Made by a program: the position numbers and the translations under genes. DNA of 64,000 nucleotides from assembly GCA_016192705.1 (NCBI GenBank), contig JACPTQ010000049.1, positions 2,180-66,179 of the forward strand, written 5' to 3'. The stretch comes from Deltaproteobacteria bacterium (GTDB lineage Bacteria > Myxococcota > JACPTQ01). Numbering within the stretch: position 1 is the first letter of the stretch; the number at the start of each line of letters is the position of its first letter. A model generated the notes under the pieces. The model did no database searches, was not told the origin of the DNA, and was given only the letters and a program-made list of their open reading frames with translations. This document shows positions 1-64,000 of the stretch, piece by piece.

Positions 1-2
1 AG

Positions 3-518
3 GACGCCCTACGCGCAAAGAAACTCGCCGAGCGTCTGCGCCCACTCGTCAAAGCAGCGCCAGCACCGACTCAGCTCGCGACCGTGTCGCCGCTTTCACC
101 TGCGCCCGATCCCGTTTCCGCAACCGCTCCCGATCCCGTTTCCGCAACCGCTCCCGCTGCCGCTCCTGCTCCGGCTACCAAACCCGCAAAACCTGTTCGC
201 GCGAACCTGCTCGCAAGCCCCATTGCGCAAACGTTCGTCATTGCTGGTTTCGCCACGATTTCAATGGGCGCCGCCCTCCTTGTTCGCCGCACACGCGCGC
301 GCCGTGCCGCTGCAAGACTCGCCGAGGAAGAAGTGTTCACCGTTCGCTCTTTCGCGCTCGCCACGAACCACGCGCGCTGCCTCATCTGCGGCCGTGCCTT
401 CGACCTCAACGCACGCCCCGTCAACTGCGCGCGCTGCGGAACGCCGCATCACATCGAGTGCTGGCAATACAACCGCGTCTGCGCAATCTATGCCTGCGAC
501 TCGCGCAAAGCTGCGTGA
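3..518 (+). CDS. Membrane protein with C-terminal prokaryotic RING finger (Prok-RING_1-like); 5' end lies outside the window
   Basis: Frame is open from base 3. Pro/Ala linker, then a TM helix (TFVIAGFATISMGAALLV), then CxxC...CxxCxxxHHxxCW...C...C (CLICG...CARCGTPHHIECWQYNRVCAIYAC). Confidence 0.75.
   Translation, partial: DALRAKKLAERLRPLVKAAPAPTQLATVSPLSPAPDPVSATAPDPVSATAPAAAPAPATKPAKPVRANLLASPIAQTFVIAGFATISMGAALLVRRTRARRAAARLAEEEVFTVRSFALATNHARCLICGRAFDLNARPVNCARCGTPHHIECWQYNRVCAIYACDSRKAA
105..152. repeat. Perfect 24-bp tandem duplication within a hexamer-periodic (CCCGCT-like) tract
   Basis: CCCGATCCCGTTTCCGCAACCGCT x2, encoding PDPVSATA x2. Confidence 0.9.
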
Positions 519-537
519 ATTGGTGGTCGCGTCCTCG

Positions 538-570
538 CTGACCTGATCTGTCAGTCGCGCCCGTTAGTAT
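538..570 (+). promoter_or_regulatory. Putative WYL-regulator operator and promoter for the FHA-WYL genes
   Basis: Palindrome CTGAC-N7-GTCAG (538-554). TGTCAG-N10-TAGTAT spacing. AGGAGG lies upstream of TTG 594. Confidence 0.6.
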
Positions 571-593
571 CGCGCCAGAAGGAGGGCCAGAAC

Positions 594-1577
594 TTGAGCA
601 CTAGTCGTGAAACAACAGCCGCCATCCCGACCGATTGCCTCGACGAGAAAACCGAGAAACCGCCCGCCGCTCCACTCCTGGAGGTCGACGGCTTCTCTTT
701 CTTCTCGCAGATTCATCGGCCGGTTCTCGATTCGATCCGCGATCGCAACGAGGAGGGCATCCAAATCGCGGCCACCCGCGAAGACGTGACCTCTTATTAT
801 CCGCGCTTCAGGCAGGCTTCGGCGTCACCCGAGTTTCTCACCATCGGCACGAGCAACCGATGCGACCTTCAGCTACCTGACGGTGACCCCGGCATTTCGG
901 CACGACACCTGCTTGCGCGGTACACCGCGAACGACTTGCGCGACGACGCCGTCTCGCTATTCCTTCTCCACGAAGGGGCCGCTCGAAATGGGTCGGCTTC
1001 CGAGAATCGCTCATTCCTTCACGCACACAGCCGGCGGTTCGCGATCCGCACGTCCCAGACAGAAATCCTCTTCTTGCCGGTCCGGCGTCGAGCCTGGCGA
1101 ACATCTGCGGCCGACACTTGGGAGAAATTGAAGTGCGGCTGCTTGTACTTGAAGGGCCGCTGCCGGAGCTGCACGAAAATGGTGGCCGGCAACGAGCTTA
1201 CTCGCGGGCTCGTTCCCGTGGATGCGCTCGCGTGGCCATCGGCGAACGCGGGAATCGCGGCGGTGCTTAGGCTTAGCGGGGGCAATGGTGGCGTCTCTCG
1301 CGTCGTCGGAGTCCCATCGGACGCCGACGGAGTCGTAATTGGTCGGCGTTCGCTCGCAGCGATGGGCTACGACCTCCCGTCGATTTCAGAGCCGCACCTT
1401 GCGATCGTCCGAGACGGGGCGGCGGCGAAGGCACGCTATTATGCTGTCGATCTGGCGTCCCAGAACGGGTCGCTCATCAACGGGTGGGGATTCGACCAGG
1501 CGCCGCTCGACGCGAACGCACGAATTGAGCTTGGCGAATCGATCGAATTGACTTGGGAACAGAGCACATCGTCGTGA
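594..1577 (+). CDS. FHA-domain protein (two FHA-like domains around a Cys-rich linker)
   Basis: TIGTSNRCDLQL...ISARH and VIGRR...SISEPH...DLASQNGSLING. CGCLYLKGRCRSC linker. SD AGGAGG. Confidence 0.75.
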   Translation: MSTSRETTAAIPTDCLDEKTEKPPAAPLLEVDGFSFFSQIHRPVLDSIRDRNEEGIQIAATREDVTSYYPRFRQASASPEFLTIGTSNRCDLQLPDGDPGISARHLLARYTANDLRDDAVSLFLLHEGAARNGSASENRSFLHAHSRRFAIRTSQTEILFLPVRRRAWRTSAADTWEKLKCGCLYLKGRCRSCTKMVAGNELTRGLVPVDALAWPSANAGIAAVLRLSGGNGGVSRVVGVPSDADGVVIGRRSLAAMGYDLPSISEPHLAIVRDGAAAKARYYAVDLASQNGSLINGWGFDQAPLDANARIELGESIELTWEQSTSS

Positions 1578-1664
1578 GGTGTGCCGCGTAGAGGAGGTGC
1601 CCGAAAAACAGATTGCGGAGCTCAGGAATTTGCGCTTCGCAGCGTCAGATCGGAAAATTGGCGC

Positions 1665-2645
1665 GTGGCACGCGAAGCACAACTGACGCGAACGTGGCAA
1701 CTCATCACGAGCCTCGACCACCATCAGAACGGCCTAACTGTCGAGGAGCTTCGTGACGAGCTGCGCGTCACGGAGCGAACGGTGTACCGGGACCTCGCCG
1801 CGCTTCAAGAAGCCGGCTTCCCGATTTTCAGTGACGCGGGCTCAGGGGTCGCCCGAAGGCGGTTTGTCGAGGGGTATCGGTTCGTCAAGGCGCTGCCGCT
1901 CAACGTCAAAGAAGCCGCGGCACTCGCGCTTGCGGGGGACCTCGTCGGGAGCTTTCATGGGACCTTTTTCGCCGACGCGATGAAATCGGCGTTCGAAAAA
2001 GTTCGCGGAACGCTGTCGCCCGAGGCGCTCGATTACGCGCGGAGCGCGGTGGGAATCCTTGGTGTCAGCGCGACGAAGCGGCACAATTACGAGAAGAAGG
2101 CGGCGATCCTTGCGACACTGCACGAGGCGACGCGCCTGCGGCGACAGGTCGAAATCGTCTACGAGTCGTTTTCGTCGAACCGCGTGGCCAGGCGAATCGT
2201 CGACCCGTATACGCTGCACCTTCATGGCGGAACGATTTACCTGATTGCTTACTGTCACCGGCGGCGCGATGTGCGGCAGTTCGTGGTTGACCGAGTTCGA
2301 AGCGCGAAGACGCTGACCGAAACATTCGAGGTTCAAGAGGGCTACGACCCAGAGCGCCACCTCGCATCGGCGTTCAAGATGTTTCGCGGAAAGCCTTTCG
2401 TGGCGCGGATTTGCTTCGAGCGCCGCGCGGCGCGCTACCTCCGCGAGCGGACGTATCACCCATCGCAAACGATTCGTGACTTGAAGGGCGGCGCGATCGA
2501 AGTCACGCTCGAAGTTTCCGGCGTCGACCAACTCGCGGCCTGGGTCGCCTCGTTCGGCGGCGACGCGACCGTCCTCGAGCCCGACAAGCTTCGCCGCGCC
2601 GTCGTTCGGCGCGCGAAGGGGACGCTGGGGCGATATGGCAGATAA
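1665..2645 (+). CDS. HTH-WYL-WCX transcriptional regulator (PafB/PafC/YafY-like)
   Basis: wHTH LTVEELRDELRVTERTVYRDLAALQEAGFPI. WYL core RRIVDPYTL...YLIAYCHRRRDVRQFVVDRV. WCX-like tail WVASFGGDATVLEP. Start trimmed to GTG 1665. Confidence 0.9.
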   Translation: MAREAQLTRTWQLITSLDHHQNGLTVEELRDELRVTERTVYRDLAALQEAGFPIFSDAGSGVARRRFVEGYRFVKALPLNVKEAAALALAGDLVGSFHGTFFADAMKSAFEKVRGTLSPEALDYARSAVGILGVSATKRHNYEKKAAILATLHEATRLRRQVEIVYESFSSNRVARRIVDPYTLHLHGGTIYLIAYCHRRRDVRQFVVDRVRSAKTLTETFEVQEGYDPERHLASAFKMFRGKPFVARICFERRAARYLRERTYHPSQTIRDLKGGAIEVTLEVSGVDQLAAWVASFGGDATVLEPDKLRRAVVRRAKGTLGRYGR

Positions 2646-2670
2646 CACGGTTCGGCACTTGCGGTACTGA

Positions 2671-4923
2671 TCATGCGGTCGTTGCTGATGGACCGCTCAA
2701 ATCCACCTCATCGCGCACAAACCTCCATGAGCGAATCTCAAAAAAACGTTCTGCGAACAGTCGCCGTAAGGCAGAGACCTTTGCCGAGTCAACGAAATGG
2801 GTGCGGTCTGCAATGACGACGAGCTTTGACTTGGCGCGACTCATCGCAACGTTAACCAACCGGTCGCCTGTTTCACCGCTAAAGAGGCGACCAACCTTTG
2901 TTCCGTCACATTCAACGAGATCAATCACGACGACGTCGAATTCGCTCCCCTGAAATGCGTGAACAGTCCCGATTGAAACACGGCGTTCGGATTCAGCCCC
3001 AGCGGGTTGCGACACGAGGTCCTGGAGGAGAAGGCGAAGACGTGCGACGTGTGCGCGATACGGCGCAATGACGCCAATCCGAGCGGTCTTGTTCAAGCGA
3101 CAATAGGCTCGCGTGAGATTCGCTGAAAACTGCGCTGTTCCGGCGTTAACCCGAGAACCACCGGCTGTCATCAGCACCCCAGATCCAGGCATGCCTCCTA
3201 CGTCGATGAGCACCGCAGCCTTTCCAGAACCGGGTGGCAAATCGACCGCCCTGCGACGCTCAGGATCGCCCATGTTCACATCTGATTTTAGGCGCCCGCC
3301 GTAAAAGACGCTGTTCACGCAGGCGGCGATTTCGGGGGCCATGCGCCTTTGATGGACGAGCATCGCGTAGTCGGAGCGCTCCGATGGGCCAGCCAACTCA
3401 GAAGAGAAGCCTCGATAAAAGAATGCATCGCGATGCAGCCATCGCGCGGCAAGTTCCCCCTGCGAAATGGCAATTGGACCGAGCTGCTTGAAGTCCCCCG
3501 CGAGAATGAGGCCTCGAGACGCACAGGTCGAAACAGCCACGGCGCTCGCAGCAGAGACCATGCTGCTTTCGTCGACGACCGCGATGTCGAACTGGCCATT
3601 CGCGATGCCGCTGTCGCTCACGGCCTGAGCGATGGTCGTAAACACGACTCGAGACTTTTGGAGATAGCACGAGACAACGTCTTTCAGCAGTCTTTCGAGA
3701 GTCGCGATTCGGCTGTTGACTTCTGCGCGAGACGAAGCATCACTTCGCGGCAATCGATCGCGCTCGATCCGCTTTTGCTTTAGCTCACCGAGGATTCCCT
3801 GCCTTTCGGCACGATACCGAAACAACCCGGGGTATGCGAACACATCGGGATCCCTGGGATACCCGTAACGGACAACCAACCCCTCCTGAAGAAGCCCCTC
3901 CAGCACGGCGCGAGCAGAGCGCTCGAACGCCTTTACCGTCGCGACCGCGAGTCGATCCACGGCAACGTTGGCGGTTGCGACACCGATCACTCGCAACCCC
4001 GAGGTGACGAGTGTGGCGATAACCCGCCCGAGCGTATGAGTCTTTCCCGTTCCGGGCGGTCCCCAGATCACAAAGGCCGCGGGCTGCTGATGCATCCGAA
4101 GTACCGCTGCGGATTGAGCGTCATCGAGGTCAATCAATACGGGTTCTGATGAGATTGGTAGCGCCGGCGCCGAGGCGCTGCGCTCGACAATCGCTTTCGC
4201 CAGAAACGAAGTCGACGGGTCGATCCGTGCGATCGCGTCTCGGAGACGTTCAAGCAGCCAGTCGTGATTAGGCTCGAGCGCAATGGGCCTCTCGAACGCG
4301 ATACTCAAGTCGAGCCGTTTCTTACAGGCGACCCATACTGTATTGTCAGCTTCATCTATGCTCACCACGATGGCGTCGAACGACGCGTTGGACGTTGTCC
4401 TCAGCAGCGCCGGCGCGCCTTCGGTGACAGGTACGGGCTCGTCGGTGTCGCGCTCGCTTAACATGAATTCGAAAACAAACGGATACTCATCGGCACTCAG
4501 CTGCTTTCGAAGTCGCCCGCCCAAGATTGGAAGCCTCAGCTTCTTGCTCTGATCGCGCACGGCCCGGCGTTCCAACGATATGGCCTCGCACATCTCTTTC
4601 AGCTGGTCTGCGAGGGTACCGGAAGCCGGATGAGTGGCTTCCGGGCCCAGTGACAGGCGTCGCTCTGGGTCTTCAAGTTTCGCCATCAGCTCAGGAAAAT
4701 CGCGGTTGATGGTGTGCCACTGGGGTTTCCATTTGTGTAAACCACACCTCACGAAATACCTTGGATTAGCGGAGATCATGCTCCCCACCCGGCTCGCCCG
4801 TGATCCCGTACCGGCTCCCATAACGACGAATGCGATTTGCGTGAAGGTCAGAGGCACGCAGCGGTCGCTCCTCTGGTACCACATCTTCAGGATGGATATG
4901 AGGAGGTCGGAATCAGTCATCAT
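2671..4923 (-). CDS. SF1 (UPF1/DNA2-like, AAA_11/AAA_12) helicase with N-terminal putative winged helix
   Basis: Motifs GPPGTGKT, VDESSM, GDFKQLGP, QRRM, TVHAFQGSE, NVAMSRAK. Start is ATG 4929, 4923 or 4920. Confidence 0.88.
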   Translation of the reverse strand: MMTDSDLLISILKMWYQRSDRCVPLTFTQIAFVVMGAGTGSRASRVGSMISANPRYFVRCGLHKWKPQWHTINRDFPELMAKLEDPERRLSLGPEATHPASGTLADQLKEMCEAISLERRAVRDQSKKLRLPILGGRLRKQLSADEYPFVFEFMLSERDTDEPVPVTEGAPALLRTTSNASFDAIVVSIDEADNTVWVACKKRLDLSIAFERPIALEPNHDWLLERLRDAIARIDPSTSFLAKAIVERSASAPALPISSEPVLIDLDDAQSAAVLRMHQQPAAFVIWGPPGTGKTHTLGRVIATLVTSGLRVIGVATANVAVDRLAVATVKAFERSARAVLEGLLQEGLVVRYGYPRDPDVFAYPGLFRYRAERQGILGELKQKRIERDRLPRSDASSRAEVNSRIATLERLLKDVVSCYLQKSRVVFTTIAQAVSDSGIANGQFDIAVVDESSMVSAASAVAVSTCASRGLILAGDFKQLGPIAISQGELAARWLHRDAFFYRGFSSELAGPSERSDYAMLVHQRRMAPEIAACVNSVFYGGRLKSDVNMGDPERRRAVDLPPGSGKAAVLIDVGGMPGSGVLMTAGGSRVNAGTAQFSANLTRAYCRLNKTARIGVIAPYRAHVARLRLLLQDLVSQPAGAESERRVSIGTVHAFQGSEFDVVVIDLVECDGTKVGRLFSGETGDRLVNVAMSRAKSKLVVIADRTHFVDSAKVSALRRLFAERFFEIRSWRFVRDEVDLSGPSATTA

Positions 4924-4930
4924 CGTCATC

Positions 4931-4963
4931 CAGATACACCCGGGACCTGACAGAACAGGTCAG
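4931..4963 (-). promoter_or_regulatory. Second copy of the putative WYL operator, upstream of the helicase
   Basis: Minus strand CTGACCTGTTCTGTCAG is 16/17 identical to 538-554 and is followed by N10-TATCTG. Confidence 0.6.
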
Positions 4964-5100
4964 TCCGACAGACAGGTCTCATCCCCACCGTTTCGGCTTC
5001 CCATTACACGCAAGAACGCTGCGACCGGCGACGCATTCCGACGCGTGTCGCACCGAATACGATTCGCGTGCAACGACGCCCTCTCGATTCCTGTTTGCGA

Positions 5101-7146
5101 TCAAGCGCCGCCGACAACTTTCATGGCGGCTGTTTTCGGGTCCCCATAGAAGATTGGGTCCACGTGCTCCATGATGTCGGCGCTCACGTCGAGGAAGTTC
5201 CGCTTGTTCTCGATCGGGATGAGGGCGCGTTTAGCACCGTTGTCCATTGCGACTTGGAGCGGCTCCGTGAGCGAGCGGATCGGCTTGATGTTCCCCTGGA
5301 CGCTCATGTCTCCGAGGATGAGCAGACCGGGGCTGACGGATGCCTTTCTCAACGCGGAGTAGCTGGCAACGAAGAATGCCACGCCAGGCTCGGCCTCAAC
5401 GCGGTTTGCGAGCAGGTCAATAACCTCGACGTGAAGGTCGGAAACATCGAGGTCGCGCGCGATGCCGAGGTCCGTCTTCTTGGCGTGCAGGAAGCTGAAG
5501 GCTCGCTGGAGGGATTCCTTCATCACACCGGCGACGCCGCCGGCCAGCTTGAGTTTGCCCGTGCCGTTCGAGACTGAGATTTCCACGCGGAAGAGACCGA
5601 CGGTGCCGTCCGACGTCACGCCCGCACTGTAAACCGTACCGGGGGAGATCGGATCGGTCGAGATGAGATCGCGCCCGCCCTGCTCGGGGACGCCGACGAA
5701 TCTCTCCTCTCCGGTTTCCTGAAGCGTGTAGCTGAACGACGTGTGATAGTACTCAAATGAGCCCATTTTCTTGAGTTGTTCCTTCACGCGCCTTCGCCCT
5801 TCGAGTGCAAGCTCAAGGATCTCGCCGAGTTCATTCGGCGTGACGACCCCATGCGGGAACAGGATTTTCACGAGGCCCGACACCGTCTTGCGGACGGCCT
5901 TGCGGTCGCGGGCGTTGAGGTGCGCGCCAAGCGAGAAGTGGCGATCGATGGTCTCAGTGAAGTTGTGCTTCCGCATTTCGCGAAGCGCCTCGGCGAGGTA
6001 GTCGACGACGAACCCGTAGTGGTTCGTGAAAAGGTCGTTCCGCATCTTCGGGATCTCCCAGCCCGGGAGGTAGAAGTGTATTCGGTCGATAAAGGCCATG
6101 TCGTCGCGGATGATGTCCGGCATCGGCGCGAACAGGTGTCCCGTCTGAACCATCACGTCGACGGGCTGGTTCGTGTTGCCGAACATCGCGATGCTCGCGT
6201 CGCCAGAAACCGCCTCCTGGCCACGCTGGAAGGTGCCGGATTCGCAGTAGGTTTTCATAGTCGTGATGACCTCCTTGGGCATTTTCTGAAGGTCGGCGAC
6301 TTCGTCGAATCCGACGACGTCCCAGATTTGAACCATGCCCTTCTGCCGGCCGGACAAGTGGCCGAAAAGGTTCGCGACCGTCGTGCCGCCCGTGAGCAGC
6401 GCTGAGTACGGCGACACTTCCTGCACCACGTAGCTCTTGCCCGTGCCGCGAGGGCCAAGCTCGACGAGGTTGTAGTTGTGCTCGGCGAGCGGGATAAGGC
6501 GCACCAGAAAGAGGAGCTTGAGGCGCCGCGACATGTCGCCCGGCTCGTACCCCATGCTTCGCATGATGAGGTCGAGCCACTCGTCCGTCGTGAGCTCGCC
6601 CCGGACGCGACGGTACTCTTCGAGGTCGAACGTCGCGATCTGGATGGGCGTGAGCTTGTCGATCCAGAAAGGATTCTTTCCACCGGCCTCTTCGTCGGAC
6701 TGGAATCGCAGATCGAGCTGGGTCCACACGCCGCCCATGAGCAGGCGCTCGTAGTCGCGCACGTACTGCGTTGGAACGTGGAGAAACTTGTTTCCGAAGT
6801 TTACCGCCTCGGCCCAGTAGTCGGAGTCGACCAGGCGGACCTTCACCTTGTCGATGAACGTGTACCTCCCGTTCTCCTTGACCTTGCTCTGCGCCTTCCC
6901 CGACTCGTCGGGTCGGATGTAATTGTTGGCGAGCGTGTCGTTGACGACCTGCAACCCCATCTGGATCGCCACCTCATCAGACGACGCGCAGTACTTTCCG
7001 AGCAGATACTCGAGCACGAAGACAGGGACGTTCGCACCGACCTTCACCTTGCGGACGAGATCCTTGCGAACGACCTTCCCCGCGAAGAGGCGGTTGACCT
7101 TGTCGTCGAGTGCGTCGCGTATCGGGGTTCCGTTGCTCATGTTCAT
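5101..7146 (-). CDS. brxL: BREX Lon-related protein BrxL
   Basis: GKVVRKDLV...NVPVFVLEYLLGKYC, NLVELGPRGTGKS, VVGFDEVA, AFIDRIHFYLPGWEIPK, Lon-like C-terminus. ATG overlaps the pglZ stop (TGATG). Confidence 0.95.
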   Translation of the reverse strand: MNMSNGTPIRDALDDKVNRLFAGKVVRKDLVRKVKVGANVPVFVLEYLLGKYCASSDEVAIQMGLQVVNDTLANNYIRPDESGKAQSKVKENGRYTFIDKVKVRLVDSDYWAEAVNFGNKFLHVPTQYVRDYERLLMGGVWTQLDLRFQSDEEAGGKNPFWIDKLTPIQIATFDLEEYRRVRGELTTDEWLDLIMRSMGYEPGDMSRRLKLLFLVRLIPLAEHNYNLVELGPRGTGKSYVVQEVSPYSALLTGGTTVANLFGHLSGRQKGMVQIWDVVGFDEVADLQKMPKEVITTMKTYCESGTFQRGQEAVSGDASIAMFGNTNQPVDVMVQTGHLFAPMPDIIRDDMAFIDRIHFYLPGWEIPKMRNDLFTNHYGFVVDYLAEALREMRKHNFTETIDRHFSLGAHLNARDRKAVRKTVSGLVKILFPHGVVTPNELGEILELALEGRRRVKEQLKKMGSFEYYHTSFSYTLQETGEERFVGVPEQGGRDLISTDPISPGTVYSAGVTSDGTVGLFRVEISVSNGTGKLKLAGGVAGVMKESLQRAFSFLHAKKTDLGIARDLDVSDLHVEVIDLLANRVEAEPGVAFFVASYSALRKASVSPGLLILGDMSVQGNIKPIRSLTEPLQVAMDNGAKRALIPIENKRNFLDVSADIMEHVDPIFYGDPKTAAMKVVGGA

Positions 7147-9740
7147 CACACTCCAAGTCGTACCGGGATGTCCGCCGGCGATCGATACAGCTCTGCGTCC
7201 GTTGCCGGGTCCTGCACCACGACACGGAGCGCCGGCCCGCTCTCGTCGCTCAAGAGAAACGCGACCGTCGTGGGCTTCCCGGGCTGCAGCATTACGCACC
7301 CCGTCGCGCGATCGAGCTCGGCCTCGATCGCCATCCCTACGCTGCCCACCTGCCTGCCTGATGCGGTGAGCAGCGGGCGCACGAGCAGCCCGCCAACAGA
7401 CGTGCTTCCGAGATTGATTTGCTCTGTGAATGTAAGCGAGACGCTGAAGATACGGTTGGAAACCACGTTGGGAAGGCCGCTTACGGTAACCGGACCAGAT
7501 GCGAGCTGAACCCCCCTCTCAGCCCTCAAGCGAACGGTCAGTACCGGAACAATTGCCTCCTGCAGCGACAGCCCACCGTGGTGGAATGCGAGGTCTCCGC
7601 CGGCCTTGAAGACACCGCTGCCAATGGGGAAAACAAACTCGAGATTCGACGCATAGCCCAGCGTCGATGCTTCCACTCTAATGCATCCAGCCGGAGTGGT
7701 CCCACCGCGGCCAATCCAGCACCGACGGTGAAGCTCGACCTCGTGCCCGCCGGGTTTCTCGATCCGCATCGACTCGTCGCGATCGGCGGGGAAGAACAGA
7801 TGGCCGTGATCCGCGGAGACGACCGAGTGCTCAACGCCAGCCGCTGCGAGTCTCCGGATAGCGCGCGCGAGGTTGTCGATCACGGTGTCCATCACCTGGC
7901 GGGCCTGATGGGAAAACCCGGTCTCGCCGGCGTGATCGATTTCCTGCGACTTGACGACGATGACCTGCGCGCCCTCGATCTTCCTCGCGAGTTTCGACGC
8001 CTGTAGGCTGAGGAGTTCGTCGAGGCCGACGTGGCTGAGCTTAGGGACCTTCGCAGAAGCGAACTTCTTTCGTGCCGATGAGTCCGGAAGGAATGCATCT
8101 TCAATGCGCGCGCCGAGTACGCCATCCTGCTCCACGACGCTGAAACTCGCGGACGCTCCCGGCTGTAAAGCCGCCATTCCAACTGTTGTGATGCTCGGCA
8201 GCGCGCAGATGGCGTGCCGCGTACTGACCTCGGCGCTCTTCGGCAAGCGCTCGGCCAACTCTACGCCCATTTCGAATCGCATAGCGTCAACCAGGAAGTA
8301 CGCGAGGGGCTTCGGGCGGTCTGCAACTGCCTCCCTATAGACGCAAGTCTGGTGCAGCACTCCAGGAGTGGCCCACTTGGCCTTCGCGAGAGCACGAGTG
8401 AAGCCCTCTGCCATCGCATGGCACGCGTCTTCGTACGCTCGGCGGACGACACCAAGGGGGCGCTCCTCCGGTTCTTCCTCAAGCTTCGTGATCAGGACTT
8501 CGAGCCGCCGCTGCAATTGGTCGATCCGATACCAACCGTCCTTCGACGCGTACGCATCGATCCACGATACGGGGCCATTGCCGATCTTCGCCATCGCGGC
8601 GCGAACTGCGACTATTGCGCCGCCAAGTTCGGCCATCCGGCGGCACGTTTCCCATTGCGCCTTCCGCCCGACATCGTGGTCCAGCCAGAAGCTGTTCTCG
8701 CGTTCGGTGACGATTGCCAGCGCCTCGTCGAACCCCTGCTCGGCGATGAGCGCTCCGCAATGGGAGAGGAGCGCGCGCTCCTCAAAACGGAAAGTGTCGA
8801 TCGAGCCGAGCGCGTCGGCTGCTATCGGCGCATTCCGAAGCCCGAGCTCCTTCTCGACATGGTCCGCCAGGTTCGGGTAGGCGCTCGCGAAGCTCGTTCG
8901 GAGACGACGGGCCAACTCTCGGACGGCGCTTTCATTGTCCTTCGTCTTCGGCGCGGGCACGGCGGCAACGCTCGGAGGAGGGGGGCAGCGCAGGTCCGTC
9001 CGGAACTCGCCCGCGAGGACATAGCGCAAGGTGATAGCCCGCACCTTCGAGATCGACGCATTCTCGGGAAGCTCCGCACCGAGGCGCGAGCGAATCAGCT
9101 TGATGAGCTCGCGCGTCGCCGCCTTGGTTTCGATGGCGGCGTCGCGGGAGTCACTGGCAAGCCACGCACCGAGGAGCCCATCGTTGCCGGCGGTGTCGTG
9201 GAAGACGGACTTCAAGATCGACGGCGGCTCCGTCGATGTCGTGTCAGCTGCAGCACGAGCAAGGTCCTCGTAAGACACCTTACGGTCGACCGGCAGCATT
9301 TCGTCGACAACCCCCAGCGTGTACTTCTGGAGGAGTACGTTCTTAGCCAACCGCTTGAGTTGGGGCTCCCAGGTCGTGCCGGCCTTCTCGATCTCCATGA
9401 GCACGGAGCCGCGCCGATCGCGTTCACGGCCTGGGATGAAAAGTAGAGTTGGTTCGGGGGAATCGGCAGCGGCAACCATCTCCACCGCGGTCCGCACTTC
9501 GAAAAACGACCCCGAAAACTCGGCGATCCAGAACGCCTTCCCCGCCGCCTCAACTTCCGTAAGGCCGACTGAAATCCGCGCGTCGTCTTGTGCTGCCAGC
9601 TTTCGACTCCGTTCCGTTGCCTCAAGCTCGCCGATGAACGCCTCAAACTCCCGCCTCGGGTCGTACCAAACAACGATCTTGTTCGCCTTCAACTTATCGG
9701 AGAGCTGCTTAGCGACGTAATCGTGGAGGGGATGCGTCAT
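7146..9740 (-). CDS. pglZ: BREX phosphatase PglZ
   Basis: VDAMRFEMG, LPSITTVGMAAL, VSADHGH, FHHGGLSLQEAIVP. ATG 9740 overlaps the upstream stop (ATGA). Confidence 0.95.
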   Translation of the reverse strand: MTHPLHDYVAKQLSDKLKANKIVVWYDPRREFEAFIGELEATERSRKLAAQDDARISVGLTEVEAAGKAFWIAEFSGSFFEVRTAVEMVAAADSPEPTLLFIPGRERDRRGSVLMEIEKAGTTWEPQLKRLAKNVLLQKYTLGVVDEMLPVDRKVSYEDLARAAADTTSTEPPSILKSVFHDTAGNDGLLGAWLASDSRDAAIETKAATRELIKLIRSRLGAELPENASISKVRAITLRYVLAGEFRTDLRCPPPPSVAAVPAPKTKDNESAVRELARRLRTSFASAYPNLADHVEKELGLRNAPIAADALGSIDTFRFEERALLSHCGALIAEQGFDEALAIVTERENSFWLDHDVGRKAQWETCRRMAELGGAIVAVRAAMAKIGNGPVSWIDAYASKDGWYRIDQLQRRLEVLITKLEEEPEERPLGVVRRAYEDACHAMAEGFTRALAKAKWATPGVLHQTCVYREAVADRPKPLAYFLVDAMRFEMGVELAERLPKSAEVSTRHAICALPSITTVGMAALQPGASASFSVVEQDGVLGARIEDAFLPDSSARKKFASAKVPKLSHVGLDELLSLQASKLARKIEGAQVIVVKSQEIDHAGETGFSHQARQVMDTVIDNLARAIRRLAAAGVEHSVVSADHGHLFFPADRDESMRIEKPGGHEVELHRRCWIGRGGTTPAGCIRVEASTLGYASNLEFVFPIGSGVFKAGGDLAFHHGGLSLQEAIVPVLTVRLRAERGVQLASGPVTVSGLPNVVSNRIFSVSLTFTEQINLGSTSVGGLLVRPLLTASGRQVGSVGMAIEAELDRATGCVMLQPGKPTTVAFLLSDESGPALRVVVQDPATDAELYRSPADIPVRLGV

Positions 9741-10807
9741 GAAGTTCCCATGCTGTTGGCAAGCTCCAGGTATCGTGCGGCAATCCACGCTATTCTGGGG
9801 GGGCCGCCAATTCCACGCCCCGTTGGATGGTTGTCTACGATCTGTTGGGCAAGCTTAGGAAGAAGAGACGCCAGCAAGAGATCAGAAGATGTCGGGTCCA
9901 GGGTGTATCGGTCATGGCCTGCTGCAACAAGTTTCTCCGACAAGATAGCTAGCGCTTGCTGCGCGCGCGCGTCGACGTCTCTTGCCTCTCCAACCAATTC
10001 TTCGACCTGCTGTGGGGTGGTGATTCCTAATTGTTGAAGCTCGTCGAAACACTGCCCAGCATGGTTGGTCAGCTCCACACTTGGAAACCACTTGCGCAAT
10101 CGGGCTACGAAATCGTAGACGTCCTCGAAAGCCCCCGTCTGCTCCCTTAATCGCCGTTCCGTAGCGGCAAGCAATTGACTGATGATGCCATCGCCTGTGC
10201 GACTGAGGTGGCCCAGCGACCCAAGGAGTTCTTGCTCTGGTTCCGAGAGCCTTCCGCTCAGCGGTTTGTAACCGAGATCATGTTCTATTTCGTTCCACAC
10301 ATGGGACATCATGCTGCAGACTTGGACTTCGCAAGGAGTGTTGGCAAGATTCGCGTACGTACCAACCAGTTCGTCGGGCCGCAAATACACCTCGGAGTGG
10401 GCCGCACGGTAGAAACTGCCCGGATTTGCCGCATGCTTGTCCTTGCGATCAACATCAACACCTCCGCCAGCGTTGCCGCAGAAACGTTTCATGATCTCTT
10501 GGACCACCTTCACTTCGTCGTTCTTGTCATACGTTGCCACCCGAACGGCAGCCAGGTCGCGAACAGCATTGAACACTGACTCGACGGTTTTAATGAACCC
10601 CGGCGTCGCTTTCTCGATCAAACGAATCTTGCCGTCGAAGCTCTTGGAACTTTTGGCACGCGAGGTGACCTGTGCGCGAATCGCGTTTCCTTCCACCACT
10701 TCTGAACGACAGATGTCCGCAACGCGGGCGCTGAGTTTCAAATACCGGTCATACTCACGTTCATATCTAGAGACGGCCTCGGCAATTATCGTATCTAAGT
10801 TCGGCAT
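9737..10807 (-). CDS. RelA/SpoT-family small alarmone synthetase-like protein with C-terminal extension
   Basis: RAKSSKSFDGK, DLAAVRV, YRAAH, CEVQV, HVWNEIEHDLGYK. No hydrolase domain. Confidence 0.88.
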   Translation of the reverse strand: MPNLDTIIAEAVSRYEREYDRYLKLSARVADICRSEVVEGNAIRAQVTSRAKSSKSFDGKIRLIEKATPGFIKTVESVFNAVRDLAAVRVATYDKNDEVKVVQEIMKRFCGNAGGGVDVDRKDKHAANPGSFYRAAHSEVYLRPDELVGTYANLANTPCEVQVCSMMSHVWNEIEHDLGYKPLSGRLSEPEQELLGSLGHLSRTGDGIISQLLAATERRLREQTGAFEDVYDFVARLRKWFPSVELTNHAGQCFDELQQLGITTPQQVEELVGEARDVDARAQQALAILSEKLVAAGHDRYTLDPTSSDLLLASLLPKLAQQIVDNHPTGRGIGGPPRIAWIAARYLELANSMGTS

Positions 10808-10810
10808 TTC

Positions 10811-12883
10811 TTACGCCTCCGCGTCTAACGGTCGTCGACGAGAGCCGGCCTTTTTCGCGAGACGTCCAACCTCCGTTTGGAGGATGCTCGCGAGTGCTGC
10901 TTTTACGCCGGGTGAGCTGCGCTCCCGGACCAGCTCGTTGATCGACCGCATTGGTGTTTTGCGAGCCGTCCACTTTCCGTTGCTGTCCTCGGCCCAGAAC
11001 ACGTCTTCCAGTCCGTGCGCGATCGCAAGACTGCGATCTGAAGCGCACCTAGGAACGACGCGCTCGGGCCAGAGGTGCATCGCCAGGTGCGCCCAGTCGT
11101 ACTTGCCTTCGCAGAGCGCGTTCCAGGTGGACTTCAGCGCCTTCTGCCAGGGCTTGTTCTGCGGGACGAGCCGCCAGAGCGGCGCGAAGTTGATGATGAC
11201 GCCGTCGTCCAAGGTCGGCTTCCAAAGCGGCGCGACGCGCTTCACCTCGTCGAGGAAGGCGCGGAGCTCGTCGACGAACGTCTCCTGTGCAGCGAGAACC
11301 TTCCGCTGGGCGGCGGTCGCGCCGTCACGTAGCTCGCTCATGAGCGACTCGAGGCGGCGCTCCTCGTGCGCGAGCTTCGGTGCTGCGTAGTCGTTCTGCA
11401 CGCGGAAGAGCGTGTCTTTGCTGAAGGCGTGGATGTAGAGCCACACCGAGTAGCTCGCCGAGGGCGTCGCAAGCTGCCAGTAGATGGGCGCCTTGCGACG
11501 GCTCTTCGAGTACATCCTGATATGCAGTGGGAAGAACTCCCTGGCCAGCCACCCACGGAGGTTCTCAGGCGCCTCGACGCGAACGCGCTCGGCGACCGCG
11601 CGGGTGCGCGCCGCGAGATCGGCGGCGTGGCCTTGGTCGTCGACGAGGATGTCGGGCCGTTCCGCCGGCTCTTCGCCCTCGGGGTACATGCCCGGAGAGC
11701 GCAAAGGCAACGCCTGGAAGGGCTCGGGCTCGAGTGGCACCGGACGCTCGCCCGTCGCGAGGCGGGGGTCGAACCGTGCGAAGGCGGCGCCGACGAGCCA
11801 CGAACCTAGAGTCTCGACCCCAGCGCCACTCGACACCCCCGACACGTCATCATCACCCAAGTCATCGCCGTCATCGTTGTCTTCATCCGGTGAGGACTCC
11901 TCCCTCTCAGCAGGCGCATCTCCAGTGGAGACAAGGCTTGCAGGGTCCTCCGGGCGGATGCCGTACAGACTGAACCCCGCCTGGTCGATTTCCCTCTGAA
12001 GCGTCTCCAACTCGCGAACGATGGCGTCAGGATTCAGTCCCGCGACCTTCTCATTCAATCCGCTCGGCAGAATGAACGCATGCGAGGTCTCATTGACCGT
12101 GTCGAGCATTCGCCTGAGCGACCAGGCACGGCGCGCGAGACGTGCGAACGTCGCAACGTCGCTCGTCGAAAGGTTCGCCAGCGGTGTCTTCTGAATGACG
12201 CCCACTTCGTAGGAGCGGGCAACCCCTCCGCGGCCAGACGGCTCGGCGGCAGCGAGTTGAAACTCGATGAGCGACCGAAACACTTGACTGTTGGCAAGGG
12301 CTCCAAGGGCGAGCAAAAGCTCAACGTCGTCGTTCTCGACGATAACTGCAGGTCCCTTCGAGCCGAAGATGCAACCGGCCGGCATCACGCGCATCGAAAG
12401 GTCGCTCTTGGTCCGAAGCGTCCAGGTGAGGCCAGGGCGAAGGTAGAGCTCCCGGCTCGGAACAATCGCAAACTTGTACTCTCGAGTGGTAACTCGCTCA
12501 GCGAGCAACTCGCTCCCGTCAGTACCCCAGTTGAGAAGCATATGCGGGTCTGCGTAGAACGGTGACCACCGACCGCCCTTCACGTGCGGTGCCCATTTGC
12601 TACCCGCACATTCCCACGCCAGTCGCAGGAAACGGCCGTCGTCATTGGAGTTGACGCCTCGTTTCGCAACGCGACCGCCTGCTTCGAATCGAGAGAACTT
12701 GGCGAAGGCTGCCCGAAGAGTCTCGCTCACCCAGTAGGCGAACGGAGAACCGGGCACGCTGCGAAACGTCGTCGGATTCACTTCGAAGATTCGGCGATCG
12801 GCTCCTGCAGCACTAATCGCAGCGCGGAGCGCACCATCCTTGTCGTGCACCTCTTCGAGGACGCGGATGAACACCGTGCTCAC
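10811..12883 (-). CDS. pglX: PglX C-terminal half (target recognition and C-terminal domains)
   Basis: VPGSPFAYWVS, HIRMYSKSRRKAPIYWQL, LDDGVIINFAPL, YDWAHLAMHLWPERV. GTG start overlaps the upstream TGA. SD AAGGAG. Confidence 0.85.
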   Translation of the reverse strand: MSTVFIRVLEEVHDKDGALRAAISAAGADRRIFEVNPTTFRSVPGSPFAYWVSETLRAAFAKFSRFEAGGRVAKRGVNSNDDGRFLRLAWECAGSKWAPHVKGGRWSPFYADPHMLLNWGTDGSELLAERVTTREYKFAIVPSRELYLRPGLTWTLRTKSDLSMRVMPAGCIFGSKGPAVIVENDDVELLLALGALANSQVFRSLIEFQLAAAEPSGRGGVARSYEVGVIQKTPLANLSTSDVATFARLARRAWSLRRMLDTVNETSHAFILPSGLNEKVAGLNPDAIVRELETLQREIDQAGFSLYGIRPEDPASLVSTGDAPAEREESSPDEDNDDGDDLGDDDVSGVSSGAGVETLGSWLVGAAFARFDPRLATGERPVPLEPEPFQALPLRSPGMYPEGEEPAERPDILVDDQGHAADLAARTRAVAERVRVEAPENLRGWLAREFFPLHIRMYSKSRRKAPIYWQLATPSASYSVWLYIHAFSKDTLFRVQNDYAAPKLAHEERRLESLMSELRDGATAAQRKVLAAQETFVDELRAFLDEVKRVAPLWKPTLDDGVIINFAPLWRLVPQNKPWQKALKSTWNALCEGKYDWAHLAMHLWPERVVPRCASDRSLAIAHGLEDVFWAEDSNGKWTARKTPMRSINELVRERSSPGVKAALASILQTEVGRLAKKAGSRRRPLDAEA

Positions 12884-14718
12884 GGTCGCACTCCTTCGGC
12901 CTTCTGCAGGCAGTACGCAGCCGCCTCGACGACGGCTGTGTCCATCACACCGAGTCCGAGGTCGGCTACAACAACGGGAGGCGCGTCTTGCAGGATGACT
13001 TCCTCACGCCAGCGCTGGAACCGTGGCAAATAGAAGCCAGTTCGCGAGGTGATTGCGCCGACTCGCCCACCCGTCTTCAGTAGCTCAATGCCACGCTCTA
13101 CGAATGCAGCGTAGATGTCATTCTTGGAGCGCGGGTATGCCTTCTCGAAGTCCACCTTCGCGCGCGCACTTCCAGCACCGAACGGAGGATTCATCAGCAC
13201 GACATCAAAGGTCTTCTCAGAGACACCTAGCAGGGCGATGCCGTGCGTCGCGTCGTCGGCGAAGAGTCGCCGTCGCGTACTTGCGCGTGAGCCCTCGTCG
13301 CTCACGAAACGTGCGAGCGCCGCACGGATTCGCTCCTCGGGTGGAGCGAAGAGGTCGCCAGTCTGGCCCCGCTTGCCTTGGCGCGCGACGAGTTGCTCAA
13401 CGCGCAGGAGCAGCCCCATGTCGCCCGCAAGATTCAGAGAGCCTACGAGCGAGCTGAACACGCGCCCGAGCTCGGTGTCGCCGAGCTTCGCCACGAACTC
13501 CTTGGCGATCTGGTCATCGGCGACGAGCGGCTCGGCGACGACGATATTCGAACGACGGATGTGTGGTCGATCCGCGCGTCCGACGTTGAACTCCCTGTAC
13601 GCCTTCTGCGCGCGCATCCACAGGGCGAGCTGGGCGATCTGCGCGCAGCGCGGGTCGATGTCCACGCCATGGAGGTTGTGCGCGAGCACGAGCCCTGGGA
13701 CGGCACTCCGCAGCGCGTCGAGGCTCGGGTAGTCCTCGGCGAGCGTCTTGCCCGTCGCTTCGCTCGTCGGGCTCTCCGGGTCGGCATGTGCCTCCTCGTA
13801 GATCGCGAGGAGCAGGTCGAACGCATACAGGAGGAAGTGGCCGCTGCCGCACGCCGGGTCGAGCACGCGCAGATCACGCGGATCCTTCTTCGCGCGCGGC
13901 GCAAACTCCTCGCCGGGCTTGCGGACCATGTACTCGCAGCGCTCGGCAAGCACCGTCTTCGTGCCGCGCATCTCGTACCAGATGCGCCCGAGCGTGTTAT
14001 CCGTGAGAAACCGCACGACGTAGCGAGGCGTGAAGAACTGGTTGCGAACAGCCAGCTCGCGACCGTTGCGCGGAACCTGGCTCTCCTCGCGCATCTTTTT
14101 GCGCTCGTCCTGACCGTTAAAGAACTGGTAGACCCAGCCGATCGTCTCGTCCTCGCCCCACACGCGGGCGAGCTCGGTGCCGTTCAGGATCTCGAGGAGC
14201 TGCTCGAAGGTGGCGCGTTTCGGCCAGAGCACGCTCGACGGATCGCGGCGGTCGAAGAGGACCTTCACCTCGGTTGACATCTCGTCGAAGAGCGACTCGA
14301 TGTAGAGCCGGTAGCACGCACTCTCGGGCAGGAGCGGCAGGCCCGGAGCCATGCCGCAGAACTCGCGGTAGCCCGCTGACTGCTCGCCCTTGGTGATGCA
14401 CTCCTGCACGAGCTCGCGGGCCTCGAGCATCTTCAGCGCCACGAAGCGGTTGAGCGTGGTGAACGCGGCGTCGCGCAGGTAGTCCGCGACTGAATCCGCA
14501 GCGTTCATCCCGGCGGCGCGCTTGTGCTCGATGGCCGCGACGATGCGCTCACGCTGGAAGGCCTGACGGGGCGAGAGGTGGCCTCCGGCCCTCGCGGCCA
14601 CCGCGCCGTGATGGTGCACGTCGAAGTCGCCCTCGAGCTGCGCGGCGAAGTCCTCCTCGAGGAGCTTCCGCGCTCGCTGGGTGGCGCGTTCGATGGCGTT
14701 GCGTGTGTCCTTGTCCAT
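12880..14718 (-). CDS. pglX: PglX N-terminal half, N6-adenine methyltransferase
   Basis: AFTTLNRFVALKMLE, NQFFTPRYVVRFL, VLDPACGSGHFL (motif I), NPPF (motif IV). Confidence 0.92.
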   Translation of the reverse strand: MDKDTRNAIERATQRARKLLEEDFAAQLEGDFDVHHHGAVAARAGGHLSPRQAFQRERIVAAIEHKRAAGMNAADSVADYLRDAAFTTLNRFVALKMLEARELVQECITKGEQSAGYREFCGMAPGLPLLPESACYRLYIESLFDEMSTEVKVLFDRRDPSSVLWPKRATFEQLLEILNGTELARVWGEDETIGWVYQFFNGQDERKKMREESQVPRNGRELAVRNQFFTPRYVVRFLTDNTLGRIWYEMRGTKTVLAERCEYMVRKPGEEFAPRAKKDPRDLRVLDPACGSGHFLLYAFDLLLAIYEEAHADPESPTSEATGKTLAEDYPSLDALRSAVPGLVLAHNLHGVDIDPRCAQIAQLALWMRAQKAYREFNVGRADRPHIRRSNIVVAEPLVADDQIAKEFVAKLGDTELGRVFSSLVGSLNLAGDMGLLLRVEQLVARQGKRGQTGDLFAPPEERIRAALARFVSDEGSRASTRRRLFADDATHGIALLGVSEKTFDVVLMNPPFGAGSARAKVDFEKAYPRSKNDIYAAFVERGIELLKTGGRVGAITSRTGFYLPRFQRWREEVILQDAPPVVVADLGLGVMDTAVVEAAAYCLQKAEGVRP

Positions 14719-14731
14719 TCGCGCCTAGCCC

Positions 14732-17700
14732 CTACTCCACGATGACTTTCTTGCCCGAGCCGATCAGCCGCGCGCACTCCTCACGGATTCCGTCGAGCGC
14801 GGCGTCGAGCTGCTCCTCGGTTTCCACGCCACCGGCGAAGTAGCTCCCGAGACTGACGGAGACGACCCGCTCGCCCTCGATGATGCGATGAACCTCGGCA
14901 ACCGCCGCCCGCACACGCGACTCGCATGCGTCGCGCTCCGATCGGACTTGGGGAATCGGGACGCGCGTCTTGTCCTTGGTCATGCCGCGTTCAATCGGAG
15001 TTGCGATCCTGCGCTGCTCGTCTTCGTCGACTTCGCTCCAGCCGGGCGTCTTGATCAGGCGATCGAAAGCCTTCTTGTAGGCCCCAATGCGCGCGTCCAT
15101 CGCCTCGCCGTAGCGGCGCTCGTACTCGGCTTCGATCGCGTGAGCGTGCTGCTCGATGGCCGGCAGCTCGCGGAAGAAGGTCTCACGCGCCAACAGATCC
15201 TCCAGCGAGCGCGCCTTCGTCCGGAGGTCTTCGGAGATGTCGGCCTCCTGCTGCAGAAACGGCCACGACACGGCGACGGCCTGCCGCGCCCGCTCCAGAT
15301 CGTGAAGACGCGGCTCCGTAAGCGCCTGCTCGAGCTCCGAGGCGCGCTTGACCGCGTCCTTGACCGCACGATGGGAGGAGTTGAAGGTCGCGATCGCGTT
15401 GTCCTCGGACCCCCGAAGGATCGCCTTCATCTGGCCGAGCGCCCCTTCGAGCACCGCCACGCCCGGAAGCCGATTCGCGGTGAGCAGCCCTGCGGCCGTG
15501 GCAACCGTGTCTTCCTGGCGGGCGACCTCGCGCCGAAGCTCGGCGACGATCGCAGTCGCATTCAGCTCCTTCACCTCGCTCCCGAATGTGTCCCGGAACG
15601 CCTCGGACGCCTTCACGAGCTCGGCAAACTCGATGCCCTTCTTGGGCCGAAACGATGCCTGCCTGAAGATGTTGTTGTTCGAGAACGTCTCGCGGGCCTC
15701 GACCCCCGTCGTCGACTCGATCGTCTGCCCCTTGCTCGTCGCCTCGACGTTTCCGGCGCGCAGGAGCGACAGAACAAGCAGCCGCACCGCCTCGAAGTCC
15801 CATCCGAACGGTTCCTTGGCGAGCTCGTCCGCGAGGAATCGTCCACTCGCTGTCTCGCCGTAGTGCGCCCGCTCCTCGATGCGGCTCATGACCTCGGCGA
15901 GAGGACCGCTCTCGACGCGGAAGATGGTCTTGCCCTTCTCGTCGCGCAGAAGTGCCAGGCTGCCGAAGACTGGGGGCAGCCCCTGTAGATTCTCGGCCGT
16001 GAAGAGTGCCTCAACGCCCTTCTTCACGTCGTTCGTTCGTGCAGCCGCCTCCTTGAACCGGTCGAACACCTCGGGCAGCACCTGGCCAAGGATCTCGGAA
16101 GCGCTCTTCCCGACATCGGCCGCGCGATCGCCGGGGCTGCGGTCGTTGCCGCGGAAGTAGACGCTGCCTGACAAACAAGCCGCCTTCAGGAGGCGACGGA
16201 GCTCGTCCTGGTGCCGGCGCTGTCGGACCTTCTCCTCCGCGATCAGCGCAGGGGCCTCGTCGCCCTTTGTCTCGCGCTCCTTCCGCGCGAGCGTCTCCTT
16301 CGACCGGAACAGCTCGACCGTCTCGCGATCGATGGCGTCGTTCAGCGCGATGGCCCAGAAGACGGCCTTCCTCTCCTGCTGGCTGCGAGTGCGGAGCTCG
16401 GACGCGAGCGACTGGAGCTCCTTCCCGTCGTCCGCGAGCTGGAGTTGGAACACCATGTCCCCATCGACGACGTCACGTCCGTGGATCGCAAGGCCGGCCT
16501 TGAAGGTCTTGGTGTCGAGCAGGGTATGCGAAGGCAGCGGCTGCCAAAACGACGTGAGAACTTCAGCGTAGATGCGTTGCGCATCGCCCGGCTTTGGGTT
16601 GATTCCGTTGCGAAGGCGCTCCCAGTCGTCCTCGGCCGGACTCGGAATCCGGTAGCCATCATCGCCCCGACGAATCTTGTGAGCGGCCTCGAGCTGGCGC
16701 AGTGCCTCTTTCATGGCGGCGAGTTGCGAGTCAGCGGCGACACCGGGATGGAGCCCGGCCGCGATGTTCTCCGCCGTTCGGTGCACGCTCTTCACGTATT
16801 GGAGGAGACAGATGACCTTCGCCACCGACTGCGCAAGGGGGTGATCGACCTCCTTGGCGATGGCCGTGATCTTCGCGCGCACCTCCGAACCGATGTTGCC
16901 CTCGACGAGGTCGAAGACCTGGTCGAGGCGCGCGAGAGCTCCCAGCGGCTCTTCGGCCAGGTTCACGGCGGGGTTGATCAGGAGCTGCTGCGCGAGTTTG
17001 ATGATCGTGCGGTTGGCGCCTCCAACGTGCTTGCTCGTGCCACCCTGAGTGCGCAGCCCGGAGACGACCTGGATGACGAGGTCGATCTGGTAGGGGAGCA
17101 GAGGATAGAGATCGACGAATCCGTCTCGGGTCAGATCCGGGAGCTTGATGTCCGCCGTGAGTCGGGTGTGTTCGGTCAGCCGGCCTCTATGTTCGTCGAA
17201 GAGCTTCCCAAGAACTTCCTGAGCGCTGGCGTTCTTCGAGAGAACGCGCCGGCTGGTGACTTCCGAAATGTCGGAGGGCTCGAGATGGACGTGCAGCGGG
17301 AAGCGGTCCATCAGCCGTGCGAGCTCGATCTTCTTGTCGTCGAGACCGCTGACGAGCTCGCCGAGCTTCTCCTGTGACGTCACGACGACCCAGTGCTTGC
17401 CGCGCCCCTTCACGCCGAGGCTCTGCACGACCGCCTGAAGGTCGAGCATCTTCTGAACGTCGCGCGCGACAAACTGACCTACCTCGTCGACGACGAACAA
17501 AAGGCTCTGGCCCGGCCGCCGACGCTTCATCAGCTCGTTGGCTCGTTCGGCCAGCTTCCCCGGGCTGATGTCTGCCTTGTTCTTGACCGCCTTCACCCAG
17601 GAGTCGGCCATCGGGTACGTCTCCGCGTCGAGATTGTGAAGAACACGGCTCGCTTCGCTGAGCGCGAAGGCGACCTTGCCCTTCTCGACGCTCCACTCCT

Positions 17701-18161
17701 TGTTGAAGAGGCGCCGGTACTCGTCCTCGAAACGCTGGAGCTGTCCCTTCTCTTCGAGCGCGATTTCGAGCTCGGAGAGGTCGAGGTCCTTCGCGTAGCC
17801 GAGGCTTTGGAGAAAGAGTCCGTACATGATCTCGGTGAGCGTCTGATTCCCGCTGCGGATACCGCGATCCGTGGAGACGTCGAAGATTCGCGATCGAAAG
17901 CCCGAGCATCTTGGCGAAGCTCGACTTGCCGGATCCGAAGAACCCCGAGACCCAGATCGCGATCCCCTCGTGCGGTTTGTTCGGGGTCTCACCATAAGCT
18001 TCGAAGATGTTCGTGTAGTGGGACCGAATCGCATCGGTGACCACGTACTCGCTGATCTCGTCGCGGAGGATCTCCTCGTCGGTCTGGTCGACCTTGATGA
18101 CTTCTTCGATCCGTCGATGGATGTCGTTCGCGAAGAGGGCTTTGATGTGCTGTGTGGTCAT
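14732..18161 (-). pseudogene. brxC: BREX P-loop ATPase BrxC, frameshifted near 17885-17888
   Basis: The N-terminus (IEEVIKV...SEYVVT...WVSGFFGSGKSSFAKMLG) is in one frame. The rest (IFDVSTDRG...VVDEVGQF...VTSQE...) is in another. Confidence 0.85.
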
Positions 18162-18175
18162 GGCTGGTGTCCCCA

Positions 18176-18751
18176 TCAGAAGATCTTCGGGCGGTAGTTG
18201 TGCTCCGGATCGAGCGCGCCCATGAAGCGAAGGCCCGCAGCTCCATCGAGGTCGCCCGGATAGAAAAGAATTGTGGGCACGTGGACCTGCCCCTTGAGCT
18301 GCTCGAGGAGCGAGAAGGTTCGATAGACGGGAAAGAGCGCTCCCGCCCGCAGAACGAACACGACGTCTCGGAGTGGATCGGGATCGTCCGGCATCCTCGC
18401 CGCAACGAGCTCAACGAGCGGTTTGTACTCGGAGAGCACCGAGTGGACAGTCTCGACGATGATCTCCACGCCTTGCTCGTGCTCAGCGGTGAACCAGTCC
18501 TCGAGCGGCCGCTGTGAACGCATCGCTTCGTCGAGACACTCAGCGAGCGAAATCCGTCGGATGCGCTTGCCCTTCTGAGTCAGCCGCGTTTCGAGCATCG
18601 TGACCTGCTTGCGAAGCTCGAACTCCTCCTCGGGGTCGTAGCGGAACAGCGCGTACGGCATGTCGTGGTACGCGCTGATTCGCTTGCGCGGGTCGGCCAG
18701 CTCGAGCACAGGCTCGAGGACGTTCTTGATGCGCAGTTCGAGGTCGCTCAA
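18176..18751 (-). CDS. brxB: BREX protein BrxB (DUF1788-like)
   Basis: YALFRYDPEEEF, GALFPVYRT, PTILFYPG...LRFMG...NYRPKIF. Position between brxA and brxC. Confidence 0.9.
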   Translation of the reverse strand: MSDLELRIKNVLEPVLELADPRKRISAYHDMPYALFRYDPEEEFELRKQVTMLETRLTQKGKRIRRISLAECLDEAMRSQRPLEDWFTAEHEQGVEIIVETVHSVLSEYKPLVELVAARMPDDPDPLRDVVFVLRAGALFPVYRTFSLLEQLKGQVHVPTILFYPGDLDGAAGLRFMGALDPEHNYRPKIF

Positions 18752-19533
18752 GCAACCATCCTCTCTGCGTACTCGCGTGAATTGGAGCAGGGCAGCGTGA
18801 GCTGCACGAGGCTTCCGGCAACTTGGTATTCGAGCTTCCGGAACTGGTGAAGCCGCAGGAGCTCCTGCTCGACGTCCGACGGCCGCATCAAGAACATGCG
18901 CCAGTCCTGGGCGTCGATCACCTTCTGTGGGCTCTGCTTCTCCTCGCGCAATGCGTGGAGGAGGTAGAGGAAGCTTCGCTCCGGAAGGTGATAGGACGCG
19001 AACTCCTTGACGACACTGCCGCGGAGAAGACCGAAGTCGACCGCCATCTTCATCAAGCCCGCGGCAACGCGCTTGAGCGTCGTGTCAGTCCATGCGTGTT
19101 CCGTTGTGCCGCCACGCTTACGGATACCTTTGAGGTAGCTGTGCAGCTCCTCGGGTCGGACGCGGAAGGCGCCCCCGTCGTACGTCGGGAAGAGCCAGTT
19201 CTGGAGAAAGTCGCGCAGCAGGAACTCGTCGCGCGTGATGTGCCAGAGCAGAAGCGGCCTCCATTCGTCGAGATCGCAACCGTTCTTCGCCAGCACGACT
19301 AGGGCGTGGTCGCGGCCGTCGGGTTCGAAGCGTCGGTTCAGGACTTTCGCAACGTCGCGAAGCCAGGTCGAGGTACCGGCGCCGATGAAATTCTCCTCGC
19401 GCAAACGGTCGAGGTTCGCGCGCTTCGATCGCGCGAAGTCCCACGCGGCGAAGACCGACTGGGTCTCGTCGATCATTGCGCCCTTCACGATGGTGAAGGA
19501 CGAGGCGACGTTGGCGCGCGAGGCAAGCTTCAT
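18748..19533 (-). CDS. brxA: BREX protein BrxA (DUF1819-like)
   Basis: LLRDFLQNWL, WTDTTLKRVAAGL...DFGLLRG. Coupled stop/start overlaps on both sides. Confidence 0.85.
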   Translation of the reverse strand: MKLASRANVASSFTIVKGAMIDETQSVFAAWDFARSKRANLDRLREENFIGAGTSTWLRDVAKVLNRRFEPDGRDHALVVLAKNGCDLDEWRPLLLWHITRDEFLLRDFLQNWLFPTYDGGAFRVRPEELHSYLKGIRKRGGTTEHAWTDTTLKRVAAGLMKMAVDFGLLRGSVVKEFASYHLPERSFLYLLHALREEKQSPQKVIDAQDWRMFLMRPSDVEQELLRLHQFRKLEYQVAGSLVQLTLPCSNSREYAERMVA

Positions 19534-20105
19534 GAATTTCCCCGTCGCGCGTATGGGACCGCCAGGGCTCCCATTTCGGCGCGTGCGAACCCAAGTGCCA
19601 GTAGCGTCACGTCGGTATCAGTCGGAGAGAACACGCCGGGCAAAGGGACTGCGCGCCCTTCCGCGGAGCGTCGCAAACGAGATAGGCCTTCGGCGTCGCG
19701 ATCGCTGACCACCTCGAACGCGCGCAACGCCGCGACGAGATCCGTACCGCGGAGCGTTTCGAGTTTCTGGAAGAACGGCTGCCATTCGGCCGAGCGATCG
19801 AGCCAGTGCTCCCATCGCGTGTCGAACTCCTCCTCGATCGCTTCTGGGAGGCGCCAGAGCGTCACGCACCCCGGAGGCTCAAACACCTCGGCGCAGCGAT
19901 GCGCGGCTACGGCGAAAACGGAACGTGCCTGCGCGAAGTGATGCGTGCGAGGAAAGCCGCGACGAAGGGCTGCCGCTCCAAGGTGCCCAAGCTGCCCCTT
20001 CGTGTTCCACCACTTCGCGAGATCCATCTCGCCGAAACGTGCGATGACGAGGCGGAGCTTCAGCAGGCGGTCGAAATCAATTGCGTGGACGCTCACAATA
20101 GCCAT
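19530..20105 (-). CDS. brxE: BrxE family protein
   Basis: LRLVIARFGEMDLAKWWNT...RRGFPRTH...FEPPGCVTLWRLP...PY. First gene of the operon. Confidence 0.85.
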   Translation of the reverse strand: MAIVSVHAIDFDRLLKLRLVIARFGEMDLAKWWNTKGQLGHLGAAALRRGFPRTHHFAQARSVFAVAAHRCAEVFEPPGCVTLWRLPEAIEEEFDTRWEHWLDRSAEWQPFFQKLETLRGTDLVAALRAFEVVSDRDAEGLSRLRRSAEGRAVPLPGVFSPTDTDVTLLALGFARAEMGALAVPYARRGNS

Positions 20106-20330
20106 GGAATCTCAATGCTCTCGGTTTGGATGAGCGCCGCGCCGTCAACGGCCTGAGATCGAATCGGTCGGTCGGCCGCGCAGACGCGTACGTCCTGGTT
20201 CGTAACACTCGCAACGCGGACCCCATCGTTGTGTGGTTCGCGGGCAATGACGACGAACGCCGACCCATCGGTGAGGAAGTCGCTTTCTGTGACGCCAAGC
20301 CGCAATCCGCTGTAATGGTAACTGATAGGT

Positions 20331-20345
20331 GGGTGTTTTTCACCC
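20331..20345. promoter_or_regulatory. Palindromic operator candidate between brxE and the XRE regulator
   Basis: GGGTG-TTTTT-CACCC, about 25 bp upstream of the XRE start. Confidence 0.4.
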
Positions 20346-20369
20346 GCAATCGGCTGGACGCTCGGTGGC

Positions 20370-20636
20370 GTGGAACGTCTGCGAGCGGATCGCGTTTTAA
20401 GGGCTGTAGGGCGCCGGTTCGCGGAGCTACGAGCGAGGCGCGGCCTAACACAGGAAACGCTTGCAGAGCGGATCGGCGTGTCACTCAAGTATCTTCAGAG
20501 AATTGAAGCGGGGCGCGAGAACCTCACGCTCAAGTCGCTTGTCGAGCTTGCAAACACATTTCGCGTCAAGGTCGACGATCTCTTTCGCCGTCCGGTGTCG
20601 CTTGCGGTGCGCCGCGGTAGACCCCGAAAACGCTAA
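20370..20636 (+). CDS. XRE/Cro-C1 HTH regulator (controller-protein-like)
   Basis: LRARRGLTQETLAERIGVSLKYLQRIEAGRENLTLKSLVELANTF. Confidence 0.9.
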   Translation: MERLRADRVLRAVGRRFAELRARRGLTQETLAERIGVSLKYLQRIEAGRENLTLKSLVELANTFRVKVDDLFRRPVSLAVRRGRPRKR

Positions 20637-20820
20637 CAGCAACATTGAAGGGTTTTCTCCGACGCGTAAAACGGCCGGTGGGTATGTTTTTGAGCGGCCG
20701 CTGGAATTCAAGCACCGGGAGCGCGCGCTTGAAAAGTCGCCGGCTACGAAAAAACGCCCCCCCGGGGGTGGGGTTGAAGAGCCGCGCAAATCCGCGTATC
20801 GATTGGGCGCGAGGTGAGAG

Positions 20821-21435
20821 ATGGGATTTGCAGACACGACGCGACGACCGCCGAAAACGCTGACGGAAGTGGAGCAGGCTCGTCTGCTGAAAGTGACCGG
20901 CGAGCATCGCGCGGGGTTTAGGGACCACGTGCTTTTCTCTGTGGCGCTGGGCTCCGGATTGCGCGTGTCGGAGATTGCGGCGCTCGACGTCGGCGATGTC
21001 TCGCACGACGGGAAACGCGTTCGACGCCGCGTCACGCTCCGCGTATTCAAGCGCTCGTTCAAGAATGGTGGCGCGCAGGAGGTTTTTCTACCCGACGCGC
21101 TCATTTACAAGCTGGAAAAGTTCCTTCGATGGAAGGCAGCTCGCGGCGAAAGTCTCGCGCTCGACGCCCCGCTCTTTGTAAGTCGCAACCACCGCCGCCT
21201 CTCTGCCGGCATGGCGAGTGCGGCGTTCAAGACTTGGCAACGTCGCGCGGGATTCGACGGCCTGCACACGTTTCACGCGCTTCGCCACTCGTGTCTCACG
21301 AACGTCTACAGAACCACGCGCGACATTCGGCTCGTGCAGCGCGTCGCCCGCCACAAGAACATTGCGACAACGACGATTTACGCGGCCCCCACGGACGAAG
21401 ATATTCTTCGCGCTGTTCGGACTCTGCCCTGCTGA
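20821..21435 (+). CDS. Small tyrosine recombinase (catalytic domain only, 204 aa)
   Basis: GLRVSE, FHALRH, ARH, TTTIY catalytic set. SD GAGGTG. Confidence 0.92.
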
Positions 21436-21441
21436 TCGACG

Positions 21442-21475
21442 AAAGTCGCAATTCGCGTATTGAATTTGCGGCTTT
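21442..21475. terminator. Hairpin between convergent genes
   Basis: AAAGTCGCAATTC-N7-GAATTTGCGGCTTT. Confidence 0.5.
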
Positions 21476-21484
21476 GGGGCGTCT

Positions 21485-22195
21485 CTAACCCCGTGGATTC
21501 TCGTCGCCGTCGTTGGCCGAATTGAGACTTTTATGTGGAACCTTCAATTCGTCCGGGCCGGTATCGGCGATGGGGCTTGAAGCCGGTTTGACGTATTCGA
21601 TTTCGCCTCGGCATTGCGCGCACAGCTCGGCAACCATGCCACATGCTGCGGGCGGGGCGTTCCTCGCGGCGCGCGCCTCGGCGTATAGGCGCTGTAGCTC
21701 GTCGAGCGACGGCAGGTCGCGACGCCGTGATTCCTTGCTGGCCTTTGTCTCGGCGATAGCCTCTTTCAAACGAACCGCGGCCGCCACGTCGGCGATCGAC
21801 GGCACAGGCACTCGGTCGTCATTCACTGCGGATTCAAACAAGCCGACAAATTTGTCCAACAGTTTCTCAAGGTCGGCGATCGAACGCGCCGCCGGGCGCG
21901 GCGCCCCTTTCGCTACCAGCGTCTCCGCGTTGTCGCCTATGCCTTTGAGAAACTTCTCGCGCCGTTTCAACCAGTTCTGCTTTTTCGCGAAATAGCCGAG
22001 CAACGACCGGCTGACGCTGTGTTTCTCGGACAACGCGCGGATGGACAAGAACGTCCGCGGCTCCGTCCCATTTTCGCCGTCGGCCAGATCGGCCCCGTAC
22101 ACATACTCCACCTCGATTTCGCGCCACGGTATCGACGGGCGATTTGCCTTTTTGTAACGCCCTCGTCGGACCTGTTGTTGAATGAAGTCGCTCAC
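21485..22195 (-). CDS. HTH protein resembling the N-terminus of phage small terminase subunits
   Basis: IPWREIEVEYVYG...LSIRALSEKHSVSRSLLGYFAKKQNWLKRR, followed by a helical region. Confidence 0.55.
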   Translation of the reverse strand: MSDFIQQQVRRGRYKKANRPSIPWREIEVEYVYGADLADGENGTEPRTFLSIRALSEKHSVSRSLLGYFAKKQNWLKRREKFLKGIGDNAETLVAKGAPRPAARSIADLEKLLDKFVGLFESAVNDDRVPVPSIADVAAAVRLKEAIAETKASKESRRRDLPSLDELQRLYAEARAARNAPPAACGMVAELCAQCRGEIEYVKPASSPIADTGPDELKVPHKSLNSANDGDENPRG

Positions 22196-22199
22196 GACT

Positions 22200-22996
22200 C
22201 AAAGGATAACGCCGATCGTCTCGATTCCGGTAATCCACCGGACTCGCAAGCGCGCGCTTCGCGGCGAGCTTCGCGGCGTTGGCCGCCTTGGGTAAGGAAA
22301 GCCCCCCGCCGCGCACCTTCTCGAATAACTCGGGCGCCTTGGCGTGCAGACTCAACGCCGCCCCCATGGTGCTCGGCGAAACGCCAGCCTCAGCGGCGAG
22401 AATGACGCGTTCGCGCTTTTGCTCTACGGGTCCGGTACAACGTTGTACCGCAACGGTAGGCTTGCCTTTGAACTTCCCGCCGCTGCGGGGTTGCGCCCTT
22501 GTTGCTTCGCTTCGCGCCTCGTTTGCGCTTCGCGCCGCCTTCTCTCGCGCCGCGCGCCACGCCTCGGACTCTCGGCGGAACGCCACCCATAACGCCGCCT
22601 TTTGACCAGGCTCTAAGTGCCGCCGCGTTGCGTTCGCGTCCCAGACGAACCGCCAGGGGGTCAGCGGCAGCGTCGAAATACCCGCCGCTGCCAAAACTCG
22701 CGCCGCGCTTTCCACCGACCGCGGCGACACCGCCGTAAGCGCCGCCGCCTGCGCACTCGCCTTACTGTTTGCTTCGCGCAAATTTGCGCTAAGCAAAGCC
22801 CCGCCCGCCGCGTTGCCGCTCCTTCGCCGCCGCCTCGAATAGCGGCTTCGCGCGCGCCGCCGTCAGCGAGCAGTGAGACCTCCAATTCAGCGCACTCGTC
22901 GGCGCTTAACGGCGGGATAAGGTCGCGAAGCTCGGGATCGACGATGATCGTCGTGTGAACGGCGCCCGCGAGCCCGTGTCGCTCAAGTGGCGTCAC
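22200..22996 (-). pseudogene. Fragmented ParB/Spo0J-like phage gene
   Basis: IIVDPELRDLIPPLSADECAELEVSLLADG and FVWDANATRRHLEPGQKA...APELFEKVRGG occur in different frames with the middle missing. Confidence 0.6.
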
Positions 22997-23024
22997 CGAC
23001 GAAGCACCTGGAGAGCCTCCGCCG

Positions 23025-23210
23025 TTAAGCGGCCCCGTCGCGGCCGTTTGAGCCTCGTTGGCTACGTTCGCCTCCAGTTGCCCCGCGGCCGTCGCGAGGC
23101 TGTGCTGTTTCCGTCACCAGCGATGGCGCAGGTAGCGGCGTCGATGCGGCCTCGCCCGGCGCTGCCTCCATCTCCGACGCGAGACCTTCCTCGAACTTCA
23201 GATCAGCCAT
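23025..23210 (-). CDS. Small hypothetical protein
   Basis: 61-aa ORF with a purine-rich SD, co-oriented with the replication module. Confidence 0.35.
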   Translation of the reverse strand: MADLKFEEGLASEMEAAPGEAASTPLPAPSLVTETAQPRDGRGATGGERSQRGSNGRDGAA

Positions 23211-23338
23211 CGTGCTTTTCCCTTCCTTTCAGCGTCCGCTTCAGTGACGCATTTCCTCTCGTTCACGTTTCCGGCTGAGGCCTCAAGCTTCATGACCTGA
23301 GCCTGCCATGAATCGCGTTTTTCTCACGTCGCGCCCCC

Positions 23339-23776
23339 TCAATGTTTCTGTCGCCCGTGTTTGATTTCATTCAGGTGCTTGCGCGCGTCTCGCAACGCTT
23401 GCTCCTCATGGTTTTCGCTCGCGCCGCCGTTCGCGGTGGGCACTCCCTGGGAACGGCTTCGCTTCAACGGCTCACCGTTTCGTAAAAGTGCCACCATTCG
23501 ACCGTCGAACATTTCGGCGATGCTACTCAGCTTCACGATCTCCTCGGGCGTGTACTCAAAGCGATCTTCCGTTGTCCGAGCCGGAACGAGCCAAAACGTG
23601 CCGAATGGCGACTCAAACTTCACTTCAACGCCGAGCTTCTTGAAGCTCGCGACGTCCTCGCTCGTGAGGGCAACGGGACCGGTTCTCTGCGGGGCTGGAG
23701 GGCCAGACTTCGTGGGAGCTGCTCCCAAGTTAGTTGAGTTGACGCTTTTCCCTTTGTGGTCTCGGTTTCTTCGCAT
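23339..23776 (-). CDS. Hypothetical protein of the mobile element
   Basis: Co-oriented ORF with globular-looking core GTFWLVP...EYTPEEIVKL. Start uncertain. Confidence 0.5.
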   Translation of the reverse strand: MRRNRDHKGKSVNSTNLGAAPTKSGPPAPQRTGPVALTSEDVASFKKLGVEVKFESPFGTFWLVPARTTEDRFEYTPEEIVKLSSIAEMFDGRMVALLRNGEPLKRSRSQGVPTANGGASENHEEQALRDARKHLNEIKHGRQKH

Positions 23777-23783
23777 TTGCGCC

Positions 23784-24491
23784 TCACATTCTCCAGCACG
23801 CGCCGCAAAGGCGGCTGTCGTCGTCCATGATGAGAAACACGGTTGCCTCGGTTGTTTGGCAGTTTCGACACACCGGCGTTTGCGCCCACAGCGGAAGTCG
23901 ACCATGGGGCTCACGCGCTAAACTGCACGCCAAGTCATTGGAATCATCGTTTTGAGGTGAGGCTGATTCTCCTCGCCCCGCCGGTTTTGAGGATTCTGCG
24001 AATATTGCGAAGGCATCCAGGCAAACCCGCTCGTGCGCGAGTGTGGATTCAAGCAGGGCAGTTTCGTCAACCGGGGCGTCGCGAAGAAACTTGCTCGCCT
24101 CGGCCCCCACGCGGGACCAGGCCCGATCTACTTCCGACCATGCGGGTGGGTTCGCGACCCTGAGTCTTTCGTGAAACCCTTGAGCACCATCAGGGAACGC
24201 CGCGCTCAGGCGCTCCCCTGATTCCCAGATCACACTGTTTACGCGGGCCACCCGCAATGGGTCGAAGGGATTGGCCTGCTCGCCCGTGCTTTTTTCGTTC
24301 TCCCGTCGGGTTGCCGGCACAAGGGATTCGTTGTCGAGCCGTGCCAGGACCGCTGACTTCAATTCCACCAGAACGCCCCGAATCTTTTCCGTCAGCACGT
24401 CTCTCGGCCCCGTCACCCGAAGCCCCTTCGGCCCTCGCGACACATGAACGCCGCGGGCGCGTAGGTATTTGAGCAGTTCCTCGACGGTCAC
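23784..24491 (-). CDS. TubC-N docking-domain-like protein with C-terminal Zn ribbon
   Basis: MTVEELLKYLRARGVHV...GLRVTGP...LVELKSAVLARL. CRNC...CGAC. GTGA overlap with the upstream gene. Confidence 0.6.
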   Translation of the reverse strand: MTVEELLKYLRARGVHVSRGPKGLRVTGPRDVLTEKIRGVLVELKSAVLARLDNESLVPATRRENEKSTGEQANPFDPLRVARVNSVIWESGERLSAAFPDGAQGFHERLRVANPPAWSEVDRAWSRVGAEASKFLRDAPVDETALLESTLAHERVCLDAFAIFAESSKPAGRGESASPQNDDSNDLACSLAREPHGRLPLWAQTPVCRNCQTTEATVFLIMDDDSRLCGACWRM

Positions 24492-26146
24492 AGGTCGACC
24501 TCGATAACCTCACCAGCCGCCGCATAATTCGCAGAATCCTCAAAATCGGCCTGCGTCGGTTCCGGTGCTGCGCTGCCCGCATTCTGCGAATTGTGCGAAT
24601 CGCTTGGGCCCTCCTCCCAGCGTTCGGCCCGCAGTGCCGGGTTAACATCGATCACCGCGCTCGACGGACGCCCGGGCCCACCGCGTGGTTCTGGCGGGCG
24701 TTCGCGCAAGAAGTTGTGTTCGCCAAGAATCTTTAGCGCGGGGGCAAGTTGGTCAACTCGGCGGAATCGTCCCTTCAGCCATTCAAAGAGATCCCGTTTC
24801 GTGAAACTGCGCAGGCCCTTCCGCTCGATCGTTCGAAGGACCGTCTTGGCGGCCTCTACGTCTGGATCCGCGCCCATTTGTTCAAACGCGACGAGGGCGT
24901 GTGCGAGCAAATACTCCCCGATTTCGGCCGCGCGTTGCATAACCCCCTCGCCGACCTTTTCTGACAGCGGGTGCGTTCCTCCCGCATGGTCGGCGACATG
25001 GAGAAGCCCCGCGATTCGCGCGACCGCGCCAGCGAATTTTCCGGCCCAATCCTGGATGGCAAAAAGGTTGCCGCCCTCACCGAGTGTGGGCTCGACTGTC
25101 TTCGCGAACTCCAACCAACGAGCGTACGCGCCGCTTGAGAGCTTGAGCGCTGGCGGGTCCTCCGAGGGGTCTCCGCCCTCCAGCCGAAGAATGTTAACAA
25201 GGCACTCCTCAAACCGCGCGAGAACCGCCGGATTGGCCGGGACTGGATCCACCTGACGATGCCCGACCGGGCTCTTTGGAAGCGAGTACAAAAAGCGACC
25301 AAGCAGACCGCGCCCACGGAATCCCGGCTTGTCGTGCATCGAGCGAAGAACGTCGGGCTGGACCGTCAGCCCGAAGGTGATCGCGGGGGACCTCAGGAAC
25401 TCACCTTCTCGCGAGACGCGGTCGACGCGGTAGGAATCGCCCGCATGTCCCTTCAGGATGAGGTCTAGGTTCGGGATCTTGTCCTGATACCGCCCCGCAA
25501 GGAGCTCAAAAATGCCCCCCTCCGGCGAGAACACCCCGATGCGCTCGCCCTGCTGGAAGATAATCGTGCACAGTTTTTCGGGCGTCGTGTCGTCGGCAAG
25601 GAATTGTGGGAGCGCCTCGACCTTCTCGAACACGAGTTCCTGCGCAATCTGCTTGGCCTCTTCGGCGGATTGATCGGGATCCGCGCCTTTCTTTCCGGCG
25701 GCGTCGGCCTTGAGCTTTTCCAGCTTCTTTTGTTTTATTTCCCTCTCAACCTTCGCCGCCTCGATTCTCGGGCGCGCGGCTTCAACAAGACAGGATTCGA
25801 GGTCGCGAATGGGTTCGGTTACGTGGCGAAAAACCGCCGATTTGCGGTTCGCGGGGGGGAGAACCACAACGACGTAGATGTTGAGGGGTTCACGATAGGT
25901 TCCAATGATTTCGATTCTTATCTTGCGCGCCGCTCCGACCGCGACGGAGGCGAGACACAGCATGCCCGCGAGATCCGCCGGAGTCTGGGTATCGCGAGCA
26001 ACTTCTATTACGAAATCGCGCAACCACGGCGACAAACAATCCACAGGGAACGTGGGAAGGTTTGTGTGGCCGAATGGGATCGGCGGCCCCCAGGCGTCGG
26101 CGGGAGCGTTATCAAAAAGCACCTCGAATGATGGTTTCTCGTCCAT
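24488..26146 (-). CDS. DUF3987 (YfjI-like) replication helicase-like protein
   Basis: FPVDCL, EPLNIYVVVVLPPANRKS, DDTTPEKL, SPEGG, RGLLGRFL, C-terminal winged helix. Confidence 0.85.
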   Translation of the reverse strand: MDEKPSFEVLFDNAPADAWGPPIPFGHTNLPTFPVDCLSPWLRDFVIEVARDTQTPADLAGMLCLASVAVGAARKIRIEIIGTYREPLNIYVVVVLPPANRKSAVFRHVTEPIRDLESCLVEAARPRIEAAKVEREIKQKKLEKLKADAAGKKGADPDQSAEEAKQIAQELVFEKVEALPQFLADDTTPEKLCTIIFQQGERIGVFSPEGGIFELLAGRYQDKIPNLDLILKGHAGDSYRVDRVSREGEFLRSPAITFGLTVQPDVLRSMHDKPGFRGRGLLGRFLYSLPKSPVGHRQVDPVPANPAVLARFEECLVNILRLEGGDPSEDPPALKLSSGAYARWLEFAKTVEPTLGEGGNLFAIQDWAGKFAGAVARIAGLLHVADHAGGTHPLSEKVGEGVMQRAAEIGEYLLAHALVAFEQMGADPDVEAAKTVLRTIERKGLRSFTKRDLFEWLKGRFRRVDQLAPALKILGEHNFLRERPPEPRGGPGRPSSAVIDVNPALRAERWEEGPSDSHNSQNAGSAAPEPTQADFEDSANYAAAGEVIEVDL

Positions 26147-26151
26147 TATCT

Positions 26152-27681
26152 CTAGTCCGTTCCTTTCTGTTTCCTCGCGGCCGCGTCCCATCTGGACCCG
26201 CAGTGCGTGTCGACGATTTCGTGTCCAAAGAAATCAATGACGTCGCGGATACGACGGTTGTCACAGTGGGCATGAAGGCACCGAAAACTCGGCCACTTCC
26301 CGTCCGTGGCTTCCCAGACGGCGGCCGAGGTGTCGCGTGCATTGGCGCTTTTCGTGGAGTGCTCGCCCGACCAAGGGCATACGACCGCGTGTCGTCCGCC
26401 TAAAAGCGGTCTCAAGTAGAGCCCGTGCGTTTCAAAAAGGCGCACGATATCGAGCGTTGAGTAGTCTCCACGGCCCGCGTCCCCCGCGCGACGCACGGTC
26501 CTTGTCGCGGTACGGCTGGGCGGCGATTCCTGTTGCGGAAGCCACGTCAAATCAAAAACGGGAACGCTGCTCAGCTCGGGCAGTGGATCGCCGTCCGCCC
26601 ACTGGTATCGCCCGCCCGACGGGTGAACGCTCCCCGGCAAAACGAACTGGTTGCCCTCCGCGAGCAAGCTGACGCCTTCGTGTTCGCCGGTTCGGATCGT
26701 GAGTCCGGGCGGTACGACTTTCCTGGGCCGCAGCGGAATGCCGACGTGCCACCTATAAACAAAATGCGCTCCTGTCCCGGAGCCGGAAATTGTTCGAAAC
26801 GGCGTCGCGGGCATGTTCGATGCCGCCCAGTCGCGGCATGCGGGGCCGTCGCAGTCGAGCGCGACGAATCCGGTAGATCCGCAAATGAGGCCAATGTTTG
26901 CGTTGGGAGTTGCGGCCCAGATGAGGTCGACATCGTCCGCGGTGAGCGAGAGGTGCGGCCAGTCATTATCCCACGGTCGTTTCTCCCGCGGCTGGACCGG
27001 TACGATAGAGAGGCCATGTTCATGGAATCGTTTCGCGGCAAGGCCGAGCTCGGACGTCGCTGATAATCCTTCCCCTCGACCGCGGGAGCGCAATTGAACG
27101 TAGGGAAGGAATTCGCTGAAACCGACACAGAGCCCCGGCCGCCACGTTTCGAGTCGTAGGACCGCCCCCTGTGCCGAGAACGTACGTGACGATCGACGCA
27201 AGACGATGCTGCGACGGGAGCAGCCAGGCGACTTACCCCCGAGCGCTCGTCCCAGCAATCTGGCAAGCCGGAGCACAGCGTTTGGTGGCGCCGGTTCGGT
27301 GAGCAACCAAATCAGGTACAGGCGATCGCAGCCGTACAAGACGCCCGCCGGCGGAACCGCAACCTTGTTGACTCGCTCGCGGCATTCGGCCTCGCCACCT
27401 TCGTACGACGCGAACGGTAACTCGACACACACAACGCGTGTCGGCATTTCGAGTGACGGCCCACCCGACTCTGGGACAAGCCTCGGAAACAGGCTGAGGC
27501 CGATATCAGCCGCCCGGGAATTCGCATAATTCGCAAAATTCGGAAGCTCGGCCTCGAGCTGGTCGATGTTCGACGCCCGCAAGAGACCAAGAAACGGGCC
27601 TCGATCGGAATCGTTGAGCAACCAGAGTTCGAGAAGGTGCGGGTAGACCAAATCGAGCAACGCTTGGAGCAGTTGTTTCAT
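26152..27681 (-). CDS. Bifunctional DNA primase/polymerase (Prim-Pol) with extra N-terminal domain and C-terminal Zn-binding domain
   Basis: NIGLICG...VALDCD...SGSGTGAHFVY...PGSVHPSGGRYQW. CPWSGEH...FRCLHAHC. Confidence 0.85.
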   Translation of the reverse strand: MKQLLQALLDLVYPHLLELWLLNDSDRGPFLGLLRASNIDQLEAELPNFANYANSRAADIGLSLFPRLVPESGGPSLEMPTRVVCVELPFASYEGGEAECRERVNKVAVPPAGVLYGCDRLYLIWLLTEPAPPNAVLRLARLLGRALGGKSPGCSRRSIVLRRSSRTFSAQGAVLRLETWRPGLCVGFSEFLPYVQLRSRGRGEGLSATSELGLAAKRFHEHGLSIVPVQPREKRPWDNDWPHLSLTADDVDLIWAATPNANIGLICGSTGFVALDCDGPACRDWAASNMPATPFRTISGSGTGAHFVYRWHVGIPLRPRKVVPPGLTIRTGEHEGVSLLAEGNQFVLPGSVHPSGGRYQWADGDPLPELSSVPVFDLTWLPQQESPPSRTATRTVRRAGDAGRGDYSTLDIVRLFETHGLYLRPLLGGRHAVVCPWSGEHSTKSANARDTSAAVWEATDGKWPSFRCLHAHCDNRRIRDVIDFFGHEIVDTHCGSRWDAAARKQKGTD

Positions 27682-27712
27682 GGGGCCGAACCTCTTGGCG
27701 CCTGCGTCGGCA

Positions 27713-27958
27713 TCAGTGACCCAGTTCGTCCTCGCGAACGCTGAGTCGTTCGAACACCGTGGATTGCACCTGTAGGTTGCGGGTGCCGTCCTCGACCGGC
27801 CCACACGTTATGACCATCTGAAAGTCTCCAGCACGCACGAGCTGCATAAGGATCAAAGCGATTTCGTTTATCGCCGGAGGCAGCACGTCGTAATCACTCG
27901 CCTCCAGGAAAATTCCGTTCCGTGGTTTCGTCTTGGGTCCTCCGCGTTCAGCGTCCAT
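27713..27958 (-). CDS. Small hypothetical protein
   Basis: 81-aa ORF packed between xis and Prim-Pol, with GAGAAGG upstream. Confidence 0.5.
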   Translation of the reverse strand: MDAERGGPKTKPRNGIFLEASDYDVLPPAINEIALILMQLVRAGDFQMVITCGPVEDGTRNLQVQSTVFERLSVREDELGH

Positions 27959-28247
27959 TGCGGTTAACCTTCTCGGTGTTCGTGAAGTTGCCTATCTCCG
28001 GCGAGCACGGATCACTCGCCCGGGAGCCGCCGTGCGTGTTTTCGGCAATGAGGTTTACGAGCGCACGCTTGGGGATTCGCCGGCTGCGGCCGATTTTCAC
28101 GAACGGTAGTTGGCCATCGTCCATCAACTGATAAACGCTCGAGCGACTCCGACAAAGGAAACTCGCCGCCGATCGAATGCTGACGAGACCTTCATCGAGG
28201 AAGGCTTCGCCTGATTCAGTACAAACCTGCGGACGATTGGTTGACAT
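27948..28247 (-). CDS. Excisionase-like HTH_17 protein
   Basis: LVSIRSAASFLCRSRSSVYQLMDDGQLPFVKIGRSRRIPKRAL. SD AAGGAG. Confidence 0.85.
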   Translation of the reverse strand: MSTNRPQVCTESGEAFLDEGLVSIRSAASFLCRSRSSVYQLMDDGQLPFVKIGRSRRIPKRALVNLIAENTHGGSRASDPCSPEIGNFTNTEKVNRNGR

Positions 28248-28329
28248 TCAGATCTCCTTCCGTAGACGTATGTGCTTGACGCCCAACGCCCGGGAAGATA
28301 ACAGTTGCGAAAAATGGCACCCGCTAATC

Positions 28330-29613
28330 ATGGTTAAAGGGTGCTATCTGTTCGCGGAGGATAAGGTGGCTCGAGAAGATCGCGCGAGAGCGCGCAAGAA
28401 GATACGGGACGAGGCGGAGGCCTATCTAATGGGTAATCTCAAGTCGCTCAACCCGGTAGTTTTCGAAAGGGTCTTCGACGAATGGTGCGCTGACGACCTT
28501 GCCATCACCAATGAACACTTAAAGGGGCTTCTTGACCTCTACAAAGCAGAACTCAGATACGTGGCCAAGCTGAGGCATCAAATTGAAATATCTAGTCCGG
28601 TAAGAGAGCGGGGAGATTCGAACGAAGGAGTTTCGTCGTCGACGCCGAAACAAGTCGTGGTCGGCGAGCGGCGGTTTGATCGGCTCGCACAGCCAATTGG
28701 CGCAACCCCAAATGCTCGACCCCGCCACGCGGTTAGCTCCGGCAACCCTTGGATCGGCAGAGATCGGATCAATGCGCTCAAGCCGTTATTCGGCCTGCGC
28801 GCGAGTCAGACGGGAGAGGTCATAGCGTTCCGAAAGAGGCACCTGATGCGGGGGCTGATCGATCGCGAGAACTTCGTTGATTGGGTTCGCGCGGCGGCAA
28901 AAAGGGACGGCGCAGCCAGAGCGACAACCAGGATCGTTTTATCAAAGGGAACAACGTGGCGCGAGACCAGCAGCGGGAAGATCGTGCCCAATCGTAACGT
29001 CGAGGCAAACTGCTTTCTCGAAGTACCTTCTGTCGAGAGTCTCAAGTTTAATGTTGGCGGTTTGCAAGGTGACCTGGAAATCCCTATTGCGCCTGGAGGC
29101 AAACTCGACGCCCTGCGAAGGGTTGGCGTCACACTGGCCAATTTATTTCCCTGGCGATTCATAGATGCGCTTGTGTTCGTCGTCACCGGACGCGTGCCAA
29201 ACCCCGTCTCGATTGGGCACACGATCGTTCGAAGTACGGGGCCTTCCGTTTTGACTCGCCTCGTTCTCAATCTCGACCCGCTTTGCGCAATCAACGAAGT
29301 CACGACCTATTTCATTAACGCTCGCAAGATGCTCCTCAAGGGAAGAAAGCGGCGACAAGGCAACCGAAGTCTGGCGCTGGCGAACTATGTTCTAGGTCAA
29401 ATCGACTCGCTAAATCTGCCAAAGGGGCCGGGCGCCAGGCGCCGCTGGAATGCGTTGCAAAAGGGATGGGAAAAAGCGCACCCGACCGAGCCAAAAAAGG
29501 CGCCAAGGTTATTTCGTCGTTACTGCCGAATGAGCATCGAGCGTGCTCTGAATCCAATCGAGTGGAAGAGGCAGAAGAATCAGCCGCAGGTGGTGTTCGT
29601 GAGAAGGAGGTAG
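28330..29613 (+). CDS. Hypothetical protein divergent from xis (repressor position)
   Basis: Long ORF with a basic helical C-terminus. Start uncertain (28177-28366). Confidence 0.65.
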   Translation: MVKGCYLFAEDKVAREDRARARKKIRDEAEAYLMGNLKSLNPVVFERVFDEWCADDLAITNEHLKGLLDLYKAELRYVAKLRHQIEISSPVRERGDSNEGVSSSTPKQVVVGERRFDRLAQPIGATPNARPRHAVSSGNPWIGRDRINALKPLFGLRASQTGEVIAFRKRHLMRGLIDRENFVDWVRAAAKRDGAARATTRIVLSKGTTWRETSSGKIVPNRNVEANCFLEVPSVESLKFNVGGLQGDLEIPIAPGGKLDALRRVGVTLANLFPWRFIDALVFVVTGRVPNPVSIGHTIVRSTGPSVLTRLVLNLDPLCAINEVTTYFINARKMLLKGRKRRQGNRSLALANYVLGQIDSLNLPKGPGARRRWNALQKGWEKAHPTEPKKAPRLFRRYCRMSIERALNPIEWKRQKNQPQVVFVRRR

Positions 29614-29615
29614 CA

Positions 29616-29765
29616 GTGACGAGACGCCGGGATTGGGATGAAGGGTCGATCCTCAAGCGGGCGCGGGGGTATGCGGCGCGGGAGCGCCTCTTGTATCCAA
29701 AGTATGTTGCTCTTGGCGAGAGTTGGCGAAACGAAGAAAAACTAGGGAGGCGAAGAAATGAGTAA
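29616..29765 (+). CDS. 49-aa ORF resembling the integrase N-terminus
   Basis: SD AAGGAGGT plus GTG. MTRRRDWDEGSILKR versus integrase MSKRRGRGEGSIFKR. Confidence 0.45.
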   Translation: MTRRRDWDEGSILKRARGYAARERLLYPKYVALGESWRNEEKLGRRRNE

Positions 29766-30888
29766 ACGACGTGGGCGAGGTGAAGGGTCGATATTCAAGC
29801 GCGGCGACGGGGTGTGGTGCGCGACGATCACCGCTGGGTACGACGAGAACGGGAAGCGGCGACGAGCGGTGTTGTATGGCGACACAAAACAGGCCGTTCA
29901 AGAGAAGCTCGTTCGCGCACAGAGCCAGATGCATTCGGGAACGTTCGTAAGGCCGGACCGAATGAGCGTCGCTGAGTTTCTCAAGGCATGGCTTGAAAAC
30001 TCAGCGCGGCCGTCGGTCCGAAAGACGACGTATACGCGTTATGAGAGCGTCGTCCGGGTTCACCTCGTGCCGCGAATCGGTGGAATCGCGCTCGCGAAGC
30101 TCGATCCGGCGACGGTGCAAGCCATGTATGCGCAAATGGAAAGGGACGGCGCGTCGGCGCGCGCATGTGAAATGACTCACCTCGTGCTCCACCGCGCGCT
30201 CAAGCAGGCATTGAAGTGGACGTACGTTGCTCGAAACGTTTGCGACTCGGTCGACAAGCCTCGCTCGGATGAGCATGAGCTAAACGTGTTCTCAATCGAG
30301 CAAGTCGGTGCGCTCCTTCGCGCGGCCGAGAGCGATCGCCTGCACGCTTTGTATGTCCTTGCGATCGACAGCGGCATGCGCCAGGGCGAGATCTTCGGGC
30401 TTCAATGGGCCGACGTCGATTTGAAGGTGGGAGCGATATCGGTATCGCGAACGCTGGTCGAGGTGAACGGCGAGATCGAACCAGGGGAGCCCAAGAGCAA
30501 GAAGGGAAAACGCCGAATTGATATCTCGCACGCCTCCATCGACGCGCTTCGCGAGCACCGAAAAAGAATGTTCGCTGAAGGATTGAGCGCAGCGCCATGG
30601 GTCTTTTGCGATTCGACGGGCGGTCCGCTTCGCAAGAGCAACTTTCTGCGGCGTTCGTTCCACCCGATCTTGAAACGCGCCGGGCTGCCGCATTGCCGCT
30701 TCCACGACTTGCGGCATAGCAGCGCCGTGCTCATGTTGTCGGAGGGCGTGCACCCGAAGGTCGCGCAAGAGCGGCTCGGGCATTCGCAGATCGGCGTCAC
30801 GATGAATGTCTACACGCATGTCCTTCCGTCCATGCAGCGCGAGGTCGCGGCTAAGTTCGATCGAGTGTTTCAGGCGCTGAAAGAGTAG
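29758..30888 (+). CDS. int: Tyrosine integrase (ICEBs1/phage-like)
   Basis: GMRQGEIFGLQW, RFHDLRHS, ERLGHS, TMNVYTH, N-terminal arm-binding region. Confidence 0.96.
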   Translation: MSKRRGRGEGSIFKRGDGVWCATITAGYDENGKRRRAVLYGDTKQAVQEKLVRAQSQMHSGTFVRPDRMSVAEFLKAWLENSARPSVRKTTYTRYESVVRVHLVPRIGGIALAKLDPATVQAMYAQMERDGASARACEMTHLVLHRALKQALKWTYVARNVCDSVDKPRSDEHELNVFSIEQVGALLRAAESDRLHALYVLAIDSGMRQGEIFGLQWADVDLKVGAISVSRTLVEVNGEIEPGEPKSKKGKRRIDISHASIDALREHRKRMFAEGLSAAPWVFCDSTGGPLRKSNFLRRSFHPILKRAGLPHCRFHDLRHSSAVLMLSEGVHPKVAQERLGHSQIGVTMNVYTHVLPSMQREVAAKFDRVFQALKE

Positions 30889-30893
30889 CCCTG

Positions 30894-30916
30894 AGTTTGG
30901 CTACAGTTTGGCTACA
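30894..30916. repeat. Tandem 11-bp direct repeat, candidate integrase arm-type sites
   Basis: AGTTTGGCTAC x2 between the integrase stop and the tRNA. Confidence 0.65.
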
Positions 30917-30990
30917 AATTGAAGTTTTGTGCTGCGATTCGCCGACGCCGGATTCGGCGCAACTGGTGTATTTTATTCACTAAATGAAAA

Positions 30991-31064
30991 CGGGGACGAG
31001 ACGATTCGAACGTCCGACCGACGGTTCCGTAGACCGTTGCTCTATCCAGCTGAGCTACGTCCCC
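30991..31064 (-). tRNA. tRNA-Arg(ACG)
   Basis: GGGGACGTAGCTCAGCTGGATAGAGC-A-ACGGT-CTACGGA-ACCGT...GTTCGAATC...CGTCCCCG cloverleaf. CCA not encoded. Confidence 0.97.
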
Positions 31065-31069
31065 AAAAA

Positions 31070-31190
31070 AACGAGCGCCAACACCGCGTCTGCGGCGTTA
31101 CCTGCGTCGCTCGGGCACTCAGCGTACATCTGAGTACAGCTTCGTGCCCTCGCTCCTTGGTGCCTTGCAGCCGCAGCGTTTCCGCTCGTT
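31070..31190. repeat. Palindromic intergenic repeat, family A, copy 1
   Basis: Long imperfect hairpin homologous to 40665-40789. Confidence 0.8.
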
Positions 31191-31236
31191 TTGCGGCGAA
31201 CGCAGCCCAGTCCAAACACCTCAGAGCCACTCCCGT

Positions 31237-32502
31237 CTACTCTATAATCGTCGCGCCGCCCATGTAGGGCACCAGCGCGTCGGGGATGCGTATCTTACCA
31301 TCTTTCGTCTGATTGTTTTCAAGTACCGCGACAAGCGTTCGCCCCACCGCGAGCGCGCTACCGTTAATCGTGTGTGGAAACCGCGGCTTCCCTTTGCCGT
31401 CGCGAACCCTTACGCCAATGCGTCGCGCCTGATAATCACCGAAATTACTGCACGATGAAATCTCGCGATACTCACCCGGCCCTGGCAACCACACCTCGAG
31501 ATCAAAACACTCGGCCGCGCTAAAACCGATGTCGCCGGTGCATAGATGCATGCGCCGATACGGAAGGCCGAGCGCTTCAAGAATTTCCTCGGCGTGCCGC
31601 GTCAGCGTTTCATGCTCGTCGACCGAAGTTTCGGGCGCGACAATCTTGACGAGTTCGACTTTATTGAACTGGTGCTGCCGAATAAGGCCCTTCGTATCCT
31701 TGCCGTAGCTGCCCGCTTCGCGCCGAAAGCACGGCGTGTACGCCGCGAGCTTTATCGGCAACGTCGTCGCCTCGAGAATTTCATCCTGATAGATGTTCGT
31801 GAGCGGCACCTCCGCCGTCGGCACGAGGAACAGCGCGCCGCCTTCGAGGGAGAACGCATCCTCCTCGAACTTTGGGAGTTGCCCCGTTCCAATCATCGCA
31901 CGCCGATTCACGATAAACGGTGGCAGTGTTTCGTCGTAACCGCGCTCGCGCGCGTGGTCGAGCATGAAGTTGATGAGCGCCCGTTCGAGCCGCGCGCCCG
32001 CGGCCCGCACCAATGTGAACCGGCTCTGCGCGAGCTTTGCCCCGCGTTCAAAATCGAGAATCCCGAGCCGCGTCCCGAGCTCGTCGTGCGTGAGCGGCTT
32101 GAAATCAAACACCGGCAACGCGCCCCAGCGCTTACGCTCGACGTTCTGCGCTGCGTCGGCTCCCCGCGGCACTGACTCGCGCGGGATGTTCGGAATGTAA
32201 AGCAGCTGTTCGCGGAGCGCCTCCTCAACGGTGCGGAGCTCTGTTTCAGCCGCCTTAGCGCGCTCCGACAACCCGCGCATCTCGTCGCGCAGCGCCGCGA
32301 AAGCCGGCGACTTCTTGTCCGCCTTCTGCATCGACTCCGACGCGCGATTCTGCGCCGACCGCGCCACTTCGTACGCTTGAATAAGCTCCTTGCGGCGCCG
32401 CGACAATTCAACGACTTGAGACAAATCGATCGAAGCGCCACGCGCGTCGAGAGCCGCTCGAACGGCCTCCGGGTTGTCGCAAACGAACTTCAGGTCAAGC
32501 AT
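31237..32502 (-). CDS. serS: Serine--tRNA ligase
   Basis: [47 protein letters not shown]. Confidence 0.98.
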
Positions 32503-32572
32503 CGAAGCGCGTGACTAACAAACGATCGCCGCGCGCGTCAACGAATCTCGACATCGTTGCCCCGATCGCGCT

Positions 32573-32636
32573 GTGTCGGGGCCCCGACACACACCGCATT
32601 GACAGATGTGAAAATTAGTTCGTATGCTAAATAATT
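32573..32636 (+). promoter_or_regulatory. Sigma70-type promoter of the thiolase gene with overlapping AT-rich palindromic operator and upstream perfect palindrome
   Basis: TTGACA(32599)-N18-TATGCT. Imperfect palindrome AATTAGTTCGTATGCTAAATAATT. GTGTCGGGGCCCCGACAC at 32573-32590. Confidence 0.6.
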
Positions 32637-32677
32637 GAGGCGCACGGGGCGCCGCCGTTACCGAAAGGGGCTAAGTC

Positions 32678-33823
32678 ATGCGTGATGCAGTGATCGTCGA
32701 TGTCGTCCGAACGGCTCGAGGCAAAAAAAAGGGCTCGCTAAAAAACACCCACCCGATGGACCTTCTGGCCCATTGCTACAAAGGCGTCTTGAAGCGAAAT
32801 AATGTCGACGCGAAGCACGTTGACGACGCCATCGCTGGCTGCGTGACGCAAACGAACGAGCAGGGATTGAACATCGGGCGCGGGGCCGTTCTCGCTGCCG
32901 GATTGCCGATGGAAATCCCCGGCACGACGATCAACCGCTTCTGCGGATCGGGACTCCAGGCGATCAATTTCGCCGCGCAGGCGGTCATGAGTGGCGCCGA
33001 GGATGTTGTCCTTGCGGGCGGCGTCGAGTCGATGACGCGCGTCATGATGGGCAGCGATTTTGGGCCACCGCCAACGTCTCTCACCGAAAAATACGCGCTC
33101 GTTCCGCAGGGTATTTCGGCGGAAATGGTTGCCGAAAAGTGGGGAATCTCGCGTGAGGAGTGCGATCGCTTCGGATACGAGTCGCAACGGAAGGCGGTTG
33201 CGGCGATTGAGGCCGGAAAGTTCAAAAATGAAATCCTCGCGATCGAAGTCGAGAACGACGACGGCACGAAGCGACTCTTCGACAGCGAGGAACATCCGCG
33301 CCCCGACGCATCGGTCGAGAAAATGGGAACGCTGATGCCGTCCTTCAAGCCGGATGGCGTCATTACGGCGGGGAATTCGTCGGGAATCGTCGATGGCGCA
33401 GCGGTCGCGCTTGTCATGACGTCCGACAAGGCCAAATCGCTTGGTCTCAAGCCGCGCGCGCGTGTCGTCTCGATGGCGATCGTCGGGAGCGAGCCGGTCA
33501 TCATGTTGACGGGCCCTATGCCCGCGACCGAACTCGCGCTCAAAAAGGCTGGGCTCCGCATGGACCAAATCGATTTGTACGAAGTGAACGAAGCGTTCGC
33601 GCCGGTGCCGATCGCCTGGACGCGCGATATGAAGGCCGACCCCGCAAAGCTCAATGTGAATGGCGGCGCCATCGCGCTTGGACATCCGCTCGGCGCAACG
33701 GGGTGCATTCTCACGGGGACGATCATCGGCGAGCTCGAGCGGCGCAAGGCGCGCTACGGCCTCGTGACGCTGTGCATCGGCTACGGGATGGGGATCGCGA
33801 CGATTTTCGAGCGGCTGGGTTAA
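32678..33823 (+). CDS. Acetyl-CoA C-acyltransferase (thiolase)
   Basis: INRFCGSG, NEAFA, GGAIALGHPLGATG, LCIGYGMG. Confidence 0.96.
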   Translation: MRDAVIVDVVRTARGKKKGSLKNTHPMDLLAHCYKGVLKRNNVDAKHVDDAIAGCVTQTNEQGLNIGRGAVLAAGLPMEIPGTTINRFCGSGLQAINFAAQAVMSGAEDVVLAGGVESMTRVMMGSDFGPPPTSLTEKYALVPQGISAEMVAEKWGISREECDRFGYESQRKAVAAIEAGKFKNEILAIEVENDDGTKRLFDSEEHPRPDASVEKMGTLMPSFKPDGVITAGNSSGIVDGAAVALVMTSDKAKSLGLKPRARVVSMAIVGSEPVIMLTGPMPATELALKKAGLRMDQIDLYEVNEAFAPVPIAWTRDMKADPAKLNVNGGAIALGHPLGATGCILTGTIIGELERRKARYGLVTLCIGYGMGIATIFERLG

Positions 33824-33832
33824 GAAAAAAGA

Positions 33833-33886
33833 TTCACCACGGAGGCACTCGGGCACGGAGAATATGGTATCTTCCGTGCCCCGTGG
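33833..33886. repeat. Short palindromic CCACGGAGGCACT-type repeat
   Basis: CCACGGAGGCACTCGGGCACGGAG...TTCCGTGCCCCGTGG. Related to 57231-57268. Confidence 0.55.
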
Positions 33887-34626
33887 CGCTCCTAAAGCCA
33901 AAAGATTACGTCACCTGCCTGAACGTCGCCTGCGGATTTGGGTCGATGGTTCTCTCGCTCAAGTCGATGCTCGATTGGGCGGCCTATCTCATCGTCATCG
34001 GATACATCTTTGACGTTCTCGACGGCGTCGTCGCGCGCTTCACGGGCGGCGGCAACAAATTCGGCGCGGAGCTCGACAACACCGCGGACCTCATCACGTA
34101 CAGCATCGCGCCCGCCGTCCTCGCAACCGCGCACTACGACCAATGGACTGACGCCTTCGGCTATTACACGCTCCCGGTCGCCGCGCTCGTCGGCCTGTTT
34201 CCGATTCTCTTTGGGACCATTCGATTCGCGCGCTTCAACGTCAAGCGAATCGAGTACCCCGGGGTTTGGTTCGGCGCCCCGCGACCCGCAACCGGGCTTG
34301 CCATCGCCGCTTTCCTTTCGTCGCGCATCTTCGCAACTGACGCGGGGCATTGGGCCGGCCTCGCGCTCATTCCAGCGTTGTCCGTTATGAACATCGCGCT
34401 CTGGCCGGTCGTCGGACACCACAATCGAAAATTCCACCCGCTCGTCAAACTCTTACTCTTTGTCGTGGCCGCGAGCTGTGCGGCTGGCGCAGCGTTTGGA
34501 TTCATTTGGGACGTACTCATCGGCTGGACGACTCTCTACATCTTTCTGTCGTGGCTCTATGTTTCACCTGACGAGCGCGGGCGAATCCGAGCCTTTGTGG
34601 CGAGCTGGCGAAAATCGGACGGTTAG
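33883..34626 (+). CDS. CDP-alcohol phosphatidyltransferase (PssA-like)
   Basis: FDVLDGVVAR...FGAELDNTADLITY, IRFARFN. Confidence 0.9.
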   Translation: MALLKPKDYVTCLNVACGFGSMVLSLKSMLDWAAYLIVIGYIFDVLDGVVARFTGGGNKFGAELDNTADLITYSIAPAVLATAHYDQWTDAFGYYTLPVAALVGLFPILFGTIRFARFNVKRIEYPGVWFGAPRPATGLAIAAFLSSRIFATDAGHWAGLALIPALSVMNIALWPVVGHHNRKFHPLVKLLLFVVAASCAAGAAFGFIWDVLIGWTTLYIFLSWLYVSPDERGRIRAFVASWRKSDG

Positions 34627-34782
34627 CGCGCTCTCCATGGATCGCGAGACCCCGCACCGCGCCACGATGTCCCACCTGATCACGGGATCGTTTCAAAAAA
34701 ACGGCCTTTTTCATCGAGAATTCTGGCGCAGGCCTTGCTGCTCAAGTTGACCTTACAGGGAAGGAAGAAGGAGGGCCGATAG

Positions 34783-35472
34783 ATGCTCCGCTTTTCGCTC
34801 AATGCAAATCGCTCTGTGTTGCAATTGTTAACATTGCCGACCTTGGTTCTGACGATTGCTGCGGCCGGCTGCGGATCGAACGCACCGGATAACCGTGGAA
34901 GCAATACCGGAACTGGGCCTGGCGGCAACGTTCCGCCAGCGAACGAGACAGCGGCCGACGCGGGCGCGCCGCCTCCATCGACGGCCCTGGATGCCGGGCC
35001 GGTTGTCACACCGGTGGTTGATGCGGGGCCCGCGTACCGCTACGGAAGCTGCTTGCAAACAATGCAGTGCTTCCAAGCGGCGAGCTGCTACGCGACCTCT
35101 TGCTCCGCCGCGTGTCTCAACGATTCGGCGCCCGATATTCGAGACGAGGCGACGGCGCTTCTTTCGTGCGTCGAGGCCAACGGATGCCGCGACAGCATCC
35201 AGTGTATCGGGCAGAAATGCATTTCGGAGGGCAGCGCGTGCGGCCTCGCGGGCGAAGGGACGGCGACTTGTGCGCAGACGTTGACGTGCGCGATCGGTTG
35301 CGACCGAAGTGATACGGGCTGTTACGCGGGATGCCTCGGATCGGCGAGTCCCGCGGCGCGTCAAAAGGTTCAAGCGATTGTCGGATGCGCTGTACAGAGT
35401 GGATGCGGTCAAGACCAGGCCTGCATTTTGTCCCGCTGCGGAACTGAAATTCAAGCCTGTATGGGTTCCTGA
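34783..35472 (+). CDS. Cys-rich lipoprotein
   Basis: Lipobox-like AAGC, DAG linkers, duplicated Cys-rich helical module. Confidence 0.8.
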   Translation: MLRFSLNANRSVLQLLTLPTLVLTIAAAGCGSNAPDNRGSNTGTGPGGNVPPANETAADAGAPPPSTALDAGPVVTPVVDAGPAYRYGSCLQTMQCFQAASCYATSCSAACLNDSAPDIRDEATALLSCVEANGCRDSIQCIGQKCISEGSACGLAGEGTATCAQTLTCAIGCDRSDTGCYAGCLGSASPAARQKVQAIVGCAVQSGCGQDQACILSRCGTEIQACMGS

Positions 35473-35618
35473 TACCGCTTGCAGCGCCACCCCAAACCGA
35501 TCTTTTCAGAGAACAAGAAATCTCGACCGCTTTCATCCCACCGGTCGGCGAGACCGTTATCGCCGCGCCAGAGTCCGTCGTATAATGTTACAGACTTGAA
35601 CGAAGAGAGAGTGCTTGC

Positions 35619-37916
35619 ATGAAGATCGTTTGCGAGAAATGTAACTCCCGCTATTCGCTTTCGGATGACAAGGTCCGCAACATCGGGCGCACGCGATTCG
35701 GTGTGCGTTGCAAGACGTGCGGAAACTTGATCCGCGTGACGGTGATCGAAGCGCCGATCGAGCCGACGCCCGAGGAGCTTCGCGGGTTCACGCCGGCCCC
35801 GCCGCCACCGAAGGAAAAGAGCGGCGTCGATATTTTCGCGGACGCGGATCTCGACGGTGAGTTCGGAAAGGCGTTCGGAGGGCAGTCTGCGTCGCGTGCG
35901 GCGAGCGCGGTCGAGCCGGCGGCCCGCGGGGGAGCGGCATCGGCAGGCCCACCGAGTGCAAGTTTTGGTGCCGCCGGTGCGACGAAGAAAAAACGCGAAG
36001 ACACGAAACTATACGACTACCGAGAGTTTCAATCGCTTCTCAAAGAAAAGGGACTCCTCGGCGCTGCCACCAAACCGAAAACACCACAGGAGCCGGAAGT
36101 CGAATGGTACCTGGCGCTCGACGGACAGCAGACCGGTCCTTACGTGCGCAAGGCCGCGGAGGCGAAAGTCGCGGCCGATGGCGATCTCGCCGAAAATGGT
36201 TTCGCTTGGAAAGACGGCCTCGCGGATTGGCTTCCGATCGTCGACATTCCGGAGTTGAAGGAAGCGGCGCGAAAAGCGATCGCGTCGCGCGTGGCGCCGC
36301 CACCACCCATTTCGGTCGCGCCCGGCGCTCGCCCGGTCGCGCAAGCCGCACAACCGGCGTCGCATCCGGCGGCCGCCGCAAAGCCGCCCGAACCGGCTGC
36401 GCCTCCGGCCGTGGCCACGACAAAAAGCGGTGGCCTCTTCGCTGCCGCCGCGCCTCAAGCCGAACCAGAGGCCCCCAAGGCCCGAAACGAGCAGTCGGTT
36501 CTCTTTTCGTTGGACGCCCTCAAAGCGTCGACGTTTGCGGCCAAGGAAGAGCCGCCCGTGCCAGCAACACCTCCCAAGCCCAGCAACGGCCAGTCAATCG
36601 CGATCGCTGATACAACCTCGACGGCTTCGGCGCCAAGCGTCAACCCTGAGCCCGCGCCACCCGCGGCGGTGAAGCCCGTACCCGCGGCGGCTAAGCCCGT
36701 CATCGCTCGTCCGATCGCAACCCCGATTCAGGTTGGCCGACCGTCTCCGTTCGCAGCAGCGCATCCAAAGACCTCCGCGCCGCGCGCAAAGAGATCGAAT
36801 GGGCTCTGGATAGGACTTGGGATCGCTGTTGTAGCCGGCGGTGGCGCCGCGATCGCGTACTTCGCGGTCCAGCAGAATCCCGCAAAGCCGCAACAACTCG
36901 CCCAAACGTCCGCGGACTCCGATTCTCGCCGAGCCCGAGATGACACGACGGCTCGACCAGCCGGTGACGAAAGAAAGCCAGACGAAACGCGAGTCATGGC
37001 GCCAACTGCGGCTGCGATTTCTGGCCGGGCCGAGATTCAAACCGACGGGCGTGCGGACGCGCGAGAGGCCGCGCGCTTGCCGCTTCCCGAGGGTACCGGC
37101 GCAACGCCCGCCCCGGCTGTGACTGGCAGCAGCGCCAGCCCAGCACAACCGGCCGCTGCGGCTCGGGTCGACGCGCGCGCGACCGAAACACAACGACCCG
37201 CGGTCGCCACCGCCAGACAAGACGACGACGAACCGCGTGATCGCCGACGTCGCCGCGGAAAACGGCGGCACGCCCGCCAGACCGCAGCGGCGTCGTCCAG
37301 AGCAGCGACATCAGCCGCACGCGACACGGCGTCGAGAGCCACCGAATCGTCCACCGAACTCTCCGAAACCCCGGCGCGCATCGCCGTACCACCGGCCAGT
37401 GCGGCGCGGGGTGATGCGGTTCTCGACGACATCTTGGGTGGCGGTGGAAGCAGCTCACCACCGGCTCGCACCACGTTCGCGCGTCCCGCCCGCCGAGCAG
37501 ATGCGCGTCGAGCCGAAGTGCGTGCGGCCCCCGCGCCGCGACGCGAAGAGACAGCTCCTGAACCGCAACCGCGTCAAGACCCGCCCCGCGAACCGGCGCG
37601 TGCCGCCGCCGACTCTTCACTCCCGCGAACACTCGACGGCGCCGATATCAAATCGAAGGTCGAGCGCAATCGCCACCGCGTTAATTTGTGCTACAGCTCA
37701 ACCGTCGCCGACAAAAGCGAAAAAAAGGGGCGCCTCGTCGTGAGCTTCACGATTGAGCGCAACGGCCGACCCTCACGCGTCGGCGTCGATCGCGCCGGCT
37801 ACTGGGGCCCTGAGATGGCGTCGTGCGTGACGACGGCGTTTTCGAAACTCCGTTTCGGCCAATTCTCGGGCGATCCGATCGAGGTTCGCTTCCCGTTCGT
37901 GCTCGGCGATTTCTAG
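35619..37916 (+). CDS. Zinc-ribbon/GYF_2/TM/TonB-C-like protein (AgmX-like)
   Basis: MKIVCEKCNSRY...CKTCG, WYLALDGQQTGP...WKDGLADW, RNEQSVLFSL, TM helix, CY...GRLVVSFTI...C...FPF. Confidence 0.85.
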   Translation: MKIVCEKCNSRYSLSDDKVRNIGRTRFGVRCKTCGNLIRVTVIEAPIEPTPEELRGFTPAPPPPKEKSGVDIFADADLDGEFGKAFGGQSASRAASAVEPAARGGAASAGPPSASFGAAGATKKKREDTKLYDYREFQSLLKEKGLLGAATKPKTPQEPEVEWYLALDGQQTGPYVRKAAEAKVAADGDLAENGFAWKDGLADWLPIVDIPELKEAARKAIASRVAPPPPISVAPGARPVAQAAQPASHPAAAAKPPEPAAPPAVATTKSGGLFAAAAPQAEPEAPKARNEQSVLFSLDALKASTFAAKEEPPVPATPPKPSNGQSIAIADTTSTASAPSVNPEPAPPAAVKPVPAAAKPVIARPIATPIQVGRPSPFAAAHPKTSAPRAKRSNGLWIGLGIAVVAGGGAAIAYFAVQQNPAKPQQLAQTSADSDSRRARDDTTARPAGDERKPDETRVMAPTAAAISGRAEIQTDGRADAREAARLPLPEGTGATPAPAVTGSSASPAQPAAAARVDARATETQRPAVATARQDDDEPRDRRRRRGKRRHARQTAAASSRAATSAARDTASRATESSTELSETPARIAVPPASAARGDAVLDDILGGGGSSSPPARTTFARPARRADARRAEVRAAPAPRREETAPEPQPRQDPPREPARAAADSSLPRTLDGADIKSKVERNRHRVNLCYSSTVADKSEKKGRLVVSFTIERNGRPSRVGVDRAGYWGPEMASCVTTAFSKLRFGQFSGDPIEVRFPFVLGDF

Positions 37917-37917
37917 G

Positions 37918-39555
37918 CTAAAACGAATATCGCGCCTGAACAAAAATCGCGTCGTTGTTGTCGAACAACGCGCCCACCGACGCCGGCTTCCCCTGGCTAT
38001 CGTACTTTCCTTGGTAGACATTGTACCCAGCCGCAATTCGAACAGCCCGCCAAGGCCGATACGACGCGGTTCCGCGAAGGAGGATGTCCTGCAGCGTCAA
38101 ATTCGACATGCCCTGCACCGCGAATTCGAGATCGCCATCGAGCAACGTCCAGCGGATGAGGAAGCCGAGATTCACCATCGACTCCTTGAACAGGACGAGC
38201 GGCTCCGCGGATGTGGTCCCGATCAAGAACGAATGGAGCATCTGCAACTGCGCAAAAAACTTGTCCTCGTAACTGTAGTCCGCGCCAAACACGTACGAGA
38301 ACATGCCAAACCGGCGCGGCACCGCGGTTCCGTCGGACGCCGTGACGTACATTGTTTGCGTGGGCATCCCGCCAAAATCGAGACGCAATCCGAACGATCC
38401 GAGCGTCGTTCCCACGTCCCCGGCCACAACGTGTTGCCGTGAAAAGTACGCCGTGTAGAGCGACTGCCCGGCGCCAACGAGCTGCGCCATCCGAACCGCT
38501 GCCCCCGTCATTCGCGCCGGGTCGGGCTGCGCCTTCTGCGACTCAACGAGGAATGCGACGAGCGCCGGATCCGCAAACGCCTGCGGCACGCGATCCCATC
38601 CGTAGACGTAAGTGATTCCGAAATCGAACCCAGCCTTGTGCGCCTCCAGCCGAAGCCCAACGGTCGAATTCGAAACGGATTCCTCAGGAAGTTGCGTCGC
38701 CATGACGAACGGTTGGAGTTTGTCGACAACCGACGGGTCAACGAGCCCCGTGAGATCGGGCGCCGCGATGACACCGTTCGCGCGCAGAATCGCAAAGTCC
38801 GAACCGTACGCGTACATCTTATGCGGCGTGAAAAACGGCGCCCACGCGAGCGTCGCGCTGTAACCGGACTTCGACACCGTCACCGTCCCCGCGAAAACAG
38901 GTATCTTCACCGGGTCGGTTGCGTCGCCAACCGGTCCCTCGCGAAAATCCATCGGGTTCAAAACGTCGCCCGGTGCAAAAAAATCGTTCGCGCCCCATCC
39001 AAACCGTTGGTTCCCGACACGCAACTTGAGCCACTTCTTCAAATACAGGTCGACATAGATTTCATCCGGCAGCGCCTCGTACTCGTGCCGCACGCGCCCC
39101 GCGCTCGTCAAAATAAAGCCGCCCGACTCGCTTCGCTCGCCGACGGTCCACCAATTGAATCGTCCGCCCACGTACACCTTGGCGTTCTCTCGCCACTGGT
39201 AGTTCACGTAGAGGTGCAGCTTTGATCGAAACTCAAGCACATGCTCCGTTCCGTTTTCGAAATACGGATCGAGCGCAAACCGCCCAAGCAGCGATCCGCC
39301 AAAGTTCGCACGCACAAGCGGCACCGGAGCGTCGTCGCACGGCGGGCAATCGAGTTTCGCGATCGGCGTTTCTTTGAAGACTTCCTTCGGCTTATCAGGC
39401 GCCTTATCACCCTTCGGGCCATCTTTCGGGCACCCACCCTCATCCTCGGGGTCGCAAAACTTTTTCGCATCCTGCGCGCGCGCCCCGCCCGGCGAGAAAA
39501 ACGCAGCCCCCAAAAAAAGCGCGAGACAACGATTTCGCACGCGCCGAGCGTTCAC
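37918..39555 (-). CDS. Outer-membrane beta-barrel protein (DUF1302-like)
   Basis: Signal peptide, RVGNQRFGWGAND...DVLNPMD, C-terminal ARYSF. Confidence 0.75.
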   Translation of the reverse strand: MNARRVRNRCLALFLGAAFFSPGGARAQDAKKFCDPEDEGGCPKDGPKGDKAPDKPKEVFKETPIAKLDCPPCDDAPVPLVRANFGGSLLGRFALDPYFENGTEHVLEFRSKLHLYVNYQWRENAKVYVGGRFNWWTVGERSESGGFILTSAGRVRHEYEALPDEIYVDLYLKKWLKLRVGNQRFGWGANDFFAPGDVLNPMDFREGPVGDATDPVKIPVFAGTVTVSKSGYSATLAWAPFFTPHKMYAYGSDFAILRANGVIAAPDLTGLVDPSVVDKLQPFVMATQLPEESVSNSTVGLRLEAHKAGFDFGITYVYGWDRVPQAFADPALVAFLVESQKAQPDPARMTGAAVRMAQLVGAGQSLYTAYFSRQHVVAGDVGTTLGSFGLRLDFGGMPTQTMYVTASDGTAVPRRFGMFSYVFGADYSYEDKFFAQLQMLHSFLIGTTSAEPLVLFKESMVNLGFLIRWTLLDGDLEFAVQGMSNLTLQDILLRGTASYRPWRAVRIAAGYNVYQGKYDSQGKPASVGALFDNNDAIFVQARYSF

Positions 39556-39565
39556 CGATCTTTGT

Positions 39566-40348
39566 TTAATTGCAAGGGCGTCCCTGCTTCAAAGTCTCGA
39601 GTTGAAAGACCTCGTCGCCCAAATCGTCGACCTTAAACGTGATCGACTCGACCGCGAGAACCGTCGAGTGTCTCTTCTTGACGTTTTGCATCTTTGACAC
39701 CTTGACGTACTCACGCCCCTCGGCCACCGCCGTTTCCTTGACAAACATCGTCTTCAGATGCGCGCCCCTCTTGTCGAAGAACTTCGCGCGCCGCGCAATG
39801 TAACTCTGCTTGTCGATCCAATAAATAATCTTCGAATAGATATCGCTGTTCTTCGCACTCTCCTTCGGCGTCACCTCGATCACATGCGTCCCCAGCTCAT
39901 CCTCGGGCAGCGACTTATATTCAGCGTCGTCGACATTCTGCGATTCAAGGTCCGCATACGCGAAATCGGTCCCCATGAAGCTCCCCGACCGCTGCGACGC
40001 CGCAATGCGCCGCACCTTCGACAGCTCCGGCAAAAAAAGAAACTGGTCGTCCTTGCGACCACGCTTTTCGTTGACGAGAAACGACGTGCCCTTCACGTCA
40101 TCCGGCGACGCGAAGCACACGACCGTATTTCGAAGGCCCCCAAACTTCCGCGACTTCGACAACACAACCCGCTCACTCGTTTCACCGCGTCGATTCGAAA
40201 GTTCCATCTTCACGCGCGATACCGCCCCCTCCATTCCGAACGTGTTCTTGTCGATCGATTTCCGAAAGATCTCCTTGGCGTCGTCGTCTTGACCAAAAGC
40301 CGGCGCCGCAAACGCAACCCCGCAAAGAATCGCAAATATCTTTTTCAT
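39566..40348 (-). CDS. Outer membrane lipoprotein-sorting (LolA-like) protein
   Basis: FASPDDVKGTSFL...DDQFLFLPELSKVRRI...SFMGTDFAYADL. Confidence 0.9.
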   Translation of the reverse strand: MKKIFAILCGVAFAAPAFGQDDDAKEIFRKSIDKNTFGMEGAVSRVKMELSNRRGETSERVVLSKSRKFGGLRNTVVCFASPDDVKGTSFLVNEKRGRKDDQFLFLPELSKVRRIAASQRSGSFMGTDFAYADLESQNVDDAEYKSLPEDELGTHVIEVTPKESAKNSDIYSKIIYWIDKQSYIARRAKFFDKRGAHLKTMFVKETAVAEGREYVKVSKMQNVKKRHSTVLAVESITFKVDDLGDEVFQLETLKQGRPCN

Positions 40349-40620
40349 TCAAAACTCCTCGCTCGAGCCCCAACCAACTCCCGAATCCAAGGCGACAAGT
40401 ATACACCACTCACGTCAAACCCTCGAAGCGCCCCAACGAGCGCGGAAATCCGCTCTGCGACCGGCGCTTCGCCGTCGAGAATCACTTTTTGTTTGTCGTA
40501 CACCCGGCAATAACCGCAATGCGCCGGCGTCTCCGATTCAGCGAGCGCATCGTGAACAACCGTTAAGTGAAGGCGATCGGCGAGGTCGAGGAGTTCATCG
40601 AGGATTCGCTGCGGATCCAC
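40345..40620 (-). CDS. Conserved-looking hypothetical protein
   Basis: ELLDLADRLHLTV...GYCRV...VYLSPWIRELV. Overlaps the next start codon. Confidence 0.75.
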   Translation of the reverse strand: MDPQRILDELLDLADRLHLTVVHDALAESETPAHCGYCRVYDKQKVILDGEAPVAERISALVGALRGFDVSGVYLSPWIRELVGARARSFE

Positions 40621-40664
40621 ACCGGGCTTATATCAGCGGCCCAAGCGCGGCGGCAAGTTTTACC

Positions 40665-40789
40665 CCAATCCAGCGATAACGGCCCGTCTGCTGCGTTGCC
40701 TTCGTCGTTCGCAGCCTCAACGTATACAGAATACGCCTCAGCTGCTCTCTCCTCGGCGCCTTGCACCCGAGCCGTCCTCGCCGGATTGG
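40665..40789. repeat. Palindromic intergenic repeat, family A, copy 2
   Basis: GTCTGCTGCGTTGCC...CTCAACGTA...TACGCCTC...CGCCTTGCA. Homologous to 31070-31190. Confidence 0.8.
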
Positions 40790-40814
40790 ATTGCCTCGGT
40801 GACCAGCGTGTTTG

Positions 40815-41822
40815 TCAGCCCGCGAGGTCGAAATCGACGCGCGCCTCTTTACCGGCCTCAACTTTCACCTTCTTCTCAACGATCTTCGGCGCCGCGTAAA
40901 TCGCCCGTCCATCTGATTCCGTCCGTTCAACGTTCCACCCCTCGTGCCACGCGCGAATCGTGTATTCGCCAGGCGGCACGTCCGTTAGCTTGAACTCCCC
41001 CTTGTCGTTCGTTACGTGGTGATAAGGGTGGTCAACAACGAGAATGAACGCGCTCATCCAAACGTGGATGTCGCACTTCACCTCCATCAGCCCCTTCTTC
41101 CGCAACCGCTGCGGATCGCGCTGCCCCTTGAGCGCCTGCGCCAAGTTAAACAGCTCGGTCCCCTCAAGCGACGGGTGAACGTTGTGGTTAACCGAGTCCG
41201 AGTTCACGACCTCGAGTTGCGTCCCCTTTGTCGCAACCTGAACGTGCGGGTCGTAGGTGCACCCCTTTTGATCGAGCACCGCGTCCTTCTTCTCGACCGG
41301 CCGTCCCTTGCGAATATCGGCAAGCGACACGATCGTGTTTTTCACGCCCTTTGTCGCTCCATCGACATACAACCGCTCGCTCGGTCGCTCGCCATTTGCG
41401 CTTCCGCACACCTTCTCATCCTTCGGCTTGAACTTGAGTGGCGGCAACTTGACAGCGCCGCCCGTCCACTTCACAGCGCCGACGATCGTTCCACCGCCTT
41501 CGACCTTCGCGATCTCTTCGTATTCGCCATCGCCACCCACTGCGGCCGTTGGCGTCGTCGGCGTCGCGGGCGCGGCCGGCACCGCGGTTGGCGTCGTCGG
41601 CGTTGGAGTCGGCGTCGTGGGTGGCGCAACCGGCACCGCAGCGGGGGCCTCAACCCGCGCCGCCGGAGCCGCAGCGGGCACCGGCACCGCAACCGCTGGA
41701 TTGATGACCACCGGCTTCATCGCAGGCGGCTTCGCCGACTCCTCGCCGCGTCGCTTGCATCCACCAAGCGCAAACAACAACGCCGCTCCTCCGACTGCAA
41801 AAACTGTCACTCTTGTTTTCAT
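40815..41822 (-). CDS. Lipoprotein with carboxypeptidase-regulatory/cupredoxin-like domain
   Basis: Lipobox LGGC, DQKGCTYDPHV, NSDSVNHNVH, KCDIHVWMSA, PPGEYTIRAWHE. Confidence 0.85.
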   Translation of the reverse strand: MKTRVTVFAVGGAALLFALGGCKRRGEESAKPPAMKPVVINPAVAVPVPAAAPAARVEAPAAVPVAPPTTPTPTPTTPTAVPAAPATPTTPTAAVGGDGEYEEIAKVEGGGTIVGAVKWTGGAVKLPPLKFKPKDEKVCGSANGERPSERLYVDGATKGVKNTIVSLADIRKGRPVEKKDAVLDQKGCTYDPHVQVATKGTQLEVVNSDSVNHNVHPSLEGTELFNLAQALKGQRDPQRLRKKGLMEVKCDIHVWMSAFILVVDHPYHHVTNDKGEFKLTDVPPGEYTIRAWHEGWNVERTESDGRAIYAAPKIVEKKVKVEAGKEARVDFDLAG

Positions 41823-41855
41823 CGCTGACCCTCCTTAACCCCCGGCCTCCCAGTG

Positions 41856-44800
41856 CTACAGCCCGTCCCATGTGACGAGCAAGTCCCGAATCATACGGAC
41901 CCGCTTCGCCGTGTCACCCTGCCACGGCCCCGGCGTCTTTTCCCACCCCGCGCGCGGCATGTTCACTCCGGCTTGAACCTTCAACGGATCGTTCAACCAC
42001 GGAATAAGCCAATCGGGCCGAAGCCGGTCGGGTCCAAGCGCGAGCGACGGCGCGCGCACCGGCTCGTTGACGTGGCACGCAGGACATCCCAGCGCCGTGA
42101 ACAGCTCCTTCGCCTTCGGGCGATCCTCCGCAGACAGTTCCGGCTGGTCGTAGTGCTTGAACGGGTACTCCGCCTTGTTGGTCGACGCGAAATACCACGC
42201 GAGCGACGTCGCCTGATCATCGGTGAACCCAAACGTCGGCATTCGAAGGTCAAGCCACGGTCGCAGCTTCCACGGGTGCTTCAAAAACCCAAACAACCAT
42301 TCGCTCCGAACCTTCGAACCCTCGCCGTTCAAAACCGGCGGACCGTACGACTTATCGCTGTACTCTGCGAGAATGTCGCCGCCCTTCTGCTCAATCACGT
42401 GGCACCCTTGGCAATTGTGGAAACGCACGCGATCGCGCCCGCGCTCGACCGCCTGGCGCTCATCCGACAACTTCTTCACGAACTCCTCGCCGTGAATCTC
42501 GTGTCCACGCAAGCTCCGCAAAAAAACCATCAGGTTCTCGATCCGCTCGGCTCCCCGCTTCGCGTCACGCGCGCCCGGCTTAACCGCCGCCTCTTTCGCA
42601 TCAACGTCAAAGGTAAACTTCGGCATGCGCAACCGAATACGCTGCGTCTCGTACTGCCGCGGGTCATTCAACTTGCCGCGCACCCAATCGTGCCACGTAA
42701 TTCGATTCTGTTTCGTGACGGGGTCTTTTTCGCGCCACGCCTCCTCGAGATACCCAAAGTCGAGCTGCTCCTCGATCTTGGAGCCGATTTCGTTGAGCTC
42801 GATCCCAATCTTCGATTCCTTCTCGGTCCCCTTGATTTCGTGGCAGCCAAAACACCCAAAATTCTTGACGAGCGCCAAACCCGCCTCGACATCGCCCTTC
42901 ACGAATTTCGGTGCCGCATACGCTTTCGCGCGCGTCGCGACGAGAAATTCGACGATGTCGCCCGCTTCGTCGCGCGTCAGCCTAAGGCTCGGCATGGCCG
43001 TCGTCGAATTGTGCGCCCGCGGATTTAATATCCACGACGTGAGGTGACTCTTGGCCGCGTCGGTCGCCGCGATCTTGTTGCCCACGCGCGTGAGCTCGGG
43101 TGCGAATTCGGACCCAACAAACTTGCCGCCTTCAACGAGGCCGTGGCAGCCAAGACACCCAACCGACTTGATGAGCGCGAGACCGGATTTGCGTCGCTCT
43201 TCGGGGGACTTCGCGAGAGCGGGAGAAGAAGTTAAACGCAAAGGCGCGGAGACGCCAAGGGGAGAGGCTTTTTTTTCTGGGTCTTGGCGGCTTGGCGCCT
43301 TAGCGTTGAAATCCCCTGCCGGTGCGGGTTTGGGCCCAAGCCACCCCGACATGTTCGTCTTCGCCGCTTCTTCCGGCGTCGGTACTTTCGCCTTTTGGTC
43401 GATCAAAAAAGCCGTAATCTGCCGCGCCTGCTCATCACTCAAAAAGAACTGCGGCATCCGCGTCCCGGGGCGATACTCCTGCGGATTCTTGAGCCACGCG
43501 TAAACCCAACCCGCGTCGAGCTTCGTCCCCGCGCTCATCAGCGTCGGCCCGACCTTCTCCAACGCATCGAAAAGCCCCGAGTTGTGACACCCGATGCACC
43601 CAATCCGCTTAAACTCAGCCATCCCGGCGTTCAACTTTTCCGCCCCCGCGATCTCGGCCACCCCCTCGTGACACTTCCGGCACCCCGACTCCGCGAACCG
43701 CCCCTTCTGCATCGGGTCTTCCCAATACCCCGCCCAACCGTGCCCCGCCTTCTCCATCGTCGCAATCCCTTGCCCACCATGACATGGAGTACAACCGAAC
43801 TTCTCGACCGGATGCTTCCCCAAAAGCTCGTGCCGCCGCGGGTGCGTCTCCAAAACCTTCGGAATTTCAATCGGCTGAATCGCCTTTCGCGCCGCCTTCT
43901 CATCCCGCTGAACCCACATCGCAACTTTGCTCGCGATTCCCGACACGGTTTCCGGCGACTCCGCGAGGCTCGCCGCGATCACCTGAACCGCCGTCGTCTC
44001 TTTCCCCGCCTTCTTGAGCGCCGCGAACTCCCGCGCCGCGAGCCACTGCAACAAGTCCTTCTTTAGAACACAGAATTTCGTCGCCATCTCCAGAACGAGC
44101 TTCCCGCGCTCGACCTTCAAAAACTTTTTCGCGGCCTTGTCGTCTTCCGTATCTTCAATTTTCTTCGCCTGGTCTTTCAGTTCCGCTTCGCGCGCCTCAA
44201 ACGTCCGCGCAATCTCGGCCGCCGACGAATACCCGCAACTGTCAACCGCCATATGGCACGACTGGCAACGATCGATGAGGTGAATCTTCGGATTGACCAC
44301 CTGCACGATTTCGGTACCCGACGTCTCCTTCGAATTCTTGATTCGCCGATCGACGTCTTCGATGTCTTTGAGCAGATCCTTTTTCTTTTCCTTAAGCGCG
44401 TCGAGCTGCCCCACGACCGCTGCAAGCGCGACCTTCGACTCTTTCACCGCACGCTCTTCGCCCGCAATGACAACATCCTGTTTCGCAATTCGCGCGTCAA
44501 AATCCGCGAGTTTCTTTTCCGACTCCTTCTGATTCTTTCCCGCTTCCAGCGCGTGCTTCTTAATCTTCGCCAGCTTCGCTTCATCTTTTGCCGTCCGCGC
44601 CCGCTCGGCATCCTCGTGCGCCTTGAACACCTCGAGCGTCGCAAGGTAATGGAGGTAGTACTCCGCGTCCGACTCACTCTTGATGAACGACTTTTGCTGT
44701 TCCGCATCCTTAAATCGCGCTTTCGCTTTGTCGACGTTCGAATGGAGCTCGTTGACGCGCTTGACCATTTCGGGCGTCTTCAGCGCCGTTTCGAACGACG

Positions 44801-45074
44801 CAATCTGGCCGTCAAGCGACTTAAGTTTCCCTTGGCCAGCGGGCGATTCAAGCTCTTCGATGAGGCCCAATCGCTCGCGTTCAAGCTTGTCGAGGCGCAG
44901 CTTGAAAAACGCGTTCTGATGATGCTTCCAGGGGCGCCGCGAAAACGTCTCGTCGTAAAGCGCCCAGGCCGACACACCAAGGAACATCGACCCGAGGATA
45001 AACATGTGAACGTTGTACGACTTCGACTCGACCGGCACGCTGTCGATTCGCTTGGGTTTCTCAGCACTTCCCAC
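41856..45074 (-). CDS. Membrane-anchored octaheme cytochrome c with long coiled coil
   Basis: Eight CxxCH motifs (CQSCH, CTPCH, CRKCH, CIGCH, CLGCH, CFGCH, CQGCH, CPACH), several xMP axial Met motifs, N-terminal TM helix. Confidence 0.92.
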   Translation of the reverse strand: MGSAEKPKRIDSVPVESKSYNVHMFILGSMFLGVSAWALYDETFSRRPWKHHQNAFFKLRLDKLERERLGLIEELESPAGQGKLKSLDGQIASFETALKTPEMVKRVNELHSNVDKAKARFKDAEQQKSFIKSESDAEYYLHYLATLEVFKAHEDAERARTAKDEAKLAKIKKHALEAGKNQKESEKKLADFDARIAKQDVVIAGEERAVKESKVALAAVVGQLDALKEKKKDLLKDIEDVDRRIKNSKETSGTEIVQVVNPKIHLIDRCQSCHMAVDSCGYSSAAEIARTFEAREAELKDQAKKIEDTEDDKAAKKFLKVERGKLVLEMATKFCVLKKDLLQWLAAREFAALKKAGKETTAVQVIAASLAESPETVSGIASKVAMWVQRDEKAARKAIQPIEIPKVLETHPRRHELLGKHPVEKFGCTPCHGGQGIATMEKAGHGWAGYWEDPMQKGRFAESGCRKCHEGVAEIAGAEKLNAGMAEFKRIGCIGCHNSGLFDALEKVGPTLMSAGTKLDAGWVYAWLKNPQEYRPGTRMPQFFLSDEQARQITAFLIDQKAKVPTPEEAAKTNMSGWLGPKPAPAGDFNAKAPSRQDPEKKASPLGVSAPLRLTSSPALAKSPEERRKSGLALIKSVGCLGCHGLVEGGKFVGSEFAPELTRVGNKIAATDAAKSHLTSWILNPRAHNSTTAMPSLRLTRDEAGDIVEFLVATRAKAYAAPKFVKGDVEAGLALVKNFGCFGCHEIKGTEKESKIGIELNEIGSKIEEQLDFGYLEEAWREKDPVTKQNRITWHDWVRGKLNDPRQYETQRIRLRMPKFTFDVDAKEAAVKPGARDAKRGAERIENLMVFLRSLRGHEIHGEEFVKKLSDERQAVERGRDRVRFHNCQGCHVIEQKGGDILAEYSDKSYGPPVLNGEGSKVRSEWLFGFLKHPWKLRPWLDLRMPTFGFTDDQATSLAWYFASTNKAEYPFKHYDQPELSAEDRPKAKELFTALGCPACHVNEPVRAPSLALGPDRLRPDWLIPWLNDPLKVQAGVNMPRAGWEKTPGPWQGDTAKRVRMIRDLLVTWDGL
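43221..43313. repeat. Palindromic repeat family B, in frame inside the cytochrome gene
   Basis: 93 bp, inverted copy of 46251-46343 with 4 mismatches. Confidence 0.92.
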
Positions 45075-45339
45075 GAATTTCGCTCTCCAAAAGTTGTCTA
45101 CCGGTCGACTCGATTAACACTTCGCGACGCGGCTCGTCAATTCGAAGTCATCCCTCGATTCCCGGTTAACGGCCAAGACCAGAGTGGGGCGGTCGGGTTT
45201 GGGCTCGCTCCGGCTCGCGGAAGTCCTCGGGTCTGACATGAAATGTGAGTCTGCACGAAATGAATCAAACATCATCAGAACGGCAATTCCATGCCCCATC
45301 GGCACCTCATCCCCTGCGGACGCGAACCTCCGCTTGCCC

Positions 45340-45496
45340 AATCCCCGCCCGCCCAACCAGGAACAGGCCGTTCCCCTGGAACGGCGGTTGAGAGACTTGG
45401 GGGTCGATCGATCGTCAGTCGACACCCAGCGGGTGAACTCTTCGTACAGCCCTCAAGCCTAAGAAACACGTCCCCGGAAAGCGGTCGGCAGGGATT
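45340..45496 (-). ncRNA. Structured ncRNA candidate with 6S-RNA-like rod
   Basis: Nested stems with G-U pairs only on the minus strand, and a central bubble with a small 3'-side hairpin. Confidence 0.4.
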
Positions 45497-45499
45497 TGC

Positions 45500-45619
45500 G
45501 TGGGGTCGGCAGGGACGCCGCAGAGGCGCGCCTATTCCGCGAGCAGTCTGTCGGCAAGCCAGCGGCTTGCCGGCGCGAGCGGAATGGCGAGGGCGACGGA
45601 ACGGAGCCCGCAGCCCCAC
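45500..45619. repeat. Palindromic repeat family C, intergenic copy
   Basis: TATTCCGCGAGCA...AAGCCAGCGGCTT...CGCGAGCGGAATGG...CGACGGAACGGAG. Confidence 0.7.
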
Positions 45620-45827
45620 CTTTGCGCAGGGTCTGCAGCGTGATATCGGCTTGGAGCATCGAGCTTTCGCGTGCCTCTGACCCGCGGATCGTTCGCACGC
45701 CTCAAATCAGACCCGAGGACATCGGCGCGCCGAAGCGGGCTCCTGTCGACCCTCACGCTCACGAGCGACCGGACCGCTTAACCGGGGATCGGGGGAAGTC
45801 ATCGTCTGAAAGCGGTGTTAATGTACA

Positions 45828-46994
45828 ATGGTTCTCATGTTGGGGCGCATCACGATTTTCGCGTTGATGGGTGGCGTATTGACCGCCGGGACTGCGCGTG
45901 CGGAGACGGCGCGCGAGGCGGCCGAGAAGCTTGCGAAGGCGGGCGATGGTTACGCGAAGCAGGGCGACGCGAAACTCGCGGTGATGGCGTATCGGCGCGC
46001 GATTGACCGCGACGCGACGTTCGCGCCACCTTACGCGGGGATTGGGTATTTGCTGCTCAAGGCCGGCGAGAAGCGGGAGGCCGCGGTTTTTTTTGACCGG
46101 TACCTGGCGCTCGAGACAAGGCCGTCGGAGGCGGCGAACGTTGCGCGCGTCAACGAGGCGCTCGCGGGCATTCGACCGAAGGCCGCTCCCGCGCCCGCAC
46201 CCGTAACCGCTCCCGCAGCCGCTGGCGCTCCCGCACCCGCTCCCGCAGCGGATTTCAACGCCAAGGCGCCAAGCCGCAAAGACCCAGAAAAAAAAGCCTC
46301 TTCCCTTGGCGTCTCCGCGCCTTCGCGTTTAACTTCTTCTCCCACACCCGCAACCGCCTCATCACTCCGCGACGCCGACCAGCTCTTTCGCCGACGCGAT
46401 TACAAAGCCGCGGCCGCCGCCTACCAAAAACTTGCCGCCGCTTCGAAGACCGCCACGGAACCTCGCTTCAAGCTCGCTGTCGCGCTCACCGCCCTCGCAC
46501 GCTGGAAGGAAGCGCTCGCCGCATGGGATGACGTTCTCGCCGTCGATCCAAAGAACGCCGCGGCTCGGCTCTACCGAGAGCGCGTCGCCGAAAAAGCCGC
46601 GAAAGTCATCGACGCCGCTCTGCTGCCCGCCGACGACGCCGTCAAGCGCGCCGCAATCGCCCTCGGCGACGGTTCGCCAAGCTTAACGCTCCGCCTGACC
46701 GGAAGCGTCCTCGCGACGACGCCCGACCGCGCCGATGCGCTCATTCTCCGTGCGCGCGCCTTCGCCGCCCTCGGTCGCTTCGACGACGCCGTGACCGCCG
46801 TTCGCCGCGCGCTCTCGCAAAATCCCGGCGACCCTCGCGCGCACTTCGCTCTCGGCGAAACGCACCGAGCCCTCGGTGAACGCGACAAGGCCCGCGCTGC
46901 GTTTTTGCGCTTCCTCGCGATCGTCGACGCGACCGACGCCAACTTCGCACGCGACATCGCCTTCGCGCGCCGTTACGTCGAGAGCCAACCGTGA
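45828..46994 (+). CDS. Secreted TPR-repeat protein
   Basis: Signal peptide and several TPR motifs (e.g. RAHFALGETHRALGERDKA). Confidence 0.85.
   Translation: MVLMLGRITIFALMGGVLTAGTARAETAREAAEKLAKAGDGYAKQGDAKLAVMAYRRAIDRDATFAPPYAGIGYLLLKAGEKREAAVFFDRYLALETRPSEAANVARVNEALAGIRPKAAPAPAPVTAPAAAGAPAPAPAADFNAKAPSRKDPEKKASSLGVSAPSRLTSSPTPATASSLRDADQLFRRRDYKAAAAAYQKLAAASKTATEPRFKLAVALTALARWKEALAAWDDVLAVDPKNAAARLYRERVAEKAAKVIDAALLPADDAVKRAAIALGDGSPSLTLRLTGSVLATTPDRADALILRARAFAALGRFDDAVTAVRRALSQNPGDPRAHFALGETHRALGERDKARAAFLRFLAIVDATDANFARDIAFARRYVESQP
46251..46343. repeat. Palindromic repeat family B, in frame inside the TPR gene
   Basis: GATTTCAACGCCAAGGCGCCAAG...CTTGGCGTCTCCGCGCCTTCGCGTTTAACTTCTTCTCCC. 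Confidence 0.92.
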
Positions 46995-47004
46995 GGTCAC
47001 GATA

Positions 47005-48126
47005 ATGGTTCGCCACGCTGAGATAAAAGTCGCGTCGGGCGAAATTGTCGTCTATCGACTCTTCGACGTTGCGGACGCCATCGACCTCACGCGCGCCGAA
47101 ACCGCCTTGCGCGCCGGAACATTGCCGCGCCTGTCATTTCGCCGCGCCGGTTACCGCTCGATCGAGTTGCCGAATCCACCCGCGACCGTTGATCTCGGAA
47201 CGCAATCGATCGAGCTCGGCTCGGCGACGCTCCACTGCGACTGCTCGGCGCGCATCTACGACGTCGGCTCGCTGTCGATCCAGGTGCGGATCCCCATCGC
47301 GCGCGGAACACCGTTTGACGACATCGTCGCGCTCTCACCACTCATCGACGACAATATCTCGCTCGAGCAGCTCACGCGCCGCCTCGCCGACGAGCTCTCG
47401 CACCGCCTCGCGCCGGCCTCCGAGCGCTCGCACCACTGGGCCACACGCGAGGAGTACACCGTTTTCTTCGTGCGCGAATTCGCGCCATCTCTGAGCGCCG
47501 ACCAAGCCCTCGAACGACTCGACATCGCGCGACTCTTGCTCGGTGAACCATCCGCCGCAAAGCTCTCCGACCGCGAACGCGAAGACGTCTTGAAGCGCCG
47601 CCTCTCCTACTTCGACGACGACGTCGCCGTCATCGACTGGAACAGCGCCTTCGTGCTCGAACCATCCGGCGCGCGCGACATCCCCGACCTTCTCGAGTTC
47701 GCAACCACGCAGCTCCTCGAATTGCGCTACTACGACGCGCTCCTCGATCGCGAACTCGCGCAAACGTACGACCAGTTCGACGCGCTCGGCGGCCGCACGG
47801 TGCTCATTAACCTCGGACGCTACACCGCACTCTCACGACGCCTCTTGCGCCTCTCCGTTGAAATCTCGGAAATCACGGAGCGCATCGACAACAGCCTCAA
47901 AATCATCGGCGACTTCGCACTCGCGCGGGTTTACCAGGCCGCCGTCGATCGCTTTCGCATCGCGCACTGGCAGCGCTCCATCGACCGCAAAGAGGCGATC
48001 ATCCTTCAAATCTACAACTTGCTTCACAATCAAATCACCGCGTCGCGGAACCTCATCTTGGAAGGCGCGATCGTTCTCCTCTTCGTGCTCGACCTCATCC
48101 TTCTCTTCTTGGTCAAGGCGAAGTAA
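47005..48126 (+). CDS. RMD1/CorA-like hypothetical membrane protein
   Basis: YRLFDVADAIDL, SYFDDDVAVIDW, QLLELRYYD, single C-terminal TM helix. Confidence 0.75.
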   Translation: MVRHAEIKVASGEIVVYRLFDVADAIDLTRAETALRAGTLPRLSFRRAGYRSIELPNPPATVDLGTQSIELGSATLHCDCSARIYDVGSLSIQVRIPIARGTPFDDIVALSPLIDDNISLEQLTRRLADELSHRLAPASERSHHWATREEYTVFFVREFAPSLSADQALERLDIARLLLGEPSAAKLSDREREDVLKRRLSYFDDDVAVIDWNSAFVLEPSGARDIPDLLEFATTQLLELRYYDALLDRELAQTYDQFDALGGRTVLINLGRYTALSRRLLRLSVEISEITERIDNSLKIIGDFALARVYQAAVDRFRIAHWQRSIDRKEAIILQIYNLLHNQITASRNLILEGAIVLLFVLDLILLFLVKAK

Positions 48127-48129
48127 CGC

Positions 48130-49647
48130 GTGACCTACGCAACGGGTCTCGTTCTCGGCTTTTTCGGAACAACGTTTTGGTTCGTCAGCGCCGAGACGTA
48201 CGTTGTCGCGAAGTCGCCGTCGCTCAGTTGGCCAATGCTCCTCGTCGTCTGTGCCGCGTGCGGACAGGTCGCGGGGTTCACGGCGCTCTACTTTCTCGGT
48301 GAAAAGATTCTGCGACGATTGAAGCGACTGCGCGCGAAGGTCGAGACGTTCGACGTCAGCCGTTTCCAAAAATCGACCTACGGCGTTCTCGCCGCGTCAA
48401 GCGTTTTGGGCTTTCCGCCGCTTTCGGTCGTCGCGGTCGCCTCGGGCACAATTCGTCTCAAGTATTCGACGTTTTTCCCGTTCGCGCTCGTCGGGCGCAT
48501 CATCCGGTTCACGATCGTATTGTTGCTGGGTCAACAGTTTCTCGCGCTGACGTGCGCGGGGGAAGGAATCAAACGCAAAGGCGCCGAGACGCCAAGGGAG
48601 GAGGCTTCTTTTTTGGGGCCTCTGCGGCTTAGCGCCTTGGCGTTGAAATCCCCTTGGGATGCGGGAGCGGCCCGCGAAGTCGTTCGGCGTTCGCGCGTGC
48701 AGATGGGGACGACGGTGTCGTTCAGCGCGGTTGGTGACGAAACCCACGTGGCGCGGGCGTTTGACGAGGCGTTCACCGAGATCGAGCGCTTCGAAGCGAT
48801 GGCGAGTGAGTACCGCCCCGACAGTGTCATATCGACGCTGAATGAAAACGCGGGCAGACGACCCGTCGACATTCCCGACGACCTCTTCGCGCTCATCGAG
48901 CGTTGCCTCGCGCTTTCGCGCGAATCAGGCGGCGCCTTCGACGTCACGTTTCTCGGCATGGGAAAAATTTGGGATTTCCGCGCCGACCCACCACGCGTTC
49001 CCGACGCAAAGCTTGTTGAAACCGAACGCAAGCGCATCGACCACCGCCGACTTCGCCTCGACGCCGTCAAAAAAACGGCCTTCCTCGAACGCGCGGGAAT
49101 GCGCGTCGGGCTTGGCGCCATCGGCAAGGGCCAAGCGATCGATCGCGCGGCAACGATCTTTCGCCGCCACGGCCTCGCGAATTTTCTCGCAGCGGCGAGC
49201 GGCGACCTTTACGTCGCCGGGTCGAAACCGGGCGGCGCACCGTGGCAAATCGGAATCCAGCATCCGCGCGATCCCACGCGGCTCGTGGCTCGCCTCACCG
49301 TTCGCGATCGCGGCGTCTCGACGTCGGGCGATTACGAGCGCTTCTTTGTCGCGCAGGGACGCCGCTTCCACCACATCATTGATCCGCGCACCGGCTACCC
49401 GGCCGACGGTCTCGCGAGCGTGACCGTCATCGCACCCGACGCAACAACATCGGACAGCCTCTCAACCGCCGCCTTCGTTCTTGGTCCCGCACGCGCTCTC
49501 GATTTTCTCGCGAAGCACCCCGGTGTCGACGCACTCCTCATCGACACGCGCGGCCGCATCACCCTAACGCCCGGCTTTCGCGCGCTCGTTCGGTTCGAGC
49601 CGCCGGCCACGGAGTCCCACGCAGGCGGCGACTTTTATCGCCCGTAG
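48130..49647 (+). CDS. apbE: Fusion of VTT/DedA-like membrane domain and FAD:protein FMN transferase
   Basis: N-terminal hydrophobic domain (GFPPLSVVAVASG...VGRIIRF), then MGT, GAFDVT, LGAIGKG, STSGDYER, HHIIDPRTGYP, SDSLSTA. Confidence 0.85.
   Translation: MTYATGLVLGFFGTTFWFVSAETYVVAKSPSLSWPMLLVVCAACGQVAGFTALYFLGEKILRRLKRLRAKVETFDVSRFQKSTYGVLAASSVLGFPPLSVVAVASGTIRLKYSTFFPFALVGRIIRFTIVLLLGQQFLALTCAGEGIKRKGAETPREEASFLGPLRLSALALKSPWDAGAAREVVRRSRVQMGTTVSFSAVGDETHVARAFDEAFTEIERFEAMASEYRPDSVISTLNENAGRRPVDIPDDLFALIERCLALSRESGGAFDVTFLGMGKIWDFRADPPRVPDAKLVETERKRIDHRRLRLDAVKKTAFLERAGMRVGLGAIGKGQAIDRAATIFRRHGLANFLAAASGDLYVAGSKPGGAPWQIGIQHPRDPTRLVARLTVRDRGVSTSGDYERFFVAQGRRFHHIIDPRTGYPADGLASVTVIAPDATTSDSLSTAAFVLGPARALDFLAKHPGVDALLIDTRGRITLTPGFRALVRFEPPATESHAGGDFYRP
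48558..48653. repeat. Palindromic repeat family B, in frame at the VTT/ApbE junction
   Basis: AAACGCAAAGGCGCCGAGACGCCAAGG...GCGCCTTGGCGTTGAAATCCCC. Confidence 0.88.
49594..49629. repeat. 36-bp direct repeat, copy 1
   Basis: TTCGAGCCGCCGGCCACGGAGTCCCACGCAGGCGGC, 34/36 identical to 50864-50899. Confidence 0.9.
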
Positions 49648-49727
49648 AACCCGCGTGTAAGCGAATGTAAGCGGTGCGCGCGGTCGAGTCGGTCTATCGT
49701 CAAGACTTTCAATGGAGGTTGATGGAA

Positions 49728-50849
49728 ATGAATCGATTAGCTCTCGCGCTGCTCGTGCCAGCCTGCGGCGTTTGGCAAGCCGAATCGCAGAAGGCTCCAC
49801 AACAACATTCTTCGTCGCTTCAAGAACGCGCGACGCCGTCGTCGACTCGAAGGTACGCGGCGGCCCCCGGAACCGAGTCCGATGCAAAACGCACAGCGGC
49901 GGTGACAATCGCTCCCAGCGACTGCCCCGTCGATATGGCGGCCGACATCGAATCGCGGTCGATCGACACGCGCAAGGCGCCGCCCGCGGAGCGCAGCGTC
50001 GACACGCGGCGTGGACGTCCCAAAACCCTCAAGGCGCCGAAGCGTGTGGCCTGGGTTCGCGGACATCGAAAACCGGTAGCCCCCTCCTTCGCCCTCGAGC
50101 CCTCGAAGGCGGTGGACCAGGCTCTCGACATCGAGAAAACAAACATGACCAACATCCCCGCGGGTTTCAGGTCGCGGGTCGCCGCATCTCCACGCGACGC
50201 GTCGCTTCGACTCGAATTAGCACGCTGTGAACTCCGTACCCCCGCGACACGGCGCCGCGCAAGTTATGACGCCGCCGTCGCGCTTCTCCTCGGGGCGCCG
50301 CGCGAACAGGTCGAGCCGGTTCTACTCGAAGCGACGGAAAACGAGAGCAACACCAACAACAGCTTTAGGTCGTGCGACGGGGCGTCGTCCTGCCCGAGCG
50401 GAATGGCGTGCGATCGCGGTTACTGCCTAAACGCCTTCGGCAGCGCTGTTTCCTTCATCTCGAAAGCCGACCTGGCGATCGAGGACACGCTCTCGCGGGC
50501 ACTTTGGAAAGTGGCACGGGACACGGACCGCACGGCGTCGCGGCGAAAAACTGGCGCGGACTGGTGGCTCCTCCGGCGCCTCCACAAATGCGGAAAACAC
50601 GTTTGCTCGTTCGAGGAGTATGCCGCGCGCGAGGGCACGGCGCTCGTTCGTTGGGATCGCCGCGACGGGGGCGAAGTCGTTACGATTAAGCGGAATCTGA
50701 CGCCGGGCGAAAAGGCGATTCTCGCCGCCAAAACTCGATGCTGGGAGCGGACGGGGTGGCAAACGCGTGGGAGTTGTTTACAGATGTGCGAAGTGCGAAT
50801 GCAAGGGGCCGGCTGTCGAACAAGCTGCTACGCCCACTGCTCCCTTTGA
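49728..50849 (+). CDS. Cys-rich secreted or lipoprotein, hypothetical
   Basis: SD GGAGG, hydrophobic leader ending in Cys, several Cys clusters. Confidence 0.7.
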   Translation: MNRLALALLVPACGVWQAESQKAPQQHSSSLQERATPSSTRRYAAAPGTESDAKRTAAVTIAPSDCPVDMAADIESRSIDTRKAPPAERSVDTRRGRPKTLKAPKRVAWVRGHRKPVAPSFALEPSKAVDQALDIEKTNMTNIPAGFRSRVAASPRDASLRLELARCELRTPATRRRASYDAAVALLLGAPREQVEPVLLEATENESNTNNSFRSCDGASSCPSGMACDRGYCLNAFGSAVSFISKADLAIEDTLSRALWKVARDTDRTASRRKTGADWWLLRRLHKCGKHVCSFEEYAAREGTALVRWDRRDGGEVVTIKRNLTPGEKAILAAKTRCWERTGWQTRGSCLQMCEVRMQGAGCRTSCYAHCSL

Positions 50850-50863
50850 TCTCGCTCACACCT

Positions 50864-50899
50864 TTCGAGCCGCCGGCCACAGAGTCCCACGCGGGCGGC
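50864..50899. repeat. 36-bp direct repeat, copy 2
   Basis: TTCGAGCCGCCGGCCACAGAGTCCCACGCGGGCGGC. Confidence 0.9.
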
Positions 50900-51067
50900 A
50901 CGTTTGACAATCACGCGCCCCCGACGCGCTAAGACCGCACCCCGACATCTTTTTCAGCGCCCCCAACACGGTTCTGCCCTCCCCGGACACAGTTTTGGGC
51001 GTCCATCACGCAATGGGAGCATTTTCTGCCGTGAATCTGGCGGCTTCTTGGCGGATCGCGCGCGAAA

Positions 51068-54000
51068 TTATTGCTGAAAAACGGCGAAGTATTGCCGCGG
51101 GAGACCACCGATCGTCGTGAAGTCGCCCCCCGCGTACAAGAGGCCCCCCGAGACCGCGAGCGCCCAGGGCGTGTTGTTCGCATTCGGGTTCCAGGCGGTC
51201 GCGAGTCCAGCGTCGTCGATCGCCGCGATGTAGTTTCGGCCCGCGTCGCCGATGTTGTTGAAGTCGCCGCCCACGTAAACCAGGCCGCCAGAGACCGTGA
51301 GCGCGTTGACCCCCTGGTCCGGGTTCGGGTTCCAGGCCGTCGCGAGCCCCGCGTCGTCGAGCGCCGCGATATTGTTACGGCCCGCGTCGCCGATGGTCGT
51401 GAAACCCCCGCCCGCGTAAACCAATCCGTCCGAGACCGTGAGTTCGGAAACCGAGCTGCTTGGCGCGTTCGGGTTCCAGGCCGTCGCGAGGCCGGCGTCA
51501 TCGAGCGCCGCGATGCGGTTCCGGCCAGCGTCGCCGATGCTCGTGAAAGAACCGCCCGCGTACACAATGCCCCCCGAGACCGCGAGCACGTCAACATAGC
51601 TGCCCGCGTTCGGGTTCCAGGCCGTCGCGAGAGCGGCGTCGTCGAGCGCCGCGATGTAGTTTCGTCCCGCGTCGCCAATGCTCGTGAAAGAACCCCCCGC
51701 GTAAACTAGGCCCCCCGAGACCGCGAGCGCCCGGACCGAACCGATCGGCGCATTCGGGTTCCAGGCCGTCGCAAGGCCAGCGTCATCGAGCGCCGCGATG
51801 CGGTTCCGGCCCGCGTCGCCGATATTCGTGAACGAACCCCCCGCGTAAACCAGGCCCCCCGAGACCGCGAGCGCCAGTACATCGGAACTGGCGTTTGGGT
51901 TCCACGCCGTTGCTGCCCCAGTTCCATCGAGCGCCGCGATTCGATTTCGGTTCGCGCCACCGAAGCTCGTGAAAAACCCCCCCGCGGAAACCCAACCGTT
52001 CGAGACCGCCAGCGCGTTGATTTGGCCGCCTGCGTTTGGGTTCCAAGTCGTCGCGACGCCGGTGCCATCAATCGCCGCGATGTAGTTCCGGCCCGCGTCG
52101 CCGATGCTCGTGAATACGCCCGCGGCGTAAACCAGGCCCCCTGAGACGACGAGTTCGCTGACCGTGCTGTTCGCGTTTGGGTCCCAGGCCGTCGCAAGCC
52201 CAGCGTCATCGAGCGCCGCGATTCGACTTCGGCCCGCGTCGCCGATACTCGTGAACGAACCCCCCGCATAAACCAGGCCCCCCGAGGCGGCGAGCACGTT
52301 GACCGCGCTGCTCGCGTTCGGGTCCCAGGCCGTCGCAAACCCGTCGCCATCGAGCGCTGCGATGTATTTTCGGCCCGCGTCACCGATGGTTGTGAAGTTT
52401 CCCCCCGCGTAAACCAGGCCCCCCGAGGCGGCGAGCGTGTAAACCGAGCTGCTCGCGTTCGGATTCCAGGCCGTCGCGAGGCCGGCGTCGTCGAGCGCCG
52501 CAATGTATTTTCGGCCGGCATCGCCGATCGTCGTGAAAAATCCGCCCGCGTAGACCAGGCCCCCCGACACCGCGAGAGCGGTGACTGTGCCATTCCCGTT
52601 CGGATTCCAGGCTGTTGCGACGCCGGTGCTATCGATCGCCGCAAGTCGGTTTCGGCCCGCATCGCCGATCGTCGAGAAGGCCCCGCCCGCGTAAACCAGA
52701 TTCCCCGACACCGCGAGCGCGGAAACCTGGCTGCCCGCGTTCGGGTTCCATGCCGGATCGACGTCGCCGCTCGCAAGAATATGCGCGATTCGATTTCTCG
52801 TTTGCCCGTTCACGGTTAAGAATTGGCCGCCGATATACCAGCCCCCCGCGTCGTCGCTCGCGATGGCACTGACGTCACCATCGACGCGCAACCAAGTGAG
52901 CGTCACCTTCGCCGTCGTTTCGTTGATTGCGACGAACGACCCGGTCGGCGGCCCAACGTGTGTGAACTTCCCGCCGATATAAACAAGCCCGTCCGATTCC
53001 GCGATCGCAAACACCGTTTGGTTCGCGACCCAGAAGTAGTCGAGCGGCGAATCGGGGTTTTTCCGATAACCGGGGTCGACGGTCGACAAGCCGCCGTCAG
53101 AGCCGCCGACCGACGCGAGGCAGCGATACCAGCGCCGGTGCCCGTTCGCGGGTGCTCCCACGTCATCGAACGATGCGCCAGTTCCTCCATCAAGATCGGT
53201 CGGGTAAGGATCATTCTCGTCGCGAAGGACCTGCCATTGGCACGCGATGTCACCTCCACGATACCCCGTGTCCGCCGCTGACCACGCGCTCGCGTCGATC
53301 GAGTTCTTCGCCCGCACCTTGTAACTCGACACGGCGCCGCCCGCCACGCTCGCGCCCGAGAGGGTGAGCGCGACGTGAGTCGTGTAGGTTCCGTCCGATG
53401 CGGTCGCATTGCCCGCCGAAGCCAGTACCCGCGGGGGTGCGCCGTAGTCCTCGAACGAAGTCGTCGATACCTCGGCCAACCCAGCGTCGTCCCTCGAAAC
53501 GAGATAGCTCGTCGCGCCCACGCTCGCGTCCCACGTGACGAGAACGTGCGTGCTGAATATTCCGTCGGATGCGACAACGCCCGTCGGAGCTTCGGGTGGT
53601 GACCCAGCATCTAAACCCGCGCCCGCATCCGCACCGGCGCCACCATCCGCTCCCGCGCCCGCATCGGACGAGGTGCAAAAAACGCCCGCCGCGCAGACGT
53701 AATTCAGCGTAACGACCTTTGCGCCGCCTCCGAATTGAATCGGCTGGAGCGCGTCGGTCACGGTCGAGACGGCTTCCGCGACGATCTCGATATTCCCCGC
53801 GTTCGTCCGATAGATTCTCCCCAGCACATTAAACCCATTACCGAGGGGATCGCCGGATAAGGAAAGCGCCCACGAAAGCTGACTCGTGAAAGGATTCGAC
53901 AGCGCGCTCACTTTCCCTTCGAGTTTTCCGTCGCCATCAACATCGCCAACTTCGAAGCTGTACGGAATCCCGTCGGCCACACCTTGCGTGACCGCGCGCG

Positions 54001-54259
54001 CCTCGGCGTAGAGCGAACCGGCGTCAGTGGGTTCGTCGAGAATGGTATGAATCTGCGAAATGGTGGCGCGAACGTCAGTCAAGAAACCCACGGGGAGCTG
54101 GTGGCGGATTTCGATAGTCTTTGACGTATCGACCACCGTGGTTGTGCATCGAAGCGTGAGCACGGCGGCGATACAACCGACCCAGCAGCGAGCGAAATCG
54201 ATGCGCGGCCCGTTGCCCACGATTGCCAATGTAGCACGTGGGCTACTCAACTTGAACAA
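51068..54259 (-). CDS. Large secreted beta-propeller repeat protein with Fn3-like region
   Basis: Twelve clear ~41-aa repeats (W[ND]PN..V.ALAVSGGLVYAGG.FT.IGDAGRN.IAALD) plus about two degenerate ones. Start uncertain. Confidence 0.88.
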   Translation of the reverse strand: MFKLSSPRATLAIVGNGPRIDFARCWVGCIAAVLTLRCTTTVVDTSKTIEIRHQLPVGFLTDVRATISQIHTILDEPTDAGSLYAEARAVTQGVADGIPYSFEVGDVDGDGKLEGKVSALSNPFTSQLSWALSLSGDPLGNGFNVLGRIYRTNAGNIEIVAEAVSTVTDALQPIQFGGGAKVVTLNYVCAAGVFCTSSDAGAGADGGAGADAGAGLDAGSPPEAPTGVVASDGIFSTHVLVTWDASVGATSYLVSRDDAGLAEVSTTSFEDYGAPPRVLASAGNATASDGTYTTHVALTLSGASVAGGAVSSYKVRAKNSIDASAWSAADTGYRGGDIACQWQVLRDENDPYPTDLDGGTGASFDDVGAPANGHRRWYRCLASVGGSDGGLSTVDPGYRKNPDSPLDYFWVANQTVFAIAESDGLVYIGGKFTHVGPPTGSFVAINETTAKVTLTWLRVDGDVSAIASDDAGGWYIGGQFLTVNGQTRNRIAHILASGDVDPAWNPNAGSQVSALAVSGNLVYAGGAFSTIGDAGRNRLAAIDSTGVATAWNPNGNGTVTALAVSGGLVYAGGFFTTIGDAGRKYIAALDDAGLATAWNPNASSSVYTLAASGGLVYAGGNFTTIGDAGRKYIAALDGDGFATAWDPNASSAVNVLAASGGLVYAGGSFTSIGDAGRSRIAALDDAGLATAWDPNANSTVSELVVSGGLVYAAGVFTSIGDAGRNYIAAIDGTGVATTWNPNAGGQINALAVSNGWVSAGGFFTSFGGANRNRIAALDGTGAATAWNPNASSDVLALAVSGGLVYAGGSFTNIGDAGRNRIAALDDAGLATAWNPNAPIGSVRALAVSGGLVYAGGSFTSIGDAGRNYIAALDDAALATAWNPNAGSYVDVLAVSGGIVYAGGSFTSIGDAGRNRIAALDDAGLATAWNPNAPSSSVSELTVSDGLVYAGGGFTTIGDAGRNNIAALDDAGLATAWNPNPDQGVNALTVSGGLVYVGGDFNNIGDAGRNYIAAIDDAGLATAWNPNANNTPWALAVSGGLLYAGGDFTTIGGLPRQYFAVFQQ

Positions 54260-54288
54260 AGCGCTGGCCGTTGCGATTTGCGCGTAAT

Positions 54289-55608
54289 TCAGTTCGGAAC
54301 GTCGCGCCCCTCGACGTCGTCGTCCTTCACTTCCCCCGGCTTCGGCGGCCGGAGCCCATGGTCACGCGACCTCCCGCGCATCTTCTTTCGCTCCACGTCC
54401 TGCGGCGTCTCCGGCGTCGCCGCGACGCTGGAACCCGCGCCCCGCTTTGGCGCCGCCTTGCCGCCCAACGTCTTTTGAAAGTAATCGACGTTCTTCGTGT
54501 GTTCGCCGTACGTCCGCGTAAAAACGTGGCTCCCGTCGTTCTTCGACACGAAAAAGAAAAACTCCGTTCGCTCGGGCTTTATCGCCGCGCGGAGCGCATC
54601 CTCGCCTGGACTCGCGATCGGACCCGGTGGCAAGCCCTTGACGTGGTACGTGTTGTACGGGTGCGCGATCCGAATGTTCGCGAGTGTGATGTTGCACTTC
54701 GACTTTTTCCACCCCTCGACCTCGTTGATCGCGTAACACGTCGTCGGGTCGGTCTGTAGAAACCACGCGGGTTTCGCGCGCAACCGATTGTGAAACACGC
54801 TCGAAATGAGCGGCCGCTCCTCGGCACGCCCCGTCTCCTTCTCGATGATCGAGGCAAGCGTCACGACCTTGTGCAAATCGAGCGCGTGCTCCGCGCCCTT
54901 TTCCTCGAGCTCAAGGCGCCTCTTCGCGTTCAAAAACTGCTTCACCATCGTTTTCATGATCGTCTTAGCGTCGGCGCCGAGCGGAAACGTATACCGTGCT
55001 GGATAGAGGTACCCTTCGATGCGAGGCGGCACACGCGCGGCCCTGAACGAATCAAGCGCCTCTTTCGGCAACCCGAGCTCGAGAAAAAATTTCGGGTCGG
55101 TCGCCGCTGCGAGAAATTCGGATGCGCTGACAATCTTCTTCTCCTCGAAGCGCCACGCGATTTCGTGCAGGTTGAACCCTTCCGGCACCGTCACGTTCCG
55201 CACGAACTGCACCGGTTCGCCGTACAGCGTCTTCAAAACATCGGCCGGCTTCATCGACGCGTGAAACGCGAACGTCCCCGCCTTGATGCTCCCCGACTTC
55301 AGTTTTTGTGGTTCCTCGATTTTCGCAAAAATCTTGAAGATAAGTTCGTTCGCAATGAGCCCATCCACGGCAAGCTGCGCCGCGACCGACTTGAACGTCG
55401 CGCCTTTTGTGATTTCGACGAAACGGTATCCGTCCACGACAAACTGCTCGCGCAAGTCGGCATCGGCAATTCGCGGAACCTTGAGGCGCGGCTCTGTGAC
55501 GCCTTGCGCGGGGCTCGACCGGAAATCCTCGTACACGAAAAGCGCTGCGCCGCCCGCCGCCACGGCAAAAAACAAAAGAAACGACAGCGGCAAAATCACT
55601 TTTCTCAT
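54289..55608 (-). CDS. mltG: Endolytic transglycosylase MltG
   Basis: VTVPEG, EGYLYPARY, TLASIIEKET, LQTDPT, PYNTY, GLPPGPIASPG. Confidence 0.95.
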   Translation of the reverse strand: MRKVILPLSFLLFFAVAAGGAALFVYEDFRSSPAQGVTEPRLKVPRIADADLREQFVVDGYRFVEITKGATFKSVAAQLAVDGLIANELIFKIFAKIEEPQKLKSGSIKAGTFAFHASMKPADVLKTLYGEPVQFVRNVTVPEGFNLHEIAWRFEEKKIVSASEFLAAATDPKFFLELGLPKEALDSFRAARVPPRIEGYLYPARYTFPLGADAKTIMKTMVKQFLNAKRRLELEEKGAEHALDLHKVVTLASIIEKETGRAEERPLISSVFHNRLRAKPAWFLQTDPTTCYAINEVEGWKKSKCNITLANIRIAHPYNTYHVKGLPPGPIASPGEDALRAAIKPERTEFFFFVSKNDGSHVFTRTYGEHTKNVDYFQKTLGGKAAPKRGAGSSVAATPETPQDVERKKMRGRSRDHGLRPPKPGEVKDDDVEGRDVPN

Positions 55609-56030
55609 TTTTTCCTCGCCGACAAGAACTCCTCAAGTATCACGGCCGCCGCGGCTCCGTCGATTCGCCGCTTGCGCTCGCGCTTAAACCGCGCGCTGTT
55701 CGGCGCCGCGACCCGAAGCCGCTCGGCCGCCGCGACCGTCGAAAACCGCTCATCCCACGTCAGAACCGGCACCCGCACCCGCGCACGCAACGCCTCCACA
55801 AACTCTAAGACGTTTGCCGCCGCCTTTCCGATCTCTCCGTCGCGACCAAACGGTACCCCAACGACGACGCCCTCAAACTCCCCCTCCTCGATATAGCGTG
55901 CAAGCGCCGCAAGGTCCTTTTCGCGCCCCACGCGTTCGAGCGGCTCGTCCGGCGTCACCACGATTTCGAACGCGTCGCAGTGTGCGCGCCCAATCCGCCG
56001 CGAGCCGTAATCAAGCGCCAAAAACCGCAT
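55605..56030 (-). CDS. ruvX: Holliday junction resolvase RuvX/YqgF
   Basis: LALDYGSRRIG, VVGVP, WDERFST, IDGAAAAVIL. Confidence 0.95.
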   Translation of the reverse strand: MRFLALDYGSRRIGRAHCDAFEIVVTPDEPLERVGREKDLAALARYIEEGEFEGVVVGVPFGRDGEIGKAAANVLEFVEALRARVRVPVLTWDERFSTVAAAERLRVAAPNSARFKRERKRRIDGAAAAVILEEFLSARKK

Positions 56031-56072
56031 CGCGCCGCAGCATTACGAGGATCGCGACGAATTGTAAAGTGT

Positions 56073-57224
56073 TCAGGAAATCCCAAGCATTGCAAGAATT
56101 TCCGCGGTGTGCTCGCCAAGACGTGGTGGCGGCCGATCAAGAGCACCCGGCGTCTCGGCGAGTTTCACCGGAATCCCGATCTGCGGAACGTCGCCGGTGA
56201 CAGGGTGTTTGACCGTTGTCACCATGCCGCGCGCGCGAAGCTGCGGGTGCGCGAGTGCCTCAGCGACCGTGTTGATCCGCCCCGCGGGGATGTCGGCCGC
56301 CTCAAACTTCGAAACCCACGAATCAACCGGCGCCGTCATGAACGCCGCTTGGAGCTCCTCAAACAGTGCGTCGCGATGGGCCACGCGATCGGGATTTGTC
56401 GCAAAGCGCACATCCCGCGCGAGATCGGGCCGCCCGATCGCCTCGCACGCCTTTCGAAAATGGCCGTCGTTCGCAGCCGCTAAATTGAAGTAGCCGTCCG
56501 CCGCGCGAAACGTCTCGTACGGCACAATCGACGGATGCCGATTCCCGGCGCGCGTCGCCGTTCGCCCCGACGTCATCGTGCTCGCCGCCTGAAACGTGAG
56601 AAGCGACGTGAGCGCGTCTTGGAGCGACACATCGACGTGCTGCCCGCGCCCCGTTTTCTCGCGCACCAAGAGCGCCAGCAAAATCCCCTGCACGGCGTAC
56701 AGCCCCGACGCGAGGTCGGCGATCGAAACGCCCGTCTTCATCGGTGGCCCCGCGGGATCCCCCGTGAGCGACTGCACCCCGCAAAGCCCCTGGATGATGA
56801 GGTCGTAACCCGGTTTCGCCGAAAACTCCCGAATCCCCGACTGCCCATACCCCGTGATGCTGCACGTCACAAGCCGCGGGTTCTCCGCGCGCAGCCCGTC
56901 GAGCCCGAGACCCAGCCGCTCGAGCGTCCCCGGCCGAAAATTCTCGACGCACACATCCGAAACCCGCGCAAGCGCCCGCACCACCTCGCGCCCGCGCTCC
57001 GATTTCAAATCGAGCGCAACCGATCGCTTTCCGCGATTCACGCTCATAAAATACGTCGACTCGCCCGCGATGAACGGCGGCCCAAACGCCCGCGCATCGT
57101 CGCCCCCCTTCGGATGCTCGAGTTTCACGACGTCCGCGCCCATATCCGCGAGGTGCATCGTCGCGAACGGCCCCGACAGCACCCGCGACAGGTCGAGCAC
57201 GCGAACCCCATCGAGAGGTTTCAT
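56073..57224 (-). CDS. CaiB/BaiF class III CoA-transferase
   Basis: PLDGVRVLDLSRVLSGPF, NRGKRS, ENFRPG, GYD. Confidence 0.95.
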   Translation of the reverse strand: MKPLDGVRVLDLSRVLSGPFATMHLADMGADVVKLEHPKGGDDARAFGPPFIAGESTYFMSVNRGKRSVALDLKSERGREVVRALARVSDVCVENFRPGTLERLGLGLDGLRAENPRLVTCSITGYGQSGIREFSAKPGYDLIIQGLCGVQSLTGDPAGPPMKTGVSIADLASGLYAVQGILLALLVREKTGRGQHVDVSLQDALTSLLTFQAASTMTSGRTATRAGNRHPSIVPYETFRAADGYFNLAAANDGHFRKACEAIGRPDLARDVRFATNPDRVAHRDALFEELQAAFMTAPVDSWVSKFEAADIPAGRINTVAEALAHPQLRARGMVTTVKHPVTGDVPQIGIPVKLAETPGALDRPPPRLGEHTAEILAMLGIS

Positions 57225-57230
57225 GGCCAT

Positions 57231-57268
57231 CCTCCGTGAAACCTCCGTGGTTCAGTGCCTCCGTGGTT
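57231..57268. repeat. CCTCCGTG x3 short repeat
   Basis: Minus strand CCACGGAGGCACT is shared with 33837-33849. Confidence 0.55.
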
Positions 57269-57280
57269 TCTCTTTATTCC

Positions 57281-57961
57281 TTACGCGTTCACGACGCGCG
57301 CCGGCGCCGCGTGCGGCTTATTCCAGAACGCGATTCGGTACGCGATGTATCCGACCAAGAGCCCGCCAAAGCTGTCGACGACGTAATGCTGCTTCGTCGT
57401 GAGAATCGACACAGCCAAGCAAAGCGCCATCCCGATCGTCACCAAGCCCGAGCGCTTGTTATCGCGGAATGTGCTCAAGGCGCACGCGAACGAGAGCGCC
57501 ACGTGCGACGAGGGGAACGTGTTGTTCGCGACGTCGATCTGCCGCACCCATTGAAGAAACGAAACATGCCAGTAATGGGTTCCGTCTGGGAGATCCGGCC
57601 GCGGGTAGCTCGACGGCACCGAAAGAAAAAACGCGCAGCAGATGACCATCCCGATTGCGATGCTCCCGAGCGTGCGGAAATAGATCTCGCGCTTACGAAT
57701 GGAAAAGGTGGAGACGTGAAAAATAAGGACGTAAAACGGCAGATAACACCAAACCGTCCACGGCCAAAACGGGACCCAGTTGTCGATTTCAAGGTAAAAC
57801 GCGGTCTGGCGCGCCGCGGTGAACTCGCCAATCCAGGTGTAAAGGAAGTAGCAGCATCCCGCGAACGTTAGGCTCCAGACGTATTTCTCGAGCTGCCACT
57901 GCCAGGTCAATTTTTCAGTTTTCTCGTCCACGCCTTCTCCGAAGCGAAAATCCGACACCAT
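57281..57961 (-). CDS. PAP2-family membrane phosphatase/phosphotransferase
   Basis: YPRP, NNTFPSSHV, SILTTKQHYVVD. Confidence 0.9.
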   Translation of the reverse strand: MVSDFRFGEGVDEKTEKLTWQWQLEKYVWSLTFAGCCYFLYTWIGEFTAARQTAFYLEIDNWVPFWPWTVWCYLPFYVLIFHVSTFSIRKREIYFRTLGSIAIGMVICCAFFLSVPSSYPRPDLPDGTHYWHVSFLQWVRQIDVANNTFPSSHVALSFACALSTFRDNKRSGLVTIGMALCLAVSILTTKQHYVVDSFGGLLVGYIAYRIAFWNKPHAAPARVVNA

Positions 57962-58411
57962 TTATACCATAAGTCCGGTTTGCGGTTCAACGCCTTCCTG
58001 CGGGTAATGGCTGACGGCGACGCGATTCCCCTCAGGGTCCCGAAAATACAAGGAAAAATCTGTGTTCGCCTCAACAGGAACGCCCATGTCGGCGAGACGG
58101 CGTTCGAACGCGACGCGCTCTCCGGGCGCCACTCGAAACGCCAAAAGGAACGGTCCCAGCCCAACGCCGAGAACGCGCCTTGCCTTGTCGTCCGTGCGCT
58201 CAATCATTAACGTCGCACCCCCACCCACGTTAAGCCAGATCGAACGAAGTTTTCCAGCGGCGTCGGGGTGCCGCGCGATTTCGGCAAGTCCAAACGTGTC
58301 GCGGTAAAACGCCGCGACGCCCGCGACGTCGTGCGCGCCCAGCGCGAGGTGGTGGATTTTGGACAGTGACGCGCCCGAATGAATAAGACCGTCGTTGTCG
58401 ACGTCTAACAT
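57962..58411 (-). CDS. VOC/glyoxalase family protein
   Basis: IHHLALGAHDV...FYRDTFGL, SLYFRDPEGNRV. True start probably ~58366. Confidence 0.85.
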   Translation of the reverse strand: MLDVDNDGLIHSGASLSKIHHLALGAHDVAGVAAFYRDTFGLAEIARHPDAAGKLRSIWLNVGGGATLMIERTDDKARRVLGVGLGPFLLAFRVAPGERVAFERRLADMGVPVEANTDFSLYFRDPEGNRVAVSHYPQEGVEPQTGLMV

Positions 58412-58464
58412 CGTGTGGGACCATTACCGCAAATCGGGGGGCACGTTAAGAGGGAGGAGACTCG

Positions 58465-59031
58465 ATGATCTACGGCCGTTTTTTCAATCTCGTGGGGATC
58501 GCGACGATTGCCGCTTCCGCCGGGTCGGCGAACGCGGCCGGGACCGCGTCCGACCGCGAGGATTGGATGATCCAGGCGCTCACGGGAACCTTCCGTCCGC
58601 ACGACCGTTACAGCGCGAAGTCGTTTTCGCTCCTCGTGCTAAAGCGCGACAAGATTTACCACTTCGAAAAAGACGCGTCGTGCAACGCACGCGCGCGCGC
58701 GTCGTGCCCAGCAGGGGAGTCGAAGACGGGCGGTTTCTCCGTGAAGAAAAAGGGCGCGCAAATTGAGCTCACGCTCGCGCTGACAAAGGGCGGAAGCCGG
58801 GTTTATCTGGTGACGCCGATCGACAAGCCCGGGTCGTACGCGCTTTCGATGAAGCCGGCGTCGGGAATGACGATACAGCTCTTTCGCGCGAAGAAGGTCT
58901 CGGAGTTTTGGTGCGAGCACAAGAAAGACTGCGAAAAGCAGGGGATGCCGCGGCTCTGCGAGGGCGGGCCGTCGGAGCTCTCGTGCGCGCGAAATCGATG
59001 CGCGGCGAAGTGCCTGCCGATGGGCGATTGA
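58465..59031 (+). CDS. Secreted hypothetical protein with Cys-rich C-terminus
   Basis: SD GGAGGAG, signal peptide, WCEHKKDC...C...C...C. Confidence 0.75.
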   Translation: MIYGRFFNLVGIATIAASAGSANAAGTASDREDWMIQALTGTFRPHDRYSAKSFSLLVLKRDKIYHFEKDASCNARARASCPAGESKTGGFSVKKKGAQIELTLALTKGGSRVYLVTPIDKPGSYALSMKPASGMTIQLFRAKKVSEFWCEHKKDCEKQGMPRLCEGGPSELSCARNRCAAKCLPMGD

Positions 59032-59037
59032 AACTCT

Positions 59038-59409
59038 GTGAACGGCTGGTTTGTCGCGGCGGCCGCGGTGTCCGTAGTGGCATTCGGCATTCATTTCTTT
59101 TTGGGCGGGCGAGACACCGCACGGCCGCTCCTTGCGGCGTCGGACATCGAACCAACCGCAAAATTCACGCACTACTTCGGTTGGCATATCATTTCGATCA
59201 TCCTCGTTGCGATGCCGGTCGGGTTTATTATGGCCGCGTTTCGGATCGAGTCGCGCGCGCTCGCCTGGATGATGACGGCGCTCGCCGTGAGCTTCGCGAT
59301 CTGGAACCTTGCGCTTATCGCGTGGAAATATCGCTATCCGTGGCGGCTTCCTCAGTGGACTCTGTTTCTTCCGATCTCGGCGTTGGGCGCAATCGGGCTC
59401 ATCGTATAA
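59038..59409 (+). CDS. Small four-TM membrane protein
   Basis: Hydrophobic segments, IHFFLGG, YFGWH, LPQW. Confidence 0.75.
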   Translation: MNGWFVAAAAVSVVAFGIHFFLGGRDTARPLLAASDIEPTAKFTHYFGWHIISIILVAMPVGFIMAAFRIESRALAWMMTALAVSFAIWNLALIAWKYRYPWRLPQWTLFLPISALGAIGLIV

Positions 59410-59416
59410 ACCGACG

Positions 59417-60388
59417 TCAGTTGGAGACGCCGACACGCTCGCCGATGCGCACGCGGACTTCGTAGCCAGCTGCGGCGTGGCGAACGAGGTCGTCGTCGAA
59501 GGCGATGCGGTTTTTCGGAAAGAGGACGACCAGCGTTGAGCCACCGAAGCGAAAGCGGCTTTTCTCGTCGCCTTTTTTCACGGTGCGCCCGGGATTAAAA
59601 ACCGATTCGATCGAACTGATGAGAAAACCGCCGACGTCAACAAGCGCGAGGCGGCCAAAGCGTGCGGAGTCGAACGTCGTCACGGTGCGCTGGTTGCGCG
59701 TGAAAAATGTCGGGTTCAACCTCCGTTCCGTCGGTCTCCCCATTTTCGCCGCGCACGAAAGCCGCTGGCTTTCGCACCTTTGCGGCGAATATAAAGCGAT
59801 GTCGTTGCCCGGGAGCGGGCTCACCGAATAGTAGGCGCCGGGAACGAGTCGCGGAACGCCGGGAACGCCGTCACATGGAAAGTAGAGGCGGTGGCAATCG
59901 GCGAGATAGAGGCGAAAGATGGCCGCGGCGCCGCCTTCGAACGCCGAAGCGAGCTCTGCGTCGTCGAGAAGCTCGGCGAGCGTGAACCGGACGCCTTTCA
60001 CGTCGAGTCGCGCGCCCTCGTGAAGCGAGGGGAAGACCTGGAGTTTAGAATCCGCAGGCGACGCAAAAACGTTTGGGTCGCGATCGAACGGGCGCAGCTC
60101 CGGCTTGAGTCGCCGCGTAAAAAAATCGTTGAACGACTTGAAGCCACCCGGCGGGACGATCATCTCGGACATGTCGATCCCCGCGCGGGCGGCGAAGCGT
60201 GCGATGAGGCGTCGCGAGTGGGCGCTGTCGGCATAGCGCTCGACGGCGCGGTGGAGCGCGCGCGATTCGAAAACGAGCGGTTGTAGTCGCCGCCCCAACG
60301 CGTTCGTCATCATGAAACGAAAAAACGGTCCCAACGCAATCGACTCGTCGGTCACGTCGAGCGTGTGCCGATCGATGATGCCACCCAT
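59417..60388 (-). CDS. psd: Phosphatidylserine decarboxylase carrying a 28-aa repeat-derived insertion
   Basis: FKSFNDFFTRRLKP, SPADS, FRLYLADCHR, FRFGGST cleavage motif. ATG overlaps the sulfatase stop. Confidence 0.9.
   Translation of the reverse strand: MGGIIDRHTLDVTDESIALGPFFRFMMTNALGRRLQPLVFESRALHRAVERYADSAHSRRLIARFAARAGIDMSEMIVPPGGFKSFNDFFTRRLKPELRPFDRDPNVFASPADSKLQVFPSLHEGARLDVKGVRFTLAELLDDAELASAFEGGAAAIFRLYLADCHRLYFPCDGVPGVPRLVPGAYYSVSPLPGNDIALYSPQRCESQRLSCAAKMGRPTERRLNPTFFTRNQRTVTTFDSARFGRLALVDVGGFLISSIESVFNPGRTVKKGDEKSRFRFGGSTLVVLFPKNRIAFDDDLVRHAAAGYEVRVRIGERVGVSN
59708..59791. repeat. Palindromic repeat family C, in frame inside psd
   Basis: Minus strand TATTCGCCGCAAAGGTGCGAAAGCCAGCGGCTTTCGTGCGCGGCGAAAATGGGGAGACCGACGGAACGGAG. 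Confidence 0.75.
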
Positions 60389-62277
60389 TAGTCTCTTCCT
60401 TTCGTCGTCGCTGGGCGATTCTCGAACGCGAACCACTCGGCGAGCCGCCCACGCAGCGCGCGCAGAACGGCCGGCTCGGTGCGAATCAGATTCCGCGACT
60501 CGCCGGAATCGCCATCGAGCCGAAAAAGTTCCTCAGCGCCACCGCGCCACAACACATACTTGCAACGCCCCCACGTTACCGACACCACGCGATCGAGAAC
60601 AATTGAAAACGCTGGGCGAGATGCTTGGGGCGTCGACAGCGAATTCGGCGTCTTCATCTTATAGAGGTCCCTGAGCCCATTCACGAGATCGACGGTCGAC
60701 ACCGTTGCATCAACGATCTGCCCCCCGCCTCCGCTACCGCTCCCGCATCCGCCACCGCAGGGGATTTCAACGCCAAGACGCAAAGTCGCAAAGCCTGAAC
60801 CCTCTTCCCTTTGCGTCTCCGCGTCTTTGCGTTGATCTCTTCTCCCGCTCCCGCTACCGCTCGTCCCCCACGTCCCCACAATAAACGGCACGCGCACCAA
60901 CTCCTCATACACCGTATGCGCATGACCGACCGACCCGTGCTCCCAAAACTCTTCACCGTGGTCCGCCGTGATGACAACAAGTGTCTCCTTCGCAAGCCCC
61001 ATCGCATCCAGCGCCTTCATCAACTCTCCAAACGCGAAGTCGGTGTACTCGACCGCGCCGTCGTACAGCGCGTGCAAGAACGCTCGATCGCGTTCGCCAA
61101 GACGCAGCGCGCGGGTCTTAATAAGGTCGAGCTGGTCGCCGGTTTTCGCCGGCACCAATGGGCCGACGTATCGCCCTGGAAAAAACCGCGACCAGAAGCG
61201 GCGCGGCGGATTGTACGGTACGTGCGGGTCGACAGGCTGCATGTGCAAGAAAAACGGTTTTCTATCCGCCTTCGCGCGAAGCCACTTGAGCGCGATGTCG
61301 TTCAACCGCTCCGCGCGATACGGACGCCCTTCGCGAAGCGGGTTCCTCACAAAGTCGAAGCCGCGAACAAAGCCGTGCTGCGCGGCGATGTAGCCGTTTG
61401 CGACCACCGCCGCCGTTGCGTGCCCGGCGGCGCGAAACTGCTCGGCCATCGTCGGCATCGCCTTTGTCGCTGGGAGTTTGTCGTCGTGCGCGTTGCACCC
61501 ATGCGCGCCCGGGTAGAGCCCCGTGAGGAGCGTCGCGATCGTCGGCTTCGACCAAGACGATGTCGCAACCGCGCGCTCGAAGCGAACGCCGTTTGCCGCA
61601 ATGCGGTCGAAGTTCGGCGTCTTGACACGGTGAAGCGCGCGCCCCACATGGTCGGCTCGGAGCGTGTCGACGACATAGAAGAGAACATTGGGCAACGCGG
61701 TGATCCCCGCAAACGGATTCACAGGCGATGCGGGAACCGCGCATTCCGCCAGGGGCGGCGCCGCGCTCGGCACCTCAGATGGAACAGAGGCAAGCGAGAC
61801 TGCGGCAAACGGCTGGCCGGTCACGAGTTTTCCCCGTTGACGTCGCGTGGCACCCATCACGGCCCGGAACTTTCGCCCACCCGAAAAATCAAACCCGATC
61901 TCTTGGCGCCCCGCCTTTGTCTCGGGGAGTGCGATCTCGACGCGCGCTGATTCGCGCGGCAACGCACCGGTAAAAACCACGGCTCGATTCCAGAACACCG
62001 TGACGCGCGCAACCGACGAAACCAATCGCCGCCATTCAAGCACGAGTTTTTCGCCCTTCGCGATCGACCCGGTTTCAACAAACAGCTCCGCCTGACGTCG
62101 AACGGCAACCCAATCACCCGATGCGCCGAGCGACCAGCCCGTGTGAAACCCGCCGAGCGCCGCGCGCGCCGTACGCCGTGTTTTTTCTGCGCCCGCATCC
62201 GCGCCCGCATCCGCAACCGCTCCCGCCACGGACAACCAACAAACAAACCCCCGCAGAGCGACCCACATCGGCCGCAT
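60388..62277 (-). CDS. Sulfatase-family hydrolase
   Basis: NVLFYVVDTLRADH, SSWSKPTIATLLTG, DPHVPY, TADHGEEFWEHG, YEELVRVP. Confidence 0.9.
   Translation of the reverse strand: MRPMWVALRGFVCWLSVAGAVADAGADAGAEKTRRTARAALGGFHTGWSLGASGDWVAVRRQAELFVETGSIAKGEKLVLEWRRLVSSVARVTVFWNRAVVFTGALPRESARVEIALPETKAGRQEIGFDFSGGRKFRAVMGATRRQRGKLVTGQPFAAVSLASVPSEVPSAAPPLAECAVPASPVNPFAGITALPNVLFYVVDTLRADHVGRALHRVKTPNFDRIAANGVRFERAVATSSWSKPTIATLLTGLYPGAHGCNAHDDKLPATKAMPTMAEQFRAAGHATAAVVANGYIAAQHGFVRGFDFVRNPLREGRPYRAERLNDIALKWLRAKADRKPFFLHMQPVDPHVPYNPPRRFWSRFFPGRYVGPLVPAKTGDQLDLIKTRALRLGERDRAFLHALYDGAVEYTDFAFGELMKALDAMGLAKETLVVITADHGEEFWEHGSVGHAHTVYEELVRVPFIVGTWGTSGSGSGRRDQRKDAETQREEGSGFATLRLGVEIPCGGGCGSGSGGGGQIVDATVSTVDLVNGLRDLYKMKTPNSLSTPQASRPAFSIVLDRVVSVTWGRCKYVLWRGGAEELFRLDGDSGESRNLIRTEPAVLRALRGRLAEWFAFENRPATTKGRD
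60763..60846. repeat. Palindromic repeat family B (diverged), in frame inside the sulfatase gene
   Basis: GATTTCAACGCCAAGACGCAAAG...CTTTGCGTCTCCGCGTCTTTGCGTTGATCTCTTCTCCC, flanked by hexamer tracts. Confidence 0.85.
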
Positions 62278-62339
62278 TATTTCGCGAGCAGTGGTGCGAA
62301 AGCCAGTGGCTTGAGCACGCGAGCGAAATGGGGAGCCCC
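62278..62339. repeat. Palindromic repeat family C, intergenic copy
   Basis: TATTTCGCGAGCAGTGGTGCGAAAGCCAGTGGCTTGAGCACGCGAGCGAAATGGGGAG. Confidence 0.7.
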
Positions 62340-62506
62340 TGTTTACAGAGGGCGACCCAACCTATTAACAGGCTGTAGGCTTCGCGCGCACATCCACCTT
62401 CGCCACCGTACCTTAATCCAAGAGAGCGACCGACGTTCTAAACGAGAACATTGGATCTATGTCCGCGCGTCTCCTGATATCACGCGGGATCACGCACATT
62501 TCAATA

Positions 62507-62522
62507 TGGCACGTGCGTCGCA
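62507..62522 (+). promoter_or_regulatory. Sigma54 -24/-12 promoter candidate
   Basis: TGGCACGTGCGTCGCA (GG-N10-GC), about 55 bp upstream of GTG 62578. Confidence 0.55.
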
Positions 62523-62577
62523 GTGCTACGTCGCGATGCTACAGGGTGGTGGCACGTGTTCTTTAGAGGGAGGAACC

Positions 62578-64000
62578 GTGAAAACTAAGATCGAAAATAA
62601 AAAAGTGGGTCGCAGGTTCACCTACACGATCCTCTTATTGGTGGTTGCAACGAGCCAGCTCGGCGGTTCGTGCGACGTCAAGAAGAAGGTCGTGTCGGAG
62701 GTCTGGGTCAAGGTCACCCACGCGACCGACGACGCCGAGCGCCTTATGGACCTCGACAAGATCAAGAAGTTGCAAATCTTCGCCAAGAGTTCGACCACGC
62801 CCCTGATTCTCGACCCAACCAGCCCGGCCTGCCAGAAAACAAACTACGCGCCGCCCAATCAAGCTTACGACGGCTTCACGTCGGAGTGCATCGACACCGA
62901 CTTCAATGGCGAGACGGATTTTAGCGTTCAGTTCCATTCGAACCCGCTCCGCGGCGGTAACGACTTCGGCTTTCCGCTTCGAAACGATTCGACGGACTCG
63001 ATTCCATTTGGATTGACCGTGCGCCTCCAGGGCGACAAGACCGACACGCTGCAAACGCTCTCCGCCATTACGTGTGACAGCGGCGCCCCCATTCACTTCA
63101 GTCGCGAGCTTTGCGTCGTCACATTCAATTTCAAGTGCGAACCGGGCGTTACGTGCAAAATCGTTCCCAAGAAACCCCTCATTCCGCCACTCGAAGCACG
63201 ACGGTTCTGGGTCGGAATCGAGAGCCGGATCGTCGTTGCGCCGTACGACTTGAACGGCGATACCGACCTTCCAGTCACGGCGTTGATGAAGGGCGCGAAC
63301 GACGGGGCGCTTCGACCCCTCAGCGACTTCGGCGCGAAGCTCGTCCTCAGCGAGCAACTTTCGCCATCGCCCGGCCCGCCGATGTGGAATTTCATTTGGA
63401 CGCCAACAAACGACCATCTCGTTGCGACGCCGTACGAAGTTCAATTTCGGGTATCGGATCCATCAAACCTGTTTTCGACGACCAGCGTTGCGATAACCAT
63501 CGAGGAGAACGCTTCGCCTTGGTTCCCGCGACCTTTTGGCCGGCAACAGCTTCGCGCGAACGACGAACTTACGGTTCGCTTCCCGCTGCCCACGGATCCA
63601 GAAGATCAGGATGTCGAGGTTTCGATCGATTGGAATTCGTCGAGGCTCCCACCAACCGCAGCGCAGACCGACCTCTCGGTTGAGCGAATTAACTTCGAAT
63701 GGGTTTTCAAGTGGAAGACGAAGTTCGGCCAAGAGAATGAAAACGAATGGCAGGTCGTTTTTGCGCTGAACGATGGTTACAACGTTGCGAAAGAGATCGG
63801 CCTCGTCAAGATCGACAAGGTGTCGCAACCGCCGCGTTGTCCCGCCGTTACGAGCGACGGTTTTACGATGGGGATCGCGGACGAAACTCTTCTGAGCTTC
63901 CAGGGGAGCGACCCGGACGGCGACACGATTCAGTACTCGGCGGATTTCCGGGAGTTGCTGAAGTACGCCACAGTGCAAGCTGGCCCCACTCGTTATCAAA
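62578..64000 (+). CDS. Large lipoprotein with cadherin/Ig-like domains, truncated by the window end (absent from the ORF track)
   Basis: SD GGAGG plus GTG. MKTKIENKK...LLLVVATSQLGGSC leader. Later ATDPEDQD and GSDPDGDTIQY Ca-binding-like motifs. No stop codon seen. Confidence 0.8.
   Translation, partial: MKTKIENKKVGRRFTYTILLLVVATSQLGGSCDVKKKVVSEVWVKVTHATDDAERLMDLDKIKKLQIFAKSSTTPLILDPTSPACQKTNYAPPNQAYDGFTSECIDTDFNGETDFSVQFHSNPLRGGNDFGFPLRNDSTDSIPFGLTVRLQGDKTDTLQTLSAITCDSGAPIHFSRELCVVTFNFKCEPGVTCKIVPKKPLIPPLEARRFWVGIESRIVVAPYDLNGDTDLPVTALMKGANDGALRPLSDFGAKLVLSEQLSPSPGPPMWNFIWTPTNDHLVATPYEVQFRVSDPSNLFSTTSVAITIEENASPWFPRPFGRQQLRANDELTVRFPLPTDPEDQDVEVSIDWNSSRLPPTAAQTDLSVERINFEWVFKWKTKFGQENENEWQVVFALNDGYNVAKEIGLVKIDKVSQPPRCPAVTSDGFTMGIADETLLSFQGSDPDGDTIQYSADFRELLKYATVQAGPTRYQ

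Follow-up and report, generated by a model that had tools for sequence, protein, structure and literature searches.

Candidate WYL operators at a fixed distance from the -10 element on four paralogous defence islands of a deltaproteobacterial genome

In a deltaproteobacterial genome a 17-base palindrome, CTGACC-N4-YTGTCAG, recurs on four paralogous islands, and every copy ends 10 nt upstream of a -10-like element. The sequence itself shows the sites and their constant register, as well as gene content, homologies and conservation in other genomes. The 17-base sites resemble binding sites of a regulator that appears to activate about 20 promoters over the four islands. On balance, and with moderate confidence, we take them to be the operator of the HTH-WYL-WCX protein that is encoded once on each island, acting as a homodimeric, ligand-gated activator of the same kind as PafBC, DriD and SiwR.

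Candidate operators and their spacing to the -10 element

The only two matches to CTGAC-N7-GTCAG in the window (the whole 64-kb stretch of DNA that was analysed) are O1 and O2, see Table 1. On average 0.06 matches are expected, and one of 100 dinucleotide shuffles reached two. When oriented towards their genes the two sites are identical at 16 of 17 positions. This confirms the first-pass annotation, made from the sequence alone, which had described two matching 17-bp sites, each 10 nt before a -10-like hexamer. O1 is located 20 nt past the stop codon of the upstream RING gene; after the TAGTAT follow GGAGGG (581-586) and a TTG start at 594, and transcription is predicted to begin near A577. 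For the helicase, the minus strand after TATCTG reads G-ATG(4929)-ACG-ATG(4923)-ATG(4920), and the predicted transcription start is 4924/4923, with a leader of 0-1 nt. The leaderless mRNA from ATG 4923 proposed earlier is plausible: its A is 8 nt past the -10, and there is no space for a ribosome-binding site. The public gene call (750 aa) also corresponds to ATG 4923; from ATG 4929 the protein would have 752 aa. The low matrix score of O2 is caused by its weak -10.

Table 1. Features of the island part of the window, in order of position.
Feature	Position	Strand	Evidence or remark
Membrane protein gene, 3' part (171 codons)	3..518	+	Pfam Prok-RING_1 8.7e-09
Operator O1, CTGACCTGATCTGTCAG	538-554	+	Top PWM score, 48.3; predicted -39 to -23 of the FHA-WYL promoter
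FHA-WYL -10-like hexamer TAGTAT	565-570	+	Exactly 10 nt (555-564) past O1
Double-FHA protein, 327 aa	594..1577	+	Pfam FHA 5.7e-11
HTH-WYL-WCX transcription factor, 326 aa	1665..2645 (GTG 1665)	+	Pfam WYL 2.7e-21, WCX 5.3e-19, HTH_11 1.2e-11
SF1 UPF1/IGHMBP2-like helicase, 750 aa	2671..4923 (ATG 4923)	-	AAA_12 1.8e-27, AAA_11 6.6e-22
Helicase -10-like hexamer TATCTG	4936-4931	-	10 nt (4946-4937) past O2; lacks the final T
Operator O2, CTGACCTGTTCTGTCAG	4963-4947	-	PWM score 26.1, lowest among the perfect sites
Type 1 BREX: brxL, pglZ, RelA/SpoT-like insert, pglX in two ORFs, brxC, brxA	5101..19533	-	PADLOC
Conserved island gene, 207 aa, no family	20481..21104	-	Beyond the cargo; homologues at the ends of contigs C72 and C63
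DUF3987 protein and Prim-Pol protein, replication-type island genes	24488..27804	-	Pfam 6.2e-95 and 1.1e-23
Tyrosine integrase of the island	29758..30888	+	Phage_integrase 1e-24
tRNA-Arg(acg) (30990-31065), island end	30971..31065	-	Repeat at the other end

Over the genome (5,210,217 bases) the same pattern has 14 perfect matches, all of which fit the asymmetric form CTGACC-N4-YTGTCAG. Six simulated genomes (first-order Markov copies) contained 0-9 relaxed matches (mean 3.8), and strict matches in none of the six. The motif is therefore not common at random positions, an objection that the first-pass annotation had raised against its own proposal. When the pattern is extended by N10-TA, as had been suggested there for a genome scan, TA follows after exactly 10 nt at 12 of the 14 perfect sites, while the other two have GA and CA.

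Further, a 33-nt matrix scan of the 5.2 Mb gave 20 positions above 12 bits, all of them inside islands and none outside. With 14 perfect and 6 near-perfect copies the genome has 20 candidate operators, and the spacing to the -10 is 10 nt at each of them. The -10 has the form TAnnnT at 13 sites and nAnnnT at 19, and the proximal half-site is TGTCAG at 18, TGACAG at one and CGTCAG at one. The sites fall into seven promoter classes: small lipoprotein, 490-aa lipoprotein, RING, FHA, helicase, and the cargo of the islands on contigs C63 and C72. The flanks of these classes are unrelated, and all they have in common is the operator, one T that follows it and the -10; the consensus of the seven independent classes is CTGACC-N4-YTGTCAG-N10-nAnnnT.

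The arrangement is also seen in other genomes of the phylum. Around WYL homologues that share 29-39% identity with the protein studied here (29 loci, 106,280 nt in all), GAC-N7-GTC-N12-TAnnnT has 8 matches, while 200 simulations gave a mean of 0.14 and a maximum of 2. Seven of the eight are distinct, as L019 and L020, from two species in a single genus, have the same printed site and the same sequence after it. The operator ends 10 nt upstream of the -10 in all eight. Among the genes that follow are the WYL genes themselves, cas3 (L051), cas4-cas1 (L135) and an RNase T-like exonuclease (L136).

The islands, their core and their cargo

The genome is metagenome-assembled and binned, with a completeness of 96.65% and a contamination of 0.82%. 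The source DNA comes from four runs of one groundwater study. Named relatives of its seryl-tRNA synthetase share only about 58% identity and belong to several phyla, while the 9-13 Mb genomes assigned to its phylum, together with Atlas leads, suggest Myxococcota. There are four, perhaps five, paralogous tRNA-integrated islands; the four are found on separate contigs of the binned assembly, and it is likely that they reside in one cell. The island studied here ends at the tRNA on one side; its other end is marked by a second copy of bases 30971-31038 at C78:17295-17361 (94% over 69 bp).

Common to the islands is a core of a small lipoprotein, a 490-aa lipoprotein, a membrane Prok-RING protein, a double-FHA protein and the HTH-WYL-WCX regulator, and every core gene has an operator copy of its own. 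The FHA, WYL and helicase genes had been taken for a compact three-gene unit. This view does not hold, as FHA and WYL sit in a five-to-six-gene core that is present in four islands, and the helicase is island-specific cargo whose relatives show no link to WYL or FHA in 80 loci. In 80 metagenome loci (661,134 nt) with helicase relatives, mostly distant ones as they were gathered with generic helicase motifs, no relative of the WYL, FHA, RING or 490-aa proteins was found (tblastn, 1e-4); three of the loci have brxL upstream.

The operator (C57:1435) and start (C57:1489) of the RING gene are both located beyond the window. Its layout, as read from the translated full paralogue, is a lipoprotein-type signal, a periplasmic region, a Pro/Ala linker, one TM helix and a cytoplasmic Prok-RING_1 finger. 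The double-FHA protein has a C-terminal FHA domain (residues 247-314), an FHA-like N-terminal half and a CxC...CxxC cluster, and its paralogues are 90-91% identical. For residues 1-240 the Atlas gives a lead, and a lead only, to FHA clusters (score 0.92); the 490-aa lipoprotein has a similar lead to BNR/Asp-box-like clusters (0.94).

Relatives of the FHA protein were searched for in several ways. An alignment scan of genome contigs gave 82 pattern matches and no relatives, and a word-indexed search found two proteins among 7765 candidates, both from the source genome. With HMMER, 43 of 1.84 billion representatives scored at E<=0.001; below 1e-10 there was nothing but the cluster of the query itself, and the best other hits are distant (24-33% identical, about 320-370 aa). 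Among 41 related genomes a single one (G036) has a full-length match, at 28% identity, and the neighbourhood of that match contains no WYL gene and no motif. A literature search found no paper on the combination of WYL, FHA, prokaryotic RING finger and lipoprotein.

The cargo differs between islands: the helicase and BREX here, type I R-M and DISARM-like helicases on others. The BREX system is of type 1, with all five of brxA, brxC, pglX, pglZ and brxL matched by PADLOC (BrxL at 2.1e-285, and also PglZ, the split PglX, BrxC and BrxA). Neither the matrix scan nor a separate check found an operator in the BREX operon, and the type I R-M cargo is also without one.

The helicase has an uncharacterised N-terminal region of about 260 aa. 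Its match to the IGHMBP2 family (6.1e-41) is below the cut-off, and the match to PADLOC MkoA (4.5e-59) covers model positions 532-1088 of 1112, that is the C-terminal half only. Mokosh is defined by a full-length MkoA with a PLD nuclease as partner or fusion. Here the helicase core is shared; however, the N-terminal half of MkoA is missing, no PLD partner is adjacent, and no PLD domain is reported for the helicase or the scanned neighbours.

The WYL protein and the proposed activation

In the conserved core the WYL protein is the only DNA-binding candidate, and all three domains of the HTH-WYL-WCX architecture score above Pfam cut-offs. In two of the four copies the open frame extends upstream to GTG 1581; the paralogues, 94-96% identical, all start with MAREAQ. 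Among PDB sequences the protein is closest to PafBC (7.4e-22), PafB (4e-13) and PafC (1.2e-12), while the matches to DriD (about 1e-06), CapW (4.3e-05) and BrxR (about 5e-04) are weaker. These similarities are in agreement with the earlier choice of the local WYL protein as candidate regulator. Its residues R38 and R42 align with R46/R50 of PafB and R37/R41 of DriD, which contact two guanines of the half-site. Five of the eight ssDNA contacts of DriD (Y168, S172, R178, Y192 and R204) are identical, W206 aligns with F, a conservative change, and R189 and R207 are not conserved. Judged by this alignment, the WYL domain may bind a nucleic-acid or nucleotide ligand. A complex prediction of the WYL and FHA proteins scored 0.01, which counts neither for nor against an interaction.

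At both window sites a sigma-70 -35/-10 pair is absent, as is any TTGACA-like hexamer 16-18 nt from the -10. The sole predicted sigma-70 pair within 1-5400 is internal to the helicase gene, and the -35 position coincides with the variable centre of the operator. The PafBC promoter form given in the first-pass annotation was right: PMC8635444 reports tGTCgg(N10)tA(N3)T, with a -26 element that spans -28 to -23 and substitutes for the -35. Both window sites fit this form in register and lack a -35, and the 10-nt spacing of a PafBC-type promoter is found at all 20 sites. In addition, the sites here and in the other genomes share with DriD- and SiwR-like promoters a palindrome over the -35/-26 region at a constant distance from the -10.

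From this arrangement we infer that the WYL protein binds the sites; the sign of the regulation, the ligand, the transcription starts and an anti-phage role of the helicase are inferred as well. Each winged helix would read one GTC triplet, and as the triplets are 10 bp apart both face the same side of the DNA helix. The dimer would occupy -39 to -23 of promoters with a -10 (nAnnnT) and without a -35, with the promoter-proximal TGTCAG placed where the -26 element of PafBC lies. The ligand is probably single-stranded nucleic acid from DNA damage or phage replication, and after its binding by the WYL domain the dimer would recruit or adapt the housekeeping RNA polymerase. Because the four WYL proteins are nearly identical, a joint response of all islands is expected, with about 20 promoters taking part: those of both lipoproteins, of the membrane RING protein, of the FHA-WYL operon and of selected cargo. 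Induction of the FHA-WYL operon would be a positive feedback, and the mRNA of the UPF1-like helicase would have little or no leader. The regulon would leave out BREX and type I R-M, two systems that depend on constant methylation and have no site.

Alternative readings and related systems

An activator is not the only role that the WYL protein could have at this operator. It might instead block RNA polymerase at -10-only promoters and be released by the ligand, which we consider somewhat unlikely. If such promoters are active here, occlusion by a dimer at -39 to -23 could bring about repression, and the missing -35 is not decisive if the lineage tolerates them; -10-only promoters are known from actinobacteria. 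Autoregulation is simpler for a repressor, and a self-dependent promoter requires some basal expression. Three further points count against the activator reading: the final T, usually essential, is missing from the helicase -10 (TATCTG), two of the eight DriD contacts are lost, and the PafBC heterodimer uses one HTH on DNA while the sites here are full palindromes. The defence-island WYL proteins studied so far, BrxR (PMC9122601) and CapW (bioRxiv 10.1101/2022.01.04.474952), are repressors; they have the same architecture, palindromic operators and BREX or other defence systems as neighbours, and PADLOC labels our protein as CRISPR-associated WYL (2e-45). However, the site overlaps the -10 for CapW (bioRxiv 10.1101/2022.01.04.474952) and lies downstream of it for BrxR (PMC9122601), while 10 nt separate the end of the site from the downstream -10 at all 20 positions here and all eight elsewhere, a rigid register that steric occlusion does not need. 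BrxR, with two boxes in one island, 11-bp arms and a 5-bp spacer, controls BREX itself, whereas the adjacent BREX operon here has no operator. The similarity to BrxR and CapW is also far weaker than that to PafBC.

Since WYL binding to the motif is predicted and the regulator candidates were drawn from the island core, some other factor, such as a host regulator or an alternative sigma, might recognise the motif while the WYL protein targets something else. This is quite improbable: all 20 sites are in islands that each encode a WYL protein, with none elsewhere in 5.2 Mb, and WYL homologues in other genomes accompany the same motif. A wHTH dimer with both guanine-reading arginines conserved is well matched to a palindrome whose GTC triplets are 10 bp apart, and the distances from the half-sites to the -10 (21 and 10-11 nt) match the -35/-10 pair of no sigma type known to us. 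Even less credible is that the 17-mer, an inverted repeat with 5-bp arms and a 7-nt loop that is found 20 nt past the RING stop codon, works through RNA or DNA structure, be it as a hairpin, a terminator or a recombination site, instead of serving as a protein operator. Its folding energies are ordinary (z = 0.30, -1.08, -1.70), neither window site has a U-tract or a terminator call, and no Rfam family matches at E<=1. Conserved, asymmetric flanks and a constant spacing to both the -10 and the start codon indicate a promoter.

The preferred reading, activation by the island WYL protein, can be compared with known WYL activators. With PafBC of mycobacteria and other actinobacteria the locus shares an identical TGTC(A/G)G-N10-TAnnnT geometry without a -35, the best match among solved structures and the GTC-reading arginines. 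However, PafBC is a PafB/PafC heterodimer or fusion that acts by sigma adaptation on about 150 chromosomal DNA-damage genes, while here each island has a single gene, the palindrome is full, and the regulon is limited to mobile islands and has no repair genes; the system is thus not PafBC proper. DriD (Caulobacter) and SiwR (M. smegmatis) are homodimeric activators with palindromes located over the -35 and -10 positions or between them, at a constant distance from the -10 (PMC13004042; PMC10693628). Like the WYL protein as we read it, both are homodimers encoded by one gene and have ssDNA as effector, and most of the ssDNA contacts of DriD are conserved here. The pseudo-palindrome of DriD has a 7-bp spacer, SiwR has a 19-bp palindrome between -35 and -10, and in both the -35 is weak or absent. 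The similarity to DriD is nevertheless low, its half-sites are CG-rich with an AT-rich centre, and the targets of both are chromosomal damage-response genes. Two papers give the DriD half-site in different orientations (ATACGAC(X)7GTCGTAT in PMC13004042, C1-G2-T3-C4 in PMC10853764), so the central base pair may or may not have the same polarity as here. DdaA of Moraxellaceae is, in the available text of PMC12392091, a WYL activator with a palindromic motif also before R-M and CRISPR-Cas genes, and through it DNA damage raises immunity. In contrast to the protein studied here, that text describes a chromosomal master regulator replacing SOS, with the motif CGWCA-N5-TGWCG (5-bp spacer), which is neither island-borne nor multi-copy and has no FHA, RING or lipoprotein partners.

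According to the current view, defence-island WYL proteins (BrxR, CapW) are repressors, and WYL activators (PafBC, DriD, SiwR, DdaA) are chromosomal DNA-damage regulators. The present locus may connect these two groups, with a WYL protein that is carried by an island and sites that show the rigid geometry of activators. The promoter layout would be one already known from DNA-damage activators, and the island-borne, four-copy regulon a new variation on it. With the WYL gene copied on four mobile islands, separate defence islands would join one inducible regulon, and the motif in the same register before cas3 and cas4-cas1 elsewhere hints that a clade of CRISPR- or defence-linked WYL factors acts alike. 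The prediction is sharp enough to be tested, as it names a 17-mer, two arginines, a 10-nt register and two transcription starts.

The core further connects WYL to FHA, a prokaryotic RING finger and lipoproteins, and could form an alarm circuit from envelope to promoter, an idea that we regard as speculative and unlikely as it stands. The lipoproteins and the Prok-RING protein would sense a surface event, e.g. phage adsorption or DNA injection, the double-FHA protein would relay it by phosphothreonine binding, and WYL would integrate it with its nucleic-acid ligand. One infection would then induce the second-line effectors of all four islands, with BREX and type I R-M constitutive. If true, the whole clade of defence-linked WYL proteins in the phylum would be sigma-adapting activators, not repressors. 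A conceptual likeness is found in Myxococcus xanthus, probably of the same phylum, where the available part of PMC11506125 also ties a defence island (CBASS/CRISPR) to a membrane-spanning protein; there the control is by the transmembrane anti-sigma and ECF sigma pair DdvA/DdvS, in place of the WYL factor seen here.

Operators in the window and in the genome

The first-pass annotation had described two 17-mers, each placed 10 nt before a TA, and direct reading of the window confirms both: O1 upstream of the FHA gene and O2 upstream of the helicase gene. They are the only two matches to CTGAC-N7-GTCAG in the window, while 100 dinucleotide shuffles of it give a mean of 0.06 matches and reach two only once.

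The window was found in four DNA runs only, all from one groundwater study, and the genome is therefore treated as metagenome-assembled (5.21 Mb in 88 contigs, 62% G+C, completeness 96.65%, contamination 0.82%). The scan of this genome that was proposed with the motif supports it. A relaxed palindrome occurs in 14 copies, all 14 of the asymmetric form CTGACC-N4-YTGTCAG; six first-order Markov genomes contain 0-9 relaxed matches (mean 3.8), and the strict form is absent from all six. With a 33-nt matrix built on the 14 sites and a threshold of 12 bits we find 20 positions in the whole genome: these 14 and six more with one or two mismatches. Every one of the 20 falls within a small set of island loci, on contigs C3, C13, C57 (whose positions 2180-66179 are the window), C63, C72 and C78; no site is found elsewhere, and no DNA-repair gene bears one. 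The earlier view of a compact regulon, in which the WYL protein activates a three-gene inducible module (FHA, WYL and helicase) beside BREX, was thus wrong in scope, as about 20 promoters over four mobile islands carry the site.

The sites represent seven promoter classes with unrelated flanks: small lipoprotein, 490-aa lipoprotein, RING, FHA, helicase, C63 cargo and C72 cargo. Common to them is nothing but the operator (preferably preceded by G), one T after it, and a hexamer nAGnaT. The spacing between operator and hexamer is 10 nt at every one of the 20 sites; the hexamer reads TAnnnT at 13 and nAnnnT at 19, the sole exception being the TATCTG of the helicase. When the hexamer is set at -12 to -7 the operator spans -39 to -23, with the -35 position inside its variable centre. 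CTGACC is then 21 nt and YTGTCA 11 nt from the -10, so that neither half-site is usable as a -35, and a sigma-70 scan at O1 and O2 finds no -35/-10 pair.

In the promoters of core genes GGAGG is present and the start lies 20-25 nt beyond the hexamer; two cargo genes have no GGAGG. O1 is followed after its 10 nt by TAGTAT (565-570), GGAGGG (581-586) and TTG 594, the start of a 327-aa ORF. Downstream of O2, on the minus strand, come 10 nt, TATCTG (4936-4931), G, ATG 4929, ACG, ATG 4923 and ATG 4920. The A of ATG 4923 is the eighth base past the hexamer, and in the RING gene of C63 the A of the ATG is the seventh: a layout that would be expected of leaderless mRNAs. A leaderless helicase mRNA from ATG 4923 had been called probable, and this still seems right in kind; the public gene call (750 aa) matches the same ATG. 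The predicted transcription starts are near 577 (+) for O1 and at 4924/4923 (-) for O2.

Shared core and variable cargo of the islands

By DNA comparison the islands have in common a core of 5.4-6.0 kb with 83-92% identity. It starts with a divergently transcribed small lipoprotein, followed by a 490-aa lipoprotein without Pfam or NCBIfam family, for which there is an Atlas lead towards BNR/Asp-box-like clusters. The product of the third gene (393-409 aa) combines a lipoprotein-type signal and a periplasmic part with a single TM helix and, in the cytoplasm, a Prok-RING_1 finger; the FHA and WYL proteins come fourth and fifth. Every core gene is present in four copies, provided that C78 joins C57 and C13 joins C72; where C13 and C72 overlap, their operator spacers are not quite alike (one base differs), which leaves room for a fifth copy. 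Identity between paralogues is 90-91% for FHA and 94-96% for WYL, whose HTH is almost invariant. All four WYL paralogues share the N-terminus MAREAQ, counted from the codon that matches GTG 1665, and only two of them have an open frame upstream of it; 1665 is therefore taken as the start.

Prok-RING_1 fingers were reportedly described in a comparative study in 2011. Full-text literature searches did not find this combination of FHA, RING and lipoprotein genes with WYL, and among 1.84 billion representatives the FHA protein has distant relatives only. In the C3 and C63 islands a Phd/YefM antitoxin gene follows the WYL gene, with a ParE toxin gene next in C3; the island of the window has neither.

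Features of the window, of other island loci (L001, L004, L005 and L006, from C3, C63, C72 and C78) and of loci around WYL homologues in other genomes (L051, L135, L136); bare coordinates refer to the window
Feature	Position	Strand	Remark
Prok-RING_1 protein, end part	3-518	+	
O1	538-554	+	CTGACCTGATCTGTCAG
FHA protein	594-1577	+	
HTH_11-WYL-WCX protein	1581/1665-2645	+	
SF1 helicase	2671-4929	-	AAA_11 + AAA_12 domains
O2	4963-4947	-	CTGACCTGTTCTGTCAG, as read on minus strand
Type 1 BREX	5101-19533	-	brxL, pglZ, pglX in two ORFs, brxC, brxA
RelA/SpoT-domain protein	9737-10807	-	356 aa; Pfam 1e-09; between pglX and pglZ
pglX, two ORFs	10811-12883 and 12880-14718	-	4-nt overlap
207-aa gene, no family	20481-21104	-	beyond cargo
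Tyrosine integrase	29758-30888		adjoins island end at tRNA-Arg(acg)
69-bp direct repeat	30971-31038 and C78:17295-17361 (L006 5296-5362)		94% identity
tRNA-Arg(acg)	30990-31065		island end
Phd/YefM, C3	L001 9411-9686	-	
ParE, C3	L001 9144-9407	-	
Phd/YefM, C63	L004 9651-9926	+	
Second membrane Prok-RING protein and DrmD-like SNF2/NOV_C helicase	L004 10244-14993	+	C63 cargo
HEPN_Swt1 with AAA_16/BrxC_BrxD-like ATPase	L005 2189-5696	-	C72 cargo; convergent on WYL
Operator, 46-codon hydrophobic ORF, 1783-aa DEAD/MZB helicase, SNF2 helicase	L005 5548-13973	+	C72 cargo; DISARM-like
Region with site directly upstream of cas3	L051 10798-13564		type I-E-like locus
Region with site directly before cas4-cas1	L135 5086-6794		ATG 7 nt past hexamer
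Region with site directly before RNase T-like exonuclease	L136 3358-4018		

The cargo differs between islands: helicase and BREX in C57, type I R-M in C3, and in C63 and C72 the genes of the table. The second Prok-RING protein of C63 is small (182 aa) and has the leaderless layout, with an operator upstream. BREX and type I R-M have no operator, which we interpret as fitting constitutive methylation with inducible helicase-type effectors alongside.

Within BREX the two pglX ORFs each have a PADLOC PglX model of their own (PDLC02532 and PDLC02526), which suggests a natural split form and not a frameshift. The RelA/SpoT-domain protein has no PADLOC match, and could act as a toxin or as a small accessory resembling alarmone synthetases.

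The 69-bp repeat includes the 3' part of tRNA-Arg(acg), and its two copies bound an integrative island of about 36 kb, making C78 and C57 neighbours. This element also bears Prim-Pol and DUF3987 genes. The core of C13 adjoins a tyrosine integrase and tRNA-Arg(ccg), that of C63 a serine recombinase and tRNA-His. Homologues of the 207-aa gene (70-79% protein identity) stand at the extreme ends of C72 and C63, where these contigs break; as the gene is conserved beyond the cargo in three islands, the variable defence cargo occupies a hotspot between conserved flanks.

The relatives of the helicase, alike also in the N-terminal region, are proteins of about 720 aa from metagenomes (31-36% identity over 94-99% of the query); those bearing a source name are annotated as hypothetical. 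From 80 metagenome loci retrieved by generic helicase motifs, WYL, FHA, RING and 490-aa relatives are all absent, and in three brxL lies upstream on the same strand. The helicase is therefore variable cargo, sometimes behind BREX, and not a fixed partner of FHA-WYL. It matches an IGHMBP2-family model under cut-off (6.1e-41). We do not assign it to Mokosh: the match to PADLOC MkoA (4.5e-59) covers only the C-terminal half of the model.

The WYL protein as predicted activator

The WYL protein (326 aa) is the sole DNA-binding candidate of the core. In sequence, the solved structures closest to it are those of PafBC (7.4e-22), PafB (4e-13) and PafC (1.2e-12), followed more weakly by DriD (about 1e-06), CapW (4.3e-05) and BrxR (about 5e-04). 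The PafBC study (PMC8635444) gives the promoter consensus as tGTCgg(N10)tA(N3)T, without a -35, and places the PafB HTH at -28 to -23, where R46 and R50 read both guanines of the GTC triplet. In HMMER alignments R38 and R42 of the WYL protein correspond to these residues and to R37 and R41 of DriD, as named in PMC10853764. The operator has one GTC triplet in each half-site, with centres 10 bp apart, and its proximal TGTCAG falls exactly at the -26 position of PafBC. The PafBC-like promoter form proposed earlier is thus right in kind.

Judged from this layout, the predicted operator would probably serve activation. Strict spacing ahead of the -10 is needed by a factor that has to contact RNA polymerase, while a WYL protein that repressed by occlusion, the less favoured reading, would not demand it. 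Further, the repressor sites described in two reports lie over or past the -10, unlike the island operators: those of CapW overlap it (bioRxiv 10.1101/2022.01.04.474952), and the BrxR box, with 11-bp arms and a 5-bp spacer, is downstream of it (PMC9122601). Homodimeric WYL proteins on palindromes are described for SiwR, an activator whose 19-bp palindrome lies between -35 and -10 and for which the -26 region is essential (PMC10693628), and for DriD, with a pseudo-palindrome and a 7-bp spacer (PMC13004042). The half-site polarity of DriD is printed as opposite in two papers, ATACGAC(X)7GTCGTAT (PMC13004042) versus C1-G2-T3-C4 with the didA site ATACGTCC... (PMC10853764), which limits a base-by-base comparison with the island operator.

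The ligand is likely a single-stranded nucleic acid. In a pairwise alignment of low identity, five ssDNA contacts of DriD (Y168, S172, R178, Y192 and R204) are identical in the WYL protein, W206 is replaced by F, and R189 and R207 are not conserved.

The same motif in other genomes

The 40 neighbour genomes in the collection share only the phylum, and none is a close relative. A WYL match at E<=1e-20 is present in 134 of 401 genomes (400 of the phylum and our own); beyond our own genome the best matches have 33-39% identity. The surroundings of the best matches were collected as 29 loci with 106,280 nt in total, and in these GAC-N7-GTC-N12-TAnnnT occurs 8 times; 200 simulations average 0.14 and reach 2 at most. 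Loci L019 and L020 belong to two species of one genus and do not differ in the site or in the downstream sequence listed with it, leaving 7 distinct sites. All 8 matches read (G/C)YGACC-N5-YGTC(A/T)(G/C), the same word as the island operator. One of the 29 loci, L027, is from a genome marked as unpublished (G195); it has no match, and none of the conclusions depends on it.

In L019/L020, L021 and L024 the site is upstream of the WYL homologue itself, and in L134 it precedes an HTH_PafC-type ORF. The sites at cas3, cas4-cas1 and the exonuclease have the same operator register, with WYL homologues nearby.

Follow-up and report, generated by a model that had tools for sequence, protein, structure and literature searches.

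Two defense-linked architectures of small alarmone synthetase (SAS) have been described. The first is the fused CapRel protein (e.g., CapRel-SJ46), in which, according to the main text of PMC9712102, one gene encodes a SYNTH domain and a more variable, regulatory-looking C-terminal domain, the pseudo-ZFD, built as a beta sheet with a connecting helix. CapRel lies on mobile and defense loci, and that main text makes no mention of BREX. The second is the GRel toxSAS Pag1B of the PANGU system, which, as set out in the available part of 10.64898/2026.04.06.716658, carries a C-terminal DNA-mimic domain, forms an inactive oligomer, is not toxic alone, is activated by a nucleoid protein and makes pppGpp. 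As for BREX, a 2026 survey lists nuclease effectors within its loci that are described as "backup"; its main text, supplements aside, contains none of the words SpoT, alarmone, ppGpp and pyrophosphokinase (PMC12839542). Our literature search found no published description of an alarmone synthetase associated with BREX or with phosphorothioation; the supplements of PMC12839542 and PMC7229694 could list the family or its neighborhood.

Here, we describe a gene for a 356-residue RelA/SpoT-type synthetase (rel, encoding P0001) that lies on the minus strand, as the open reading frame 9737–10807, within a BREX operon of a Deltaproteobacteria bacterium of the phylum Myxococcota. The window, that is, the whole stretch of DNA analyzed, spans 64,000 nucleotides of contig JACPTQ010000049.1. 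The operon contains the type 1 BREX core (brxA, brxB, brxC, pglX, pglZ and brxL) together with a BrxE-family gene, and its features are as follows:

5101..7299, minus strand: brxL
7146..9740, minus strand: pglZ, 864 aa from the ATG at 9740
9737..9740, minus strand: ATGA overlap of the pglZ start codon and the rel stop codon
9737..10807, minus strand: rel gene (P0001), stop codon included, with a RelA/SpoT-synthetase fold
10811..12883, minus strand: C-terminal half of pglX, 690 aa (PADLOC PDLC02532, E 7e-217; NCBIfam BREX_1_MTaseX profile positions 637–1209)
10816..10820, minus strand: GGAGG, 8 nt 5' of the rel ATG, within the end of the gene for the PglX C-terminal half
12880..14718, minus strand: N-terminal half of pglX, 612 aa, methyltransferase, with a GTGA overlap with the C-terminal half
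14732..18160, minus strand: brxC, its frame broken by a gap of ~113 nt at 17887 in this assembly
18176..18751, minus strand: brxB
18748..19533, minus strand: brxA
19530..20105, minus strand: brxE-family gene (NCBIfam NF033447, E 2e-46)

The pglX gene of the window is split, and the neighbor upstream of rel is its C-terminal half; the break in brxC is confined to this assembly. The island as a whole is an integrative element that adjoins tRNA-Arg and carries genes for an integrase, Prim-Pol and DUF3987. A search of positions 1–31100 for an att-like direct repeat of the tRNA-Arg end gave no result.

The rel gene is fitted tightly between its neighbors. Its ATG at 10807 lies 3 nt past the TAA of the gene for the PglX C-terminal half, and its TGA (9739–9737) overlaps the in-frame pglZ ATG at 9740. 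Translated from this ATG, PglZ covers virtually the whole PADLOC PglZ profile (residues 3–864 against positions 2–860 of 860); the alternative pglZ start, a GTG upstream at 9788, would give a 52-nt overlap with rel. The gene is also AT-richer than its surroundings, with a GC content of 0.548 and a GC3 of 0.594 compared with 0.61–0.66 and 0.70–0.83 in nine BREX genes. There is no adjacent hydrolase or antitoxin gene, both neighbors being BREX genes, and HD_4 matches in this genome occur on other contigs only. In a distant relative (L046), an HD_4 gene lies two genes away. Nor did we find the conserved adjacent antitoxin of two-gene toxSAS modules, as rel lies 3 nt from pglX, overlaps pglZ by 4 nt and has neighbors that vary by slot. 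These results bear out the original prediction, in which a start 3 bp past the pglX stop, an overlap with the pglZ start, an AT-richness judged by eye and the lack of an adjacent hydrolase or antitoxin gene had all been claimed. Judging from the sequence, P0001 appears to be an active-looking small alarmone synthetase-type enzyme, translationally coupled to its BREX neighbors. On balance, we lean, if only slightly, toward the view that it is an accessory alarmone-synthetase-type effector within the BREX operon, providing phage-triggered growth arrest as a second layer.

P0001 belongs to a large family that has no name and whose members share its full length, about 355 aa. Among the 120 relatives listed, query coverage is 78–100%, and nearly all proteins are 349–384 aa long; this full-length coverage and the rarity of a standalone C-terminal domain indicate that the two domains belong together. 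We examined 86 loci of relatives, 19 of them at 51% identity or more and 67 at 47% or below. The BREX lineage of the window (BrxE-BrxA-BrxB-BrxC-PglX-PglZ-BrxL) was present at 16 of the 19 closer loci and at 0 of the 67 more distant ones. The rel copies of this lineage are 51–61% identical to the window copy and form a single clade (support 100/99), and, with the window included, they occupy two slots, PglX|PglZ in eight carriers and BrxC|PglX in nine. The remaining close loci were L002 and L014, which are identical in sequence, lie beside a TetR gene and are the closest relatives of the window copy in the tree, and L021, whose neighbors are uninformative. Thus, rel has long resided in one BREX lineage and is not a one-off insertion.

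Residence in the lineage is not universal. In a sample of 401 genomes, complete loci of the lineage, defined by a BrxC at least 63% identical, carry rel in three cases out of five (G000, G039 and G234), and the other two (G344 and G031) lack it with no gap left. The PglZ of G344 is sister to that of a carrier at a support of 100 and is nested, at 98, in a clade of carriers; this suggests a loss of rel. The gene is an optional accessory, not a constant, core component of BREX, and its distribution is patchy (3 of the 400 other genomes of the phylum). The original prediction had regarded the PglX–PglZ interval as a place for accessory genes, and in keeping with this, the interval that rel occupies holds Septu PtuA/PtuB in two related loci, L011 and L012. 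Furthermore, the Rel and PglZ trees disagree for L012. Together with the low GC of the window copy, this conflict indicates module exchange, which fits a cassette and is silent on the function of that cassette. The other weak RelA_SpoT match of the genome lies in an ORF (C17, L006:979-2070) whose C-terminal half holds the domain, and this ORF was set aside as not being a paralogue of the family.

What surrounds the relatives that lie outside BREX? We scanned the neighbors at 16 non-BREX loci of the family, counting defense genes within 5.5 kb. Recognized defense genes were found at seven: Pbe at three, and at the others SIR2 with a helicase, a kinase-ORC pair with methyltransferases, a type I S gene with GmrSD and Schlafen, and an AbiJ-like gene. 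Phage, plasmid or integrase genes were present at three more, and six loci had neither kind of neighbor. The non-BREX relatives therefore lie mostly among defense or mobile-element genes (10 of the 16 scanned), which is the defense-island context that the original prediction had expected of homologues. In the sister clade, rel, as an overlapping gene, stands at the head of Pbe-like operons (with PbeA at E 1e-267 and a PbeC-like protein) beside DndC/DndD/DndE and a cysteine desulfurase; we found this setting at three metagenome loci and on two Rhizobium plasmids. It suggests that the family can function outside BREX. Phage records gave one weak match, in a Vibrio phage (26% identity, E 8e-7), and the only PHROGs match was phrog_9640 (function not known), which covers the N-terminal domain only of P0001. 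No PADLOC 2.0 model matches P0001 at E up to 0.01, so the "defense" label for this protein rests on gene context.

Could rel instead be an integral signaling or regulatory subunit of the BREX lineage, and of Pbe, whose nucleotide signal toggles their components, or which binds those components directly, and which has no autonomous function? The coupling of rel on both sides would fit such a role, as would its retention in one clade through deep divergence and the leading position of the sister clade in Pbe-like operons, which makes two independent links to DNA-modification immunity. However, an integral subunit would not be expected to be absent from two complete loci of the lineage, one of them nested among carriers, or to occupy two slots with different neighbors, and family members are also encoded by a phage, by plasmids and by unrelated islands with neither BREX nor Pbe. 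A lone Rel-PglX "fusion" (958 aa, on a single contig) has ~55 unrelated residues at the joint and reads as a frameshift, so it does not help this case. We consider an integral subunit unlikely. The parts of the protein itself are as follows:

10145..10807, minus strand: residues 1–221, comprising an N-terminal helix, the SYNTH (nucleotidyltransferase) core and a long helix (189–221)
10313..10330, minus strand: EVQVCS (residues 160–165), the form that the ExQxRT strand takes in this family; YjbM/RelQ has EIQIRT at the aligned position
9740..10144, minus strand: all-helical, family-specific C-terminal domain (residues about 222–356, ~135 aa) following the long helix 189–221

P0001 has the marks of a small alarmone synthetase. 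Its sole Pfam match is RelA_SpoT (PF04607; residues 50–181, E 1e-9, 39.1 bits with the cut-off at 27), the HD hydrolase domain is absent, and the predicted structure (pLDDT 95.6, pTM 0.91) shows the SYNTH fold. The catalytic-type residues R50, K52, K60, D84, R89, Y133, H137, E160, Q162, E173, H176 and Y180 show no variation across either set of relatives (67 of 67 and 39 of 39 sequences), so the synthetase domain with retained catalytic-type motifs that had been claimed is indeed there. Aligned with YjbM, P0001 has the basic residues that bind ATP, the Asp, the Tyr/His of the G-loop and the Glu of ExQ at matching positions. At the catalytic strand, the consensus of the 67 relatives is CEIQVCS, and all 39 sequences of the other set retain E160, Q162 and C164; to judge by these alignments, EVQVCS is a family hallmark, not decay. 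The replacement of the Arg and Thr of ExQxRT by Cys and Ser across the whole family means that the acceptor may differ from GDP/GTP. The N-terminal part is not basic (pI 6.2; family median 5.9), and a nucleotide target seems, if weakly, likelier than tRNA.

The catalytic domain is closest to RelQ/RelP (SAS1/SAS2), not to CapRel. Residues 1–219 match RelQ/RelP best in both sequence and structure (Z 16–17): VIA-align placed RelQ (5dec) at Z 17.4 (rmsd 2.9, 182 aligned, model residues 10–219) and RelP (6ewz) at Z 17.0, compared with Z 12.1 for the N-terminal domain with CapRel (7ztb) and Z 7.2 for FaRel. Foldseek matched the model to RelQ and RelP at E 5e-7. Similarly, a PDB profile search with the family found RelQ/RelP at E about 1e-10, and long Rel as well, and did not reach the CapRel, FaRel or Tas1 chains at E up to 10. 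P0001 is thus nearer to RelQ/RelP than to the CapRel proteins that the original prediction had brought up. On the other hand, P0001 differs from RelQ/RelP in its additional ~135 aa helical domain, in its catalytic strand (CExQVCS in place of ExQxRT) and in the patchy occurrence of its family in defense operons and on mobile elements.

A further likeness to RelQ/RelP is the predicted oligomer. The homodimer model of P0001 reached an ipSAE of 0.74 compared with 0.00 for the best control, with a partner pLDDT of at least 86, and three runs shared at least 95% of contacts. Among proteins solved as pairs of one chain, 20 of 30 reach the ipSAE mark, compared with 1 of 23 among those solved as single chains; these counts apply to P0001 only roughly, since its model was built with an alignment of our own. 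According to these models, P0001 probably forms a homodimer or a higher oligomer; since RelQ/RelP oligomers are already solved, the pass may reflect a likeness to those.

The C-terminal domain is all-helical, with no beta strand, in both models of P0001. The original prediction of an unknown domain of ~150 aa holds as to its kind, the fold being unrecognizable, and is adjusted as to its size (~135 aa). The domain has no Pfam, PHROG or PADLOC match; Foldseek with the domain alone gave no solved-structure match at E 0.001 or below (the best had E 1.1), a wide VIA-align search gave no chain at Z of 5 or more, and an Atlas search returned its own family only. The best VIA-align echoes were the helical lobe of CdnE (6e0l; Z 4.2, rmsd 4.3, 88 aligned), 7x4g (3.7), 7to3 (3.5) and 6e0m (3.3). 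These weak, model-based echoes of the helical lobes of CD-NTases are no more than a lead. Seven residues of the domain are invariant (F227, D229, D232, F233, R236, D309 and R338), all of them buried-type or charged; taken with the CD-NTase echoes, this means that the domain could be a lobe that binds substrate, and not one that senses or inhibits. It is mildly acidic (pI 5.2). Within the BREX clade, the median pair identity is 48% for the C-terminal domain compared with 65% for the N-terminal domain, and in 117 of 120 pairs it is the C-terminal domain that has the lower identity; by these sequence comparisons, it evolves faster. A search for short proteins with the C-terminal domain alone gave two singletons only, which we do not count as evidence for a split form.

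Does P0001 then work as a CapRel-like fused toxin–antitoxin, in which a phage structural protein lifts a block by the C-terminal domain and tRNA CCA ends are then pyrophosphorylated? The resemblance is one of layout, with an N-terminal SYNTH domain and ~150 aa at the C-terminus in one gene, no separate antitoxin, an alignment of 7ztb to the N-terminal domain and a faster-evolving C-terminal part, as reported for the CapRel pseudo-ZFD in the main text of PMC9712102. However, the family profile falls short of CapRel, RelQ/RelP are clearly the better structural match, the catalytic part lacks the basic character that would hint at tRNA binding, and a domain with no beta strand is not the beta-sheet pseudo-ZFD described there. 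This mechanism is quite unlikely.

Pag1B, as described in the available part of its report and compared by that description only, shares with P0001 a SYNTH domain and a helical linker, along with a C-terminal domain of unassigned family, and by analogy it is a plausible model for the partner-triggered switching of P0001. Unlike PANGU type I (Pag1A and Pag1B), rel has no adjacent nucleoid-protein gene, its neighbors being PglX/PglZ or BrxC/PglX, and its C-terminal domain is only mildly acidic, unlike the DNA-mimic reported for Pag1B. P0001 also differs from the backup nucleases catalogued in the main text of PMC12839542 in being an RSH-superfamily nucleotidyltransferase.

For the accessory effector that we favor, we infer activity, toxicity, product, trigger and auto-inhibition along the following lines. 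In the uninfected cell, P0001 would be held quiet by its C-terminal domain, its oligomeric state or both. Phage infection would switch it on, and it would then move pyrophosphate from ATP to a nucleotide acceptor, the product more likely being alarmones of the (p)ppGpp or (p)ppApp type than modified tRNA. The outcome would be growth arrest or abortive infection, as a second layer behind a first line based on DNA modification. That rel is a passenger with no anti-phage role, whether a stress-response SAS or an addiction-type module stabilizing the BREX-carrying island, is very unlikely, since the integrative nature of the island, the TetR neighbor of L002/L014 outside any defense context and the housekeeping role given to RelQ/RelP, the closest solved relatives, in the available part of PMC7229694 stand against a placement inside the operon between core genes in two slots and at many loci, a patchy distribution and a parallel embedding in Pbe operons.

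A bolder extension, to which we give only a small chance, is that this SAS family is a dedicated companion of DNA-modification immunity. Coupled into BREX and Dnd/Pbe operons, it would fire on unmodified DNA or on phage inhibition of those systems, its nucleotide signal would link epigenetic self/non-self to growth arrest, and the helical C-terminal domain, a new fold, would receive the signal.

The rel family, its BREX-lineage clade, the two slots, the optional status and the Dnd/Pbe sister clade are new. The recurrence of rel in BREX and in a second DNA-marking system suggests an optional, built-in second line of defense. For the questions of how BREX stops phages and of what follows once phages block it, rel offers a concrete candidate for a second layer or a signal. 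Furthermore, with the Dnd/Pbe sister clade the link to DNA-modification immunity no longer depends on one case, and P0001 would be the third defense-linked SAS architecture after CapRel and PANGU GRel, with a C-terminal domain of no recognizable fold.

The Rel gene, which encodes the RelA/SpoT-synthetase-fold protein P0001, is embedded in the BREX operon of the window, which reads as follows:

19530-20105 (-): BrxE-family gene
18748-19533 (-): brxA
18176-18751 (-): brxB
14732 to ~18160 (-): brxC, frame-broken in this assembly
12880-14718 (-): pglX N-terminal half, a 612-aa methyltransferase
10811-12883 (-): pglX C-terminal half, 690 aa
9737-10807 (-): Rel ORF, P0001, 356 aa, Pfam RelA_SpoT
7146-9740 (-): pglZ, 864 aa, PADLOC PglZ profile
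5101-7299 (-): brxL

The gene junctions are as the original prediction described them. The Rel ATG at 10807 lies 3 nt past the TAA of the pglX C-terminal half, with a GGAGG 8 nt 5' of it, and the Rel TGA shares nucleotides with an in-frame ATG at 9740. This ATG is the true start of pglZ, as the 864-aa protein read from it matches positions 2 to 860 of the 860 in the PADLOC PglZ profile. The Rel gene is also more AT-rich than its neighbours, a difference first judged by eye (GC 0.548 and GC3 0.594 versus 0.61–0.66 and 0.70–0.83 for the BREX genes). The pglX halves, for which PADLOC has separate models, meet in a GTGA overlap with a GGAG ahead of it, and since pglX is split at this joint in 6 of 13 loci of the lineage (fused in 7), the split is a recurrent natural form. 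The brxC frame is broken by a ~113-nt gap at 17887 (window 17800-18180, -), directly past the Walker A motif. Of four runs of the probable source samples, two yielded contigs that span this site and carry ~116 additional letters; in the other two, loose ends at the site resemble the missing codons. The break is therefore an assembly collapse or a minority variant, and an intact brxC form exists in the likely source samples.

Further genes flank the operon. Just past brxL lies an SF1 helicase gene (2671-4929, -; best PADLOC match MkoA, E 4.5e-59), with a WYL/HTH/WCX regulator divergent from it (1581-2645, +), an arrangement that resembles that of BrxR-type regulators; an FHA-domain gene occupies 594-1577. 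Signs of an integrative element span 20821-31065, and no att repeat was found in the part of the window scanned (1-31100):

20821-21435: integrase fragment
24488-26191: DUF3987
26152-27804: Prim-Pol
29758-30888: integrase
30990-31065: tRNA-Arg

Could P0001 be an active synthetase? The domain proposed from the sequence was recovered at residues 50-181 by Pfam RelA_SpoT (39.1 bits, cut-off 27); the NCBIfam scan gave only YjbM, far below threshold, and PADLOC gave no match. In an alignment of 67 relatives, R50, K52, K60, D84, R89, Y133, H137, E160, Q162, E173, H176 and Y180 are invariant, and all 39 of 39 sequences drawn from loci keep the same 12 catalytic-type sites, and C164 as well, without change. 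The catalytic-type motifs are thus kept, as first noted, and EVQVCS in place of ExQxRT is a family trait and not erosion, since the sites are invariant and the consensus of this strand among the 67 relatives is CEIQVCS. The invariant residues point to an active enzyme. With the family-wide loss of the catalytic-strand Arg and Thr, its acceptor may be something other than GDP or GTP; nearness to RelQ and RelP and a non-basic catalytic part (pI 6.2) favour a nucleotide over a tRNA product only weakly.

The AlphaFold model of P0001 (pLDDT 95.6, pTM 0.91) places the enzyme close to RelQ and RelP. With VIA-align, residues 1-219 matched RelQ (5dec, Z 17.4) and RelP (6ewz, Z 17.0; 6fgk, Z 16.3) well above long Rel (13.1), CapRel (7ztb, 12.1), exported SAS (11.7), Tas1 (11.5) and FaRel (7.2), and Foldseek agreed on the nearest structures. 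The family profile likewise found RelQ and RelP among solved chains at E ~1e-10, and it did not reach any chain of CapRel, FaRel or Tas1 even at an E of 10.

A long helix (189-221; invariant G205, D206 and R219) leads into a C-domain whose fold prediction, proposed earlier as a check, came out all-helical. Modelled alone (pLDDT 85.7), this domain gave no Foldseek match (best E 1.1) and no VIA-align chain with a Z of 5 or more, and in the Atlas it was not found outside its own family, in line with the original description of an unknown domain. Its highest VIA-align scores are to helical lobes in four CD-NTases (Z 3.3–4.2), which is a lead only. Membership of P0001 in CapRel fails on this domain, because CapRel has a beta-containing pseudo-ZFD. 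Despite invariant residues (F227, D229, D232, F233, R236, D309 and R338), the C-domain diverges faster than the N-terminal part: within the BREX clade, the median pair identity is 48% versus 65%, and the C-domain has the lower identity in 117 of 120 pairs (16 sequences).

Modelling supports a P0001 homodimer (ipSAE 0.74, best control 0.00; three runs sharing at least 95% of contacts; partner pLDDT at least 86), with a predicted interface along helix 189-221 that contacts residues 48-55 and 166-184. Among proteins solved as one-chain pairs, 20 of 30 attained this mark, compared with 1 of 23 among those solved as single chains; these counts apply only roughly because the P0001 model used an alignment made for this analysis, and the pass may reflect likeness, because RelQ and RelP oligomers are already solved.

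The family is large. With an E cut-off of 0.001, a word-indexed search with P0001 returned 639 proteins, the best 120 of which cover 78–100% of the query and are 349-384 aa long nearly throughout; among cluster representatives, which were searched exhaustively, 1948 passed the same cut-off and 108 passed one of 1e-30. Within the phylum the gene is rare (3 of 400 other genomes, E up to 1e-20). We searched 86 loci of relatives (3 from genome contigs, 3 from genomes and 80 from metagenomes) with the window's BREX proteins. The same BREX lineage was present in 16 of the 19 loci at least 51% identical to P0001, with the Rel gene either between pglX and pglZ, as in the window (slot A; L001, L003, L019, L020, L023, L025, L049), or between brxC and pglX (slot B; L011, L012, L015, L016, L017, L018, L022, L024, L026). 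The three exceptions are L021 and the pair L002 and L014, which are identical in sequence and have an adjoining TetR gene. By this search, BREX genes were absent from all 67 loci at 47% identity or less. In the Rel tree (39 rows; 48 loci with alignments <300 aa or identity <38% were dropped), all BREX copies plus L002/L014 form one clade (100/99), the window's copy is sister to L002/L014 (98/95), and the slot labels require two changes.

Within the lineage, the Rel gene is optional. brxC was found in 28 genomes of a 401-genome sample (E up to 1e-30), a tally that includes the unpublished G195, on which no other result depends; six are at least 55% identical. With G076 (a 2.7-kb contig) set aside, G000 (the window's own genome), G039 and G234 carry the Rel gene, and the operons of G344 (BrxC 81%) and G031 (BrxC 63%) are complete but lack it, leaving no gap. 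In the PglZ tree (11 rows), G344 is sister to carrier L015 (100) within a carrier clade (98), which points to loss of the gene there; G031 forms a long basal branch. Furthermore, modules have been exchanged, since L012 falls among slot-B loci by PglZ and among slot-A copies by Rel (100/100), and the markedly lowered GC of the copy in the window is consistent with a recent swap. The pglX-pglZ interval is a real accessory slot, as originally suggested, because in two loci it is occupied by PtuA (E 1e-142 and 1e-168) and PtuB of Septu (L011:14905-16820, L012:14915-16902); with Septu in one slot and the Rel gene in the other, these operons have three layers. In a 958-aa predicted protein, P0285, the equivalent of Rel residues 29-305 is linked to the PglX N-terminal half by ~55 unrelated residues; the protein comes from one contig only and probably reflects a frameshift in a slot-B locus instead of a fusion.

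Outside BREX, a second association emerged. In a sister clade (96/98) that includes L027, L028 and L053, the Rel gene of these loci overlaps the beginning of a gene whose 870-aa product has a sigma-70 region-4 helix-turn-helix, followed by PbeA (PLD + helicase, E 1e-267) and a PbeC-like ATPase; in L028, DndC, DndD and a cysteine desulfurase adjoin. The conjugative Rhizobium plasmids NZ_CP007048 (L124) and NZ_CP021031 (L127) share this gene order, next to dndE and dndD, with Rel matches of 53% identity across residues 1-274. The conserved operon of these five loci comprises the Rel relative, the ~870-aa sigma-70 region-4 protein, PbeA, a small CxC protein and the PbeC-like ATPase, with dndC/D/E and cysteine desulfurase genes adjoining.

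A neighbour scan of 16 non-BREX family loci (81 proteins) found recognised defence genes within 5.5 kb in 7, phage (terminase, portal), plasmid (RepA, SLT) or integrase genes in a further 3, and nothing telling among the neighbours in 6. In L029:1-8754, a Rel relative lies in a ~5.5-kb stretch between MatE transporter gene pieces (2-1444 and 7018-7491), as if an island had been inserted into the transporter gene. In L046:1327-5192, a distant member is flanked by a type I S subunit and GmrSD, with an HD_4 (small alarmone hydrolase-like) gene two genes downstream and then a Schlafen/AlbA_2 gene; in this clade, the HD_4 gene may provide an antidote that acts in trans. G000 itself has a second HD_4 protein (C58:13420-13785, 324-aa frame) besides a long RSH on C50, and a weak RelA_SpoT ORF on C17 (L006:979-2070; 25.3 bits, domain in the C-terminal half).

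Because the family stands without BREX in many places, is optional in the lineage and moves between slots, P0001 may be read as an accessory module that is self-contained, and not as a BREX subunit. By analogy with CapRel (PMC9712102) and PANGU Pag1B (preprint 10.64898/2026.04.06.716658), we infer that the C-domain and/or the oligomer would control the enzyme. In the literature searched, which included the 2026 BREX survey (main text), no report was found that places a gene of the RSH family in BREX or Dnd/Pbe loci. The double link to DNA-modification systems, BREX and Dnd/Pbe, is the most interesting point, and because of it the reading of P0001 as a guard or a signal is worth pursuing.

Follow-up and report, generated by a model that had tools for sequence, protein, structure and literature searches.

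How a palindromic DNA repeat comes to lie in frame within unrelated genes is the question raised by a 64,000-nucleotide stretch of a Deltaproteobacteria bacterium assembly (GCA_016192705.1, JACPTQ010000049.1:2180-66179; hereafter the window). Mass in-frame gene colonisation by such a repeat is best known from Rickettsia. The present host is not Rickettsia, because the best matches of its host-gene proteins are named Myxococcota or Polyangia. An earlier reading made from the letters of the window alone (the sequence-only reading) had described four copies of the repeat, here called family B, and had taken the family to be independent and recently active.

Four hairpin copies in the window

The four hairpins are present as described, each within one long open reading frame (ORF) (Table 1). 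Copies 1 and 2, for which 89/93 identity had been given, are 96% identical over 93 bases. These two are read in the forward sense and the other two in the reverse sense, in agreement with the two orientations proposed earlier; the peptides that had been given (DFNAKAPSRxDPEKKASxLGVSAPxRLTSSP for copies 1 and 2, KRKGAETPRE... and QRKDAETQRE... for the other two) are also correct. A 16-base arm pattern with at most 2 mismatches finds 7 matches in the window against 0.30 expected, and 0 of 100 shuffles reach 7. Both flanks of all four copies are coding in the host frame (0.16-0.36 per codon under our own codon model, against an off-frame 95th percentile of 0.07), and Pfam recognizes cytochrome c, TPR, VTT plus ApbE, and sulfatase domains in the four host ORFs. 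Sense-strand RNA folds of copies 1-4 have energies of -40.9, -27.4, -51.3 and -46.3 kcal/mol (z = -4.9, -2.0, -2.6 and -5.8).

Table 1. Family B copies, host ORFs and adjoining hexamer tracts in the window
Feature	Coordinates	Strand	Remarks
Family B copy 1	43221..43313	-	frame F2; in the multihaem cytochrome c gene, with a cytochrome c domain on each side
Family B copy 2	46251..46343	+	frame F2; within TPR protein gene
Family B copy 3	48558..48653	-	opposite strand, frame R0; junction of membrane VTT-like part and ApbE domain
Family B copy 4	60763..60846	+	frame R0; within sulfatase domain
Host ORF P0001, multihaem cytochrome c	41856..45074	-	eight CxxCH motifs
Host ORF P0002, TPR protein	45828..46994	+	Pfam
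Host ORF P0003, VTT-like membrane part fused to ApbE	48130..49647	+	Pfam
Host ORF P0004, sulfatase	60388..62277	-	Pfam
(CCGCNN)n tract, left side of copy 2	46183..46249	+	abuts copy; Ala-Pro-rich linker on translation
(CCGCNN)n tract, left side of copy 4	60725..60760	+	abuts copy; opposite-strand reading Gly/Ser/Cys-rich
Short hexamer tract, right side of copy 4	60844..60863	+	abuts copy; Gly-Ser reading

Mis-assembly, which the sequence-only reading had named as a risk, is not indicated, as identical copy junctions with zero indels occur in contigs of four metagenome runs of one study, two of which possibly represent the source sample. In independent samples, the junctions of copies 1-3 are backed by overlapping pieces rather than by single bridging Logan contigs, which stop within the repeats, as is expected of repeated words. 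Neither an empty site nor a polymorphism is seen at the copies in the four runs of that study, and movement of the copies is therefore not itself observed.

Placement in the host proteins

Copy 1 occupies residues 599-628 of a stop-to-stop ORF, between the Cytochrome_CBB3 (495-570) and Cytochrom_C (652-725) domains, and the sulfatase Pfam match ends at profile position 271 of 301, immediately before copy 4. In the sulfatase model, pLDDT falls below 50 at residues 474-517, a segment flanked by confident strands. The proposal that proteins unrelated to one another harbour the copies in their loops and linkers is upheld. Comparison with orthologues had been suggested as a check, and the peptides are indeed absent from homologues: a 45-residue sulfatase segment that includes both Gly-Ser flanks is missing in 11/11, and the cytochrome peptide of copy 1 is likewise missing in 11/11. 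For the host of copy 3, 119/119 homologues among the matches listed consist of ApbE alone. In a collection of 5.8 billion proteins, the best non-self identity reached 44% for the sulfatase, 43% for the cytochrome and 49% for ApbE, and queries with these three proteins found no close orthologues there that could be used as empty sites.

Genome-wide family and reading frames

The family is far larger than the four window copies: iterated nhmmer searches identify 93 non-overlapping loci, about 10 of them low-scoring divergent matches, spread over ~50 contigs. According to gene calls from a home-made codon model, 74 of the 93 copies lie inside genes and 19 outside genes or at gene edges; the same model places 40 copies in gene interiors with both flanks coding, 25 in interiors with one weak flank, and 9 near gene ends. 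As an independent check, Pfam domains on both sides, or a single domain match spanning the element, are found for 20 of the 65 interior elements (18/59 ORFs), in hosts that include GltB, Ddl (D-Ala-D-Ala ligase), MetF, a UvrA-like protein and CheA. The host proteins are functionally unrelated, and some are essential enzymes. The description of the family as recently active is upheld only in part: pairwise identity between copies has a median of 74% and a maximum of 98%, and no empty site occurs in the four runs. A search of 40 phylum-mates did not recover the element DNA, and a distant-mode search of a plasmid collection returned zero matches.

All 40 well-supported interior copies use frame F2 (28) or R0 (12), and the 74 copies in called genes comprise 47 F2, 23 R0 and 4 others. 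One frame per strand, or two of the six, is thus in use although others are often stop-free; in 43 F2-read copies, F0 and R1 are each stop-free in 35 and are never used. These F2 and R0 readings bear out a DNA-level palindromic repeat that is read in frame from both strands. Diversity by codon position (0.19/0.17/0.21) shows no excess at the third position, and arm complementarity is equal within and across copies (0.71 in each case); judged from these sequence measures, the encoded peptides are probably passengers rather than selected modules.

Hexamer tracts beside the hairpins

The sequence-only reading was right to place family B copies in linkers. It missed their strict coupling to (CCGCNN)n tracts, from which flanks rich in Ala-Pro or Gly/Ala arise. 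Two or more sense hexamer units lie within 30 bp of 57/93 copies, against antisense units at 0/93 copies and a rate of 65/5000 at random sites. In these 57 copies the tract-hairpin junctions fall exactly at hexamer unit boundaries, and the hairpin shares the strand of the tract in every case. Spacers on the left measure 8 or 14 nt in 34/34 copies, and those on the right measure 7 or 13 nt in 18/19. Tracts also lie beside 13 of the 19 non-coding copies, and the adjacent tract is missing at 36/93 copies. CCGC is present on both sides of copies, where a target-site duplication and a tract are not distinguishable.

The genome holds 551 such tracts, against 93 hairpins, and a 34-base tract pattern gives 735 matches here compared with at most 41 in any of 40 phylum-mates. 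The tracts translate as Ala-Pro or Ala-Gly linkers with a codon usage far from the genome-wide values (Pro CCC 90% vs 25%, Ser TCC 88% vs 10%, Ala GCG 88% vs 60%), which points to a DNA-level repeat used on both strands. Tracts favour the reverse reading sense (290 vs 105) and hairpins the forward (47 vs 23); these opposite preferences are not predicted by a model in which every tract is an equal target. A second kind of insert is also associated with the tracts, namely a ~1-kb cassette of two convergent PF05635 genes at about 18 loci, with same-strand tracts on both sides in 10/18 and on one side in 5 more.

Link to GxxExxY nuclease cassettes

The arms of family B are inverted, each with 3-4 tandem 8-mers of the NCGCAAAG type, and the termini resemble TTCAACGC...GCGTTGAA. 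The same 8-mer arms and ends are found in hairpins of many phyla, mostly intergenic: in gene-less forms elsewhere, open frames of 100 or more codons lie on both sides in 3/38, against 53/83 here. The family, which had been called independent, thus does not stand alone.

No gene is held by 92 of the 93 loci, which span 33-87 bp; as these lack a PF13366 gene, the copies are classed as gene-less derivatives. In the exception, C76:27100-27470 (370 bp), family-B arms enclose a match to PF13366 profile positions 34-117 (84 bits), a truncated gene that vindicates an earlier hint at GxxExxY proteins. In four other genomes, 9/10 full-length PF13366 genes lie between inverted 8-mer arms, which are of the CGCAAAG type in 4 cases, and the family-B HMM matches both flanks of L134-L138; two further arm-flanked cases occur in phylum-mates. 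Gene-less and gene-bearing forms with like arms are found together in 3/3 genomes checked (L021/L136, L063/L135 and L055/L138). The assembly contains no intact nuclease gene with family-B arms, and its only intact PF13366 gene (C31) has 8-mer arms of the CACAGAG type. Because the C31 gene has arms of this type and the C76 gene is truncated, we can only infer that the nuclease is the mobiliser. The function of GxxExxY proteins is given as "Unknown" in an excerpt of PMC3424549; a sequence search found no solved structure of a homologue, and a literature search by family names and 14-base arm strings found no paper describing these cassettes.

Origin of family B

Family B probably derives from a hairpin cassette that carries a nuclease gene; it would be a gene-less, MITE-like form of this cassette, which the host proteins tolerate within loops and linkers. 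In many bacteria the same arms surround a small GxxExxY (PDDEXK_3, PD-(D/E)XK) nuclease gene, and such a cassette is the putative parent. The empty hairpin has multiplied to ~93 copies in the genome, at tract unit boundaries and on the tract's strand. The copies would have been moved by a GxxExxY-type nuclease or by another enzyme acting in trans, and the tracts may be either what is targeted or a piece that travels with the inserted unit. Selection, rather than the insertion mechanism, would set the frame. Copies would survive at the protein surface, in loops, and in linkers between domains, places at which a disordered insert of 30-50 residues may be tolerated; in-gene survivors would encode an Ala-Pro/Ser/Thr linker and a DFNAKAQRSKDARNETSSLGASAPLRQIP-like peptide when read forward, and an Ala-Gly/Asp or Gly-Ser linker and a QRKDAETQREEASVLAPSRLGVLALNP-like peptide when read from the other strand.

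We put forward, more tentatively, that insertion is guided by the tracts: two or more kinds of selfish cassette may use (CCGCNN)n as a phase-locked landing pad, or carry it as their ends, and would together write linker-plus-peptide insertions into much of the proteome, essential enzymes included. The two kinds would be the 8-mer-armed GxxExxY-related hairpin and the paired PF05635 genes, and the tracts would supply benign Ala-Pro or Ala-Gly linkers at about 400 in-gene sites, on either strand. If true, this would be an in-frame insertion mechanism not described for Rickettsia palindromic elements (RPEs) or MITEs.

The roles could also be reversed, with the hexamer tract as the primary self-propagating unit, through slippage or as a direct-tract-bounded element, the hairpin as its secondary passenger, and solo tracts as the remains of recombination between two flanking tracts. 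Such an origin, which we consider possible but doubtful, would accord with the excess of tracts over hairpins and over the phylum-mates, with a biased Ala-Pro/Ala-Gly codon usage expected of a DNA-level unit on both strands, with the tract flanks of the PF05635 cassettes, and with the absence of the entire tract-hairpin-tract segment from the sulfatase homologues. However, in other phyla the hairpins of this class that contain no gene also lack tracts, and the hairpin is therefore able to exist and spread without them; the 36 tract-free copies of this genome argue in the same direction, and we know of no mechanism that expands CCGCNN units alone.

The remaining readings are all improbable. Co-option of the hairpin as an RNA or DNA signal kept by selection (an RNase III site, a domain-border translational pause or a protein-binding array) is quite unlikely, even though many copies lie at domain boundaries, related 23S rRNA hairpin elements are processed as RNA (according to an excerpt of PMC4990558) and 68/74 copies still fold with z below -2. 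The pairing shows no compensatory maintenance, arm complementarity being the same within and across copies, and the consensus fold of 74 copies retains only the outer 8 invariant pairs, none changed on both sides, although only these are recovered because the 8-mer repeats misalign. In addition, the hosts are functionally unrelated, and a search against Rfam with an E limit of 1 gives zero matches at window positions 43000-61000, while 9 public loci yield nothing beyond sub-threshold microRNA-like hairpin matches. It is very unlikely that a classical transposase mobilised the element as an ordinary MITE or REP, whether the enzyme came from a DDE insertion sequence with matching inverted ends, was a RAYT Y1 transposase, or was an integron integrase that recognises attC-like sites. 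Imperfect terminal inverted repeats, small size and high copy number would suit it, as would several copy ends that resemble RYYYAAC...GTTRRRY, a motif compared by eye. However, the RAYT that the sequence-only reading had suggested as a linked mobiliser was not found, with 0 matches to PF01797 in the 96.65%-complete genome, and the best integron integrase (TIGR02249) scores 82 bits against a cut-off of 265, with the copies dispersed rather than in cassette arrays. These searches covered PF01797, TIGR02249 and long arm pairs; the C76 copy is the only arm-bounded long element in the genome, and in public loci the DNA between arms separated by more than 400 bp contains housekeeping genes instead of transposases. 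A 4-kb inter-arm stretch in L092 holds NTP-transferase, epimerase and acetyltransferase genes and no transposase. Finally, it is scarcely credible that the element is a repeat at the level of protein or a conserved peptide module, or that it arose in assembly: the peptides are alike among hosts, but the element is palindromic as DNA and read from both strands, 19/93 copies lie outside genes, a codon-position pattern is missing, the segment is missing in homologues, and the same junctions recur in contigs of the four runs.

Comparison with known repeats

An excerpt of PMC10969869 reports 44 RPE insertions in R. conorii, nearly half of them within ORFs, and the Rickettsia precedent invoked by the sequence-only reading is sound: according to the same excerpt, RPEs share with family B an in-frame palindromic repeat in many unrelated genes, a conserved peptide per family and fold-compatible sites. 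Family B differs in its phylum, its high G+C content and its tandem 8-mer arms, and also in being read from both strands, each in one fixed frame, in its hexamer-tract phase-lock, which adds linker residues, and in its candidate nuclease parent cassette. As a further and apparently unrelated case, from a groundwater bacterium that is free-living and high in G+C, family B would make the phenomenon more general, and it offers a lead on how selfish DNA may add disordered segments to proteins.

With MITEs and REP/REPINs, family B shares small size, non-autonomy, inverted ends (terminal inverted repeats are present) and many copies, and ERIC and others are known to form in-frame fusions now and then (excerpt of PMC10969869). 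Unlike these elements, it has neither a parent insertion sequence or RAYT nor a clear target-site duplication that could be found. Its likeness to the GxxExxY (PF13366) cassettes lies in the same arm architecture, in CGCAAAG-type 8-mers and termini in several genomes, and in the partial gene of C76; unlike them, family B copies lack the gene, apart from that truncated form. Family B may thereby provide a lead on the role of GxxExxY proteins, small nucleases found across phyla, and of the 8-mer hairpins. The 23S rRNA intervening sequence (IVS) is a selfish hairpin-bounded element with a small ORF of the PF05635 family that is tolerated in an essential gene product (excerpt of PMC4990558), and the about 18 PF05635 cassettes of this genome, with the same hexamer-tract flanks, provide a parallel to it. 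The IVS is excised from rRNA as RNA, whereas the family B insert stays in frame and is presumably translated.

Palindromic Repeats within Coding Sequences

The four copies of the palindromic hairpin repeat, family B, lie at the positions reported by the sequence-only reading, each within one long ORF whose frame is left unbroken, and both orientations described there are recovered: copies 1 and 2, which are 96% identical, are read in the forward sense of the element, and copies 3 and 4 from its other strand. A 16-base arm pattern matches seven times in the window, against 0.30 matches expected by chance, and the mRNA-sense folds of the four copies are long hairpins (−27 to −51 kcal/mol, z −2.0 to −5.8). 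Beyond these four, an iterated nhmmer search of the source genome (5.21 Mb in 88 contigs, 62% G+C, 96.65% complete; the window is C57:2180-66179) identified 93 non-overlapping family-B loci, about 10 of which are divergent, low-scoring matches. The closest kin in the species set compared is related only at the level of the same phylum, and the names on the best protein matches of the host genes are Myxococcota or Polyangia.

Coding context was called with a codon log-odds model trained on long ORFs, which in windows of 450 nt gives a 5th percentile of 0.16 in frame and a 95th percentile of 0.07 out of frame. The copy is interior to a gene with coding signal on both flanks in 40 of the 93 loci and interior with one weak flank in 25, while nine copies lie near a gene end and 19 at the edge of a gene or outside any gene. 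An independent check comes from Pfam analysis of the 59 ORFs that host the 65 interior copies: 20 copies (18 ORFs) reside within one domain match or have a domain on each flank. These hosts include glutamate synthase GltB (two copies), D-Ala-D-Ala ligase, MTHFR, a UvrA-like protein, CheA (between Hpt and P2), a UvrD-type helicase-nuclease, an Xer-like recombinase, a DegT aminotransferase, an MFS transporter, a molybdopterin enzyme, the Der GTPase (a 33-bp fragment) and, in the window, the cytochrome, the VTT-ApbE protein and the sulfatase. Ser/Thr kinases constitute at least eight further hosts, with the copy located after the kinase domain.

Homologue alignments reveal the insertions in individual hosts, for which no close orthologue was found, the best non-self identities being 43–49% (sulfatase, cytochrome and ApbE). 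In the sulfatase, a 45-residue segment made up of the hairpin peptide with its Gly-Ser flank on each side, bracketed by invariant residues, is missing in 11/11 aligned homologues (33–46% identity); the Pfam match breaks off at profile position 271 of 301, and in the AlphaFold2 model (mean pLDDT 64) the score drops below 50 at residues 474-517, which are flanked by core strands modelled with confidence. The cytochrome hairpin peptide, placed in a variable inter-domain linker, is absent in 11 homologues. All 119 ApbE homologues among the matches listed carry ApbE without another domain, so that the hairpin marks the joint of a VTT-ApbE fusion seen only here, and may have helped to create it. Mis-assembly is countered by contigs of four groundwater metagenome runs (one study, two runs possibly from the source sample), in which the same junctions occur without indels. 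Family B is almost certainly a DNA-level repeat that was inserted in frame and is tolerated in loops and linkers. The proposal that it was recently active holds in part, as pairwise identity reaches 98%, but the median is 74% and no empty site was seen in the contigs of those four runs.

Rickettsia palindromic elements are the closest to family B in behaviour (PMC10969869); family B differs in its arm architecture, in being read from either strand in a fixed frame, in its phase-locked, linker-coding flank and in having a traceable candidate parent cassette. The intervening sequences of rRNA are likewise hairpin-bounded selfish inserts in essential genes (PMC4990558), but the family-B insert, unlike these, presumably stays in the protein.

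Coordinates of family-B copies and other features (C, contig of the source genome G000; PF13366, GxxExxY/PDDEXK_3 nuclease family)
Feature	Position	Strand	Remarks
Copy 1	43221-43313		
Host ORF, copy 1	41856-45074	-	cytochrome c, eight CxxCH motifs
Copy 2	46251-46343		
Host ORF, copy 2	45828-46994	+	TPR protein
Copy 3	48558-48653		
Host ORF, copy 3	48130-49647	+	weak VTT-domain match, then ApbE
Copy 4	60763-60846		
Host ORF, copy 4	60388-62277	-	sulfatase
Hexamer tracts in window	100-188; 46183-46249; 53616-53663; 60725-60760; 62181-62245		
Truncated PF13366 cassette	C76:27100-27470		370 bp, family-B arms
Intact PF13366 gene	C31:27261-27614	-	sole one in genome, 148 bits; inverted CACAGAG-type 8-mers on both flanks, arm encodes its N-terminus
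Example PF05635 cassettes	C41:113811-114854; C2:3401-4534; C3:12586-13686		none within window
Tyrosine-recombinase-like matches	21196-21384 (C57:23375-23563); 30643-30864 (C57:32822-33043)		33–35 bits to integron-integrase model, far under its cut-off; upstream of family-B copies
Dispersed repeat	45150-45800		about 640 bp; intergenic, between cytochrome and TPR genes
Tandem 141-nt repeats	51108-52753		eight to nine units, 69–80% identity
ORF holding tandem repeats	51068-54259	-	1063 residues

Hexamer Tracts and the Two-Frame Rule

The description of the element as a hairpin stands, but the (CCGCNN)n hexamer tracts that embed most copies had been overlooked. The genome contains 551 tracts of at least three units, up to 150 bp long, and a 34-base tract pattern matches 735 times there, against at most 41 times in any of 40 phylum-mates. 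The tracts, nearly absent from these phylum-mates, encode Ala-Pro or Ala-Gly/Asp linkers within hundreds of genes in the source genome. At least two sense-strand units are present within 30 bp of 57/93 hairpins and antisense units of 0/93, while 65 of 5000 random sites satisfy the same definition; tracts also adjoin 13 of the 19 non-coding copies. The left spacer, which runs from the last unit to the AACGC anchor, measures 8 or 14 nt in 34/34 copies, and the right one, from GCGT to the first unit, measures 7 or 13 nt in 18/19, which places the hairpin exactly at a hexamer-unit boundary.

In well-supported genes, 105 tracts give (Ala-Pro/Ser/Thr)n in the forward reading and 290 give (Ala-Gly/Asp/Val/Glu)n in the backward one, with few in other frames, and the hairpin peptides owe their 'APAPAP' and 'GAGA/GSGS' flanks to the tracts. 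When such peptides are picked without any codon condition, the two classes show extreme codon preferences, each complementary to the other. The Ala-Pro class uses CCC for 90% of Pro (genome-wide 25%), TCC for 88% of Ser (10%), ACC for 86% of Thr (25%) and GCA + GCT for 79% of Ala (16%), and the Ala-Gly class uses GCG for 88% of Ala (60%) and GAT for 73% of Asp (35%). The tract is thus a single DNA-level repeat that is read on either strand.

All 40 well-supported interior copies use two of the six frames, the forward-sense frame F2 (n = 28) or the opposite-strand frame R0 (n = 12); across the 74 copies in called genes, the counts are 47 for F2, 23 for R0 and four for others. Internal stop codons cannot account for this rule, because the frames F0 and R1 are each open in 35 of 43 F2-read copies and are never used. 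Selection acting on the tract-hairpin-tract unit as a whole is the most likely cause of the rule: a benign, probably disordered insert would result only from an Ala-Pro or Ala-Gly reading of the tract combined with a matching open frame of the hairpin. Among family-B copies there is no excess of diversity at the third codon position (0.19/0.17/0.21), and the arms of one copy pair no better with each other than with those of other copies (0.71 vs 0.71), so neither the peptide nor the hairpin appears to be maintained after insertion; a fold z below −2 is still kept by 68 of the 74 copies.

The tract context is shared by a second kind of insert. PF05635, the 23S rRNA intervening-sequence protein family, a four-helix bundle, has 35 matches in the source genome, forming about 18 conserved cassettes of ~1 kb with two convergent genes each, which occupy intergenic gaps and adjoin gene ends. 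Long tracts on the strand of the first gene lie on both sides of 10 of the 18 cassettes and on one side of five more, four of those at contig ends; in the C3 cassette, a family-B hairpin resides within the right tract. The tract thus provides a common context for two or more kinds of insert. It may be the target of these inserts, an end that they carry or a microsatellite independent of them, the first two being about equally likely.

Relatives and a Candidate Parent Cassette

The family had been regarded as independent, a view contradicted by 38 full-length palindromes, recognized with the family HMM among the arm-pattern loci listed, from many phyla; sources include Sorangium, Acidobacteriota, Verrucomicrobiota, Planctomycetota, Chloroflexota, Gammaproteobacteria, Gemmatimonadales, Prevotella and Chlamydiae. 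The underlying 19-base degenerate arm pattern, searched in one genome per species, has at least 119 loci, and chance alone would yield single matches in so much DNA. All of the public palindromes have arms of 2–4 tandem NCGCAAAG-type 8-mers, ends of the form TTyAACGC...GCGTTGAA and loops ranging from 10 to about 300 bp. Most lie between genes, and just 3/38 are flanked on both sides by an open frame of 100 or more codons, against 53/83 copies in the source genome. A transposon between long arm pairs in public loci was considered and rejected, as the enclosed genes are housekeeping genes.

The linked GxxExxY nuclease that had been envisaged is represented on contig C76, where family-B arms surround a truncated gene (PF13366 positions 34-117, 84 bits). 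Four further genomes in which gene-less hairpins also occur contain 10 full-length PF13366 genes; inverted 8-mer arms flank nine of them and are of the CGCAAAG type in four of these nine. The family-B HMM matches both flanks of the public loci L134-L138, and two strong PF13366 matches in phylum-mates also bear 8-mer arms. Because such arms surround PF13366 genes both here and elsewhere, family B is probably a gene-less, MITE-like derivative of a GxxExxY hairpin cassette carrying a small PD-(D/E)XK nuclease gene. That a nuclease of this type moved the family-B copies is a more tentative proposition, which we consider somewhat doubtful. PMC3424549 lists the function of the GxxExxY/PF13366 family as unknown and describes mixed clades with multiple transfers. 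No solved structure matching the PF13366 nuclease was found by sequence, and a literature search found no description of 8-mer-armed GxxExxY hairpin cassettes.

Other enzymes were sought in the source genome: at 96.65% completeness, it contains no Y1/RAYT transposase, and no integron integrase above the curated cut-off or long element bounded by family-B arms was found. No Rfam family matches the hairpin at 43000-61000 of the window or, above threshold, in nine public loci, nor does any match the 640-bp dispersed repeat, which is separate from family B. This repeat has 357 BLAST pieces genome-wide at 80–95% identity and terminates many contigs; over it, the contig depth summed in the metagenome runs is 320–510 (bins 44803-46004), compared with 5–25 in other bins.
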